The notes under the pieces were generated by a model. It was not told where the DNA came from. It was given only the letters and a program-made list of their open reading frames with translations, and did no database searches. Below, one piece after another: positions 1 through 64,000 of a stretch of DNA of 64,000 nt (the first letter of the stretch is position 1; each line of letters begins with the position of its first letter). The stretch comes from Mytilus edulis (taxonomy: Eukaryota), in the NCBI RefSeq assembly GCF_963676685.1, contig NC_092356.1, positions 35,774,001-35,838,000 of the forward strand, read 5' to 3'. Both the position numbers and the translations under genes were made by a program.

Positions 1-3000
1 ATCATGAATGTTTCTTTGCTTATTTTGAAAAATTTGAACCATACAAGCGAATTATTATTTCACTTTCTCATTTTCCTTAATGTATGAAAGAACATTCCTG
101 TTGTATACTTTTTATGTATCTCGTAGCTAGTGCCCCTTTAAAACAAGATCATAACAAAATTTAAATATTATCATAGTATTAATTATTTTATGCTGCTTTA
201 GTATGGATTGATAAGTCTTTGCTTAATTTTTGTATATACGAGTTGTCGAATGTTTGACTTTCCTGCGTGCATGCAATAATATAAATTCTACTCGTGAATG
301 CACATTTTAGCTTTTCTCATCTAATTTCAGGACACAGTAGTAAGTGCTTGGCATTTGACTTTCAAGCACCAGCATCATATTTACGGTATTCTGACCTCTA
401 GCTGTTTCTTATTTGTTTTTTTATTGATCCACTATCCTTTTATAAACTTTGACATTTTGGAAAGGCTAAGGATTTTCTACTTTAGGAATAGATTACTTAA
501 CTTAGTACTTTATTTGACTTTTGTAACTTTTTTTCATTCAAGCGTCACTGGTGATTATTTGTAGACTTAACTCACGAAACATTGAGAAATTGGTATTTCC
601 AGTAGTGTCTGTGCATTTACTCATGAATCGTTCAACCAATGCTTATCAAATTTTAATATATTGTGACTGATGAAACTATTGAGGTCAAGTTTGATATTCA
701 CGATTTTCAGTTTTACCATATAGGAGTTTTGGTCCTTGTTATATTGATGAATGTCAGAACACAAATAAATGTTTAAAAATCCTGTTTACTGTCATTCTGC
801 CACCTCTTGTTCAAAATTGACCAATTTGTAACAGGATGTTCATTTAGTGGAGTGACTCCTTAACTTTTATACTTACTTGTGTAATGGGAGACAACTCACT
901 TAATCAAAAGTCTTTACAGCAATTATTCCTGCCCTACATCTTGCTCGCAGAACCTACCGGTTGAATTGATGATTATTTCCCTTGTTGAATTTTCATAATA
1001 AATCTATGATTGACACTGGATGTTTTAAACCAATCAATCAAAAAGGCTGAAATTACATCAGCAAAATATTGCTTTCCTTTATTGTAGGTAAGTTTTAAAG
1101 GTTATGAATTTTCTATAAGAGAAATCAGAGTGGCTGGTCTTTCTTTCTTCTTATACAACTGATAGAAATAATTTGCTTGAATTCGTTTTCTAATGAATGT
1201 ATATATACCATTACAAATGTGCGATATCAAGAGTTCTCTGATAAGAATTACATATACAATGTATTGTATACATCTTTCTTAAGCTGTTTCTAAAAACACC
1301 TGGATTGAGTCATTTCTTTTTGTTTATTCAATGTTTATCAATTACTAGCATGAAATTAACCTGAGAATGAAAAACAAATAATACAGTTGATAGGTAATTT
1401 CATCTGCAGACATAATAGTTATCAAATTTAATACGGAAGACGCGCGTTTCGTCTATAAAAGACTATCAGTCTATTACAACGATAAAATCTACTTCAGAAA
1501 AGAGTTTGAATAGAAGAAACTAAGGATGTACAGTTTAAATCAATAAATGTAAGATTTAAATAGCTGTGTAATTCATGCAAACATTTTTAAGTGCAAATGT
1601 TTCTTTGAAATTCTGTCACGGAGTATACCATAAAAACAGAAGAAACAAATTTTGTTACATAGAATATCTTTTTTAATGAAAATTGAAGCCCCTATGAATT
1701 TACATTTTGTAAATAAGAAGCAGTGCTGTCAAGCATGAATCAGACACTTACCAGGTAGTAGAGTTAAACAAGTTTTAACAAAAAATCAAATATGCAAAAA
1801 TAATAAACAAATGTATTCTTTGCTGACACAGTACAACTACAACTACCCTTGGTACATGAAACATTATATATTAAGATATGAATATTCCGCAACTTTCAAA
1901 TATTAAGTTTGATTTGGCATAGTGTCAAAAAGTAATGTATTTAGCCCTGAATAACCTTCACTGTTACTTCTACAAATGTTATGGATAAAAAAAATGGTTC
2001 TCCTGCAGTAGGTTTTTTTTGTCTGGATATTTTGTTAAGTTTTGGTACAGTGCATTGCAATTAGCAAATGTACGCATTGTCTGTAGTACATGTATTATAA
2101 CATGTACATGCATACCATTTATTTATAGCACACTGACAGATATAACTATATGAATTTGTTTTCATATAAAAATAAGAAGATGTGGTATAATTGCCAATAA
2201 GACAACTCTCTAGCAGAGACCACATGACATAGTAGTTATCATTTTTTGTGGTAAGGTTAAATGTGTTAGCTGAAGCTAACATGTAGCTGAAAACATGATA
2301 AAATAAGTATCATGTGCTGTTTCAAGCTTTGAGTTCAATTTCAGCCAAAAGGGTCATTAAAAAAAAGGAGAGGTGGTATGAATGCCAATGAGACAAATAT
2401 CCAACATAGGCAAATTGACATTGAAAACAGGGTACAATGCCATACAGGTCGTGTATAAATAAATATCTTACGTATTATGTCTCCTTGCATGACAGTTAAT
2501 TTTTCAAATTTTAAATGCGTGACTCATCGAACATTATAAATATTATATTTTAAATGCCTAGAGTTAATGCACAGGATATCGTGATGAAGTCTTGTTTCAC
2601 TAATGATTTCACATGTTCAGATAATATATTTGTGTAAAAGCAAACTTTTTGTTTCTTTTTGTGTTTGATCTGTATAAAGAAATTGGTCTTGCTATCTGAT
2701 ATTTACGAAACTGTTTTCCATTTTTGTAATGTCGCAATAGCGAAATCAGATTTAACTTCACAGCTGAAGCTTGACCAATGAATACAAAAGACATGTAAAT
2801 CATTGTAAAAATATAATTCATTTTGCAGTGAAATGTATTTTGGCATTTTCCCTCGAAATATGACTTAATTTGTGGAATTAAACGTCTGATTTGCAAACCT
2901 TCACTATTATCACAATAGGCTATTATAAATATTTGATCTACTCTTTATTTAGAAAATTTTATTAAAATATTAGAAGTTGCAATTTTTACCTTTCATATCT

Positions 3001-3638
3001 TTTGTTTCATTGATACAAAATAATATGAACACGTCCAGTGTTCGGTTTTATGTCATTTGAATAACTGTACACATTCGTGTACGTTCTGATTTAATAAGTG
3101 AAAATGTATTAAATAAATTAACAGTTTTCAGGTAAACTAATAACAAATGAATTCAATCAAATTGCGTAAAACACAATAAGACCGGTCCACACCATAAACA
3201 GTGATAGGGGTATACTGGGTAGGGAAAACGAGTTATTTTTAGTTCATTGTTGTGCAATAACAAATAATATTTCATCAAACAAACGGTTTGCTATAATTTC
3301 GAAAATTTGCTATTAGTTCAAAAATTGTCGTTTTGTATTTGTATAGTTTTCGGATCTTTCATTTCCGTATTTAATGTAATAGAAAGTTTAGGCTTCAAAA
3401 GTCTACATAATAATTCACTTTAAACAGGAAAATTCGCACTTTCAACACATTTAATGTGTCTCAAAAAATATATGTATACAACGTAAAATCATTTCTTAAA
3501 ACATTGCAAATAAAATCATTCTGAATGATACTGTGGTATTTTCATAAAATGGGTACAAATGAACCGTTGTATAGCAAACATATAACTCCCCCACAAAATG
3601 TGATCACATACTATAATCGTTGTCTCATTCACGTTTAA

Positions 3639-3911
3639 AGGCGTAACTTACACTACAGGGAGAGAACTCTTTAAAATCAGATACACATTTCAATCACGTT
3701 GTATTGTTAAGGAAATATAAAGCTTCTCAATGATCAAAATTATTGTTTGTCAAACTGCTATATATCCAACCATTTTTTTCCGAGAAAGTGATTGGTTCAA
3801 GTTTTGTCAAAAAATACATTTTTTTCAAAGGTTCAAAGTAAATATTCTGTCAAAATTTTATGAAAATTATACGAGCCAAGCTAATATTAGTCAAAGTGTA
3901 GGGTACCACCT
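3639..3911. mobile_element. Degenerate TTAA-type MITE
   Basis: TTAA AGGCGTAACTTACACT ... AGTGTAGGGTACCACCT TTAT, imperfect TIRs. Confidence 0.5.
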
Positions 3912-6900
3912 TTATTTGGTTATTTTAAGGGATATATATTGATTGTTGTTATCTGTTTATATGTCTGCTTTAGTATGGACTTGGTGGTTGATTTGATCGG
4001 TGTTACTGAGTGTACGTTACATTTTCAACTTTTCCAATCACTCGTTTTATGCATTATATTTGATGGCATTGATACTATCAAATCAGGGTACACGACTTAC
4101 AAAAAAGAATATAAATAAATGCTATCCCAATTGTCATATTACAATGTTATAAACAGGATCGGCAGATAACTGTTTTAACTGAAACTAATCAAACAAACAA
4201 CAACTAACTTGAGTATTTGACGTGCATCGTACCATATCACTGCATTCATCAGAAAAGAAAAGTCTGTCATTTTTAACGTGGACACAAAATATTCCAAAAA
4301 CTTCAATTGGTAATGAAGTCCATAACTGTCCGAACAAGTCCATTTCTTATCAAAATTCCTTCAGACTAGACAACGACAAATAATCTACTTTTATCGTATG
4401 AAATACCTTTATAACAGTTGTTTTTGAAAACAAATCGTGCTCTGATAGATAATTGATCGTATTAATTATTCCGATTCTTGTTCAAGTTCTGCATAGAGAA
4501 AAGTTGGTTTGCATGGACCGAAGTTTATTATAAACAAGTATGGATTGTTTTGGGCTTACATACTAGGTTTGGCCTGTTGTATAGTCAAACTAAATCTATT
4601 TTGAATGAAACACTATTTAGATTTAACACACAAAGATAATTTGAAATTTAAATTAAAATTTACGCATAACATATTTAAGATTGATATTTTTGCAATACCT
4701 GATGAAACAACTGATAACGATCGACCAGTATGGATTTATATATCGTTAAGGACAAATAGTTATGTCACTTTTATTTAATTGTAAGTATTTCATATATTGG
4801 TAAAGATAAGCAAATAGAAAGAGAATTATATGGTTGCATCTGCATTGTAGCAAAAGTTATCACTATTTCGTAAGAGTTTCTTGGCACCTTTTCAAATATT
4901 TCACTTATCATTCATATTTTTCATTCATTTTCCAAGCATTTTTTATTTAACATCTCCAACCTCAACTCAACACCTTAAAACATTTAGCCCACCGTCAAGC
5001 GGGGGATGGTTCACTGCCACGCATGGGCCGTCAAATGAAGCTTCGCTTTGTCATTCTTTTGTCAGTTGTGTTGTTAAAGTTGAGCGTAGTGGCTTGTCAG
5101 CTGGTTTACTTTCCACGAAAGAATCGCTTCCCGACAAGGTCCTGGAGCAAAATTATTCGTAAGATAATTTATGATTTCCCAAGGCCAAACAATTTGATAT
5201 GTTTTATATGTTTAGTACAGGAAATATGTTTTCATTTTATTTAGTGTAATTTTCATAATAAATATATTACATTAAAACCGTTTCGTTTAGTAGCAATGGT
5301 TCCGTGACAAAGTTATTATTGAATCTACAGTATACTGACACTACACTAAGATAAAATTCACCAGACAGAATCTTTTAACACATTTGACCTCAGATTTTTA
5401 ACAGATGTTAAAGTTTAAAACAGTGAAGCTAATGAGCATATCGACACACAATTTTTCACAGTTTGATGTCCTGCGAAGATTCTCATACTACATGTAACTG
5501 ATTGATTGATAATGGGAATCAAATGATTATTACAGAGTCTACAATGTCAAATTTCTCACAAATCATATTGTGCTATTACACATGTATTGCAAACTGCTTA
5601 ACATGAGACTTATGGTTTAATCGACATTGAAACCAGCATCACAGTTGGATACAACCTTTAACATGTTTAATAATATTAAATTTTACATGATTTCACTTCG
5701 ACTATTGAACTATATTTAGATACACAGATTATTATGTGGGAAACTCGTGTCATTCTCGGATATAAAGTTATTGGGTAATTGGATTGGATGCTTACATGGT
5801 TGATCGGTTGTTGGTGTAGTTCAGTGGCAAATATTACATGCATATATACATGACGGGAAAAACATAAAACATATTTTGAAACAGAATTTCGACTGTCAGT
5901 TTTACACAAATACACACAGGAAAAAAGAGTAAATAAATGGTAGATTATAGAATTGTACAATCATGGTTGATAGACGAGTTGATTATTACCAGCTGTTAAA
6001 TGGTGCTGATGACTTTTCATTCACGTTATTTCTAAAAGCTTGTTTTTTATGCTTTTTGTAAATTATCACAATAACAAAACTAACTGCTTACATTTTAAGT
6101 TTTATATGACTATGTAATTCTCATGAATATGTTATACGTTCCACGTATAGAGAACACTATATTAAGTCATCAAACATGATGAAAAAGGGAAATAAGTCTA
6201 AAAATGGCTTTTGCAATGAAATTGGCAACCAAGCATATTATATATTGTTTTGTTTTTTATATTTTGAGAATGCGTGTTGTTTCTGAACTCTACCTTTTGG
6301 TTTTGTTCTTTTTGTAAAATTCTATTTGTCCCTCATTACAAAACTTTCATATAAAGGATATTTGTTATATACATATAAAATCCCTTTTAAATACTTTTCA
6401 TTGAATTCATACTGTTATCAGCTTGTTTAATGTAAAAGAAAAGAAAAATTACTCACAATTTGTATTATAAATATAAAAGAATTTTATAGTATTAGAGTTT
6501 CATATTTTATAGCATGCAACTTATGCAAACTTGTCATACGAATTATCCCTTGCTTTAAACTGATGAGTGTCTTTAACTTGGAACATATTTGTTCATTAAT
6601 GATCTATGAAATGTCTAACATGACATACTTTAAGGTCATAATTGAGTAGAATATGAATGTTTTTTGTTTGAATATTAGTAAAAGTGCAATAGTGAAATGA
6701 TAGATCGCGTTTAACAGTATGGTAAAGACACATCACCATCGTATGCATGTGGCTTTCAATTTAACCCATTTACCAGAGATTGGTACTAGTAATGCATGTA
6801 TTATCCATCATGTTCAGCAATTTAAAAAAAATGTCAACTTTAGAAGTGAAACAAATGTGAACCAGTTTGTTGCCTGATTCGATTCACACAATAATAATAA

Positions 6901-9900
6901 TTCTACAAGTAAACAAGAAATTCAACGTCTTTTTCCATCTATAGCATGAAATCAAACAGAACTAAAAAGGTTCAATTGCAGGAGGTCGCTATCTATTAAT
7001 TGATATGTCTATGTTTATATCGTGTAATGTGACCATCAATAGTCTTCGAAGATCATCATAATGGCTACTAAGATGCTGTAAAGACTAAAATACTTACCAA
7101 TGCGAATATGTAATATCGAGTCTTGTTAATTGTTTATTGCAGACTATAATTTGAAATAATATAAATCAAATATGAGCTATTGAGTCAAATTGCTAAGCAC
7201 TAACGCAACAGTTAAATAAATGAGTACTTTAAATAGAATTAAAGAAAAATAATTATGGTACAAAAATCAATGATATGCGAAAACAACGATTTGTTTTTGT
7301 ACATACAAATGTATATGTTGCATCACATCATTGTAAATCCTGTCAAAGTTTTATGACCCCGTTCAAACTAGGGACCTTGTCAATGATTGTCTTTTGTTAT
7401 ACTTTAAATGGTTTTTAAATACTCTCCTCCCAATTTAAACCTTCTGTAACTCCCACGGATTTTCAGAAGGTGTTTATTGAATTATGCTCTAAATTTAAAT
7501 AGCCCCAAAACATTGTTTGAAAACTTGTATTTCAAAGACAGTTTTAAATCTTAACTATTCAATAGACTTTTCATACTGTATAACATAATTCTTATTTTAT
7601 ACAATTCAAATTCTTAACATCGTTTGTAAATGTTTTCATGTTTTGACGACTTTCAGTTTTCCATTCGTGCATTTACCATTAAAATCCTTATATTCTAATA
7701 ACTTATTATTTATTGATGTCCTTTACACGATCTAACATGAGGTAAATCTTTCAGCAAAGTCATAAGACATGAGAGAAGGATTGGAACTGCTCAAACAGAT
7801 TTTGACTTTGCCTATCATCTTACATGAAATAGGAATAAAGTCATATTAGAATCAGGTTTTACTTATTTATACTATATTCACCATGATCGTATATGTTTCT
7901 AATATCTTAGTTTAATTCTGTTAAAGTGCGACGTAACCACGTTAGCTATATTCAAAAGATCTTCCTTCGTATGGACTGTTGACACTATTGTATCGTTCTC
8001 TTTTTCTGATATGACACAATTGTACAAAAATGCCATGCGAAAGCCAAAAATGAAAATTATTACTACAAAAGTGTGTGAAAAATAAAATTACAAAAATATT
8101 GAACTCCAATGAAAATCTAAAACGGAAAATCCCTAATCAAATGGGAAATCAAATGTTTAAACACATAAAACGATTAGACAACAACTGTCATATTCCTGAC
8201 TTGGTACAGGTATTTTCAAATGTAGAAATTAGATAGACACATAATCATTGATTAAGTAGCAGGGAATTCATTTTTTTTCATATAAATATTTACGTATAAC
8301 CTGCTTATAGCATTGAAAAAAGATTAGCTTGATTTTGCTCTGACTCATTGCAGTATAAAGTAGTTAAAGACCAAACTAACATATGCCTATTTTAATTTTT
8401 CCGTTAACTAATGAACTCTTAATTGTTTTTATTGTTCGTTACGTTTAAATGAAATAATGTCTTTACTTGGAGAATTTTGATTCGCCTCGGTTTCAAAATC
8501 TTTCATAAAGTTTTACTCGAATTTTCCCTAAAATTCGAAATTGATTCGGGCAATACGACGGATTTTACATGTTGAACATGATCTGCTTACTCTTACTTAG
8601 CATCTGAGACGACTTCCCGTAAATGGAGGGGTTCGTGTTGGTAACGCTTTTCATGTCTTTTTATGCTATTGTTTATCTTTTGGTCCATAATCGTATTTTA
8701 CCACTTTCAGTTCTGTTTCAAATAATGAGTTTTACTTTGAATGTCGTTTGTATTATTCGCCTTTCGTTTACTTCACAACTGAAATTGGAATGGTACTTGA
8801 AATTGTTATATCACTTATAGACAATGAGTTGTTTTGTTTTATTCGCATGGAAGTTTTGGAGAAGAAGAATTATCAATTTTTGAAGTGTTCAGATATACAT
8901 CTACATCTGGTGAAAATGCACAAACGAACTCAACTACAACATGTACAATATGTCTAAACTACGCCGACAAAATATGTTTAGACTCGATGGTATCTAACAT
9001 CCGGCAGGATGACGGAACATCATTAGACAGAGAAATGGTAGGTTTCTGCTTATTTCTTTATTTTATTTTTTAATATCGAAGAATGTATATGCATATACAA
9101 ATATTTTCTATTGTGAGATGTTATATTTTCTACAAGCGTTCTAGATTTACGGAGATATCAGTAAAAATGCATGTCAAAATAACGAATTGAGCGAACCTTG
9201 CCTCGAATTTGTTTAATTTCTTGTTATATTATTCCCATTTTACAGAAAAAAAGTACAGAAAGAAAGATATTGACATGGTTTTTGCAAAACTAATCACTTT
9301 GATCACCTCAATACTTGTAATTCTGTGTTTATGGAATGCAAGAAATTGGTCATGTCAAAGTGGAATAAACCGGTTTTTTCAATGTGTACCACCCGGTTTT
9401 GTCCTAGATTTCACAATGCATAGCTTTGTTTTGTCAAAGAAAAAAAACCAATAATCGTATTGACAATTCTACTTCAGCGTTAAAAAGGAGTTTGGTGGCT
9501 CGTTGGGAAATGAATTCTTTCAGAGGACATTCTTATTATTTATTTGAATCTCAGATCAAAATGAATAATAAGTAACATTTAAAATTCGAATTTATTCATG
9601 CTATTAAAACAAGTATCATGCATTTAAAAAAGATTTTTATAACTAATGGTAACTTCAAACTAAGTATAAATATATCATAATTCTGTTGGTTTTTTTTTTA
9701 AAATAAATTGATAGATAATTGATTGGTATAATCATTTGAATCTTGTTTTGCCATTTCAAATCATGCAATAATCAAATTGATTAAGATTTCTACATTTCAT
9801 AGAAGGTGATTGTGATCTATCATATGATTGTGATCTATCATAAGTTTCAATTTAACATCAAACATGTCATATTCTGAAACATACTTGTGGAAAGCTAGAT

Positions 9901-10455
9901 TTTTAAAGACAATCTATTATGAAATCTGAAACATTTTATCGTATATAATTTATATTGAGTTAGTTGACATGTAATTGATACAATCTAAGCCGTCCGTAGA
10001 TATCGAAGATGACATTATTCTGGGAAATCCTTTTGATACAATCTGTATATATATATAGAGTCTATGACTTCGTCGAAGTTTATGGACATTGAAAGAACAG
10101 GGGGTTCTCCAATTATTTTTGCGGTCTCAGGTAGGTTTTCACTATCCATTTCTTTTTTTGGGCTTCCATATATATTTCTATTTATATTTCTAAATGTTTC
10201 AAGAGTGATCGGATTTTGTTTTTGTTTTCAGAAATAAAAGATATAAAATCATAGTTTGATGACGTTTTATTGATAAACATCTATTTATATAAAGACAAAT
10301 ATGCGACTTACATAAGCATTGATAAGGGTTTACATTCAGGACAACGAAAGTTTAAGACAATTAAAGGGGTCATAAAACGGTTTCCCACGTATCTTTCAAC
10401 AATGAAAATCATGCTTTGATTATAGTTATCAAAAGTACCAGGATTATAATTTTAT

Positions 10456-10499
10456 ACGCCAGACGCGCGTTTCGTCTACATAAGACTCATCAGTGACGC
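10456..10499 (-). ncRNA. Type I hammerhead ribozyme (minimal, palindromic stem III)
   Basis: Minus strand reads GCGTCA CTGATGA GTC TTATGTA GAC GAAA CGCGCG TC^TGGCGT with an intact core. Predicted cut between 10462 and 10461. Confidence 0.9.
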
Positions 10500-10810
10500 T
10501 CAGATCAAAATAGTTAAAAAGCCAAATAAATACAAAGTTGAAGAGCATTGAGGATCCAAAATTCCAAAAAGTTGTGCCAAATACGGCTAAGGCAATCTAC
10601 TCCTGGGGTAAGAAAATCCTTAGTTTTTCGAAAAATTCAAAGTTTGGTAAACAGAAAATTTATAAAAATGACCATATAATTGATATTCATGTCAACACCG
10701 AAGTGCTGACTACTGGGCTGGTGATACCCTCGGGGACGAAACGTCCACCAGCAGTGGCATCGACCCAGTGGTGTAAATAGTTATCAAAAGTACCAGGATT
10801 ATAATTTTAT

Positions 10811-10854
10811 ACGCCAGACGCGCGTTTCGTCTACATAAGACTCATCAGTGACGC
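10811..10854 (-). ncRNA. Type I hammerhead ribozyme, second tandem copy
   Basis: Identical to 10456..10499, offset by 355 nt. Confidence 0.9.
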
Positions 10855-11680
10855 TCAGATCAAAATAGTTAAAAAGCCAAATAAATACAAAGTTGAAGAG
10901 CATTGAGGATCCAAAATTCCAAAAAGTTGTGCCAAATACGGCTAAGGCAATCTACTCCTGGGGTAAGAAAATCCTTAGTTTTTCGAAAAATTCAAAGTTT
11001 GGTAAACAGAAAATTTATAAAAATGACCATATAATTGATATTCATGTCAACACCGAAGTGCTGACTACTGGGCTGGTGATACCCTCGGGGACGAAACGTC
11101 CACCAGCAGTGGCATCGACCCAGTGGTGTAAATAGTTATCAATTATTATATTTTTTATGATTTTCAACTAAATTTGAATATACATGTAAAACCGGACGTA
11201 AGCATCTGGTTGGATATTGAAAATCGAATATCGAATATCAAATAACGAAATACTAGATTTGACATGTTGTCTAGTCCATTTAAATTGATTTTAAATGAAA
11301 TGAAATACTTTTAATTTAACACACAAAGATAAAGGACACGGAAATCAATATTTACGCATAACATATAGAAGATCAAACAACTGATAACTGTCGACCAGCA
11401 ATGGATTTATAGTATCGTTAAGGCAAAATATTTATGTCTCTTCTATTTGATTGTAAGTATTTCATATATTGGTAAATATAAGCAGATAGATAGAGAATCA
11501 TATGTTTGTATGTGCATTGTAGCAAAATTTATTTTTAATATCCTTATAACAATGTTCATCGAAATGTTCTAGTATCCGCGGTCATATCTATAGTTATTCT
11601 ATCGATCGCCATTGTTTTAAAAAGTGTCGACAAAAAAATAAACATACTACATAATGCATATGTAATAATTTCTTTCGGTA

Positions 11681-12060
11681 TATAGATATAGGAAGATGTG
11701 GTGTGAGTGCCAATGAGACAACTCTCCATACAAATAACAATTTAAAAAGTAAACCATTATAGGTTAAAGTACGGCCTTCAACACGGAGCCTTGGCTCACA
11801 CCGAACAACAAGCTATAAAGGGCCCCAAAATTACTAGTGTAAAACCATTCAAACGGGAAAACCAACGGTCTAATCTATATAAACAAAACGAGAAACGAGA
11901 AACACGTATATATTACATAAACAAACGACAACTACTGTACATCAGATTCCTGACTTAGGACAGGTGCAAACATTTGCAGCAGGATTAAACGTTTTAATGG
12001 ATCCAAACCTTCTCCCTTTTTCTGAAACAACAGCATAACATCACAACAAAGAAAAAACAT
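11681..12060 (-). mobile_element. Family E short dispersed element (about 380 bp) carrying a twister motif
   Basis: AAGATGTGGT..GCCAATGAGACAACT end, also seen near 2170, 2368, 16873, 33490-33738 (inverted), 38626, 48578, 58186-58437 (inverted) and 58580. Confidence 0.75.
11942..12025 (-). ncRNA. Twister ribozyme-like motif, type-P5 permutation (repeat family E)
   Basis: Minus strand reads TCAGA aaaa GGGA GAAGG tttggatccattaaaacgtt T^AA TCCT GC TGCAAAtgTTTGCA CCTG TCCTAAGT CAGG aa TCTGA. P5, P2, P3, P4 and both pseudoknots pair; P1 is atypical. Confidence 0.75.
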
Positions 12061-12230
12061 AGATTGTTATTAAGGAATTATATTTCCGAAGGAATCAAAA
12101 CTAATTACATGTGTTTAAAGAAATCTAACTGACGTAATTATTTGATTTTTCATACAGAAGGGGCCAAACGGAAGGCGCTTTTTTAAATTATCTATTCACC
12201 TAGATAATCATGTACACCAGTTTTGTTTAA

Positions 12231-12631
12231 GGATGTACTTAGGTGAGGTTTTTGAATTTGTGTCAAATTTTCAGACTCCTTGATGTTTTTCCATACAAGA
12301 CAATGTAAAATATTTTGCCCCATAAAACCCATTTATGTTTTTCATATTAGACTTAATAGCTCATGAAAGGCCATTTACCAAAATTTGAGAAGATTCTTAA
12401 TTTTCTTTCTTTTGTTTTGAGATCCAAATAATACCAATGCAAATATAAGGTAAAAGTCCGAGTCAGCCTTTTTCCGCCATATTTTAAATCTCAAATATCT
12501 CGAAAAGGAGGTCCATGACCTGTCAATATTTTCAGCTTATCTTTATCCTTAATTGATGCTCTACCAGCTCATAGTATCAATTTTAATTTCTTAATTTCGT
12601 AATTGTTACCTAACCTCACCTAAGTACATCC
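12231..12631. mobile_element. MITE with 20-bp perfect TIRs and TTAA target duplication (Kolobok-like)
   Basis: TTAA GGATGTACTTAGGTGAGGTT ... AACCTCACCTAAGTACATCC TTAA. Confidence 0.85.
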
Positions 12632-13494
12632 TTAATTATGTGTTAACTATAGGCGGGTAGGTAGTATTTCCTGGCCCATAAGGGATAATGATAGCCATTT
12701 AAGGAATTTTCACCACTTTCTAACACTGGCAAACATTTACTCACACAGTTAACTGAAGTACTTTCATTATACTAGTACTAATCAGAAATGAGTTTTAATA
12801 CGTTTCATGGCCTTTTACTTTTTTTGCTATTTCTCAAAATCTTAGACTAGTGCTTTTATGTTTTTTTTTATCATGCAGTGAATACAAAAAATAAACAAAT
12901 CTCAATAAATCACTTTCACCTGTATGTAAAACTATTTCATATGATTCTACACTTCGTTCATCCCGGAAAGTATGTTCAGTTAGTACTGTATTTTTCGTCC
13001 AATCACACTGTTCACATACACTGACTTAATTAGGGTACACAAAAAAAAGAGCAACCTATGTTCCGGAATGCAAATACAACCGTGCTACCTTAACTAAGAC
13101 ATCACAAACTTGAAACCAGTCATGACACCTATGATGCATAGCCCTCTTACTTTGAATCATATTACAATAATGAATACAAGTCAGAACTTATTTCTCACCA
13201 ACAAAATATAAAAGATTAAACCCCTACCACAGCTGGTATATTTTCACTTTTTTCATCTTAACATTTCTCGCAAGAAGTGATCGAAACCCAAATATATGAT
13301 GTTTCAAATCAATACTTAAGTAAAACATGGTGATTTAGGAGGGATTATTGGAATGCCAACTCTATTTCTAGTTAATTCGACTGATAGAAACAGTGTATTT
13401 CCATATCTTTTATACGTGCACAATTAATTAGTTACGACATATCATACAATGACAGTAAATCCTATTTCTTTTCTGCTCTTTGAAGCGTTAAAAT

Positions 13495-15165
13495 ATGGAC
13501 GTAAATGATAAAAAAGATCTTTGCAGTCCATGCGAATTCAAAAGCAAGACAGAAACAGCTAGAAAATGGTGTACTGAATGTGAAGAGCCCCTTTGTATTA
13601 CCTGTTCTGAGAACCACAATGCAAACAGATATTTCAGGAACCATCATGTGATATCAGTAGAAGGTAACCAGTTGCTAGCATCACTACAGATACCTCTCAA
13701 CGAATACTGTGAAGTTCACGATAAGAAAAAGGACTTGTACTGTTCTTCACATGGAGAGATTATATGTTTGACATGTACGCAGAATACTCATGGAAAATGT
13801 GTGCCAGCTGCACGTTTGAGTGATGTCAGTAAGAACGCTAAAACTTCAACATTTGTCACAATGTTAGAATCAAATATAGCCGACGTCGTAGATCAATTAA
13901 GAGACATTATAAAAGATAGAGAAAACAATAAGGTAGAAATTGAAAAACAAAAAAATGAAATCCTTGAAGAAGTTAGAAGCTATAGAAAATGTATTAACGA
14001 TAAGCTAGACCAGGTAGAAAGTATAATTATTGAAGATTTAAATGGAAAATGCCAAACATTTAACCTGAAAATCGACAACATTGTTATGTTTCTTAACGAT
14101 CACCTGAAAAAGTTTGATGAAATACGAAAACAGATGGATACTTTGAAGGAATATGCGTCAGATACACAAACTTTTATCGGGGCAAAAGCTCTCGGAAAAA
14201 CATTGCATTACAATGAGTCTATGCTTACATCGGTTTTAGAGTTAATCCAAAACATTAACATAACTTTGGAGGTGAATCAAGATATATTCGTTACTTGCGC
14301 AGATATAAAGTCATTCGGGGATATTCGAGTAAACACACTAGATACCGGTTATTGTAATTTGCAGAAAAACAGAGGACAATGCCCCATTGACCACCAATTA
14401 AAACTATCCAAAGCGTTAGAAATCAAGATACCACAGGAATTTTTTTTTAGAAGTATCATATTAAGTTGCGTCATACTTCCGAACAAACAGATGATTTTTG
14501 TAGACTCACATGCTCGTAATAAACGATTAATAGTTCTAAATGAGGATGGAACTCCTAATCGCAATATTAAATTGACCGGTAGGCCATTTGATATCGCCGT
14601 GATTTGCAGTAACAAAATTGCAATTAGTTTCCCATGGTGTACTCGCAATAGAATCGGAATAATCGATTTGACAAATAACAAATCGGAGCCCGACATTGTT
14701 TTTAAAAACAAATGTTATGGTATTTCATACGATAAAGATAGATTGTTTGTCGTCGTCAAGACTGAAGGAATTTTGATAATGGACTTAATTGGAAAGGTAA
14801 GCGCATGCTTACCGATTGAAGGTGTGGGAATATTTTATGTCCATGTTAAAAATGAAAGACTTTACTGTTCTGACGAATGCAATGACACAGTACAGTGTTA
14901 TGATATGGAAGGGTATTCTATTTGGACATATAAAGATTCAAATTTAGTATCACCCAGGTCAATTTCATCAGAAGAAAACTTTATTTTAATAGCAGGATGC
15001 AAAACAAATAATGTTGTGTCCATTTATTTTAATGGAAGTTTTGCAAGCGTAATTTGTGACACAGATGACGGTATAATTAATCCAACAAGTATATATTTTG
15101 ACTCAGGCAATCTTTTAGTATGCAATAGTTCAAATGCAATGGCAATTTTATGTAAGAAAAGGTAA
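13495..15165 (+). CDS. RING-less TRIM-like protein (B-box1, B-box2, coiled coil, NHL-like beta-propeller), 556 aa, copy 1
   Basis: Intact ORF. B-box1 CSPC..WCTECEEPLCITCSENH..HHV; B-box2 CEVH..YCSSH..ICLTC..HGKC; heptad-rich middle; C-terminal blades (PFDIAV, CYGIS, PRSIS, PTSIY). Pyrimidine tract and AG acceptor end 9 nt before the ATG. Confidence 0.93.
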   Translation: MDVNDKKDLCSPCEFKSKTETARKWCTECEEPLCITCSENHNANRYFRNHHVISVEGNQLLASLQIPLNEYCEVHDKKKDLYCSSHGEIICLTCTQNTHGKCVPAARLSDVSKNAKTSTFVTMLESNIADVVDQLRDIIKDRENNKVEIEKQKNEILEEVRSYRKCINDKLDQVESIIIEDLNGKCQTFNLKIDNIVMFLNDHLKKFDEIRKQMDTLKEYASDTQTFIGAKALGKTLHYNESMLTSVLELIQNINITLEVNQDIFVTCADIKSFGDIRVNTLDTGYCNLQKNRGQCPIDHQLKLSKALEIKIPQEFFFRSIILSCVILPNKQMIFVDSHARNKRLIVLNEDGTPNRNIKLTGRPFDIAVICSNKIAISFPWCTRNRIGIIDLTNNKSEPDIVFKNKCYGISYDKDRLFVVVKTEGILIMDLIGKVSACLPIEGVGIFYVHVKNERLYCSDECNDTVQCYDMEGYSIWTYKDSNLVSPRSISSEENFILIAGCKTNNVVSIYFNGSFASVICDTDDGIINPTSIYFDSGNLLVCNSSNAMAILCKKR

Positions 15166-15479
15166 GATTCTTATTATTTATTCTGTTTTATTATTATAAT
15201 CTCCGACGTTTGTTTACAACATTTTTCGGATAAAATAAGATACTTTAATCGCCATAAATCAGGTTTAAAGACGCACATATCCGACCCTCTCTCCCTTTTG
15301 CCAGTCTATTTGAACAAAATCAGATTAAAAAGCTTTACATCGCTGGAGAGTGTTAAATCTTGTAAAGACGTTTTATATAAGTTAACATATTGCGCTCACA
15401 TCTATGTTTACACCCATACTTCATGTTTATTTTGGTTAACTTATGTCCAAATTTATTGTGTTTAACTAATCGCTGTCTA

Positions 15480-16872
15480 GTCCACATTAACACTATATCT
15501 CATGTTTACATTAACTTATTGTTGTCTCATCGACACTGTGTTTGGTCTACGTTTACACTATATCTTATGTTTACATTAACGTATTGTTGTCTCATCGACA
15601 CTGTGTTTGGTCCACGTTTACACTATATCTCATGTTTACATTAACTTATTGTTGTCTCATCGACACTGTGTTTGGTCCATGTTTACACTATATCTCATGT
15701 TTACATTCACTTATTGTTGTCTTCTCATCGACACTGTGTTTGGTCCACGTTTACACTATATCTTATGTTTACATTCACTTATTGTTGTCTCATCGACACT
15801 GTGTTTGGTCCACGTTTACACTATATCTCATGTTTACATTCACTTATTGTTGTCTCATCGACACTGTGTTTGGTCCACGTTTACACTATATCTCATGTTT
15901 ACATTCAATTATTGTTGTTTCATCGACACTGTGTTTGGTCCACGTTTACACTATATCTCATCTTTACATTCACTTATTGTTGTCTCATCGATACTGTGTT
16001 TGGTCCACGTTTACACTATATCTCATGTTTACATTCACTTATTGTTGTCTCATCGACACTGTGTTTGGTCCACGTTTACACTATATCTTATGTTTACATT
16101 AACTTATTGTTGTCTCATCGACACTGTGTTTGGTCTACGTTTACACTATATCTTGTGTTTACACTAACGTATTGTTGTTTCATCGACACTGTGTTTGGTC
16201 CACGTTTACACTATATCTCATGTTTACATTAACTTATTGTTGTCTCATCGACACTGTGTTTGGTCCACGTTTACACTATATCTCATCTTTACATTCACTT
16301 ATTGTTGTCTTCCCATCGACACTGTGTTTGGTCCACGTTTACACTATATCTTATGTTTACATTAACTTATTGTTGTCTCATCGACACTGTGTTTGGTCCA
16401 CGTTTACACTATATCTCATGTTTACATTCACTTATTGTTGTCTCATCGACACTGTGTTTGGTCCACGTTTACACTATATCTCATGTTTACATTCAATTAT
16501 TGTTGTTTCATCGACACTGTGTTTGGTCCACGTTTACACTATATCTCATCTTTACATTCACTTATTGTTGTCTCATCGACACTGTGTTTGGTCCACGTTT
16601 ACACTATATCTCATGTTTACATTCACTTATTGTTGTCTCATCGACACTGTGTTTGGTCCACGTTTACACTATATCTTATGTTTACATTAACGTATTGTTG
16701 TCTCATCGACACTGTGTTTGGTGCACGTTTACACTATATCTCATGTTTACATTCACTTATTGTTGTCTCATCGACACTGTGTTTGGTCCACGTTTACACT
16801 ATATCTCATGTTTACATTCACTTATTGTTGTCTCATCGACACTGTGTGGTCCACGTTTACACTATATCTCAT
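15480..16872. repeat. 65-bp tandem array, about 21 copies, with 588-bp higher-order structure
   Basis: Unit GTCCACGTTTACACTATATCTCATGTTTACATTCACTTATTGTTGTCTCATCGACACTGTGTTTG. 68-bp variants near 15720 and 16308. Confidence 0.97.
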
Positions 16873-17087
16873 AGATATAGGAAGATGTGGTGTGAGTTCC
16901 AATGAGGCAACTCTCCATCCAAAAAACAATTAATTAAAAAAGGTAAACCATTATAGGTCAATGTATGGCCTTCAACACGGAGTCTTGGCTCACACCGAAC
17001 AGCAAGCTATAAAGGGCCCCATAATTACTAGTGTAAAACCATTCAAACGGGAAAACCAACGGTCTAATCTATATAAAAAAACCGAGA
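16873..17087 (-). mobile_element. Truncated family E element inserted in the last satellite unit
   Basis: Matches 11683-11895 and is flanked by a TCAT duplication. Confidence 0.75.
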
Positions 17088-17299
17088 ATCATGTTTACAT
17101 CCAGGTCATGGTGCAAATGATGCTATTTTCCCATTACAATCAGTTATTTTTAAATATTTTGGTTTAAAGAAAAAAACTGTATTGTTGTTTTATAGATTAT
17201 AAAAGTGCATGTTGACAACTTGAATAGAAATATTTTATATTTAAACTTACAAAATGTGGTATGAGTGGTGAACTATTTTCAAGTATAAAATCTGTTTAT

Positions 17300-18020
17300 G
17301 ATAATCATGATAATACTGTGAGCTGTGTAAAGTTAAAAGGAGAATTGTTTGACATTTTCTTTGTAGAAAAGGGAGTATTACAAGGCAAACCATTATCACT
17401 CATACTACTTACAATGTTTTAAATGATTTGAAAATGAGTTTATTGATAGCTTATGTCTGCCAGTGGAGGTTAAAGAACTTTCAAATTATTGAAGCTATGT
17501 ATATCTTGGAGTTATGTTGCATTATAATGGAAAGTTTATATTTCACCTGTTATATAATATAGGGGTTATATAATGCATCTAATTTAAAAAAAAATCTTCA
17601 TATAGAATTCTGTAAACATATTTTGACTGCTTAGAAATTTAGATATGAACTGCTACTGCAATTGTTGATTCTGGTTGATAATTTTAAATTACAGTTTACT
17701 TGACAAAAAAAAAAAACAAACCCGTATATCTACACTGTATTAGATTTTAAATTAAGTATAGACTTTGTTCATACAAGCTAAAATTGAATATTGTAGATTC
17801 ACAAAAAGAGCAAGAAATGAAAGATCAGGTATTTTATGTAACCATAGTGATATTGAGGATGAATTTCATATTATTTTATAATGTCAAAAATATAACAATA
17901 TAAGAAAATTGGTTTATAAAAAAGGTATTAATATACAAATACATCTGTTTGTAAATTAGTTTAGGTATTGTCAACAAAGAATGTAAAGGACTTGTCTAAT
18001 TTAGTTAAATATTTAATATA
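17300..18020 (+). mobile_element. Ancient LINE relic (CR1/L2-like)
   Basis: Degenerate GVLQGKPLS near 17372 and LCNHSDIEDEFHIIL*C near 17835. Confidence 0.5.
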
Positions 18021-19094
18021 CGCCACAGATATAAAATTTTCATTACATTCCTTTGAATGATTTATACTTTGTAGTCTTGAATGATTTATACTTTGTAGTC
18101 TTGCCTCCGATTGCATTTTAAATGTTTTGTTGTGACATACATGTAAATGTTAATGATATACATATCAACTGTATTGCTTCTGGTTAGAAATGAACTATTA
18201 AACACAAAATCGCATGTTTAAATAAACTTATTGTTGTTTCATATATATTTCTTTTGGTCCACATCATATTTCATGTTTAAATAGTTTTATTGTTGTCTCA
18301 TCGACACTCTTTTCAAGTTGGCATCTGAGTTTTTGAATGTCCCTTTTCCCGCCTTTTAGATCTTCTTCAGATAAAGGAAAGACAAGTGACGATAATAGTT
18401 GTTTTATTTGAGCAACATGCATAAATGGAAGGCGTCACAAATGATTCGTTTGTAATATCTATATAAACACTTACGAGACATATCTAATCATTAACGGTTG
18501 AAGTTTCATATGTAATATTATATCTCCTACAATAAAGCATAGTTTTGTTTCCCCAAAATAAATCCTTAATTCTATAGCTTACTCATTTAGAAGATTGCTG
18601 CTTAGAAGCAAACTGAAGGGTTGCTTACATGCAAACTAATTTGATAAGGGTTTTTATTTCTACAAGTTAACTGTTCTAATAAAGGGTTGCTGCTTAGAAG
18701 TTAGCTATTGAAAAGAGATTACTTGTAGCAGCTTTCACTAAGTTGTTTTAAATGATAATTTACAAGTAAGCTGTTTTCTCAGATTGATATTTTCCATCTA
18801 TTGTAGCCACGATACCATCCTCTGTTCCTGGTTTTTACTTGAATACGAATATTCACCTGGGGTTTACTCATATAATCACCACTATGGATCCACTAATAAC
18901 TAAGGAACAGTCTATTTTTCTATGGAATATATTTTGACATGATTGAGGTTTCATCTGATTTTGATTTTGTTTTATGAGTTTTCTGATACGATATTTTACT
19001 TTTAATGTAAGTGTTGTTCCATCGACCATGAGCTTCTCTTACGCGCGTCAGGAAATACATTGATTGTATATCTATTTCGAACATGCACGTTTAG

Positions 19095-22000
19095 TCAATT
19101 CGCCAATAAAGGTTTAGATGCTGTAAATATTAGCAATATTTTCCATCAGAAATCTGTACAAAAATCTATACCCGATAACTTCAAAAATAAAGCTACACCT
19201 GTTATTTCTTATATTACAACAAGTCTATTGCATCCAAGATTTTCAACCACAAGATGTTTTTAGAGGCCTTTAACCTCAAGGATCGTGAAATCCAAACCTC
19301 CGGATTGCTCATGTGCATCGTCACAATACAATTATAGTCCAGCTGGTCATGTTATTACTGGTGACCTTGGCATCGTTATCAATGAACAGCTAAGAGAGTT
19401 GTTAGCCAAAGACTAAAATATAGAATTCCCCAGCCCATCAACTGGAAAAAGAACTGTAAGTTACTGATGGATGCAGTTGAGGACTATGCAAGAAAATGGG
19501 TAAAGCGCGAACCAGACAAACCAGAACTGCACACTTTGTCTGAATGGATCAAAGCTATTCGATCATGCATTCAGAAGCGCATTAAAAAACTACGATGTAC
19601 TATGAGCACAAGAGTTACTAACCCTTTCAATACTCCGGATGTTGTGGATGCTTTATCCGTTTTGCATGACAAATATGTCGTTGTTCCAGCAGATAAAGCC
19701 TCCAATAATATTGTCTTCATATGTAAAAACCATTATTCATGTTATTTGCAATGTCTCACAACAGAGCTTGGAATAAAGATAATTACTGGTAATCCTACAT
19801 ATTCTTTAACATCATTTACCAAGGACGAAATTTTACAAAATCACATTTTTTTTCCTTCTTTCTTTTGGTATCAATATCAAAGAAAACGATACATAGCTGG
19901 GTCATCAAAATGTTAGACTAAACATTTTTCTAAAGTACTGACTACTATTCTTTCTACAGTTAAAGATGGGCTACAAAAATATTGTGATGAGATATATTCT
20001 ACCAGTGGTGTTAACCAGATGTGGATTATCAAAAATTCGAAAGATCTACTGCTTAATCTTCGATCACAATCTTTGCAATTTTGCAGCAACATAAAGACTT
20101 TTGATTTTCTACGCTTTACACTACTATTCCCCATGCTCAGTTGAAAGATCGACTTCACCATCTCATTAAACAGAGCTTATTCTATTAAAATGGGAATCGT
20201 AGATACAAATTTCTTGTTTTGGGTTAACATAATTCATATTTTGTGAAGAACCACACGGAATCTTCCAGAAAATATACTGTAGATGATATTATCAAAATGC
20301 CGAACTTTTTGATCGACAATATATTTTTTTAGTTTGGAGGATTTATATTTCAACAGACAGTCGGTATTCCAATGGGTACTAATTGTGCACTCCTACTGGC
20401 CGATTTGTTTTTGTACTCGTATGAAACAGAATTCATTCAGAACCTTCCAAAAGACAAAAAGAAAAAGCACCTTGCGAAATTCATTTATTTTACTTTCCGA
20501 TATATTGATGATGTCCTATCATTGAATAACCCATATTTCAGCCAATACTTACATCTCATATATTCCAGTGAACTTGAAATTAAGGATACTACTGATACTA
20601 GAAGGACTGTTTCATACCTTGATCGTTTCCTCAATATTGACACAGATGGACGACTTCCCACGAAAATCTATGATAAACGGGACGATTTCAACTTCCCAAT
20701 TATCAATTTCCCTTTCTCAGCAGTAGCATACCCTCTGCCCCTTTGTATGGTGTTTACATATCTAAATTGATACGTTATTCTCGTGCATAGTCCCACTATA
20801 CGTACTTCATATACAAGAGTGTGCTCCTAACGCAAAAACTGCTCTAAACAGTTATGAGGAGGACAGATTAAAAATGACACTCGTAAATTTTACGGACAAC
20901 ATCACGAATTGGTTGATCCATACGATGTGTCTTTGTCCAAACTAACTAAGGACATTTTTACCACGTGTTAGATTGTGGTTTGTCATTACGTCGTCTGATC
21001 TTTTGATTCCCGAAAGTGACTTATTCCCGATTGTGACTGTTTTGCTGAGTGTGAATTCGCATTGCTATAAGACGTGTCACGGTACTTTTCTATCCCAAAT
21101 TCATGTATTTTTTTTTTTATGTTATTTTTGTTATTCTCATCGGATTTTGTCAAATGTCTTAACGTTTGTAGTTGTAAATCTTATTATTTTCTGTTATATT
21201 CGTGTGTTATGGTAAAGATAATTAATCACCCGGTTCATTTGTTAGATTTTAGTTTGGGTCAACGAAATTTATACGATGGGTTTGGTTTACAGTTTGATTC
21301 GGAAGAAGCACCAACATGGCTAGAAGATGCAGTTGATTGTCTGATTACTACCACAGTTTGATATTGATTAGTATTGTGGTTTTTGTTGTTGTTGATAAAT
21401 GTTATATCGGTGTTGCAAATCTAATCTTGAATTCTGTCCTATTTCTATCTTGCTTTTTGGGAAGTTTTTTTTAGAAATTCGAATGTGACGTCGATTTGTG
21501 CGTTGATGGCTTTGGCTAACTCGGCTGTGTATTTTTGTGTGCTGGTTTGGGTTGTTTTATGTGATGTGTCCGTTTTTATTCTGTAGTTAGTCGCCACTTC
21601 GGTTTTATCATGTATATCTATTATCTAGTCATTTTATAAAATTTACTGTTTGCAAAAGCGTGAGTTGTTCTAAATAATAAGGATGTTCTTGTCCCGGGCA
21701 GAGGATCCTGGCCGTATTGGGCACAACTTTTTCGGAACTTTTGGTCCTCAGTGCTCTTCAACTTGTACTTATTTTGGCTTTCGAACTTTTTTCATCTGAG
21801 CATCACTGGTTAGTCTTGTGTGGACGAAGCGCGCGTCTGGCGTATTAAATTTTAAACCTTGTACCTTTTGTTAGCTATTATTCGTGTGTTTCTCTGTCCT
21901 ATATCTTCTCCCATTTATTTGTATTGTAGTCCTGTTATGCAATGTTGTCATTTTAATGTTATATTTAACATTGCCATAAAAGCGGGTGGTTTGGCATGCC

Positions 22001-22245
22001 ACAAAAACAGGTTCAGACCACCATTTTTTCCTTAAAATGTCCTGTACCAAGTCAGAAAAATGGCCATTGTTATATCATAGTTTGTGTCTGTGTTTGTTAC
22101 ATTCTAATGTTGTGTTTCTGTTGTGTCGTAGTTCTCCTCTTATATTTGATGTGTTTCCCGCAGTTTTAGTTTGTAACCCGGATTTGTTTTTGTCTCAATC
22201 GATTTATGAATTTCGAACAGCGGTATACTACTGTTGCCTTTATTT
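19095..22245 (+). mobile_element. Decayed Naiad-type Penelope-like retroelement (5'-truncated) with a long 3' region
   Basis: Frameshifted ORF about 19095-20970: [26 protein letters not shown] (CxC at 19306-19314), VPADKASNN, RYIAGSSKC, MGTNCA.LLADLFLY, FRYIDD, KIYDKRDDF. No C-terminal GIY-YIG. The 3' region ends GCCTTTATTT. Joining RT and tail into one element is inferred from adjacency and from shared sequence with 39697..40760. Confidence 0.78.
21972..22065 (+). ncRNA. Degenerate type-P5 twister motif (family A)
   Basis: P5 GCCAT/ATGGC, P3 CATTTT/AAAATG and the loop CCTG TACCAAGT CAG are present. GAGG is changed to GTGG and TAA to CAG. Confidence 0.55.
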
Positions 22246-22483
22246 ATCTGCGTTTTTTTTGTTAAATGTATAGTGATGTGCGAAATTTTAGTGTCTTGGA
22301 CTATTGTATATTTTCTTGCTTTTTTACACATGTTCAATGGGGTATTTATCTTTCTAAAAAAAAATAACATTAAATAATTCAAAAAGTTTATTAAGTTGAT
22401 TTCCAAAATGATATCACTTCCTTTAAAAATGACGATTTCTGAAATTCGGGTTTCGTTTTGAAAGTTAGACCTAGCATATCCTT

Positions 22484-22711
22484 AACACGACGGGTGCCAC
22501 GTGTGGAGCAGGATTTGGTTACCCTTCCAGAGCACCTCAGATCAACCCCTGATTTCGGTGGGTTTCGTGTTGATTAGTCTTTGGTTTTCTATGTTGTGTT
22601 TTGTGTAATATTGTATATCTGTTTGTCTTTTTCTTTTTTCACCATGTCGTTGTCAGTTTATTTTCGATTTATTAGTTTGAGTATCCCTCTGGTATCTTTA
22701 TTCCCTCTTTT
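22484..22711 (+). mobile_element. Naiad 3'-tail fragment (family B)
   Basis: Matches 43339-43562 and is flanked by TTAAC on both sides. Confidence 0.8.
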
Positions 22712-24652
22712 TTAACGTTCTCAGTCATGACTGGTAATGTTACCAAAGTGAATGGTTTCGAACTGATTCTTCCTGAAAATATAATACTTTTGATTGCAGT
22801 CATCACAATTCTTTAGATATAAGTTATCTCCTTTTCAAAGTGAGTCTTGAAAAAAGAGAAGACAACACCCATAAATAAGAAATCATTTGTTGTTGTCGGA
22901 AATATTAATTTGTTCGATTGTTATGTGCCATATCATCGCGATCGTTTATCACCTATTTTTCCGTCTGATCTTTCGTCAATGACATATCACCGTCACGTTT
23001 TCTCAGTTTTTACCTATAATGATCAAAATGACTTGATATATAGTTCAGCAGTTGGCAGGGATGGTATGACGAAGTTTAAGCGATTTTTCGCTTTTCGGAT
23101 CTGTTCGACAAATTATTCCTCTTTGCTAATATGTTGAATCGTCAGTTTTTGGAATCAACATTTATTTCTGACACATTTCTCTAGTACTACCGAAGCATGA
23201 TTTGACTTAATATTTCGTCAGCAGCTTCGACAGTTGCTTTTCGGATCTGTCAGACCCTTTCTGCCTATTTCTTAAAAGTATGGTTTGTATGGTACACTAG
23301 ACCGAGTGAACAGTCTTGTTTCGTTTGGCAATTGTGTTCTTAACAGTTTTAAATCAAGGATAAATTAAACGGGGATTCTTCTTGCATAATAACCAATCCA
23401 TTAACTACATGTATTATGTAATTCATAACTTTGAGAAAGGGTTGTGGTATGTGTTGCGGACCACTTCAAACTTTGTCCGACGTCTTTTTTCCCCTCACAA
23501 TTGGTTTGTTTTACCTTTCGTTATTTGCAAACTTTTCCCCATTCAGCTTGAGTTTAGTAACAGCATTGAAAAGTTCAAGCATATTGTAAATACTGTTACC
23601 ATATGTGTTTTAAAAAACCTTATTGAACTTTTAATTGTGTGACCAAGTGTGAATGCTACCGTTCATTGATTAAATGCTGATGTACAATTATTGAATGTCT
23701 GCATGTATCATTTTTTAACACTAAGTATGCAGGTTTTGAACATGTCCGAATGATACAAAAGCAAACATCGACACAGGTAACATTTTTGTTGCACTCTTTA
23801 AACATGTTAAACACGCACTACACGAGCAAAGGTTAAATGTCAAGATTTAGAGCAACTCAAGTTCACTTGCATAATTTTATTGAAAGTGTACAAAATGATG
23901 GTTGTAAAATGTCAAGCATATTCTTGGTTTTTGTTAGTGTTCATCAATTTGAATTAAAAATCTACTTAATGATCTATAAAAACTATATCCCATTCAGATG
24001 CAATTGGATTAAACAACAAAAGACACTTCTTCAAAAATTAATTTTCACTATTATAGCAAATGAACATATTGATGCAAAATAAAGTTCATGTCTTTTTTAG
24101 ACATCTAAAATAACACCAGTTTATAAATACCACAAGCAGTTTTTTTTTTTTTTATGAAATTGACTTCACAGGAATGAGATATTCGCCCTCACAAATCGAC
24201 AACAAATTGACAACACCATGACAAAAAAACCCGGAAACAGACGAAAAACGTCTACTAAACACTATATAAATTAATTAAGACTGGGCCACACGAACCCCAC
24301 CAAAAACATACATGCTCGAGAAGGGTAAGCAGGTCCTGCTCAGTATGTTACACGCAATGTGCTGTTAATGTTCTTGCGAATGTGGTATCAAGTCTAATTA
24401 TGTAAGTAACATTTGAGTAAATATTGTGGTTACTACAGTTGGAACATAACCGTCGTCACCAATTCTTGATGGGGTCCGTAAAACTTTCCAAAGGTGACTT
24501 CACCTTCTCACTTTGGAACTCCTGGTTAATAGCTATTTACAGACATAAATAATTTAAAATTAATTTAATTACGTGTTATTTGTATGAAAGGGAATAACAT
24601 AAATACACATATTATTATTTTCGATTGTGATATGTGATATATTTAACAGAGA

Positions 24653-25329
24653 ATAATACATGGCAAACTCCGTATCATATGTCGTATCTCCCCGAGACTT
24701 CAATATCAGCCCAAGGGCCTTTAGGCCCGAGGGATGATATTGGTCGAGAGTGATACGGCATGTGATACGGATTTTGCCATGTATTATACACTTTATCATA
24801 TATTTCAACAGAAGAGTATTATATTATATGAACTGTTTTCTGATCCATAGCACTGGGTTACCTTCAATTCTACTTTTGTCTTGTTTCAAAGGCCTTAAAA
24901 GAACTGCTCAATTACATATCCGACGCACCTGGGTTACCCCCACAATTTGCGTGCTGTTGTTTTAAAAATATTTTGTTTATTATTGTATTAATTTGTGTGT
25001 TTTTCATAGTTGCATTTAGTGTGCCAAAAAATATGAAAACTTGACGTTCGTGACGTCACATACAATATGAAAACTCGACGTTCGTGACGTCACATACCAA
25101 ACAATGACGTCATTCAAAAGTTTACCTATTTTGAGGAAAAATTTTCTTAAGCAAAAAAAAAACCAAAACTGACTTTATGTAAAAAAAAAAAAAAAAAAAA
25201 AAAAAAGTAGGGGTGTGATAAAGGGTATGCGATAAAGGGTGCGCATCAAAGTTGCGCGATATGGATTAAACAGCAGGCTATTTATCACATATGCAAAACT
25301 ACTGTATTTACTACTAAACATATGATAAA
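24653..25329. mobile_element. Long-hairpin non-autonomous element
   Basis: Imperfect palindrome 24653-24787, then TTTATCATAT (24792) and ATATGATAAA (25320). Confidence 0.6.
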
Positions 25330-28300
25330 AAGTAATAGATGATTACCTTGATGGAGGGTTGCTGTGTACAATAATAATGGATCAGTCACCGTACTTAATA
25401 TAATAAACTTTTGATTCCAAAAGTTCTTTGCAGGGGTAGTTAAGACACTGCATATTCATCAGCTCAAAGTGTAATACTATTGATAGGAATAGAGGGTTAT
25501 TGCATGTTTATTGATAAATATAAATGTACCGAGGAAGAGACATTTATACTACTCTAGGTTGCGAGCTCAGTATATATCCTACGAGGTATCATATTCACAA
25601 ATATTCGTTATCCGTATTACTCCCTCTTGAGCTTCTAATAAGTTTAATTTATTTATGTTTATTCTGTTCTGTCAAACCATAAATTTCATCGTGCGTCAAA
25701 GCGTATTGTATATAAAGGTAAAAATTTAGAATAATTGTCAATGATAATTCTCCACCAAAAACCAACTGAAAAAGAAGTTAACAACTATAGGTCACTGTAT
25801 AATCTACAACAGTGAGCAAAACCAATTAAAGTCATCGAGAAATGTTGACCAGTTCAAAAGAGAAAATTAGCGTCTGGATTTGTGTACAAAATATTGAAAG
25901 ATAAATATATATGATATACAGCAACAAACGAAAACTACTGAATTGACTCGGTGGAAATGTTAACAAAAGTCTTCGAATTGGCAATCGTTTTGTTTATTTT
26001 TTGCTGCTGTTTAAAGTATGCATTGAAAGACTTTTGTGTGACTTCCATCGTTTATCACTTTTCATGTCCGTCTGTTCTGTCGCCTATTTATTAAATTTGT
26101 GTTAACTTTTGCTGATTTGAATGGCTTCACATTTGATCAAAACTTTACAGTAAATCGAATTTTTCTACTCTAGGGATAATTCTGTTTGCTTATACTTTAA
26201 ATGGTCTAATATGTTAAACAGACTTCTATTGTTTTAGCATGCGAACGAGTGCAACTTCTTGTTTTATGTGCTACAGATTTCTCTACGTATAGCTGTTTTT
26301 TTAAGATTGATGAAATGTGAAATGACGATTCACTTTGAATAATAGTCAATGCATTAATCTATTTAATTTATCAATTTAAAATGGCAGTATTATGTGTTAC
26401 GCATATCCTCTTAATTTGCCATTTGTCCATCTGTTCTCAATATAGGTTTTTTACATCTTTATCTTCATCCATTTAGCTTGCCTTTAGCGACAGCATATCA
26501 AAGTTCAAAAAGGTTCTTATCACTGTTACTATAGATGATAAGAATTTAAACTAATCAATGAAATTGTATTTTCTTATAAAACGAAAATTTTCTACATTTG
26601 AAAATGCTTGTACCAAGTCAGGAATATGAAAGTTGTTCTCCTTTTCTTATTTGACTTTGCCATTTGATTATGGTCGTTCCGCTTGAATTTTCCTCGGAGT
26701 TCAGTATTTTTGTGATTTTATTTTTTTCTATTTTAACATTTAGTTTTGTTGCAATGTGTAAATATTATAATTTATCAATTGAATGATGAGGATAAACTTT
26801 TAAATGCTAGCATATATCATTTTTAAAGCTACAACATCGACGCGGTCATCAACTGTTGAACACACGAAAAAACAGCCAAATTTAATGATAGAATTTAAAA
26901 CACATAGGTTACGCTTACAGTATAGTCTTATCTAAGTTAGCGGAACAGTTTTATCTTCAAAACTACATTGCTATCCAAATCTTACAGGGATGTAATCATC
27001 TTCAAGAAGATAATTTATCTGCTCTTCACCGATTTTCAAATCGTATATAATCTGAAGTGTAAAGGAATGTATGATAAAGCTTTTTATGGAGTTATTATAT
27101 TCAAATATGTTACATGGATAGATGTTCCTAGACACGAAGTACAATATAATGACAATTAGGTAATTATTTATACATGTTAAACGCTTAAATGGTGTATATA
27201 ATTGTAAAGAGTAGTTTTCTAAATATTTACAATTATTAATGCTCAGTTCAAATACACAGTTCTTTTTCTAGCAAGAACTTAAAGATCAAAATACGATGTA
27301 AATCTCAAACATTCGTATATATCTTTCGACTTGCAGACAGTCTCAAAGATCATTGGATAGGAATGCAAGTTTTTGACATGTTAAAAACAATATTTCTCCA
27401 AGTTAGTATCGAAAACCGCTCATAAACCGAAAGCAACAATAATTTACCATCCGAAAACTACTCGAGGGAATCACCAATTCATGCCAATTGTTTTCTTGAT
27501 TTGTAGTTCTGTCAGTTTCCTTTTTCGTACAGATAATTAATTGATTGTCACAAATGCTTGCATATTGTTCACGATTTCATTCTGGTGATGTTAGGATGAC
27601 TTGACGGATTGAAAAAATAAATGAATTCATAACGTGTAATTACGAACAATTTACAAAAAGATGCGTATACTTTACACATTCTTATGGACTGTTTGCGATT
27701 TAGTAAATGGTACAAGCGTGGGGAAAACGTAAGACTTGTAAATACTCGTAACTAACACGAAACCATTCAAAATAACACATTGACAGGTCGTGATGAGCAC
27801 TTTGAAGCTTCGATGAATCGTTTTTAACAAGAGGTCTTGAAACTAAGGTTACTACATACGGAAATAATATCGGCGAATTAGAGTATAAGTTTAGAAAATG
27901 TATAGTAAATAATACTTTCTACTTAATTTAGATGAAAATGGTATTAAATTATGCCAAAAAAAAAGAAAGGTAACAGCACGATATTTATTAAACTCAATAG
28001 ATGGTACAGTGTGGTATACGGCAGCTTATAAAATAGATTTTACCCGTTATGTAACACAGAAATGCAAGATGAACTCCATTTCGTAACTCTCGAATGAACA
28101 TTCTAAATGTAATTCTGATATTTTGTCTAGTTTCATTTTTATGAATAATAATAAAAAAAAAATTTCATATGAGAACAAATATGACAAACTGATGATTTTT
28201 GTAAATAATACGAGTAAAATGTACAATAACAGGAACAACATTAACAATAGTGGAAAAAATGTGTAAAGTATGGTTTTATATGGATACTTTTTGATTCTTT

Positions 28301-28440
28301 AAAAAAGAACTCAAGGAATGACGATATAAGACAGGAACGCAACATATTTTATATGTTTAATACTATTCTAAATAAATATGATGTTAACTCTTATTTCATG
28401 AGAGTCATTTTGTCAAGTATTAAGAGAAACTAAATTAGGG

Positions 28441-28690
28441 AAAAGTAAAATCACAAAAATACTGAACTTAGAGGAAAATCAAATTCGGAAATTCCATAAT
28501 CACATGGCAAAATCAAATAACAAAACACATCAAAAACGAATGGACAATAACTGTCATATTCCTGACTTGGTACAGGCATTTTCAAATGTAGAAAATGGTG
28601 GATTAAACCTGGTTTTATAGCGCTAACCCTCTCACTTTGATGACAGTCTCATCAAATTCCGTTATATTTACATTGATGCGTTAACTAAAA
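28441..28690 (-). mobile_element. Family D short dispersed element carrying a twister motif
   Basis: AAAGTAAAATCACAAAAATACTGAACT end. Partial copies at 8080-8228, 26588-26722 (inverted), 47955-48137 (inverted) and 52480. Confidence 0.72.
28550..28647 (-). ncRNA. Twister ribozyme-like motif, type P5 (repeat family D)
   Basis: Minus strand reads ACTGTCAT caaa GTGA GAGGG ttagcgctataaaaccaggtt T^AA TCC AC CATTTTctacatttgAAAATG CCTG TACCAAGT CAGG aat ATGACAGT. Confidence 0.7.
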
Positions 28691-31600
28691 CACATAAGAT
28701 CATTTGTCTGTTTGTGAATGCAACACATTTTTAATTATTTATTTGTGTTACCAAAATTGACGGTTGTATAAATATCTCTTAATTTATATCATGGTTTTCG
28801 ATTGCTACATATGATATTAGTTCGGACTTATGTTCAATCCAGGTAAATTAATTTTGAATAAAGAACAAGGACACACGATTGAATGTTAACACATAAAATA
28901 TTTCAAGTTTAAGATACTCGATAAAACAACTGATAACGGCCTACCTGTAAAGATTTATGATATCGTGAAAGAAAATATTTCCTGTCATCAAGTATTTGAT
29001 AGGAAGGTATGTATACGCACACACATAAAAACTTTTTGTTAGATATGTATTGTAGCAAAATGAAGCTTTGATACCAAACATTTTTTGGTAATTCTTGAAT
29101 AACAACGCGCACCGAAAAGTAATGGTATATAAATCCGTTTTACGTTGAATTATTTTATAGACTCCATAATGCATAATGTGTCCATAGATTAGAACATACA
29201 CGTATTATCTAGTACAAATGCAATATTTTTTTCATTTATTGATTTTTATTCCGAAACAAAACTTCAAAATTTTAGTCAGAACATATGTTTTCAGAAATCT
29301 CTTTATTATATTTGTTTTGAGGGGAGGAGGATAAGAAGGCACTTTTGTTTATGTTATCCTTACTCTGAGGAAAACATATAAATCTTTATATCTTTCATAC
29401 GTGTATTTATTTCAGACTTGAATGCTTCTTTTTGTAACTTCATTGGGATGTAACAGTGTTGCCCAAAGTACAAAGTACCGCGGCAGCGCTTCATTCTACA
29501 AATGTGCGCACGGTCAACACTTTTACAACCCTATGAAGTTTAAAAGGAAGCATTCAATATTAATAATTACATTTTTTTAGCTAGGATAATGAGAACACGA
29601 TTTTTATCAAGTTTTATTTAATTTACCTGTGCACTTTATTTTTGGACCTCCTGTCATCATGAATGGTAAATTTTATTGTGTAATGTAGTTGATTAAGGAA
29701 TAACGCGAGATTGCAGTGTAGCCAATAAGAATAACGTATTATAAAGACACATACATGTTATGTAATAGTTCTATATTAAAATTTATTTTTTGTAAAAAAA
29801 ATAAAATTACCGTGTGTATTTGGAGCTCAGAATCACAAGATGTGACCCTGGATTATAAAAGTGATCAATGTTGCAGTTTAACACTACAATAAGTCCTGTC
29901 GTGAGTCCTTATTACTTGGCATTAATGGAATGCATTTAAACGAAGCCACGTTCGGTTATCTTTTTTTTTATTTGTCATTGCATACAATTTATCAGTAAAA
30001 TGCAAAAAAATGAAAACACATTTTTTTTTAATTTTGATCTGGAAACTGTATTTTGCTCATAAACATGCTTCGGTTCAAAATTAAAATTCCATTGTATTCA
30101 ATTTGTAAATAATCCTAGATTCCGCCGTCGCTGGATGCGTCAACATTAAGGTTCAGTCAGTGGTTAGATAGTTTTTAGACATCAATTTCTGTGTCAAACC
30201 TTCATGGAATTTAAATAAATTTGAACAGAAGCTAGGTTATAAGCAAAATACATAAATATATTTTACTGAAAAAGGGCTTTTTTGTTTTGCCGTTAGTATT
30301 CAAATAAGAACATATTTTTACATTTAACAAATAAACACAGTCTGGTGTAAAAGTGTAATACACTAAGTCTTGTGTTCTAATCGTAACTTCAATTGAACAT
30401 AAAACATTTTTTGATATAATACAAAACTCTCACATGGTACTAGCCACTTTCAGACGTCAAGCGCAGTTTTATTCAGATAATAAGTGCACGTAATTTCATT
30501 TTACATCACTGAGCATTGTTTGTCTCTAAATAGAACATCAGTATTTGTGACAAATCTTGATCAACCAACATGTAAATAAACCTTTTTCATAATTATTTAT
30601 TCCGAAAAAAAGCCTGTAGCACACTTGACTGCAAGGAATCGAATGATTTAAACTACTATCAAATATCCGTGCATAAAATTCTACCCGTATATCTTTATTT
30701 ATCCAATCAAACAACCCTATCTACAAAAAGCATAACCCCGTTTTCCTTGAAACACAACAAACTTGAATCGATATATATATACATTTTTTTTTAAATATAG
30801 TTATGCGTAACCTCAACAGTACATTAAACATTTATCAATATAAAACAAAATTATCCCATGGGAGTAGCCACTAGCAAAAGTAAAGTACATTTTAGGGGAA
30901 AAAAACAACGATCGGGCAAGTATTTGATCATTTTCTAATTAAAAATTCCCAAATTTTGAGTTATAATGTTTTTCTTTACATACCACCCTGCCATGTTTTT
31001 TAAACTCTCTATCTGATTATCTGACATGTATTAAAAGTAAACTCTGCATACTGAATGTATAGGAGGTCCAGCCAATTGTTGTCACCCTTCCATCTACGCC
31101 TGAGGAACCTGGTGTATACAATCTAAAATTGAATAATGAAATTTTCTTTTTTTTTTTACTGTCGACAAATCTATCAACTGAATAAGGTTTATACATATAC
31201 ATGTATAATCTTTAAATTGAAAAAAAACCTCAACACTGACACCTTAATCGTCAAAATCGAAAATCTTACTTATGGCATTTGCTTTAATGTTTTCCTCTTT
31301 ATCTATATATCCATTAAATATTTATATTAATAAAATTCTTTATAGATTTTTCTATATTAACTAAAAAACCAGCATCAATTATCGTCTGTGCCACGAAAAC
31401 AAAATCGAAATAGAAAAAATCGAAATCAAAATTAGAACCTATACCATCATCTAAATATAAAATCATACGGAGACTATTTTCAACTTAAACTTAACTTACG
31501 GCAGTAGACATTTTGTGAACACATATAAACTAGAAGACAAGTCGAATGGTAATATTGTAAACATGCAAAATTTTTCTTCCCATGAAAAACTTAGGTAGGT

Positions 31601-32125
31601 TTGTGATATCAAAATGATGATAACCAGACTTAAAATTTAATTAAAGTTAAGATAATTTTCTCAAAACGCTACCCTCCAATCTTCAAATTTTACTTTGTTT
31701 TTCCAAATATGTATATTAATTTCTAAAATTAATCTTTAATTATTTATATATACAATCAGACCTATCTATAAATAGGGCCGTGTTCTCATTGACCTAAACT
31801 CGGTGTTGTGTAAGTGTAATTCACACGTAAACTAAACAAAATTACGTTCCCATTGATAAAACTCAATGTTTACATGTACTTTAAATCATGGTTTGTCTAC
31901 ATGCAGTCGATAGTCAATGTAGTCCTTGTGTAGATTAAGTGTACACAAAACAAGGTATTTAAAACATGCATTTTACCATGTATATTTAAAGAAGAAACTT
32001 TTTTTGATAAAATTGATATTTATAACAATTATTTATGTACATGTATTTGGTTTACCGAATTATTTGTGTAAACTTGATATATTAATTGGTTTGTTATATA
32101 AAAAAAACTTTAAGTACCCTTATAA

Positions 32126-32370
32126 GGGAGCAACCATTTAACCACTTCCGGTAAGGGGGTCATGGTTTTTATGTTCGACACAGAATTTTTTTGTTTCGCG
32201 CATAACACGAACAATTTTATTTATTTTTTCAAAGCTTTCAATCAAATATTTTTGTTCAAAATTTAACACTATAAGATAAAGGGAAAATCTGGATTCAGAT
32301 ATTTTCCCTTCATTGAACAGAATATTTTTTATGGACCCCCCTCTTTTTTTTAAGTTGAATGGTCATTCCC
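32126..32370. mobile_element. MITE with imperfect TIRs
   Basis: ATAA GGGAGCAACCATTTAAC ... GTTGAATGGTCATTCCC TTAA. Confidence 0.55.
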
Positions 32371-33739
32371 TTAACTCCTAATCCAGACTCAAAGCATCAT
32401 CATTGCCAAACACAAATTTCATCAGAAAATGTCTTCCCGAATTGACTGGACGTACTCAGAAATATTTACTTAAACAACCCAAACATCACAAACCTTTTTC
32501 TTCGTTTGTGAACACACTGCTACAGCTTACGTTATGTATTGTGTAATTGTTGCGGATTCAGATGGGGGCGGGTTCTGGGAGTTGAAACCCCCTTTTCTGG
32601 ACGATCAATGTTTGGAACGCCATGCATTCTAAAAATGCCTTTATCCGTCTTTGGTAATGGAAACATCTTTAGTATCTTTAAAATAGGTGCAAATCCTCAA
32701 CATGGCTTTCATCACTGCTAGAAAAGTTGTCCAAGAAATTCTAATTCGATTGTATGTAATGAACATTTAAATGACATATAGTTTATAAGTGTGAACAAAA
32801 CTTATGCACAGGTAACTGAACCAGGTGTTTAGATGTGAACAAATTCAATATGAAACCAGTGTACATTACATTAAACTAATTGTATACATGTTTACTGTAC
32901 ATAGCGTTTGGTGTTAACACGGCCTTGGATAAACACGTGTACCGTAAAACACAACAAACTTGAATCGATATATATATATATATTCAACTTTAATAAATAT
33001 GATACAAACACTTTATCAAACTTTCCTAGAACTTATGAAGTTTTTGCAGAAGCTATTGAGATTAAGAGATAATGTCTGAAGTAAACTTTTGAAAATACAT
33101 GTTCTCATTTTCAGTCTTTTTTTCTGATTGCGGGATATAGATTTTTACAGACAATCTTGGATTACACAGTTTTCACATGATACATTTGTAAACATCCAAT
33201 GAATGTTATGAAACTTGAACAGAAGCTAATCGTCAATACCATGAAATAGTTTCAAAATAATTGTTTTATTCTGTAATGTACCCAAAAAATATCTTTTTAA
33301 GTCAACATTAAAATTTTACGATGACAGCAACAATCACAGGAGACATAAGGTTGCACCTAACCCCTTTCACATTTTCATATGGTATGTATAGCATTTTGAA
33401 CGAGGCGTTTGGGCTTTATTGTTGGATATTTGCACCCTTTTTGCGCCTAACCAATGAAGGAGGATGTGAAAAAAATATAGCTGACGATGACTAGCCTGTA
33501 ATTCAGTGGTTGTCGTTTGTTTAAGTGTTACATATTTGTTTTGTCGTTCATTTTTTTTATATAAATAAGGCCGATATTTTCTTGTTTGAATTATTTTACA
33601 TTGTCTTATCGGGACCTTTTATAGCTGACTATGCGGTATGGGCTTTGCTCATTGTTGAAGGCCGTACGGTGACCTATAGTTGTTAATGTCTGTAACATTT
33701 TGGTCTCTTGTGGACAGTTGTCTCATTGGCAATCATACC

Positions 33740-33976
33740 AAAAAATGGGGAATGTGTCAAAGCGACAACAACCCTACCATAGAGCCGACTACAGCCGAAG
33801 GCCACCAATGGGTCTTCAATGTAGCGAGAAACTCCCGCACCCGTGGGTGGCCTTCAGCTGTCCCCTTAAAAATATGTATACTAGTACAGTGATAATGGAC
33901 GTCATACTAAACTCCGAATTATACACAAGAAAACTAAAATTAAAAATCAAACAAGACTAATAAACGCCAGAGGCTT
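33740..33976 (-). mobile_element. Family C short dispersed element fragment
   Basis: GGGGAATGTGTCAAAG..GAAGGCCACCAATGGGTCTTC, also at 38302-38383 and 49655-49943, and inverted near 51457 and 59505. Confidence 0.65.
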
Positions 33977-34272
33977 TCAAATAATACAACAAAAGATTCT
34001 TTTGATTTGAAGTTTATATTAGTTTATTTATGAGTTTGACTGCCCTTTGGTATCTTTCGTCCCTCTTTTATATTAGGTTTTTATCTGAACATATACAATA
34101 CAGAACAAATGTTATTAAAACCAGGCAAACAATGTATTCAAATTTTCGGTAGTTAAAAAAGCATTAGAAGCATACATTATTAGTTACTTTATTTGGTCTT
34201 TTCCATCTGTTTTAATTTCATTTTATTAATAACACTGTATTAATGTGGGCAAATAAGTTAGCTAGGTCTATT

Positions 34273-34776
34273 GCAAAATTGTATCATTTAATTCAGGAAT
34301 ATTTGCAAAAAATACCATTCAAGAGACTGTGAAATTTCCCGGGCCGCTAGGCGAGGGAAATACTGTCCCAAAACTGGAATTTTTCGCAAATACCCTTCAA
34401 TTACATGATGTATCTGTTTAATTACACCAATTGATATAGATTGAAAATCTCTGTACATGTATTATGTTTATGCATAATTTTGAGGATAAATAGGTGGATA
34501 TTATCATAAAACCACAGTAATTATACATACACTTAAACGCGCAAGCTCCACATGGCTTTCTTAATCTAACGTCATATTCGAAAATAGCGGGAATATGCTT
34601 GCAAGAGTATAGGAATATCCTAAATGGCAAATATCATGGTTTTTAGGCATATTCACTGGCAGTGGTGAAAAGCAGGCAAATTCGTTAAAATTAGGAAATG
34701 TTTTTTAGAATATGCAAAAAAAAAAAACTTGCTACCAACCAATCAAAATCATTCCTTTTTTTAAGGTGTAATTATA
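34273..34776. mobile_element. Long-hairpin non-autonomous element
   Basis: Degenerate palindrome 34273-34412, TAATTACACC (34419) and GGTGTAATTA (34765), CCAATC at 34739. Confidence 0.55.
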
Positions 34777-35087
34777 AGTTATAAACCACTACATTTCAAT
34801 ACATTCAGTTGCTATAATGTGTTGCCACTATGTGTATTAAAACCCAGATCGTAATCATTTTGAAGGCTCGTATACAGACAACTGTGTATATTGCTTACAT
34901 CTTATGTACCAGTAGCATTGTATACCAGTTAAATTATTTGTGCTCTGCATCAACGCAGCCAAACACAACTGGTCTTAAATAGAAGTGTTTATTTCTATAT
35001 CTGTCAAAATGTACATACAATTAGATTCAATGGATCTAATTATGACAGTAAATAAATCCTTTTCTTTTTTTATCATAGAGTTGAAAT

Positions 35088-36758
35088 ATGGATATTAATG
35101 ACAAACAAGATCTTTGCAGTCCATGTGAATACCAAAGCAAGACAACACTAGCTACACAATGGTGCATCGACTGTAAAGAGCCTCTTTGTGTTAGCTGCTA
35201 CGGGAACCACAATGCACACAGATATTCAAGGAACCATCATGTAATATCAATAGAAAGCAACAAAATGCTACAGTCCTTAAAGATACCTCTAAATGAGTAT
35301 TGTGAAGCACATGATCAAGAAAAAGACTTGTACTGTTCCTTCCATAACGAGATTATATGTCTGACATGCACACAGACTACTCACGGGAAATGTGTACCAG
35401 CTGTCCGTTTGAGTGAAGTCAGTAAGAGCGCCAAAACGTCGACGTTCGTCTCAATGTTAGAAACGAGTTTAGTTGAGGTTGTCGATAAATTAAGTGTAAT
35501 CATAAGAGAAAGAGAAACTAACAAAGCAAAAATTGAAAAACAAAAAACTCAAATATTCGAAACAGTTAAACATTTTAGAAAATGTATAAACGATAAGCTA
35601 GACCAGGTAGAAAATGTTATACTTGAAGATTTAAATGCAAACTTGGAAAAACTTAACCTGCAAATCGACAACAATGTTCATTTTCTTAACGATCACCTAA
35701 ATGAGTTTGATGAAATACGAAAAAAGATTGATATATTAAAGGATAATGCGTCAGATACGCAAACTTTTATAGGTGTAAGAGCTCTCGAAAAAGTATTTCA
35801 TTACAAAGAGGTTAGGCTTACATCATTTTTAGAGTTAATCCAAAACCTCAACATTGAGTTTGAGGTGAATAAAGATATATTTGTTGCGTGCGCGGATATC
35901 AGGTCATTCGGTGATATTCGAGTGCAAACATTAGATACCGGTTATTTTAATTTCCTGAAAAACAGAGGACAATACCCTATTAACCGTCAATTAAAACTAT
36001 CCAAAGCATTAGAAATCAAGATACCCCAGGAATCTTTTTTTAGAAGTATCATACTAAGTTGCGTCATACTTCCGAACAAACAGATGATTTGTGTAGACTC
36101 ACATGCTCGTAATAAACGATTGATAGCTTTTAATGAGGATGGAAGTCATGATCGCAATATCAACTTGACCAGTAAACCATTTGATATCGCTGTGATTGAT
36201 GATAACAAAATTGCCCTGAGTTTTCCATGGAGTGCTCGCAAAAGAATAGGAATAATAAATATGAGCAATTCAAAATTGGATCCCGACATTTTGTTAAAAA
36301 ACAAATGTTATGGTATTTCATACGATAAAGAGAGATTGTTTGTCGTCGTCAAGACTGAAGGGATTTTGATAATGGACTTGTGTGGACAGGTAAGCGCATG
36401 TTTACCGATTGAAGGACAGGAAATATTCTATGTTCACGTAAAAAATGACAGAATTTATTGTTCTGACGAATGCAATGACACAGTACAGTGTTATGATATG
36501 GAAGGGTGTTCTATTTGGACATTTAAAGATTCCAATTTAGAATCACCAAGATCAATTTCAGCAGACGATAAATTTATTTTAATAGCAGGATGCAAGACAA
36601 ATAATGTTGTGTCAGTTTATTTGGATGGAAGTTTGGCCAGAGTTATTTGTGACTCGGACGACGGGATAAATAATCCAACAAGTATATATTTTGATTCACA
36701 AAATCTTTTAGTATGCAATTCTTCAAATGCACAGGCATTTTTGTACAAAGTAAATTAG
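35088..36758 (+). CDS. RING-less TRIM-like B-box/coiled-coil/beta-propeller protein, 556 aa, copy 2
   Basis: Intact ORF, colinear with and the same length as 13495..15165. Same Cys/His pattern and same acceptor 9 nt before the ATG. Confidence 0.93.
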   Translation: MDINDKQDLCSPCEYQSKTTLATQWCIDCKEPLCVSCYGNHNAHRYSRNHHVISIESNKMLQSLKIPLNEYCEAHDQEKDLYCSFHNEIICLTCTQTTHGKCVPAVRLSEVSKSAKTSTFVSMLETSLVEVVDKLSVIIRERETNKAKIEKQKTQIFETVKHFRKCINDKLDQVENVILEDLNANLEKLNLQIDNNVHFLNDHLNEFDEIRKKIDILKDNASDTQTFIGVRALEKVFHYKEVRLTSFLELIQNLNIEFEVNKDIFVACADIRSFGDIRVQTLDTGYFNFLKNRGQYPINRQLKLSKALEIKIPQESFFRSIILSCVILPNKQMICVDSHARNKRLIAFNEDGSHDRNINLTSKPFDIAVIDDNKIALSFPWSARKRIGIINMSNSKLDPDILLKNKCYGISYDKERLFVVVKTEGILIMDLCGQVSACLPIEGQEIFYVHVKNDRIYCSDECNDTVQCYDMEGCSIWTFKDSNLESPRSISADDKFILIAGCKTNNVVSVYLDGSLARVICDSDDGINNPTSIYFDSQNLLVCNSSNAQAFLYKVN

Positions 36759-38871
36759 GAGATTTATTCATCATCATTATTTGAGTCTTTTTCAGTTCAT
36801 TTTTTCATCTTATGCTAATGTTTAATAATGTTTAATAAAATATGTTTGGCAAAAATGAAAATGCATGTAACTTATATTATTGACCATACCTTGATTTGAT
36901 TATAGATCAATTTTGAATTAGATAGCGTTACGTTGCTGGAGAACGCACAGTATTGTTAAGACGTTTTTTATACAACTAATTGCTGTCACACCTTTGTTTA
37001 CACCTATATTTCATGTTCATTGAATTACCTTAAGTTCACATTTATTAGGTTAACTAATAGCTGTCTATTCCTCGTTTACACCTCATCTCGGCTTTAAATT
37101 GACTTACATTGTCTCATCGACTTTGGTTCACATTTACGCCCGGTCATGGTACAACTGATGCTTTTTTTTGCTTTACAATCAATAACTAAATATTCGGGTT
37201 TACAGAAAAAAAAATGTGTTCTTATTTTCGAGGCCTTAAAAGGTTTTCTTTCACATTTAATAGAAATATTCAAAAGTTACGCTTGCAAAATGTGGTATCA
37301 TTGGGGGACTATTTTTAAGTATAAAACATGTTTATGATAATTTTGTGGGCTGTGTAAAGTTAAAAAGAGAATTTTTCTAACAAGGGGTTTGTCAAGGAAC
37401 GTCTCGTCCTTTTTCTAAACACATCTATCTCAAGATACCACGACCTACTTGATAAAAGAGGGGCGAAAGATACCAGATGGACAGTCAAACTAATAAATCG
37501 AAAATAAACTGACAACGCCATGGCTAAAAATGAAAAAGACAAACAGACAAACAATAGTACATATGACAAAGCATAAGCAACACGAACCCCACAATATACT
37601 CCCTTTATCAACTCCACAAATGGCACAAAATGGCGTCTTGAGGTTGCACTTTGTAAATATAGCTGTTTCTCAAACCACGCCTCTTTTGGGGAGATTTAGA
37701 ATATTCATAAAAAAATAATTTTGTTTACATACTGGTTCCCAGTAACATGGGAATGTTACCAGTAAATATACATGTGCATATTGTTTGCATTTAAATCTGT
37801 GTTAACCCTTCATTCGAGGTAGGGGTAGTTAAGAAAATTAGTGTTAGTTTAAACTCTGAAAAGTTCAGGGCATATAAACGTTGAAATATGCCGCACAGCC
37901 CTATATTTTGACCTTTGAAAAAAATTGTAGTGCATATGAACTTTCAATTCTAGGATAAGATTTTTTTCAAAACTTCATAGTAAAAGTGGTACAGTTTTAG
38001 CCGTAAAAGGAGTTCCTATGGGAAATTGCATTGTCAATATTTAGAGAAATGCAACCTTGAAGTATAGAATCTGGGTAATAATGTTGTTTATCATCTTTAT
38101 AACGTGTTACAGGTCACTGTTTAGTACTGTTTGATACACATAACGGTGCTGAGTACTTATACATGCCGCCATTGCTAAATTGTTTTATGATAATTTTTGT
38201 ATTCTTGATTTTCATTTTTGCCAATATTCTTTGTCTGTATATGCCTTTTTGTGTTTCTTTGAGACATATGACGCAGCTCTGATTTTATACATCTTGTCAT
38301 TATAAAATTGAGAATGGAAATGGGGAATATGTCAAAGAGACAACAACCCGACCAAAGAGCAGAAATCAGCCGAAGGCCACCAAGAATAGAAACAAATCAA
38401 AATGACAATGATACATAAATTATCAAAGGTCTACTATCAGTTACTGACATGCCAGCTCCAGATCTTACACTGATTAAAAGATTATGTCTTCATCATATGA
38501 ATATCATTTCTGTATTTTTAATTTTTGCAAATATGCGTTGTCTGTATGCCTTTTTGTGCTTCTTTGTAACATATGTTGTTGTTTTTAAAGTGATTAAATT
38601 TATAACACAATGATGACTGCTATGAATATAAAAAAGAAGATGTGGTATGATTGCCAATGAGACAACTGTCCACAAGAGACCAAATTGACACAGACATTTT
38701 AACAACTATAGGTCTCCGTACGGCTTTCAACAATGAGCAAAGCCCATATCGCAAAGCCAATAACGAATCGTAAACAATTAAAAGCAAACTATGAAACCTT
38801 TCAAACAACAGATCCCTAACGGTCTGATATATGACAAAACAATAACATGAATAAGAAAACCGGAAATTCAA

Positions 38872-39076
38872 GAGGGGGATAGGACCTTTATCGGGACTCC
38901 GGGATCGGGTGTTTTTAAGCTCGGGATTTCGAAATTGACCCTTTCGGGATCCGGGAATTCTTTTTTTTTTTTTTGGATTTCGGGATGTCGGGATTATACT
39001 TATTTAAATTCGGGACTTTGTGATTTCATGTTTTTGAGCCCGGGATTTCGGGATCAGGACCTTTCCTATCCTCCTC
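38872..39076. mobile_element. MITE with internal TCGGGA repeats
   Basis: TIRs GAGGGGGATAGGA / TCCTATCCTCCTC, flanked by an ATTCAA direct repeat. Confidence 0.7.
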
Positions 39077-39696
39077 ATTCAACAGATAGAAAACAACGAC
39101 AGCCACGAAATAACAGCCTTATGAAAAGGAACCTGTTCAAATAGAATCTGATGGGTTGAAAAATATATCAGATCTAATTCCCATCCTGGATGATCCAGAA
39201 CTTGCTTTGAAGAAACAATCATGTCAAAATTGTATGTATTTATCTAGCATTTATAACAAATTATATTTTAAAGTAATAAGATTCTCTCAAAAAGAGGGTG
39301 GTTCATTCATCTTTACTCTTTTCAAAAGTCTAACAGTCCAATTAAGTGCTCATTATTATTTTACAATATCATCTATTTGCAACAATAGTTACACAATCAG
39401 ATGCATAAACCTATTCAAGGGGTTGAATATCATCGTGAAAAGACATTGTTTTACTCTTTTTTTCAATTATCTCATTAAGATGAAATTAACTTCAATCTTT
39501 TATATTTTAAAACGATTTAAGAAGAGTAAAATGAATCACTTGTTTCAAGATGCAGAATACAAAGCTGCTGATGTTATCTCATTATTCATTTTCAAAAAGA
39601 TAATTGCACGAGATGAGATAAGCCACGTACCTCATTTACGCGCCTACACGCTTTTCATTATGCATGTTATAAATGAGACTATATAACGGTGACAAA

Positions 39697-40760
39697 TAAA
39701 GGCAACAGTAGTATACCGCTGTTCAAAATTCATAAATTCATGGACAAAAAACAAAATCGGGGTAACAAACTAAAACTGAGGAAAACGCATTAATATAAGA
39801 GGAGAAAGACGACACAACATTAAAATGTAACACACACAGAAACGGACTAAGCATTAGACAAAATCCTATGAGAATAACAACTATAACATCAAAACCAAAT
39901 ACATGAATTTTTGAGAGATAAGTACCATGACACCTCTTGTAGTAATGTGAATTCACACTCAAAAATAAGAGAAAACAAACGACACAACGGAAACACAACA
40001 TTAAAATGTAACACACACAGAAACGAACTATAATATAACAATGGCCATATTCCTGACTTGGTACAGGACATTTTTAAGGAAAAAATGGTGGGTTAAACCT
40101 GTTTTTGTGGCATGCCAAACCTAACTCTTTTATGGCCATGTGAAATATAACATTAAAATGACAACACAACATTACAAGACTACAATATAAGTAAATAGGA
40201 GAACACAATTGACAAAGAAACACACGAATAATAGCCAACAAAAGGCATCAAGTTTAAAAATTTTAATACGCCAGAAGGGCATTTTGTCCACACAAGACTT
40301 ACTAGTGACGCCAAGATACAAAAGTTTGACAGCCGAAACAAGTACAAAGTTGAACAGCATCAAGGACTAAAAGTTCAAAAAAGTTGTGCCAAAAACGGCC
40401 AGGGTTTTCTTTTAGGTACCAGAACATCCCTATTATTTAGAATAATTTATACTTTAGCAAACAGTAAATTTTATAAAATGACTATACAAAAGATGTACAT
40501 GATAAAACTGAAGTATTAGCTAATTACAGGAAGCAACCGAAATACATTACATAACCCGACAAAATGCAGCACATCCAAATAAGTTTAAACCTCATCGCCA
40601 AGTGACGTCATATTAGAAATTGTAAAAAATGACAACAAAAACAAAATGACGTCTCATTTGAATTTGTAAAACAGATCATCAAAAAATGAAAAAGACGTCA
40701 CATTGGAATGAATAAGATAGAATTAGGATTGATTTAAGATTATATTTGAACTAAATACTG
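39697..40760 (-). mobile_element. Non-autonomous family-A element (retrozyme-like segment, twister relic, Naiad-like tail)
   Basis: Homologous to about 21480-22245 and 21050-21170. Boundaries defined by the empty paralogous site at 50986-51005. Confidence 0.75.
40041..40139 (-). ncRNA. Degenerate type-P5 twister motif (family A)
   Basis: 9-bp P5 ATGGCCATA/TATGGCCAT, TAA CCC ACC, P3 and CCTG TACCAAGT CAGG are intact. The putative general-base G is changed to T. Confidence 0.6.
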
Positions 40761-41613
40761 AAGGGACAATCTTTGATATCTATAAAAGGTTTACGAAAAT
40801 GAAAAAAAGAGTTATTCATTCGATGATACAGAATAAAATGCTGCTTATTTTCCTCTCCACTGCAAGAAGATGATAGCAAGAGATGAGGTAAGATATATGT
40901 TTGTATTTAGAAGTTTTTTCCTGTTTTATTATCAGTTCACATCGATTCGTTTCTATCTGATGCAGCACTCTTTATGTCTTAAAATATCAATAAATATCAC
41001 CTTGATGCGTTCAACTTATTCTCACTAACGGATATTTTAGTCAGGTGACATTTCAGCATTAAATATTGTGCGGTTGAATATTAGTTATTAACATCAATTT
41101 CAAATTTGTTCAACCTGCAGTGTCTGATTTTGACATGTTTTTTTTTTTTAAACTTATTCAAATATTTTTTTTTTTTTTTTATTTTTTTTTTTTTTAAACT
41201 TTTGATTTTATTATTGCCAACAATCACAACATATACATGACATACATACAATATGATACATATAAGATAAATACAATGTCATTTTAATAAATAAATCTTT
41301 ATTGGAAATATTTTACATTTTCTATTGAAAAGATAAAGAAATAAAAAAAACAACAAAAAAACAAAAAAACATAAACAAAACACAAAAAGGATTATCCAGT
41401 TACATCCCTATCTATATTTTAAATATCACATAATAATGTTGAAAAAAAAATGAAAATTTACGTACATATTTCTTTCGTAATAGCCATCAACATCGATCAA
41501 GTACATAACATGACAATAATATTTTCTTTAAAAAAGATTATTATTTAGTAATCTAAAGTAATTGTAACAACAACAACAACAACAAAAATTAGCTGGTATT
41601 CAATAACAGTTTT

Positions 41614-43562
41614 TTAATAACACTTCTCTACGAAATGTGTTATGGAAAGGTCCGAAATATCGTGAGCCTAAATCCATCAATTGGAAATACAACTTTAAAA
41701 TTTTGATGGATTCAGTTGAGGATTATGCCAGACAATGGGCTAAGCGCGAGAAGGAAGACGTAGACACTCTTTCCGAATGGATTAAGGCAGTGAGGTCGTT
41801 GATACAAATTAGAATTGAGAAACTGAATGGGTCTATCAATGTCCATGCTATGTCAATCTTTAAAGACCCAAATGTTGCAAAACACCTATCCTACCTCCAT
41901 GGCAAATATGTTGTTGTCCCCGCAGATAAAGCCCCAAACAACATCGTTTTTGTATGTAAAACTCATTACATTAACTGCTTGATAAACGAATTAGGTATTG
42001 ACAATTCACTTGGAAACTCAACATATACCCTCACGACACTTACCAAAGAGGAAATCCTGGATAATCATAGGTCTGTTCTGTGTTCCTTTGGAATTTCAAC
42101 CAAAGATGAAGAACTGGAACTGCCATCACTGTATTGGATACCTAAACTACATAAGTGTCCTTACAAACAACGGTATATTGCTGGGTCTTCCAAGTGCTCC
42201 ACGAAACCTCTTTCTAAATTATTAACATCTATTTTATCAGCAATCAAAGACGGGCTTCCAAGTTATTGTGAAACTGCCTATTCTAAAGGGGGCGTGAATC
42301 AGATGTGGATACTTAAAAATTCCAAAGATCTTTTAGAGTACATACAATCTAACTCTCTTTCATCTTGTAACAGTATTAAAACATTTGACTTTTCTACTCT
42401 GTACACTAGTATTCCACATTCCAAACTAAAAGACAAATTGAAAGAGTTGGTATTGCTTTGCTTCGTAAAAAAGAATGGCCAACGTAGATACAGGTATCTT
42501 GTCTTAGGGAGGGATAAATCCTACTTTGTAAAGGATCACTCTGATTCGAACAAAAAATCCTCTGAAACTGATATTATCAAGATGCTTGATTTCTTGATTG
42601 ACAACATATTTGTTACGTTCGGAGGACGTGTTTTTCAACAGACTGTCGGCATTCCAATGGGAACAAACTGTGCCCCTCTACTTGCCGACTTGTTTCTTTA
42701 TTATTATGAGGCTGACTTCATGTAGGAACTTCTTAGGAAGAAAGATAAGAAGTTAGCAATATCCTTTAACTCTACTTTTCGCTATATAGATGATGTTCTT
42801 TCACTAAATAATTCAAAATTTGGTGACTATGTGGAACGCATCTATCCAATTGAGCTAGAGATAAAGGATACTACAGATACAGTTAAGTCGGCCTCATATC
42901 TTGACTTACATCTAGAAATCGACAATGAGGGTCGGTTGAAAACAAAACTTTACGACAAAAGATATGATTTCAGCTTTCCAATTGTGAACTTTCCATTTCC
43001 ATGATTTCTAAGTGGCAACATTCCAGCAGCACCTGCTTACGGGGTATATGTCTCCCAATTGATACGATATTCCCGTGCTTGCATTTCCTATCATGAATTT
43101 CTTGATAGAGGGTTGCTGCTCACAAGGAAGCTATTGAACCAAGAGTTCCAAATGGTGAAGTTGAAATCATCCCTTCGTAAATTTTACGGACGCCATCACG
43201 AGTTGGTTGACCGATATGGAATAACCGTTTCACAAATGATATCGGATATGTTCCTTACGTCGTAACTACAATCCCCTTAACTTTCATGAATGTGACCTAC
43301 CAAATTAGACTATTTCCCGGATTTGTTATCACATAAGCAACACGACGGGTGCCGCATGTGGAGCAGGATCTGCTTACCCTTCCGGAGCACCTGAGATCAC
43401 CCCTAGTTTTTTGGTGGGGTTCGTGTTGTTTATTCTTTAGTTTTCTATGTTGTGTCGTGTGTGCTGTTGTTTGTTTGCCTTTTTCTTTTTTGCCATGGCG
43501 TTGTCAGTTTGTTTTAGATTTATGAGTTTGACTGTCCCTTTGGTATCTTTCGTTCCTCTTTT
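41614..43562 (+). mobile_element. Naiad-type Penelope-like retroelement, 5'-truncated, near-intact RT
   Basis: One frame 41637-43265 with only TAG at 42723 and TGA at 43002. Motifs KGPKYRE, LYWIPKLHK, TFDFSTLYT, QTVGIPMGTNCAP, FRYIDD, LRKFYGRH. About 300-nt 3' tail ending CCTCTTTT. Confidence 0.85.
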
Positions 43563-45226
43563 ATTCCACCGGAAAGGAACCAGTTATCAACATCCTGTAG
43601 AAAATCTTGTACAGTATTGCAATTCCTAAATAGTTGTTCTATAGACTCATTATCTGATTTACAAAATGTACATAAAGGATCATCAGTCAATTTTATTTTC
43701 ACTAAATACTGATTTTTGGCAATAATGCAATGGTTAATCCTATATTGCAACCACTGTAATTTACTATTTTTAGTAACAGCAAAAGGCAGTCTGAAAATCT
43801 TTTTCCAATTCAGATTCTGGTCACCTAAAATTTTAACCCACTTAAGCTGTCCAGTAGGAATAAAATTAGTTCTTGTCAGTACAGAATACATATCTTTTGA
43901 TCCTTTACAATGTTTTATAAATATTTGTAAACATGATGGTATAAAAGGACAAACTAATTTGTAAGATCCTTTAGGGAAAAATTTTAATGCCTCTTTCACT
44001 GCCGAAATAACACTGTAAAATTCAAGAAAATCTGGGTTAATGTTATATTTTTGCTTAAATTGGTCAAATGAAATAGACGATTCATTTTGGTGAACTATAT
44101 CATTTACAAATCTAATACCACTTTTGAACCATTCTTGATAAATTACTGATTTATGACCAATCTTAATATTATTATTCAGCCATAGTGGATTTGATAAAAA
44201 TGAATCATAAGTAAAATTTCTTTCTTTTTGAATAATCATTTCCCAGGATATTAGTACATCTTTCCAAAAATGGTTGTTAACTGTCATATACAGTTGTATA
44301 ATATAATCAACACCACAACTAACATGACTAAACAACTTTCTTTTATCTATATTTGACATGAAAATATTTTGCCATTTACTATCACTCTGCAAAATCCTCC
44401 TAATCCATGTTCATTTAAGTGCTGTAATGAACATATTCAAACCAAGTATTTTCAAACCTCCCTCCAAATAATCTTTGATTAGAATATCCTTCTTTACTCT
44501 ATGTATAGGTGAGTTCCATATGTATAAATAAATAAGTTCATTTATTCTCTTAATAATACCATCTGAAGGATTTGGCAGAGAGATAATGAGATGGTTTACA
44601 ATAGGCAAGACTAGAGTTTTAATCACAGTTATTCTACCTATAACAGTTAGATTCCTTATTGACCATTGATTTAAAGTATTTTGAATCTGTACAATTCTTT
44701 CAGAATAATTTATCTTAACAATTTTTTCAAGATCTACATCAAAATTGATTCCGAGTAATTTAAAAGAAGTTTCACCCCAGGACAGATTTCTGTTAGGGCA
44801 TAAAGTATCTGTACTATATCTTTTGCTCCCAAACCAAATAACTTTTGTTTTTGTGAAGTTAATATTCAGTCCAGATATTTTTGCAAACCAGTCTAATTCT
44901 AATAATGATTCTTGTTAAGATTTTTCACTCCCATCCAAGATCAAAGAGGTGTCATCAGCAAATTGTGACAATTTATGCTCAACCCGTGTGTCCTCTACAC
45001 CACTAATGTCACTATTTCCCCTTATTTTCAATGCCAGAATCTCAACACATAAAATAAAAAGATATGGAGACAGGGTCACCTTGTCTACAACCTCTTCCAA
45101 TAGTAAAAAAATCTGAAAGGTCCCCCCCCCCCCCTGGATGACAACAGAGTTGATATTTTTGTAAAAAACTTTAACCCAATTGATGATAGATTCGCCAAAA
45201 TTGAAAAATTTCAAAACATTTATCAA
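43563..45226 (-). mobile_element. L1/Tx1-like LINE ORF2 fragment (RT and C-terminal Zn finger), decayed
   Basis: LSPYLFILCVEILA, KLSQFADDTSLILD, GRITVIKTL, WLQYRINH, CTFC..ESIEQLF..C, with stops and frameshifts. Confidence 0.85.
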
Positions 45227-45896
45227 AACAAAATTGTACTAAAGAATTGAAATAACGTCATACTAGAATCAGGTTTTTGAAAAACCAAAACGATTACTTA
45301 GATTTCTGTATACGTACTCTTTCCTATAAGAAATTAGCTACACTATACACCCAATCGAAAATGTTTTTAATAACACAGTTTTATTCTGTTTTGATTCGCC
45401 CCGCCTTGACATTTTTCACAATGTTTTACGCTTTATGCCTGCCTAATTTGAAATTTCATCAGGCAAAAGGACGGATTCCACATGTGATCTGCTTACTCAT
45501 GCAGAGCATCTGATATTACTACCGGTAAATAAAGGGGTTTGTGTTTTTATAATGTTGTTTGTCTGCGGGTCGTTTATCGTATTTTACAATGACACTGTCA
45601 GTTCGCTTTAGGGTTTAATGAGTTTGATTGTCCGTTTGTATCTTTCGTCTTTCGTTTTCTTTTCAACTAAAATTGGAGTGATAATTTGATGCGAAATTGA
45701 AATTGTTTAATGACTTATAGACAATGAATTGTTTTTTTCGTCTGGAGGTTTTGGAGAAGAAGAATCACCTGGTTTTGTAGTGTTCATGTATATTTTATTT
45801 CTACGTCTGGCAAAAATGTAAATAAGAATTCAATAAGTCATTTAAAAAATGACGGTAGCTTTAGCTATTTTATGCTCTTTATTATAGAGGTGAAAT

Positions 45897-47538
45897 ATGG
45901 ATGTTAATGACGAAAATGATCTTTGCAGTCCATGTAAATTTAAAGGAAAGCAAAAAGAAGCTACAAAATGGTGTACTGAATATGATGAGACTCTTTGTAC
46001 TACCTGCCAAGAGAATCTCAACGCAAACATATCTTTTAAAGAACATCATGTGATACCAGTAGTTGGCAAACACATGCTAAAATCACTTCATATACCTCTT
46101 ACTGAATACTGTGAGGATCATGAAAAAGAAAAGGATTTGTATTGTTCCTCACACAAAGAGATTATATGTCTGACATGCTTACAGACTTGTGAGACAGCTG
46201 TCCGTTTGCGTGAAGTCTAAAGAATGCTAAGAGTTCATCATTCGTGTCAGTGTTAGAAAACGATGTAATTGTCGTCATGGAAGAATTACACGATATTATA
46301 TAAGATCGAGAAAACAATAAACTACAACTCGAAAAACAAAGGACTGAAATCCTGGATACTGTTAAAGATATTAGAAAATGCATTAATGCTCAGCTTGACC
46401 AGGTAGAAAATAAAATTACTGAGGATTGAACAGCACAATTTGAAAAATATAACTTGGATATCGATAAGAATGTTAAGCTCCTAACCGATCATTTGAATGG
46501 GATTAAAGAAATACAAAAAAAAAATGGGAACTTTAAAAGAATATGCATCAGATTCACAAACGTTTATAGGCGCAAGAGAACTCCGAACAAGTAATGGTAA
46601 CATCATTTTTAAAGAAAATCAAAAGCGTTAACATTGATATTAAGAAAAATGAAGACATATTTGTTACATGCGGGAAAATAAAGTCATTCGGGGATATTCA
46701 AGTTACTGCATTAGATACCGGTTATTGTATTTTCCAGAAGATCAAAGGACAATACCCCATAGGCATTGAACCTAAAATCATGTCTAAATTTAGTAAAGCT
46801 TTGGAAATCAAAATACCACAGAAATGCCGTATGGATAAATGTGCTATACTTCCAAATAAACAGATGATTTTTGTCGATACAAATAATAAAAAGTTGATAA
46901 TTGTTAATGAGGACGGTACTCACAATCGCAATATAAACATGACCAATAGTCCATTTGATATCGCAGTGATTGGCAATGAAAAAATTGCCATGAGTTTTCC
47001 TTTGAGTACTCGCAAAAGAATCGAAATAATCAGTACAACTAATTATCAATCGGTGCATGAAATCCTTTTCAAAAAGAAATGTTATGGTATCTAATACAAT
47101 AATGGTAATCTGTTTGTTATTGTCAAGAGTAAAGGGATCTTCGTAATGGACTTGTGTGGGGAGTTAATGTTTTCTTTGCCGATTGAAGGTAAAGGTTTAT
47201 TAAATATCCACGTGAAAAATGACAGACTTTATTGTTCTGATGAAAACACAGTACAGTGTTATGATATGGAAGGGAGTTCTATGTGGACATTCAAGGATTC
47301 GAATTTAAGATCCCCAAGGTCAATTTCTTCAAACCAAAATTTCATTTTTATAGCAGGGTACAAATCAAATAATATTGTATCCGCTAGCATAAACGGAAAG
47401 ACTGTCAAAGTAATTTGTGACAAACACAACGGTATTAGTGATCCGACAAGTGTATATTTTGCTACACATCATCTTTTAATGTGCAATGGTAAAAATTCTA
47501 AGGCATTTTTATACAAGGAAAACTTACAAACTAATTAA
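45897..47538 (+). pseudogene. TRIM-like B-box/beta-propeller pseudogene, copy 3
   Basis: ORF pieces 45897-46220, 46594-47094 and 47146-47538 align in order to copies 1 and 2. Frameshift near 46218, TGA near 46428, slipped A-run near 46515, TAA at 47092. B-box ligands lost (C to Y, H to L, HGK deleted). Confidence 0.88.
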
Positions 47539-49875
47539 TTGTTCTATATTTTATTATTTTCTGTATATATAACTATTGATTTGATAATATATATTTTGTT
47601 AAATAAGTTGTAAATAAAAAGAATATCAGTAATCACAAACACTACCGCTTATTATATTTATTATTTTGCTTCAGGCCAAACTCATATTTCCTTTGTGCCC
47701 ACAAGATATTGACGCATACTCTTCAATAACTCAATAACACGATGTACGTGAATTGAAACATAAATGCACATGAAAATGATTGAAGTTTCTGTTCTGACGT
47801 TTTCGTAAGAAAAAGTGGTTGCCGATGAAATAACTATACAACACAGTCAAAATAACGTTAATTTAATTAATAAAACATGAAGTACAACGCCCAGAACCAA
47901 AACTGTACACTCAGCTAAACAGATCCCGACTCAAAATAATTTGAATGCATAACAGCTAGCTATTAATCATGTTTAATCCACCCTTTTCTACAAAAAAAGA
48001 CTGTAACAAGTCAGGAATGTGACAGTGGTTATCCATTCGTTTGATGTTTAATGTGCTTGAGCTTTTAATTTTGCTATTTTTTTTAGGGACTAACCGTTTG
48101 AATAATCCTTTCAGTCCGGTATTTTTGTGATTTTACCTCAGACCACTAAATCAAAGTACGTCATGTCCAGATGCTTACGAATAAGGGTCCTTTGAATATT
48201 ACAGTTTTAGTTAATTAATCCTACATTTAATTGCAGTATAAAATGTCTCAGTCATTAATATATATCGTGGGTGTTCAAAGCACCATTATTTCTTGTTGGG
48301 TGTTTCTATCAAGCATTTTGGAAACTTACGGTTACATGGTTTCTCAAGCTTGTACACAGAAAAAAGAGGTGAACATTTGATTGGTTGATTTCCAGTGATT
48401 GTTATTATCTTATATGTTATGAATTGTGATGTGAAATTTTGATTGCAGTATAAGACAGGATAAAACTTTACTCATTCCATTCATTTTTTTTTAAATTTTC
48501 ACACAAAGATAGATTCTGCATAGACGTATGGGGGTAAACAATTGGCGTATTACACCTGAAATAGAACAAACAAATAAGAAGAGAAGTGGTATGAGTGCAA
48601 AAAGTCACAATGTATGCAAAAAACACACAATTAAAATTACAAGTACAGCCTTCAACACAGAGCCTGCATCAATCGGAACAGATGGCTATAAAGGGCTCAA
48701 AATGACTTGCGAAAAACAACCCAAACAGGAAAATCAACTGTCTTGTGTGTGTTACATTTTAATGTTGTGTCGTTGTTCTCCTCTAATATTTAATGCGTTT
48801 CCCTCAGTTTTAGTTTGTTTCCCCGATTTTGTTTTTTGTCCATAGATTTATGAGTTTTGAACAGCGGTATACTACTGTTGTCTTTATTTGTCTTTATAAA
48901 TAAAACCAAACGAGAAACAAGTCACCTTTACTAACAAACATACAAAAATACTAGACTAGGGTATCAATCAGAACATATTCAGTGGATGAAGCATAGAGAC
49001 GTCTTAAAAACAGTACCAGAAAAACATGACCTTGAATTTAATTTGAACTTTTAATTTTTTTAAATGTTGTAATATTGATTGCAGTATTACAAAATGTTTA
49101 ACGAGATCCATGAACTTTTGTATCAGTTTTTAAAAAGTGTCAATTCAACCGGCCTGAAAATTATCGATATTCAAAATTCATAAAAGACTGGTATTCATGT
49201 ATTTATGGCAACAACCGTGCCAGTTGCTGATTTTTTTAGTTTTTTTCAGTTTTTTTTTCTATATCGTAATTGACTTTTCTTCACGAGATTGTTGAAAATG
49301 AAATATTACCTTGTTGATTAATGTACAGCTTGACTGTTAATACCTTAACATATGGTATTTAAACGTGTTCGATGTAGAACTTTTTAAATGTTTGTACTAA
49401 ACAAAAACGAATACCAAACAATGGAACAGTGCTGTAACTGCTGCTCCTCATGGAGAAAAATGGAAAACACAACAAACTCACTGCGAGTTCAAAACGGTCT
49501 TTAACATCAGTTTTAGAAAAATTCAATGCAAAATGTCGAATTTTAAAAAGAAACTTTAGCAAAAACATCAAAGCCTTTGCGATACAAATATTTAAGAAAG
49601 CAACTTTTAGCCCGGAATATACAGTATACAGAATAAACATAGAATTCCGACAAACGTGTTAAAGAGATAATTGCATCAGCAAAACTAAAGAGCAGAAAAC
49701 AGCAGAAGGCCACCAATGGGTCTTCAACTAAGCTAGCCAATCTCGCTTCCGAAGGCTGTCTCCAGCTTTTCCCTAAACAAAAAAGTTCAAGGAAAATAGA
49801 CGTGACACCCAACTCCAAAATGATATATAAACCAAAATAATAATAAAAAACCCAACATACAAGACTAACAAAGAC

Positions 49876-50488
49876 TAGAGGTTCCTGACTTGTGACAAGC
49901 ACAATAATGCGAAGGGGTTATACATATGTTGAGATCTCAAACATTATTTAGTTATCTTGGTGTAATCAGGGGTGTACAGAATTTTACACCGTTGTTGAAA
50001 ATTCAACAACGGTGTAAAATTCCGTACACCCCTCATTACACCAAGATAACGAATGTATTTCTTATGAACAATTCCTTTAGTCATTTTGAAACCAGGACGT
50101 AAAATTGTAAAAATGGTAATGAAAAACTTCCAGCGTAATATTATTTCAATGTCCATGTTGCTGCACATTGTCAAATACTTTTTACTTTATGTTTGGAAAA
50201 ATTCTGAAAATTTTTGTGTTCTTTTGAGTTTACAAAAAAAAAATAAAAAAAATATTTAAAAAAAATTTTTTTTTTTTTTTTAGCATTTTCTTCTTATTAT
50301 TTTTTTTCTATATTTTTTGAAAATTAAATTTTTTATTTTTTTTTGGCAAAATTTAATTTTTTTAAAAATTTTGGCAAAATTTTATTTATCCCCGGGTGAA
50401 CAAGGGTGGGGTGCTATTTACACCGGGGTAGTCAACCAATCAGATTGCAGTATTTTTGCTGCATAAGAAATAATCTCTTATACCTCTA
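49876..50488 (-). ncRNA. Degenerate type-P5 twister motif (family C) split by a hairpin element
   Basis: Minus 49943-49876 reads tgagatctca..TAA CCCC..GCA..GC TTG TCACAAGT CAGG aa CCTCTA. The matching P5 strand TAGAGG lies at 50483-50488, beyond the 49944-50473 insertion. Confidence 0.45.
49944..50473. mobile_element. Long-hairpin non-autonomous element
   Basis: 100-bp palindrome 49951-50050 (49-bp arms, 2 mismatches), 11-bp inverted repeat 50056-50066/50462-50472, CCAATC at 50436. Confidence 0.65.
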
Positions 50489-50976
50489 CTCAATGCTATT
50501 CATAGCGATGAAGAAAAATGATTAGTTTTCGTATAATTGAAAGTAAAAGGGTCCTTACAAAATAAATAGGGTATTGTTTTTCTTTGTTGTGGCTGTATTT
50601 TTTTTTTTGTCGCATCGTCTATCTTCTCAGCAGCACAGATTAGTCCACTTAAGTGATCACTGATAGTTTATGATGAAATCTACCTTTCATAATAGCAAAA
50701 TAGAATGATGCAGAAACCAATTAAGGAGTTTTGTTTCATACTTGAAAAGAAAACAAATCACTCGGGTTTGGCAACTATTTCATGAATATGAAATCAGAAT
50801 CAATCTCTGATGTTTTAGAACGAACTGGGAAGAATAATAGGATTTTTTTTTCAATATACAAAATACATAGCTACTGATTTTATCTAATTATTCATTTTGG
50901 AAAAGATAATTGCACGAGTTGAGATAAGCCACATGCTTCATTTTCGCGCCTACATGCTTATTATTATAAATGAGAC

Positions 50977-51097
50977 TATAAAACGGTGACAAAAGGGACA
51001 ATCTTAAGAACAGAAGTTATTCTTTCGATGATACAGAATAAAATTCTGCTTATTTTTCCCTCCACTGAATTGCAAAAAGATGATAGCAAGAAATGAG
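50977..51097 (+). promoter_or_regulatory. Probable TATA box and non-coding first exon of the LRR gene
   Basis: TATAAAA at 50977, donor AG|GTAAGA at 51097/51098, acceptor at 51586 just upstream of the ATG. The block is conserved in a duplicate at 39590-41010. Confidence 0.5.
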
Positions 51098-51627
51098 GTA
51101 AGATATATGTTTGATTTTTTTGAAGTTTTTTCCTGTTTTATTATCAATACAGATCGATTCATTTCTATCTGATGCGGTACTCTCTATGTCTTAAAATATC
51201 AATAAATATCACCTTGATGCGGTGACAAAAAAGAAACAAAAAAAAAACCAAACAGTCGACTGATGTTTTCTGCAATTTACATCTATTTTATAATTTACAA
51301 CAATTTCTAAATGATGAAAATGTAGTGTCTTCAGTAAAGTTTATTCAATAAAAGTATTTTCTGGCTCATATTAGTACCGTTTTGAAAGTAATAATGTTTT
51401 AGAGTTTTTTCACATGCATAAAGTATTTATCTTTTCTAAAACATTCAAGCAATATTTGACACATTTTCCATTTCCATTCTCATCTTTTATATAGTTCAAT
51501 AATAAATATGCTCGATAATTGAAATATTCGTCTTGGTTTGTACTCGTTTTCCTAGGGTACTAAAATTTATTTTTATTTCTTAACAGCAATATATAAAGGC
51601 AGATAATTGAAGTGACAAATTTTGATA

Positions 51628-54600
51628 ATGTTGTTCATCTATTTTGTGATCCAAGTTGTTATATTCATTCGGCAGTGTGAATGCGAAGAGTCGTGTCCGA
51701 ATCTGTGTTTCTGTTCAACTAAAGAAACATCGTGTATCAGTAGAAATTTGTCGTCAATTCCTAGTGATATTTTCGAACAAACCGAACGATTGTAAGTATC
51801 TTTTTTATCTTAAAATGTCATTTTAAGGCAGATGTCAAGTTGATTTTTCAATATTTCACATTTAACTGTCATTTGTTTTACATCATTCAACAATCAATAT
51901 TCAAAATTCGTTTTCCATATTATGTAATATTCGTTTTCAATATTGAACATTCAAAAATTAGTCATGCTCCTTTTTGTGTTCGTTTTCATTATTCGATACT
52001 ATATTGTCATGTGGCAGATGTGATTTTCGTTTATTTTAAATAATTCAACATGCATTAATTGCCAACGGAACATGTTTTTCTTTGTGTACCAAAGTATGCT
52101 ATCATTTCAAACGAGAACCGTGGAATACACAAACGACATAAAAGAAAGTACAACACAAATCAATTTATCAAAAATTATATGGTTCAATAGCCTTAGTATT
52201 CGGAATATTTACAAAAAATAAGATAGTATCACAGGAAATAGGCAATTACTGGAAACTAGTTTAAAGTACTTCTTCTGTTGATCCGCTGACTAGGCGTTCT
52301 TTTTCTAGGTTTTTTGTGTTGAAACAGTGACGCCATTGACAGAATGGTAATGCCAATGGTAGACAAATTGCAACCAGAAACAATTATATATAACGAACTG
52401 TTATTATTTGATGTGAAATGTAGTTTGCGAATTTAATTTTTTTATAAATCTTATATATATATAAATCTTATTCAAATAAAAAGTAAAATCACAAATATAC
52501 TGAACTCCTAGAAAAATTAAGAAGTTGATATCAATCCTAATAAAACAACACACAACATTTTGATATCAATCCTAAACTATATATAACAGTATAGTTGTTA
52601 CCATTTATTGCATGAAGTCTAACCGAAAAAAAAATCACAAAACAAAGTCTCTGAAAAAGTTCTCTTTGTACAGTACTAATATCAGAACAAAATATTTTCA
52701 AGAAAAACAGAAACTTACAATGAGTAAGTGTGTAATTTATACTTATAGGATCTTAGAATCAAATAGTATCAAAGATATACCACAAGGTGTCTTTTCTACA
52801 TTACAAACATTAGAACAATTGTAAGTATGTAAACAGTATTTTTGGAGAAAGTGAACATACAGAAAGCAATTAATGCTTTCTAAATTTCAAGATACTATAA
52901 AACAGAAATTGTTTGAAAAGTTACACGTTTGTTTTTGTTACTGTAAGATCTTTTTCGACTTATTGAATCATGAATTATACAAAAAGTCATGTCAATCTGT
53001 CAAAATTATTGTTTCAAATAAATTTAGTTTGATATAATGTTAAATTGATTGTCTCGAATATAGTAGTCGACAACAACTTCTGAGTTGAGTAACAAAAGAT
53101 TGATTGAAGAATGTACAGTTCAATAGCCCCGAAACAGTGCTAATACTAAGACTGTTCTACTTCAAGAATACATTACCTTAGCTATATTTGGCAAAACATT
53201 TAGAAATGTTTGGTCGTCACTGCTTTTTAGCTTCGTACTTTGTGGTCTTTTTTAACATGTTTTAAATCGGGCGTCACTGATTAGTCTTTTGTAGACGCAA
53301 CGCGCGTCTGGTGTAAGTATAACATTTCACTCCTGGTATCTATGATGAGTTTATTAAATATATGATGCCGATATCATAGACAACTGAACAGACCCAATTT
53401 CTTCCGTTTCTCTAATATGAGCAAAACTATTTATTCAGAATATTTCTTCCATAGTCTTGAACGGTTTTTTGCTCAATGTCCGAATTTCAGGTATATGTTG
53501 TATAAGAAAAATATGATTGCCAAAGAGGATCTAAAATATCGATTTCTACATAAGACCGAAGGGAAACGATGTCTACACATAAGAATCAACGTATGCATTC
53601 AAGAATAAAAACATAACCCATATCATAATCTTCAATTAGTGTAATCATTTAATATATGATTTTTTTTAATAATAAAGAGTAAAAAAGTTAGGAATCAATC
53701 ATATTTTATTGTTGTGTTTCTTTGTTACATATGACGTGTCTCTGTGCAGATATATCCCAATATTCTGCTTTGGGGATTTTTTGTTATCCTCGTTTTTCCT
53801 TTTTGTTAATATGATGACGGACTTTCCGTTTTGAATTTCCTCCGAGTTCTTTTTTTTTTTTTTTTTACATACATGCATTTCATTACCATTTGATCTTCTG
53901 TAGAAATTGAATAGATTTATATATTCGGTCAAATTGTGCAGAAAAAACATAAAACTTCAAATCCTAAGTTGATTCAACTATTATATTTAGGAACACTATT
54001 TATTCCAATGTCAAAATTGAAAGAGAATTATTTGTATTATACTGTTTGACATTTTGTAATTGAGCAATACATAGTTATAATTACGTAAAAAAAGGTGAAC
54101 ACACATATGTAGAAAAGCCAGTCACCAGAATCCACGTACTATATCAAAGGTAAATGTACATAAATAATATAAAAAGGGGGACGAATGATACCAGAGGAAC
54201 ATTCAAACTCATTAATCGAAAATAAACTGACAATGCCATGGTTAAAAATCAAAATGATAAATAGACTAATAATAGTACATAAGACACTACATTTAAAACC
54301 AAAGACTGAGCAACACTTACCGCACCCCAAACTTGGGTTGATCTCTAGTGCTCTGGAGGATAAGTAGATCCTGCTTCACAGCTCGTGTTGCTCATGTTAT
54401 TGCAAATCCGGTAAATATTCTAATTCGGTAATGTTATCTCTTTCATTTATTTGACATAGAGACAATATATATTTTTAGGATCTTAAACAACAATGAAATT
54501 GAAACAATTAGGAATGATACATTTAATGATTTGGGTACACTTTTAATCTTGTAAGTATCTTTGTAGTTGGTATGTTACTGGTACCCTGAATCCCAATATC

Positions 54601-56047
54601 ATTTGTTCTTTTCAATTAAGTATAAATGTTTGTTTTTATACAAACATTATTATTTACGATGACTTTAAGTCTTGCCTCTTCGAATTGATGGTTTTGTACT
54701 ACGTATTTGAAAATATAGAAATGAAGAAAAATTACAATTTGATCAGGCTTCAAAATAATAGAAATCCGGGAATGGCATACATTTTTTGTTATCAATTATT
54801 CTTCTTCTTTTAAAAAAAATACTTGACTAATACTGTTACATATGATGGTATATAAGATTCAATATATCTTTATAGATATTTGGACTCGAATAAAATAAGA
54901 GAATTGCCAGCACACGCCTTTAGATCTCTAACAAACCTAAGAGTACTGTAAGTAATGCTGTAGAAATGGGATAAAATGTAAAACGAGTTGAAAATGTTTT
55001 TTTCTAACTTCTCTAACTTTCTGCAATTCTTTGAAAATGATGGATAAAAATCATTAATGGAATCGATTGCACCACTATACCCCGTGTATTATGATAATTC
55101 TCCAGTCTCAATAGTTACATTTAAACTCAGTAAAAAGCTCGGCAAGCCTCGAGCTTTAAATATTAAAACTTAACAGTATCGAGTGGAGAAATATCGTAAC
55201 ACATTTGTTGCCATGGCAGAATCTATATTTTACCATCAATATGTTCTAAAAATCTACAAGAATACATGCTTTCCTGCCAGAATATAAAAATTATGTTATC
55301 GTACAATATTTATGCCAAAACTATACTTTTTACTAAACATGGTTTTGCTGTTTGAATCTGATTGTTATACAAATTTAGCTACAAAACCTTTATGATATAA
55401 AATACTTGCAGTAGATGCCACTACATCGTCAAACAATGATTGCTATGCTAAAATATTGTACATGTTGTACAGGTTGATGCATCTGTAAATTGTGATGTAC
55501 CTAGTCTGTTGAAAAACTGTAATGCCTCTAGTTAGCGTAGATTAAGTGATTACATGTTTATCGAAAACAAAGCTTACTATATACTGACGCCTTCGTATAA
55601 AAATGAAAACCATTTTCCTTTTTTGAAGACGTTTAGCAGGAAACTTCATTAAAGCTATTAAAGAGGAAGTGTTTTTTGGTTTGCATAATCTTAACAATCT
55701 GTAAGTGTATTTTCTTTTATAATCAGTCTATAGTCGATAAAGTTTTGTCAATGAAATAGTTATTAACTCAATCTATTAAATGAAGCGACAAAATAGATTA
55801 AAAAAGCTGTAGTAAAACCAGTTGCAACTGTTTTGATTTATTATTTAAGTGAATTACTTAAAAATGACAAAATTTATTCAAGTTTGAATTTGCATAAACT
55901 TTATATCTACATGTAACACTGTTTGTCTACATCTATAACTTGCAGATTGGTGCTATTCATGATATTATTCCCTGTAAATATGTATTTCTCTAATTGGTGA
56001 TATATAGGATAGAAATAGCAAATGTGAAAGTCATTCAACATACGTTG

Positions 56048-56087
<40 letters not shown>

Positions 56088-59000
56088 TATAACTGTACCA
56101 TATAAACAGTCAGATAACAAAATGTCATTTTTTGTCTTATTGATTGTTTTCAACGCCACTTTCAACACTATTATGCTATTGCTATGCTGTATTTTGTTTT
56201 GTGAAGAAGCCAGAGACATTCGTTATGAAAACTGACGATCCTAGTCAATAAAGATTGAAGTCGAAGTCGCTTGTCCGATGTGGAATTTGAATTCACAACC
56301 TTAGTGTGGACTGGCTAGTTATTCAAAAGCTTGACTACTAAGACCAGACAAGGGCCCCTTTTCTAAGACATCTCAAACTACACATAAAAAAATTGAAATA
56401 CATATATAATGTATATTAACAAAACCAGTGGTAAAGAGACCACAGTTGTTCATAAAAATTTGCAATTAACAAAAGTCGATCATCTTTTTAAGATTGTTGT
56501 GTATTAACCTTCTTCTTTCTGTGCTATTAGATACTTGGGTGGCAATGACATCGAAATTATTCATAATGAAACCTTCCGTGGATTGCATAACCTGCAATTG
56601 TTGTAAGTAGTTACACTTGATTAATATAATGTTCCGTATACTGCGATGAGATAACTTGCGCTTTGTGCATATTGTAAAACATTAAATGGAATATATAGAT
56701 ATAAAATTTAGCTAACAGGAAAACTAAAAAACTTTAATGGAAGTTTCTACATAATATAATTTACACTGAAGATAAATTACAAAAAATGAATTGCTCAAAC
56801 GGGAAGTGTCACTTTTGCAATGAAAACGAATCACTTTTTCATCTTTTTATTTATTGTAAACTGGTAGAAGACGTTTGGCGGGAAATTTTTGAGAAAATAT
56901 GGGAATTTTGTTCAAAATGGAATATCGAAAAATTACAAAAATCGGTAACAAGTATAATTTTTCGGGTCATTATGCAGATGCATCTTATACCCAAATTTTA
57001 AGATACGGTGCTTCTAATCACGAAATGGGATATCTGGAAAACTAGAAATCTCGCAAAATATCAAAAGAAAGGGATAAGTAAATCGCTAATTTTAAATATG
57101 ATAAAACATGAAATGCAATTTTTGCTCAAATTCCTTAAACCAAATACGAAAATCTTTGAAATAAATCCTATTTGGAAATCAAAATCATTAATCCATTTTT
57201 TTTTATGAATGAACTACACATCCCTTTAACAAATCGCACGTGGTAAATTATCACTCGTCCAGAAATTAACATAACAAAGACTTGATGTACGATAAAATTG
57301 AAACTGCTTAATACAGGTAGCCTTTGTGAGAAATAAATAAAGATATTCAAAAAATTATATACGGTGAGAGGTAAAGATATATAGATCGATAATGATTGCA
57401 GGTACATGTACATTTGTACAAGGATAGAACATATTTATAAAGGTTGATGTTAATAATTCATAGTGGGAGTTATTTTTTCTCATTTGCTTTTCCCCCGACA
57501 AACGAGACTGTAAAAAATGGGGCCCCTTAGTTGCTCCCCTGGGCAACTAAGGGTTGATGTAACACGTGATTGTTAATAAAATACGTTTAATATATATAAA
57601 AAAAACAACCCAAAAATGGAATATAAATTGGGAGACCACGTTATTAATCTGATTGAACACCAACATTGGGATTATATACTCTGCAGGAAAAACGATTAAA
57701 CGAATATGTCCTTGAAAAAACAGATAACATCATCTGCAAAAGAATACAAGTTAAATAATCATGGAAGATCTTTAAATAATAAAACCAGGCACTCATAGAT
57801 TTCACAAGTAGGAAAGACTCTACCAATTCAAACTTCTTATTAAAAAAAAATCTATCGTCTTGTAGTCTTTATCTCCAAATACAACAAATTCACAGATTAT
57901 ACAATCTGTGTGATTGAGTTTATTACTGTTAGTATATTTGCTTTCGTTTCCGTCGATGTTGTATCATATCTTAATATTAGATAACACAAGTTGTAGAAAA
58001 ATTGTTGAGAGTAATATTTTTTTCATTGTTTTGTTTTGTTTTGACCGGCATTCCTTGAATGTCCAAATTTTGTAAATGTTATTATAAAGTTTATAAACAC
58101 ATTTATCTTCATCTACAACTACAACTACAATCTATAACGTAAATAAACTTAATAAAATAGATTATGCAGTTGATATTCATACTCGTTTGTCGTTTGTTCG
58201 TGTGGTTCATACATTGGTCTCGTTTTTCGTTATTTTCAAAGATTAGACCGTTAGTTGTCCCGTTTTAATGGTTTTACACTATTAATTTTTGAACCCTATA
58301 AAGCTTGTTGGTCGATTGTAGCCAAGACTCTGTGTTGAAGACCGCACTTTGACCTATAATGGTTGACTTTTACAAATTATGACTTGGATGGAGAGTTGTC
58401 TCATTGGCACTTATACCCCCATCTTCTTATATCTATCACAATGTAACATCACATCAGTATATCACATCTCCTTGATGGGAGGGGGAACGTATCGATAGCA
58501 AGTCAGTCCATTAAAAAAAATTACAAAGCGTGCGCAACTGAAACTACAAAATGTACTTGAAAACACATATATTAATAAAATGAGGTTTGGGTGCCAATGA
58601 GACAAAAACTCTCGATACAAGTCAAAATATGTAAAAAAAAAATTAACCTATTATAGGTCAAAGAAAAACAAAATCACAAAAAATCCGAGAAATTTAATCG
58701 TAAAGTCCCTAATCAAATGACAAAACACATCAAACGAATAAACAACAACGAAAGACCCCTAACAACAAAAAAATGGCCCACATCGTACATCAATGAACAG
58801 CTATACATACAAGGCCCCAAAATGACTAGTGTAAAATAATTTAAGCAGGAAACAATTCTATATAAAAAAACGAAAAACGTGAAACACTTATTAACCACGT
58901 ATTTGCCAGTAGGTTGCTGTTTGTCCGGATATTGACTTTTAAATTGGCTATCGCAACATTATGTGAATCTACAGGTATCATGAACTATATGCATCACTTT

Positions 59001-62000
59001 TCTATAAAAAAAACTAAGGGCAAACTATATTTTACTGAGCTGCTAGTCAGAATCATTAAACATACAGAGAAATAACCCTTATTGACTACAAATATTATTC
59101 ATTTATTTTCCTTATTGATGTATAGAGATTGTCAGAAAAACCAATTGCAGTATATACAAAACGGGACATTTGAAGATTTGGCAAACCTGGAAAAACTGTA
59201 AGTTTATTTAACCGTCATTGTACATTTCGTTTTTGTTATGCATTAGTATAGTAAACATTCAGTTTTCCTCGTTATCGGTGTTATGACAATTTGTAGTTTA
59301 TATTTACAGTTTTATATGCATCGCTATTTTTGTTTCGGCTGAGAGCAAATGTAAAGAAGGGGAATAATGCTTTTCTGGAGGTGGCTTCACAAATTTTTTT
59401 TTCTGTTTTAGTCAGTTTGATAGGATCTTCCGTTGAAACATTTAATATAATATGAATGATATTTTCTTTAAAGTTACATTACTATTTAAACATATTATTT
59501 TATCAGGCTTGTTCTGTTTTCTGCTCTTTGATCATGGTGTTGTTTCTTTGACACATCCCATATATTGATTCTAAATTTCAAAGAATAGTTTGTAGGTCTG
59601 CTACTTAAATATAAATCCAGTTACTTTTGATTAATTATCAATTAATTAAAAGTAATTGAACCCTATTCTATTATATTTTGTCACTCTTTTTCAATGTCAC
59701 GATTTTTGCTTCAGTCAGAAGTGATAGAAAAAATACTTTTCGTACCGTATAATGACTATTTTGATGAAACATTCACACAGGAAAGTAAAAAATGAACATT
59801 TAAAATATGAAATGAATAATCAGAAAAAACGTGGTTTGCACCCTTCTTGTAAGGTATATAGTATGTAATTTTTTATAACACAAAAACGAAGTACCATTGT
59901 CCAAATGTAACAGTACTTATGTACAGTTATTTGCTACTTACATTTACCAAAAAGAGTATACTTTATTCTTCATAATGCACATTTCCCTACATTCACATTG
60001 TCTGTTGTTTTTTTAAATAGCGGCAATCGACCGAAAAAAGAGAACGTACATCATTGTACATAGTACACAATCGAATAAATATTCTATTTTAAAATTTAAC
60101 TTGTTAAGTATTCAACACAACTGAGTATACTAAGCATTAAATAGAACAAAAGGCTGTTTGGACTATGAAAACCTAAACATATAACAAGTATTGCATGTAT
60201 GAGTATTGAACTTTACCGCATTAATCAAGACACGAGTTAGAATAAAAGAGAAGCGAAAGATACCAGAGGGACATTCAAACTCATAGATCAAAAACTAACT
60301 AACAATGCCATGTCTCAAAAAGAAAATACAAACAGAAAAATAATAGTACACAAGAAAATTAGGACTAAGCAACACGAACGCCACCACAAAATAGGGATGT
60401 TCTCCGGAGCTCTGGAAGGGTAACATATTATGCTTCACAAGTGGCACCTGTGGTGTTGCTCATACAAAAACATTCTCTAGCGACAGCTGATGTAGTGGAC
60501 TGGATCAGCAATGCAGTACGTTTATCTACTGTTGTTTCTTTTTAACTGTTTTATAAACGAACATCATCCAAATACTTATTTACTTTTAGCAACTTACAAA
60601 ACAATGATATAACAGATTTGGGTGAAGGAGTATTCAACAATCAGTTTGATATGATTGATATGTAAGTATACTTTATGTTATATTTAGACAGGAACATTAA
60701 TTGTTTTCCCTGAAAAAGTTTAGATTTCCCACATTTTCATTTTTCCATTTCCTTGTAAACAGATATACTCTTGTACATCAGATTAAATCAGCAAAATGTT
60801 TAAAACCAATGTTAACCCTGTGAAAATAAACGTCTAACGGTTCATATACATGTATTTCAAATAACAAATAAAGTTTCCTTTTTTCTCCAAGTCTATTTAA
60901 AACAATCATCTGGATTCGATTCGTATAGATTTTAATATTGAAACAAAATAATGTTCGGATCACATTTCGAACTCATTATTGAATATTTTTATTTTGTTGC
61001 AAAATTGTAGACGACTGAAATTGAATCGGATTCATATTTTGAGAAATGGAACTTTTGGAGGAATGTTGCATATAAAGATCATGTAAGTAGCTTTACTTGG
61101 TATCATTTGAAAGGCACTTACGAGACCGAAACCAAATATAATAATAAAATTAAACGTCAGTTTTTTTTTTGTTTTTTTTTTGTATGAACAAATAAAATAC
61201 TAGAAATCAAATTCCTTTCACATTGACGAAAAGTGAATTTTCAAATCCTTATTTTATTTGTTTATTTGTTAAAGGAGATGTGATTGTCAATGTGCCGACT
61301 TCCGTTCTTAGGTCACTACACAAGAATGTACACCTCTACAGGTAACCATCTCCCTCAATTCAGATTGCATATGCACTTAATTTATATCTTAAACACGGAT
61401 TCGTGGAATTTGAAAATCGGTATCCTACGAATGCCTATGGAGTCCAATATGATATTTGTTTCTTATCACAATTGATAGAGGCTTCCTCTCATTAAGATGA
61501 CATTTAACCAAGTCTAGAGGTTATAATGTAGTCCTGGTAAGAAATTTTTGTGGACAACATCACGAGATGGTTGAACACTTATGATTGTCTATTCCATTTA
61601 GGAGTTTGATAGAAGAGCGGATATTTTCTCATACGGGTTTCTATGGTAATTGTTGAGTTATCCATTATATACTATATTTAAAGCCCAAATTCTTTGTTTG
61701 ACGGTATTAAATTTTTTGGGTTTACTACAATAGTCGTAAAATTGCGGAGCAGGCTTAGATAACCATTCGAGACAACGAAGATCACACCTGAGCCGTGTTG
61801 TTCAGTCTTGGTGTTTTTATATCGTTCTTTTGTCCGTCGCTTGTTTTTAAGTTTTTGTCTGGCTTCACTGTTTCTATTTCAATTGATGAGTTTGAATATC
61901 ATTTTGGTATTTTCCGCCTCTTTTATGTTCCACATTTATCAAACGGTACCTTTTGTGGACTATGAGTCTATGCATAATAGATTTATTATATTTCATGGAT

Positions 62001-63287
62001 TGGTTGGTTCTCATAATTACTCAAAATATAAATGAATAGAAGTATGATGGCCAATTAGACGAAAATTCTCCGCGAGACAAAATGACACAAAACAGTAACA
62101 GCTATAAGACACGCTTATTATCACGATTTGAAAACATTGCATCATGAAATTTACCATTGAAACAACACTTTTTGATAAACCTTTTGTTTTGTTGTATACA
62201 TTTTCATTTTCACCTTTTACATGTTTTAATCATTTTGTATTATTTTCCTTGCAGACAACTACCACGAAATCAAATTAACCTGGCAGAAAAGGGTGTGTTT
62301 CAAGGACTTTATGAATTGGAAGAATTGTGAGTACTTTTCGAATTTAACTAATTGTATATCATAATCCTATGTGAAGGATACATACAAAGTTCTGTGTGTA
62401 GTTATATTTTCCATTAACTTGTATAACAGTTTCTGTTCGTTGGGCCTTGATAAATATCCTGATTATGTTCATCATCGTACATTTTGTCTGCCTCTTTTTC
62501 ACCGTTTTGATCTTTATTACATGTTTATCAAATTACACTTCCAAAGCTATCAGGTGCCAAACTTTAAAGTTTAGTACAAAAATTTTCAATTCCAACACTG
62601 ATATATTTGTTAGTAAAATCCGTAAGATAAGTGCCTCATACAGTGACAATATTTGCACAGTGCCAAGCTTATTATTTTCAATATTAGAATCATTCGTGTA
62701 TCGCATTCCAGTATTCCTCTCGCAGTACATGGCTACTTATATAAGTGTTTCTTTGATAACTTTCCCATCTTTTATACATATCTCGATTTCCTATCGGTCC
62801 AATTCTAACAGAAACCTTTTTTTATGTTACATGTATCTCAATTTTACAGGTAAAGTTCTGAGAAAATCATAATCACATTGATGGAATTAAAACTCTTGAG
62901 TTTCAAATAGAAAACCGTCAGAGAGATATTCAGAGAAAAACGAGCAAGTTATTAGGAATCAAAACAGAATATACAAAATTGAGACGTTAGTCTATAAAAC
63001 TATAGTTTAGTCACTTTACGCCCAGTTTGTCCGAATTTGAGATGGGTTTTTCATATCACAAAGTTACTTCGGATATACCCTTAAGACATCTGTTTTATTG
63101 CGTTTTGCCTCAATTTTTGGCAAAATTCAAAACTCACTATTTCAGACATGTCAGAGACAAATTAAAAGAGGCGTTATAAAACATTAATGAAACATTTTTT
63201 TTATATTCTGATATGCAGAACGATGGACTTCAATAGCTTGAATGATATATCCGGTTTGTTCGAGGATTTGAAAGAATTGAAACTCTT
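51628..63287 (+). CDS. Signal peptide + LRRNT + at least 10 leucine-rich repeats; multi-exon, continues beyond the window
   Basis: Exons, all AG/GT-bounded and phase 2: 51628-51791 (MLFIYFVIQVVIFIRQCECEESCPNLCFCSTKETSCISRNLSSIPSDIFEQTERL), then 72-nt exons 52749-52820, 54479-54550, 54876-54947, 55629-55700, 56531-56602, 59126-59197, 60590-60661, 61011-61082 and 62255-62326, and a 69-nt exon 63219-63287. Each encodes one xLxxNxIxxIxxxxFxxLxxLxxL repeat and the spliced frame is open. Confidence 0.9.
53160..53345 (+). mobile_element. Retrozyme fragment with degenerate hammerhead (53271-53314)
   Basis: GCGTCA CTGATTA GTC..GAC GCAA CGCGCG TC TGGTGT. Similar relics at 459-570 (+), 1415-1470 (-), 21800-21843 (+) and 40267-40311 (-). 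Confidence 0.7.
56700..57606 (+). mobile_element. 3' end of an L1-like LINE in an LRR-gene intron
   Basis: CHFCNENESLFHLFIYC..W and KWDIWKTRN motifs, then a 3' UTR with an 11-bp hairpin (57524-57553), AATAAA and an A-rich tail. Confidence 0.65.
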
Positions 63288-63297
63288 GTAAGTTTTT

Positions 63298-63711
63298 AAA
63301 AGAGGAACGAAAGATACAAAAGGAACAATCAAACTCATAAATCCAAAACAACTGACAACGCCATGGCTAAAAACGAAAAAGACAAACAAACAACAGCACA
63401 CACGACCCAACATAGAAAACCAAAGAATAAACAACACGAACACAACAAAAAAACTAGGGGTGATCTCAGGTGCTCCGGAAGGCTAAGCAGGTCCTGCTCC
63501 ACATGTGGCACCCGTCGTGTTGCTTATGTGATAACAAATCCGGTAAATAGTCTAATTCGGTAGGTCACATTCATGAAAGGGAAGGGGATTGTAGATGCGA
63601 CGTAAGGAACATGTCCGATATCATTTGTGAAACGGTTATTCCATAACGGTCAACCAACTCGTGATGGCGTCCGTAAAATTTACGAAGGGATGATTTCAAC
63701 TTCACCATTTG
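63298..63711 (-). mobile_element. 5'-truncated Naiad 3' end (family B), including the RT C-terminus
   Basis: Reverse complement of 43150-43562. Other family B tails at 22484-22711, 24200-24530, 37453-37592, 54171-54432, 60245-60463, 61350-61925, 8560-8770 and 45470-45655. Confidence 0.85.
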
Positions 63712-64000
63712 TAAATTATGCATAAATACATGTAGTATTCTAAAAGAAATTGTTGATTGAGTTGATTTTCAAAACGGATGCTTGCATATATATTGTCAAA
63801 CCAGAAAGGTCTTAGATTGAATATAACAGTATTTCTCAATAATACAATATTTTACTTAGTATTTGTCATACCTAAACCAACACTTCATCTAGTCCCCTTA
63901 TATACATACAGGCAACAGTAGTGTATCACTGTTCAGAAGTAATAAATTGATTGAAAGACAACAAATACGGGTTAATACTAAAAACGATATCACATCAACT

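What the first reader, a model, noticed from the sequence alone, without database searches (positions are those of the whole stretch)
11942..50488. Four unrelated repeat families share one covarying twister scaffold: a possible twister-retrozyme system
Seen: families E (11942), D (28550; partials at 8184, 26588 and 47960), A (21972, 40041) and C (49876) have different bodies and ends but the same ordered module. P5 differs yet pairs in each (TCAGA, ACTGTCAT, ATGGCCATA, TAGAGG). P2 and P3 also change and stay paired in E, D and A; P2 cannot be judged in the split C copy. The pseudoknot is GC/GT in E and AC/GT in D and A. In each family the ribozyme is on the strand that ends in a T-rich 3' end, as the Naiad tails do. 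Known: metazoan retrozymes and canonical PLEs use hammerheads, and Naiads were described as lacking canonical hammerheads. Inference: a radiation of non-autonomous, twister-processed RNAs mobilised by Naiad RT. A P5 twister cuts mid-motif, so regenerating a full copy would need tandem or circular templates.
Basis: partly seen in the sequence, partly recalled or inferred. Interest (0 to 1): 0.9.

Follow-up and report, generated by a model that had tools for sequence, protein, structure and literature searches.

The report
Twister ribozyme fold in Naiad tails
The repeat fragments flagged in this bivalve genome window are 3' tails of Naiad-type Penelope-like retrotransposons, and they carry a conserved twister-class self-cleaving-RNA fold with compensatory base changes, although Naiads were reported to lack the hammerhead ribozyme of other Penelope-like elements; cleavage itself has not been shown.

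Summary
A ~90-100 nt module occurs 8 times in the window (0.03 expected by chance). It has the order and core nucleotides of a type-P5 twister ribozyme with an extra P3.

On 28 distinct sequences, 93% of cells pair, against 61% when shuffled and about 40% when slid. The two pseudoknots were not in the search model, yet they covary as well.

Families D, E, A and C are not unrelated non-autonomous retrozymes. They are 5'-truncated 3' tails (3' UTR / pseudo-LTR) of four different autonomous Naiad lineages, whose RT regions are about 40-60% identical to that of Naiad-D.

In 80 Naiad loci retrieved from metagenomes by protein alone, 25 carry the module, all on the ORF strand. Twenty-three lie 56-1050 nt past the RT end and two lie in upstream copies. 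That is 19 of the 39 loci with at least 700 nt of downstream sequence.

No copy reaches Rfam's twister threshold (17.8-23.4 bits against 37.6), and the usual P1 hairpin is replaced by two conserved palindromes.

No paper in the searched library links twister with Naiads. The scan has already noted the same thing on two other pieces of this genome.

The parts
11678..12064 (-). Naiad-E tail: the 3'-terminal ~385 bp of an E-type Naiad, as a 5'-truncated copy
   Evidence: 97% identical to L126:4119-4505, the end of a full Naiad. Own-genome hits at 99% identity end at window 11677.
11938..12028 (-). E twister module, the most canonical in the window. Predicted cut between U11987 and A11986.
   Evidence: R1 101 bits. 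Rfam Twister-P5 17.8 bits with core GAAGG / UAA / GC / GUCCUAAGUC. P2 is UCCU/GGGA.
28442..28689 (-). Naiad-D tail: the last 249 bp of the 4.2-kb Naiad-D element
   Evidence: Copies share a sharp 3' end and have graded 5' truncations.
28549..28647 (-). D twister module. Predicted cut between U28606 and A28605.
   Evidence: R1 42 bits. Rfam twister-P1 19.3 bits. P2 is imperfect (UCC / G(U)GA).
39688..40547 (-). Naiad-A pLTR/3' UTR fragment. It includes a hammerhead relic near 40260-40310.
   Evidence: 85% identical to L065:556-1405. 92-94% identical copies occur genome-wide. Hammerhead homology.
40040..40139 (-). A twister module. Predicted cut between U40095 and A40094.
   Evidence: R1 43.7 bits.
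21596..22248 (+). Second Naiad-A 3' UTR fragment, downstream of the RT fragment at 19096-20953
21970..22068 (+). A twister module in a decayed copy (site reads C-A-G instead of U/C-A-A)
   Evidence: R1 30.5 bits.
49689..49952 (-). Naiad-C tail holding the 3' two-thirds of a C-type twister (49873-49952). The 5' part is separated by an insertion; a P5 5'-strand remnant lies at about 50484-50493.
   Evidence: R1 30.8 bits. 74% identical to L128:3378-3626. Sequence read.
8079..8228 (-). D-type tail truncated inside P3 of the twister
26587..26724 (+). D-type tail truncated inside P3 of the twister
47959..48136 (+). D-type tail that begins a few bases 5' of the predicted cleavage site
19096..20953 (+). 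Naiad RT fragment (A lineage), 42-48% identical to the Naiad-D protein
   Evidence: tblastn. Groups with L065 in the RT tree.
41625..43247 (+). Naiad RT fragment of another lineage, 59% identical to Naiad-D. No twister was found in the tails of this lineage.

Best explanation
The shared module is a circularly permuted (type-P5) twister-class ribozyme fold with an added P3 hairpin. It is a built-in part of the 3' UTR / pseudo-LTR of many Naiad-clade Penelope-like retrotransposons.

The 'families' E, D, A and C are 5'-truncated 3' tails of four different autonomous Naiad lineages.

Shown here:
- the fold and its covariation, both pseudoknots included;
- its position on the ORF strand downstream of the RT;
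- its presence in both the upstream and downstream pLTR of full-length copies.

Inferred:
- The RNA cuts itself between N-1 (U or C) and the first A of the U/C-A-A loop.
- A transcript that crosses two pLTR copies is thereby trimmed to unit length. This is the role proposed for the hammerhead in canonical PLEs.
- That unit, or a ligated circle or a tandem of it, then serves as template. This would explain why insertions carry a partial upstream tandem copy.
For: Resemblance to twister:
- All three Rfam twister-clan hits align the core in the right order. These are twister-P1 at 19.3 bits on D, Twister-P5 at 17.8 bits on E, and Twister-P5 at 23.4 bits on L128, E 0.0025. The aligned core is GAGGG ... 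UAA-P2-GC ... P4 with loop GUCCCAAG.C.

Covariation:
- On 28 distinct sequences, 93% of cells are paired, against 61% shuffled and 37-42% slid.
- The covariation score is 0.805, against 0.20 shuffled (0 of 500 shuffles reach it) and 0.06-0.09 slid.
- 22 of 26 pairs change on both sides.
- Six pairs were not part of the covariance model: T1, T2 and the palindrome centre. They are 93.6% paired against 70% shuffled, with a score of 0.575 against 0.168 (0 of 500).
- T1 outer pair: GC 8, GU 7, UA 7, AU 2. T1 inner pair: GC 19, AU 3. T2: AU 12, CG 7, GU 4, UG 1.

Link to Naiads:
- D extends into a 4181-bp element (L059:2967-7147). Its 1053-aa ORF has GIY-YIG at residues 179-269, a CxC motif and an RT with YIDD. 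Its first 117 bp equal its last 117 bp.
- In L061 two modules lie 4110 bp apart and flank the ORF.
- An unbiased test used 80 Naiad loci fetched by RT protein pattern from metagenomes. They gave 25 hits at E <= 0.003, all on the ORF strand. Twenty-three lie 56-1050 nt downstream of the RT end and two (L065, L121) lie in upstream copies.
- 19 of the 39 loci with at least 700 nt downstream have the module. One more is cut off by its contig end.
- Module-bearing loci are spread over most clades of the RT tree.
Against:
- No copy reaches Rfam's gathering score.
- There is no ordinary P1 hairpin next to the cleavage site.
- P2 is imperfect in the abundant D and A lineages.
- About half of the Naiad loci with enough flank have no detectable module, so it is not universal in the clade.
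- The nested helices were counted on an alignment fitted to the model, which leans towards that structure. The pseudoknot pairs are free of this bias.
- A cut inside the 3' UTR would separate the ORF from the element's 3' end. A simple processing role therefore needs tandem or circular templates, which were not shown.
Confidence: 0.8

Rival explanations
1. The fold is real and descended from a twister, but it no longer cuts. It would serve instead as a structured 3' UTR element, for example a handle for the Naiad RT during target-primed reverse transcription, or an RNA dimerisation site.
For: - There is no canonical P1, and P2 is weakened in the most successful lineages, D and A.
- Two conserved palindromes suggest RNA-RNA pairing.
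- A cut in the 3' UTR seems harmful to the element.
- All copies score below Rfam's gathering threshold.
Against: - The positions that vary do so in compensating fashion in both pseudoknots.
- The cleavage-site A-A and the G-A of the GAGGG loop stay fixed in intact copies. This pattern is what selection on the catalytic fold would give, more than a mere binding hairpin would require.
- Twisters without P1 are reported to cleave, though inefficiently (PMC8501958).
Confidence: 0.17
2. One reading: four unrelated non-autonomous families, 'twister retrozymes', that borrow Naiad RT and spread through tandem or circular RNA.
For: - Short tail copies are far more numerous than full elements.
- The own-genome model search shows three hits exactly 1009 bp apart on C4. 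Some head-to-tail units with one twister each may therefore exist.
- A 67-nt tandem array carries a P4/L4-like hairpin.
Against: - Every family in the window maps onto the 3' end of an autonomous Naiad.
- The D copies form a continuous 5'-truncation series.
- The apparent sharp 5' edge of E only reflects where the window's own copy ends.
Confidence: 0.08
3. The module is the twister-variant 5' head of an RTE/Nimb-type LINE or 'LP-SINE', like the 5' twisters of Perere-3.
For: Twister variants sit at the 5' ends of RTE elements (PMC8501958; PMC7761336). A ~70-bp LINE-derived head is shared by mollusc SINEs (PMC4758252).
Against: Here the module is 100-300 nt from the element's 3' end, downstream of a PLE ORF, and copies are truncated from the other side.
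Confidence: 0.01

Closest known systems
Type-P5 twister ribozyme (Rfam RF02684, clan CL00120; Roth et al. 2014)
   Same: Same order of elements (P5 - AAA - P2 - GAGGG - [P1 region] - U^AA - P2 - GC - P4 with loop GUCCCAAGC - P5), the same two pseudoknots, and the same predicted cut site.
   Different: - An extra P3, which the Rfam P5 model lacks.
- The L4 and L2/L1 bases differ, but in compensating pairs.
- The P1 hairpin is replaced by two palindromes.
- Scores are 17.8-23.4 bits against a gathering score of 37.6.
Hammerhead ribozymes in the pLTRs of canonical Penelope-like elements (Cervera & de la Pena 2014; Lunse et al. 2016, dimeric variants)
   Same: A small self-cleaving motif inside the pseudo-LTR / 3' UTR, present in both the upstream and downstream copies of tandem insertions. 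Palindromic segments suggest action in pairs.
   Different: It is a different ribozyme class. The host clade is Naiad, with an N-terminal endonuclease, and was reported to lack canonical hammerheads (PMC8557442).
Twister variants at the 5' end of Perere-3 (RTE) in Schistosoma mansoni (PMC8501958)
   Same: A twister-class motif carried by a retrotransposon in very high copy number in an invertebrate.
   Different: Those are type-P1 motifs at the 5' end of a non-LTR element and cut off upstream RNA. Here the motif is type-P5 with P3, in the 3' UTR/pLTR of a PLE.
Retrozymes (hammerhead-bearing non-autonomous retroelements; PMC4918200, PMC7229834)
   Same: The geometry of two ribozymes flanking a unit in full-length tandem copies would give unit-length RNA with ligatable ends.
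   Different: These window families are fragments of autonomous elements, not non-autonomous tandem units. No circular RNA has been shown. The true hammerhead retrozyme of this genome lies next door at 10422-11142.

Membership tests
Twister ribozyme | Helices P2 and P4 (optionally P3 and P5) in the twister order | tested here: met
   Pairing by helix: P5 93.8%, P3 92.9%, P4 96-100%, P2 81% (weak second pair). Compensatory changes occur in all of them. Single-sequence MFE folds reproduce P5, P3, P4 and mostly P2.
Twister ribozyme | Two pseudoknots: T1 (L4 with L1) and T2 (L4 with L2) | tested here: met
   T1 is 90.8% paired and T2 94.4% paired, both with double changes. These pairs were not in the search model.
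Twister ribozyme | Conserved core nucleotides (U-A-A site; GC; G-U-C-C-C-A-A-G-C loop; G-A-G-G-G) | tested here: met
   A-A, the L4 bases G,U.,C.,A,A,G.,C and G-A-.-G-. of L1 are kept in intact copies. The variable positions are the pseudoknot partners. N-1 is U or C.
Twister ribozyme | P1 helix closing the cleavage-site loop | tested here: inconclusive
   There is no ordinary hairpin. A GGUU/AACC pairing is possible, but it is invariant and so uninformative. Two palindromes occupy the region.
Twister ribozyme | Score at or above Rfam's gathering threshold | tested here: not met
   Scores are 19.3 (gathering 67.2), 17.8 and 23.4 (gathering 37.6) bits. Nothing appears in whole-window or multi-locus scans.
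Twister ribozyme | Site-specific self-cleavage | not testable with these tools
Naiad clade of Penelope-like elements | Single ORF with N-terminal GIY-YIG, a CxC linker and a C-terminal PLE-type RT | tested here: met
   L059:3058-6216 has GIY-YIG at residues 179-269 (E 7e-7), a C-D-C motif, the motifs P-A-D-K-A and P-K-L-H-K, and YIDD near the C-terminus.
Naiad clade of Penelope-like elements | Pseudo-LTR (partial tandem) structure and 5'-truncated copies | tested here: met
   Upstream partial copies of 117, 188 and 322 bp occur in L059, L060 and L061.
Retrozyme | Non-autonomous unit flanked by or repeated with ribozymes, and a circular RNA form | tested here: not met
   The window families are tails of ORF-bearing elements. 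Circular RNA could not be tested.

The most novel reading that the evidence does not exclude
Naiad twisters may be obligate pair-acting ribozymes.

The P1 hairpin is replaced by two self-complementary segments:
- a perfect 6-10 nt palindrome, with its centre included, in 100% of sequences;
- a second palindrome that ends at N-1 or N-2.

Neither can fold back on itself. They can pair only with a second copy, either the other pLTR of the same transcript or another RNA.

Cleavage would then be licensed only on tandem or paired templates and would release unit-length RNA that can be ligated. This would be a twister counterpart of the dimeric hammerheads of canonical PLEs. It would also offer a mechanistic route to the partial-tandem insertions that define PLEs.
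Probability: 0.3. Interest if true: 0.85.

Novelty: new variant of a known kind. Interest (0 to 1): 0.75.

Why it matters
Penelope-like elements are defined in part by hammerhead ribozymes in their pseudo-LTRs. The Naiad clade dominates bivalve and other invertebrate genomes and was the reported exception.

A different self-cleaving class in the same place would mean that PLEs need 'a ribozyme here' and not specifically a hammerhead. That makes the unsolved role of ribozymes in PLE replication testable by comparison.

It would also make twister one of the most abundant ribozyme motifs in an animal genome, with a rough 4x10^5 first-look candidates here. It would further show that current Rfam thresholds miss a large natural twister lineage.

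Tried and rejected
Hypotheses rejected:
- LP-SINE/RTE 5'-head idea. Suggested by PMC4758252 and PMC7761336 and rejected on position.
- E as a discrete 385-bp non-autonomous family. Rejected because the sharp 5' edge only reflects where the window's own copy ends, and L126 shows the same 385 bp at the end of a full element.

Tests that were uninformative:
- P1-like stem GGUU/AACC, and the second palindrome scored by fixed columns. The bases are invariant or out of register, so there is no support either way. The second palindrome was then re-tested per sequence.
- RNAcofold of homodimers. The palindromes pair in trans, but the gain over two monomers (-7 to -18 kcal/mol) overlaps that of shuffled controls (mean -8 to -10), so this is not used as evidence.
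- RNAalifold on a plain MAFFT alignment found P5 and P4 but not P2 or P3, because MAFFT shifts the D and A rows by one base.

Negative searches:
- Rfam at gathering and E-value thresholds on the whole window and on 17+16 loci gave no twister above threshold. There was no ribozyme of any class in the twister-less Naiad loci.
- The more sensitive model R2 added only one truncated hit.

Tools not available:
The C4 head-to-tail hits and further family copies therefore could not be read.
- Complex prediction and the structure tools were not relevant.


Full report
**What is in the window**

The 18-nt core of the motif occurs 8 times in 64 kb, where shuffles give 0.03.

Rfam finds no family at gathering level in the window. 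At E-value level the only near-threshold hits are two type I hammerheads at 10456-10499 and 10811-10854, on the minus strand.

Scanned alone, the D copy gives twister-P1 at 19.3 bits and the E copy gives Twister-P5 at 17.8 bits. In both, the alignment puts the twister core in the right order: GA(A/G)GG, about 20 nt, U-A-A, P2, G-C, an inserted hairpin, then P4 closing a G-U-.-C-.-A-A-G-.-C loop.

**What the 'families' are**

The genome is 1.37 Gb in 14 large contigs at about 30% GC.

*Family D.*
- The D query matches thousands of places. The copies share a sharp 3' end and stop at graded points upstream, at 249 bp, 260, 275 ... 1200 bp and more. This is a 5'-truncation series.
- Following it upstream leads to a 4181-bp element, L059:2967-7147. 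Its 1053-aa open frame has GIY-YIG at residues 179-269, a C-x-C motif and a C-terminal RT with YIDD. That is the Naiad architecture of Craig et al. 2021 (PMC8557442).
- The first 117 bp of that copy repeat its last 117 bp. Two other copies carry 188- and 322-bp upstream repeats. These are pseudo-LTRs.
- In L061 two modules lie 4110 bp apart on either side of the ORF.

*Family E.* It is 97% identical to the last 385 bp of L126, a complete Naiad on a metagenome contig. The last 62 bp of that element recur at the contig's start.

*Family A.* It lies about 1 kb downstream of a Naiad RT fragment in the window (19096-20953). It also lies in the upstream pLTR of L065.

*Family C.* It matches the tails of L128-L130.

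The partial copies at 8184, 26588 and 47960 are D tails truncated inside or just before the module.

The four families are therefore tails of four autonomous Naiad lineages. Their RT regions are about 40-60% identical to that of Naiad-D.

**An unbiased test of the link**

I fetched 80 Naiad loci from metagenome contigs using only two RT peptide patterns. I then built a covariance model (R1) from six canonical-looking modules, with P5, P2, P3, P4 and the first palindrome as pairs and no pseudoknots.
- R1 finds 25 matches at E <= 0.003, every one on the ORF strand.
- Twenty-three lie 56-1050 nt downstream of the end of the RT match. The other two, in L065 and L121, lie in upstream copies.
- Of the 39 loci with at least 700 nt of downstream sequence, 19 have the module.
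- A second model (R2) adds one more, cut off by its contig end at the expected place.
- The module-bearing loci are spread over most clades of an RT tree.
- Several clades with ample flank have neither the module nor any Rfam ribozyme. One of them is the lineage of the window's second RT fragment (41625-43247). The module is widespread in Naiads but not universal.

**Is it a twister fold?**

On the 29-row alignment (28 distinct rows) the full structure behaves as follows:
- 93% of cells are paired, against 61% in shuffles and 37-42% with partners slid.
- The covariation score is 0.805, against 0.20 in shuffles (0 of 500 reach it) and 0.06-0.09 when slid.
- 22 of 26 pairs change on both sides.

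The nested helices were counted on an alignment fitted to the model, which flatters them. Six pairs were not in the model and are free of that bias: T1 (3 pairs), T2 (2 pairs) and the palindrome centre. They are 93.6% paired against 70% in shuffles, with a score of 0.575 against 0.168, 0 of 500.

The changes are the kind a twister requires:
- The L4 base that pairs with L2 is U with A, G with C, U with G, or G with U.
- The L4 bases that pair with the G-A-G-G-G loop go C-G to U-A (E, L096) and C-G to A-U or U-A (A, old D, L125, L096).
- P4 switches among CCU/AGG, GCU/AGC, GCA/UGC and ACC/GGU.
- P2 switches among CCCC/GGGG, ACAC/GUGU, UCCU/GGGA and GCCC/GGGC.

Weak points:
- The second P2 pair is unpaired in about half of the rows. 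In D and A, P2 is 3 bp with a bulge.
- No copy reaches Rfam's threshold. The best case, L128, scores 23.4 bits against 37.6, mainly because of the extra P3 and the unusual P1 region.

**The P1 region**

Where a type-P5 twister has a P1 hairpin, these modules have two self-complementary segments.
- The first is a perfect palindrome of 6-10 nt, its central pair included, in every sequence. At least a dozen different sequences occur. The centre pair reads AU 10, CG 8, GC 7, UA 2, and is 100% paired.
- The second ends at N-1 or N-2, directly before the predicted cut. It has arms of at least 4 nt in 18 of 24 distinct sequences, against 3.7% of shuffles.

A palindrome without a loop cannot be a hairpin. 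This suggests pairing between two copies, as in the dimeric hammerheads of canonical PLEs. That is an inference, and cofolding energies did not separate it from controls.

**How it most likely works**

- Shown: the fold, its covariation, and its place in the Naiad 3' UTR/pLTR on the sense strand, in both pLTRs of full copies.
- Inferred: self-cleavage at U/C^A-A. A transcript spanning two pLTRs would be cut to unit length, and such units (perhaps ligated or in tandem) would be the templates that give the partial-tandem insertions.
- Problem: a single cut in the 3' UTR would detach the ORF from the element's 3' end. The processing role therefore depends on the two-copy geometry. The same paradox holds for hammerheads in other PLEs.

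**Comparison and novelty**

Twister ribozymes are known in animals and are tied to retrotransposons only at the 5' ends of RTE elements (PMC8501958; PMC7761336). PLE pLTRs are known to carry hammerheads, and Naiads were reported to lack them.

No paper in the searched library holds both 'twister' and 'Naiad'. None of the 12 papers since 2021 that hold both 'twister' and 'Penelope' appears, from its title and abstract, to link the two; I opened one of them and it does not.

The scan's own notes show that the same conclusion was reached on two other pieces of this genome. I reached it before reading them and tested it here, but those notes are not independent evidence.

I class the finding as a new variant of a known kind: a known ribozyme class in a new host element, with a modified P1.

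**Limits**

Copies are only described.

Noticed in passing
window 10422-11142 (minus strand): Two 355-bp units of a hammerhead-bearing repeat (type I HHR, 33 bits against gathering 34). The same unit forms tandem arrays elsewhere in the genome, so it is a retrozyme-like element sitting just outside the finding.
   Followed up: partly
window 40259-40514; L065:604-859: The Naiad-A pLTR holds a stretch about 75% identical to that hammerhead repeat, some 170 nt upstream of the twister. Its catalytic core is mutated: CUGGUGAG and GACGAGG in L065, CUAGUAAG and GACAAAAU in the window. A hammerhead relic and a twister thus share one pLTR, which hints that the mussel retrozyme and Naiad-A tails share ancestry.
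   Followed up: partly
L103, L111, L112, L113, L117, L122, L123, L128, L130, L135 (between ORF end and twister): SECIS_1 matches just below threshold (27-32 bits, gathering 35). This fits the selenoprotein-encoding Naiads described by Craig et al. 2021.
   Followed up: no
L047, L040, L053 (G000:C9, about 83577400-83587300): A long tandem array of a 67-nt unit that carries a twister P4/L4-like hairpin (22 bits per unit with model R1), next to a Naiad-D insertion. It does not parse as a complete twister.
   Followed up: partly
G000:C4:69224296-69226409: Three full-length model hits exactly 1009 bp apart on one strand. This is a head-to-tail array with one twister per unit.
   Followed up: no
window 49953-50480: An insertion splits the C-type twister. 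Its edge is a near-perfect 96-nt hairpin (49953-50048) that gives a spurious Tombus_IRE hit on both strands, followed by A/T-rich low-complexity sequence.
   Followed up: no
window 13495-15165 and 35088-36758 (plus strand): Two 556-aa ORFs with B-box zinc fingers. Their C-terminal parts are 87% identical at the DNA level over 750 bp. They are probably paralogous TRIM-like host genes.
   Followed up: no
window 41625-43247 and loci L066, L073, L092, L140: A Naiad lineage, present in the window, in whose tails no twister and no other Rfam ribozyme was found. One copy has 2.9 kb of downstream sequence.
   Followed up: partly

Follow-up and report, generated by a model that had tools for sequence, protein, structure and literature searches.

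The type P5 permutation of the twister ribozyme is reportedly due to Roth et al. 2014, and minimal or palindromic type I hammerheads of Penelope-like elements and retrozymes are said to have been covered by Lunse et al. 2017. Type P5 twisters are described in PMC5408937 and PMC10085705 and belong to Rfam clan CL00120. Twisters with a poor P1 or none are known from retrotransposons, namely, the T-variants of Perere-3 in Schistosoma mansoni (PMC8501958) and the truncated RTE twisters (PMC7761336). As presented in these papers, they are of the P1 type and lie at the 5' end of the element, where the target site provides the 5' strand; the word "palindrome" is absent from the main text of both. In other Penelope-like elements, helix III of the hammerhead is palindromic and a second copy is needed, single motifs being uncut and tandem ones cleaved weakly (PMC4209133). 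For retrozymes, release of units with ligatable ends has been described (PMC7229834). Naiads are among the most abundant retroelements of bivalves and, in the account of Craig et al. 2021 (PMC8557442), are without the canonical hammerhead that other Penelope-like elements carry; why they lack it was left open, and hammerheads were suggested to be possible parasites. The first-pass annotation of the present locus had cited as precedents the dimeric palindromic hammerheads of Penelope-like elements and the tolerance of twisters for loss of P1, and both are indeed in print (PMC4209133 for the former, PMC5408937 and PMC11662667 for the latter).

The Naiad motif described here resembles each of these systems in part. 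Similarly to the Perere-3 and RTE twisters, it is a retrotransposon twister with a poor P1 or none; unlike them, it is of the P5 type, forms part of a Penelope-like terminal repeat and encodes its own linker. With the type I hammerheads of Penelope-like elements and retrozymes (PMC4209133, PMC7229834), it shares the place in the element and an unstable palindromic terminal helix. However, these hammerheads have one short palindrome and another ribozyme fold, whereas the Naiad motif has two longer palindromes; for the hammerheads dimer activity was proposed or shown, and the Naiad motif is likened to them by sequence and calculated energies. The word "twister" is absent from the text of PMC8557442 and from the parts of its supplement text that were searched. 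A search of mainly open-access literature gave neither a link between twisters and Naiads nor any report of a twister in a Penelope-like element or of a twister that is naturally a dimer; bivalve candidates in the supplement of PMC11662667 may include such motifs. P1-poor retrotransposon twisters being already known, what appears to be new here is the twister-type core in Naiads together with its two conserved palindromes.

The motif was studied in a 64-kb window, i.e., the whole stretch of DNA that was analyzed (Table 1). On the minus strand at 28647-28550, we observed, in order, a P5 strand, CAAA, GUGA, GA, GGG, a 21-nt linker, U^AA, UCC, AC, a P3 hairpin, CCUG, U ACC AA GU, CAGG, AAU and a second P5 strand. 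This order matches that of a twister ribozyme opened at P5, and the stretch is, on the modeled structure, a twister-type core with this opening and a predicted self-cutting fold. The coordinates and palindromes of the first-pass annotation were all found in place, as were its G 28631, its U^A at 28605/28604 and its short bulged P2 (UCC with G[U]GA, U 28634). The general-base role of G 28631 is taken from known twisters (PMC11662667). Palindrome 2 ends with the nucleotide that precedes the predicted cut. An A.G mismatch in T1, G28627 facing A28571, had gone unmentioned, as had the P5 permutation, the location in a Naiad terminal repeat and the solitary, truncated state of this copy; among the 30 nearest family D copies the T1 strand is GGU in 12 and GGG in 17, and the full-length element L282 also has GGG. 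No complete partner on the same strand was found near the window copy within the 64 kb. Being solitary and truncated and having a T1 mismatch, this copy would probably have low cleavage activity.

Table 1. Positions of the motif parts and of further motif copies in the 64-kb window
Feature	Position	Strand	Remarks
Family D Naiad pseudo-LTR fragment, 5'-truncated 3' end, ~250 bases	28441..28692	-	91-94% identity to L281-L283 terminal repeats
P5 5' strand (ACUGUCAU), opening point of motif	28640..28647	-	pairs with 28557-28550
P2 3' strand G[U]GA, bulged U 28634	28632..28635	-	
G at general-base position and next A of L1	28630..28631	-	GA is family majority in D, A, C, E
T1 strand of L1, GGG	28627..28629	-	2/3 pairs with ACC in window copy
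Palindrome 1, U-AGCGCU-A (TAGCGCTA, 28625-28618)	28618..28625	-	self-duplex -12.5 kcal/mol, no hairpin
Palindrome 2, A-AACC-A-GGUU-U (AAACCAGGTTT, 28615-28605)	28605..28615	-	self-duplex -8.6 kcal/mol
Predicted cleavage site U^AA, between 28605 and 28604	28603..28605	-	alignment to Rfam twister-P1 consensus
P2 5' strand UCC	28600..28602	-	
T2 strand of L2 (AC)	28598..28599	-	pairs with GU 28566-28565
P3 hairpin	28577..28597	-	predicted fold of window copy; sequence varies by family
P4 (CCUG/CAGG) and L4 (U ACC AA GU)	28561..28576	-	P4 invariant 12/12; Rfam twister-P1 positions match
P5 3' strand (AUGACAGU)	28550..28557	-	
Family E copy	11935..12032	-	its palindrome at 11998
Family A copy, general-base position mutated	40038..40142	-	its palindrome at 40108
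Second family A copy, decayed, CAG at cut site	21967..22070	+	its palindrome at 21992
Family C copy, 5' half of core replaced by other sequence	49870..49950	-	its palindrome at 49930
Decayed D-type copy with palindrome AGCTAGCT	47941..48029	+	
Partial D copy	26567..26636	+	
Partial D copy	8181..8287	-	

Judged by its sequence, the window copy represents the 3'-terminal ~250 bases of a Naiad Penelope-like retroelement, truncated at its 5' end. It is 93.6% identical to the repeat of L282, with the same GGG form of T1. All four main families (D, E, A and C) include copies with a reverse transcriptase (RT) C-terminus upstream of the motif, and in most of 40 scored family D matches the RT end is joined to the motif without a break; neither of two RT C-terminal fragments gave a Pfam match. 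In full-length D elements, frames of 1053 codons encode a GIY-YIG domain at the N-terminus, the CxC, GPKF and DKA motifs and an RT. In L281, Pfam placed GIY-YIG at residues 179-269 (E 1e-6) and a weak RVT_1 at 822-903, and the CxC, GxKF and DKA motifs could be read in the translations of L281-L283. GIY-YIG, CxC, GxKF, DKA and RT are the diagnostic features of Naiads as described in PMC8557442. L281 and L283 each carry two motifs, one per terminal repeat, which lie 4110 and 4113 bases apart, respectively; the terminal repeats of L281 are 555 bases long and identical. In L282 and L284, the frame is open and the 5' repeat is shortened, all or half of its motif missing. The element resembles Naiad_Mgal as published (PMC8557442) in GIY-YIG, CxC, DKA, RT, pseudo-LTRs and 5' truncation, with a unit length of 4110 versus 4116 and a published tail that matches subfamily D2 by eye. 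This similarity, together with a match to the mussel retrozyme (see below), suggests that the genome is probably that of a mussel of the Mytilus type. The 3' ends of 29/31 family D copies fall in one 10-base bin, and their 5' ends are staggered. The genome-wide number of motif copies, fragments included, was estimated at ~1.3 x 10^5 from a 1.48-Mb sample. Many Naiad copies from several families have open frames of 1000-1056 codons, indicating recent activity.

We then compared the core between families, using the nearest loci from genome searches (30 for D and 25 each for E, A and C, drawn from 40 scored among 344, 327, 1402 and 1172 candidates, respectively). The sequences of the four families diverge and the pairings are retained: in 12 aligned representatives, 93.2% of 192 cells were paired, compared to 31-48% in slid controls. 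Eight of 16 pairs vary on both sides in these 12 copies (T1, 2/3; P2, 1/3; modeled P5, 5/6); since the aligned rows are related and P4, which never varies, yields no covariation, this is to be read as support and not as a probability. For T1, families E and C have CCU/AGG and CCC/GGG, respectively, and ACC/GGU is shared by A and some of the D copies. T2 varies on one side only: D and A have AC/GU, C and E have GC/GU, and GC/GC occurs as well. P2 takes the forms UCC/G[U]GA, CCC/G[A]GG, UCCU/GGGA and CCCC/GGGG, with 3 pairs and a bulge in D (including the window copy) and A and 4 pairs, the consensus number, in C, E, F and G; the bulge of family A is a different base at the same place as that of D, and C and E are unbulged. 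The motif agrees with type P5 twisters in the order of its parts, in N^AA, in the G-A before the T1 strand, in P2, P3 and P4, in an L4 of the form U-NNN-AA-GY with conserved U and AA, in both pseudoknots (T1 with 3 pairs, T2 with 2) and in termini that lie in P5. It differs from the type P5 twisters as described in having, instead of a P1 hairpin, a linker of 19-24 nt with two palindromes, in the three-pair bulged P2 of D and A, in its AC/GU or GC/GU T2 and in scoring under the Rfam thresholds.

For counting, we used a random sample of 148 stretches of 10 kb taken at round coordinates. A loose pattern-and-pairing descriptor, which gave 22 matches in 910 kb versus 7-11 in three shuffles, was too loose for this use and was replaced by a P4-L4 anchor (63 matches in 1.48 Mb) and a covariance model (138 matches). 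The model was built from the families, linkers included, and is thus not blind to the palindromes; the anchor is. The linker was framed at both ends in 60 of the 138 model matches, and the 78 truncated or decayed ones were dropped. The claim that there is no ordinary P1 was borne out: 0 to 2 of 4 possible pairs can form in each of the 60 framed copies, and in 53 of them the two inner P1 positions are U.U and U.U.

Rfam gave no twister match anywhere in the window at the gathering threshold or at E up to 5. On a 301-base stretch around the motif, the best of 5 Rfam matches was to twister-P1, at 19.3 bits versus a gathering score of 67.2, with an alignment running from UAA through L4; a family C copy reached 13.3 bits against the same model, and no twister-P5 row stood among the Rfam matches listed. 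The motif lacks a hammerhead core, and Rfam found no hammerhead in the window fragment. Given the low Rfam scores and the missing P1, which belongs to the three stems of the consensus although experiments showed it to be dispensable, we file the motif as a twister variant, not as a canonical member. On the modeled fold it likely works like a twister, and for young copies we regard twister-type cleavage as highly probable.

The first-pass annotation had proposed that P1 is replaced by palindromes that are specific to each family, and the symmetry is indeed kept by double changes across families. In D, palindrome 1 reads AGCGCT or AGCTAGCT, and in A it reads GGCATGCC or GGCTAGCC; family C has GAGATCTC, E and related copies have GGATCC or GGTACC, F has GGGATCCC and G has GGCGCC, the last of these forms coming from a single intact copy. 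Among the nearest copies, it was found as AGCGCT in 27/30 (D), as GGATCC or GGTACC in 25/25 (E), as GGCATGCC in 25/25 (A) and as GAGATCTC in 25/25 (C). Some details had to be corrected. In D, the 6-mer stands and the 8-mer that had been quoted does not hold to the same extent (20/30). The second self-complementary run, with AACC-A-GGTT, AACATGTT and AACGTT as its forms, is present as claimed; it is interrupted in D and A, where it reads AACC-A-GGTT (23/30 and 22/25). The form ACATATGT does occur, as a minority variant (4/25) in family C, which mostly has AACATGTT (19/25).

Conservation of the palindromes across copies was also seen in the random sample. A perfect 6-nt palindrome lay within the first 12 linker nucleotides in 48/60 framed copies versus 8.6 in shuffles, and a 6-nt palindrome or a 4+1+4 run lay in the last 11 nucleotides in 36/60 versus 10.8, with both present in 30/60; these counts are not independent, since family C makes up about one-third of the framed copies, the linker is in the model, and copies and subfamilies are related. 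The chance background per center was 0.021 for 6-nt palindromes and 0.006 for 4+1+4 runs. The length of the linker is constrained to 19-24 nt. We consider the survival of the symmetry through sequence change to be a stronger argument than the counts.

Pairing energies were computed for 9 representative copies. The linker alone folded at 0 to -1.1 kcal/mol, with 0 in 6/9 copies. In contrast to these hairpins, self-duplexes of palindrome 1 reached -12.5 to -19.2 kcal/mol, a strength matched by at most 1.5% of shuffles. Self-duplexes of palindrome 2 reached -5.9 to -8.8 kcal/mol in 8/9 copies (p 0.003-0.095); palindrome 2 was broken in the sole G copy folded and, taken alone, stood out from shuffles only weakly in families D, A and E (p 0.05-0.10). 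P1-like cross pairing gave -3.3 kcal/mol at best. Strong self-duplexes next to near-zero hairpins make intermolecular pairing the simplest reason for the symmetry, and RNA-RNA pairing through the palindromes seems probable to us. The possible intermolecular fold put forward at first reading is thus upheld in part: the core is twister-like without P1, and energies favor intermolecular pairing over hairpins. In D and A, and by eye in four published consensus sequences, the T1 strand can fold back on the 5' part of the linker's second palindrome, namely its first half; a selected off-state of this kind was considered and is not supported, as the pairing was no better than in shuffles (14-64% of which paired T1 strand and linker as highly).

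Short-motif searches of the Naiad supplement of PMC8557442, with names assigned by file order, gave a twister-like core in at least 4/54 published Naiads, i.e., Naiad_Mgal, Naiad_Bpla, Naiad-1_Movir and Naiad-4_Chem; coming from non-exhaustive searches, this number is a floor and is silent on the other 50. By eye, the Mytilus consensus (Naiad_Mgal) has AGCTAGCT and AACC-A-GGTT, that of Gigantidas (Naiad_Bpla) has GGCGCC and AATC-T-GATT, that of Morbakka (Naiad-1_Movir) has GGGTACCC and CACATGTG, and that of Clytia (Naiad-4_Chem) has GGGCCC and CACGTG. The two cnidarian consensuses show, again by eye, a CAC/GUG T1, a four-pair P2 and a G at -1. From mussels to cnidarians, these entries retain the G at the general-base position, A+1, A+2 and the two pseudoknots.

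These observations can be combined in one reading, to which we give a probability of about 0.5: the motif would be a Naiad twister opened at P5 whose palindromes pair with a second copy and whose fast cleavage depends on that partner. Each palindrome would pair with its counterpart (1 with 1, 2 with 2) in a second copy lying side by side. Joined by short spacers, the paired duplexes would hold each copy's T1 strand beside its own cut site, which is P1's job in other twisters. The two terminal repeats of one transcript would be natural partners. A transcript with both repeats would be cut to unit length, and the cuts would set free a 4.1-kb unit whose ends could be ligated, as in retrozymes; unit-length RNA, possibly circularized, or a lone copy in a host transcript would be largely spared. 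A comparable scheme is in print for the hammerheads of Penelope-like elements (PMC4209133). We put the chances that pairing gates cleavage at roughly even. Somewhat more tentative is the idea of a natural obligate-dimer twister present from cnidarians to mussels, which would act as a coincidence detector and cut only transcripts with both terminal repeats. For any such dimer, topology may be an obstacle, as both duplexes would have to form between loops that are closed.

Genomic copies and transcripts bear on this proposal. In the random sample, 18 of 29 D copies extend 5' of the cut site, indicating that templates were often uncut or re-ligated there; this is consistent with sparing of lone copies or with re-ligation. 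Insertions that start at the cut site in the manner of Perere-3 were considered and dropped, as the 31 D copies include none that begins at +1 and five that begin between +3 and +18. We further used parts (6-18% each) of four raw RNA-seq runs from two studies, for which the species label is perhaps not that of the source. Reads cover D and C in both orientations, and no pile-up of read ends was detected at the cut site in either family in the four runs. In the three runs of one study, the upward depth step over the cut site was larger in one read orientation than in the other, with 1.31-1.48 versus 1.05-1.09 in C and 1.77-1.94 versus 1.36-1.43 in D; this bias was absent from the fourth run, from the other study, and is not counted as support.

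It could be instead that the monomer cuts and that the palindromes pair element RNAs in some other way, e.g., in template jumps that give tandem or inverted insertions. Indeed, P1-less twisters were reported to cleave at a nearly wild-type rate (PMC5408937), and a large screen saw no effect of an imperfect P1 (PMC11662667), so that the monomer may be active. Moreover, a non-twister Naiad motif (see below) keeps a palindrome with double changes, no off-state appears selected against shuffles, and a depth step in one read orientation would fit cleavage of lone copies. However, that step is missing from the fourth run and could be caused by one abundant transcript of a truncated copy, palindrome 2 ends exactly at the cut with the linker held to its narrow length range, most genomic copies cross the cut site and no D copy begins at +1. 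We consider monomer cutting with pairing for other ends to be rather unlikely.

Even less probable, in our judgment, is a role of the palindromes as DNA sites or as tiny hairpins, with an RNA that is not dimeric. Penelope-like terminal repeats contain a promoter, according to PMC8557442, in which such sites could bind protein, and 3- to 5-pair hairpins of about -1 kcal/mol are predicted for A1, F and G; yet the hairpin energy is zero in most copies folded, and at least 9 different palindrome 1 sequences exist in one genome, which speaks for symmetry and against a protein site. Loss of cleavage in a twister-derived fold that serves as a structural signal only would agree with the Rfam score well below threshold (19.3 of 67.2 bits), with the three-pair bulged P2, with a T1 mismatch fixed in one D lineage and with the lack of a read-end pile-up. 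We hold this to be improbable as well, as the general-base G, A+1 and A+2 persist together with the two pseudoknots in mussels and cnidarians alike and as P2 defects and an A.G in a three-pair pseudoknot were tolerated in the screen of PMC11662667.

A twister-type motif at the position of the hammerhead suggests that some Naiads, at least, may have kept its function by means of a different class of ribozyme. Should cleavage be gated by a second copy through the palindromes, the motif would be a natural two-copy switch built on a twister, of which we found none described, and gating would account for the tolerance of ~10^5 copies within host transcripts. Penelope-like elements would in that case have acquired dimer gating on two occasions, once with a hammerhead and once with a twister as scaffold, and perhaps once more with the palindrome-bearing fold of a Naiad lineage that lacks the twister.

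This second lineage is represented in the window by a motif at 43339-43427 (+), which follows a Naiad RT fragment at 41625-43247, and by related copies near 22484, near 8550 and at 63369-63728. Neither a twister match nor any Rfam match was obtained for it in the window scan. Its fold combines a near-invariant core with an outer stem, a GGGUG/CACCU stem and a cross stem of 4 pairs that covaries (AUCU/AGAU, AAAU/AUUU, AGGU/GCCU). It includes a 10-nt palindrome, CCACATGTGG or CCGTATACGG here and TAGCTAGCTA in a published consensus, which is perfect in 11/19 random copies and has changed on both sides between subfamilies. We regard the predicted fold as an unclassified structured RNA candidate, possibly a ribozyme. 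Since the palindrome occurs without the twister, palindromes are not specific to the P1 position and are a Naiad trait beyond the twister; they may thus be an element-level pairing signal. A tandem array at L190:4600-7850 (-) consists of ~77- to 98-base units derived from this motif, with the palindrome broken.

Further features were observed in the window. A long inverted repeat at 49953-50048 lies where the 5' half of the family C motif belongs. In family A (40038-40142; loci L056-L080), the two strands of P5 share one palindromic sequence, ATGGCCAT, which makes a third element that is self-complementary. The 3' region of family A Naiads has a retrozyme-like stretch upstream of the twister (40257-40322 on the minus strand and ~21800-21870 on the plus strand), in which the core of the hammerhead is broken in most of the nearest copies. 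Two identical 355-base repeats at 10422-11142 (-), each with a type I hammerhead (33 bits), fit the mussel retrozyme described in PMC7229834. Three related segments on the plus strand (13492-15165, 35085-36758 and ~45900-47550) include two 557-codon frames for B-box zinc-finger proteins. A tandem array at 15480-16872 has 21 copies of a 65-base unit, and frames with a zf-RVT domain at 43520-44914 (-) are likely a LINE fragment.
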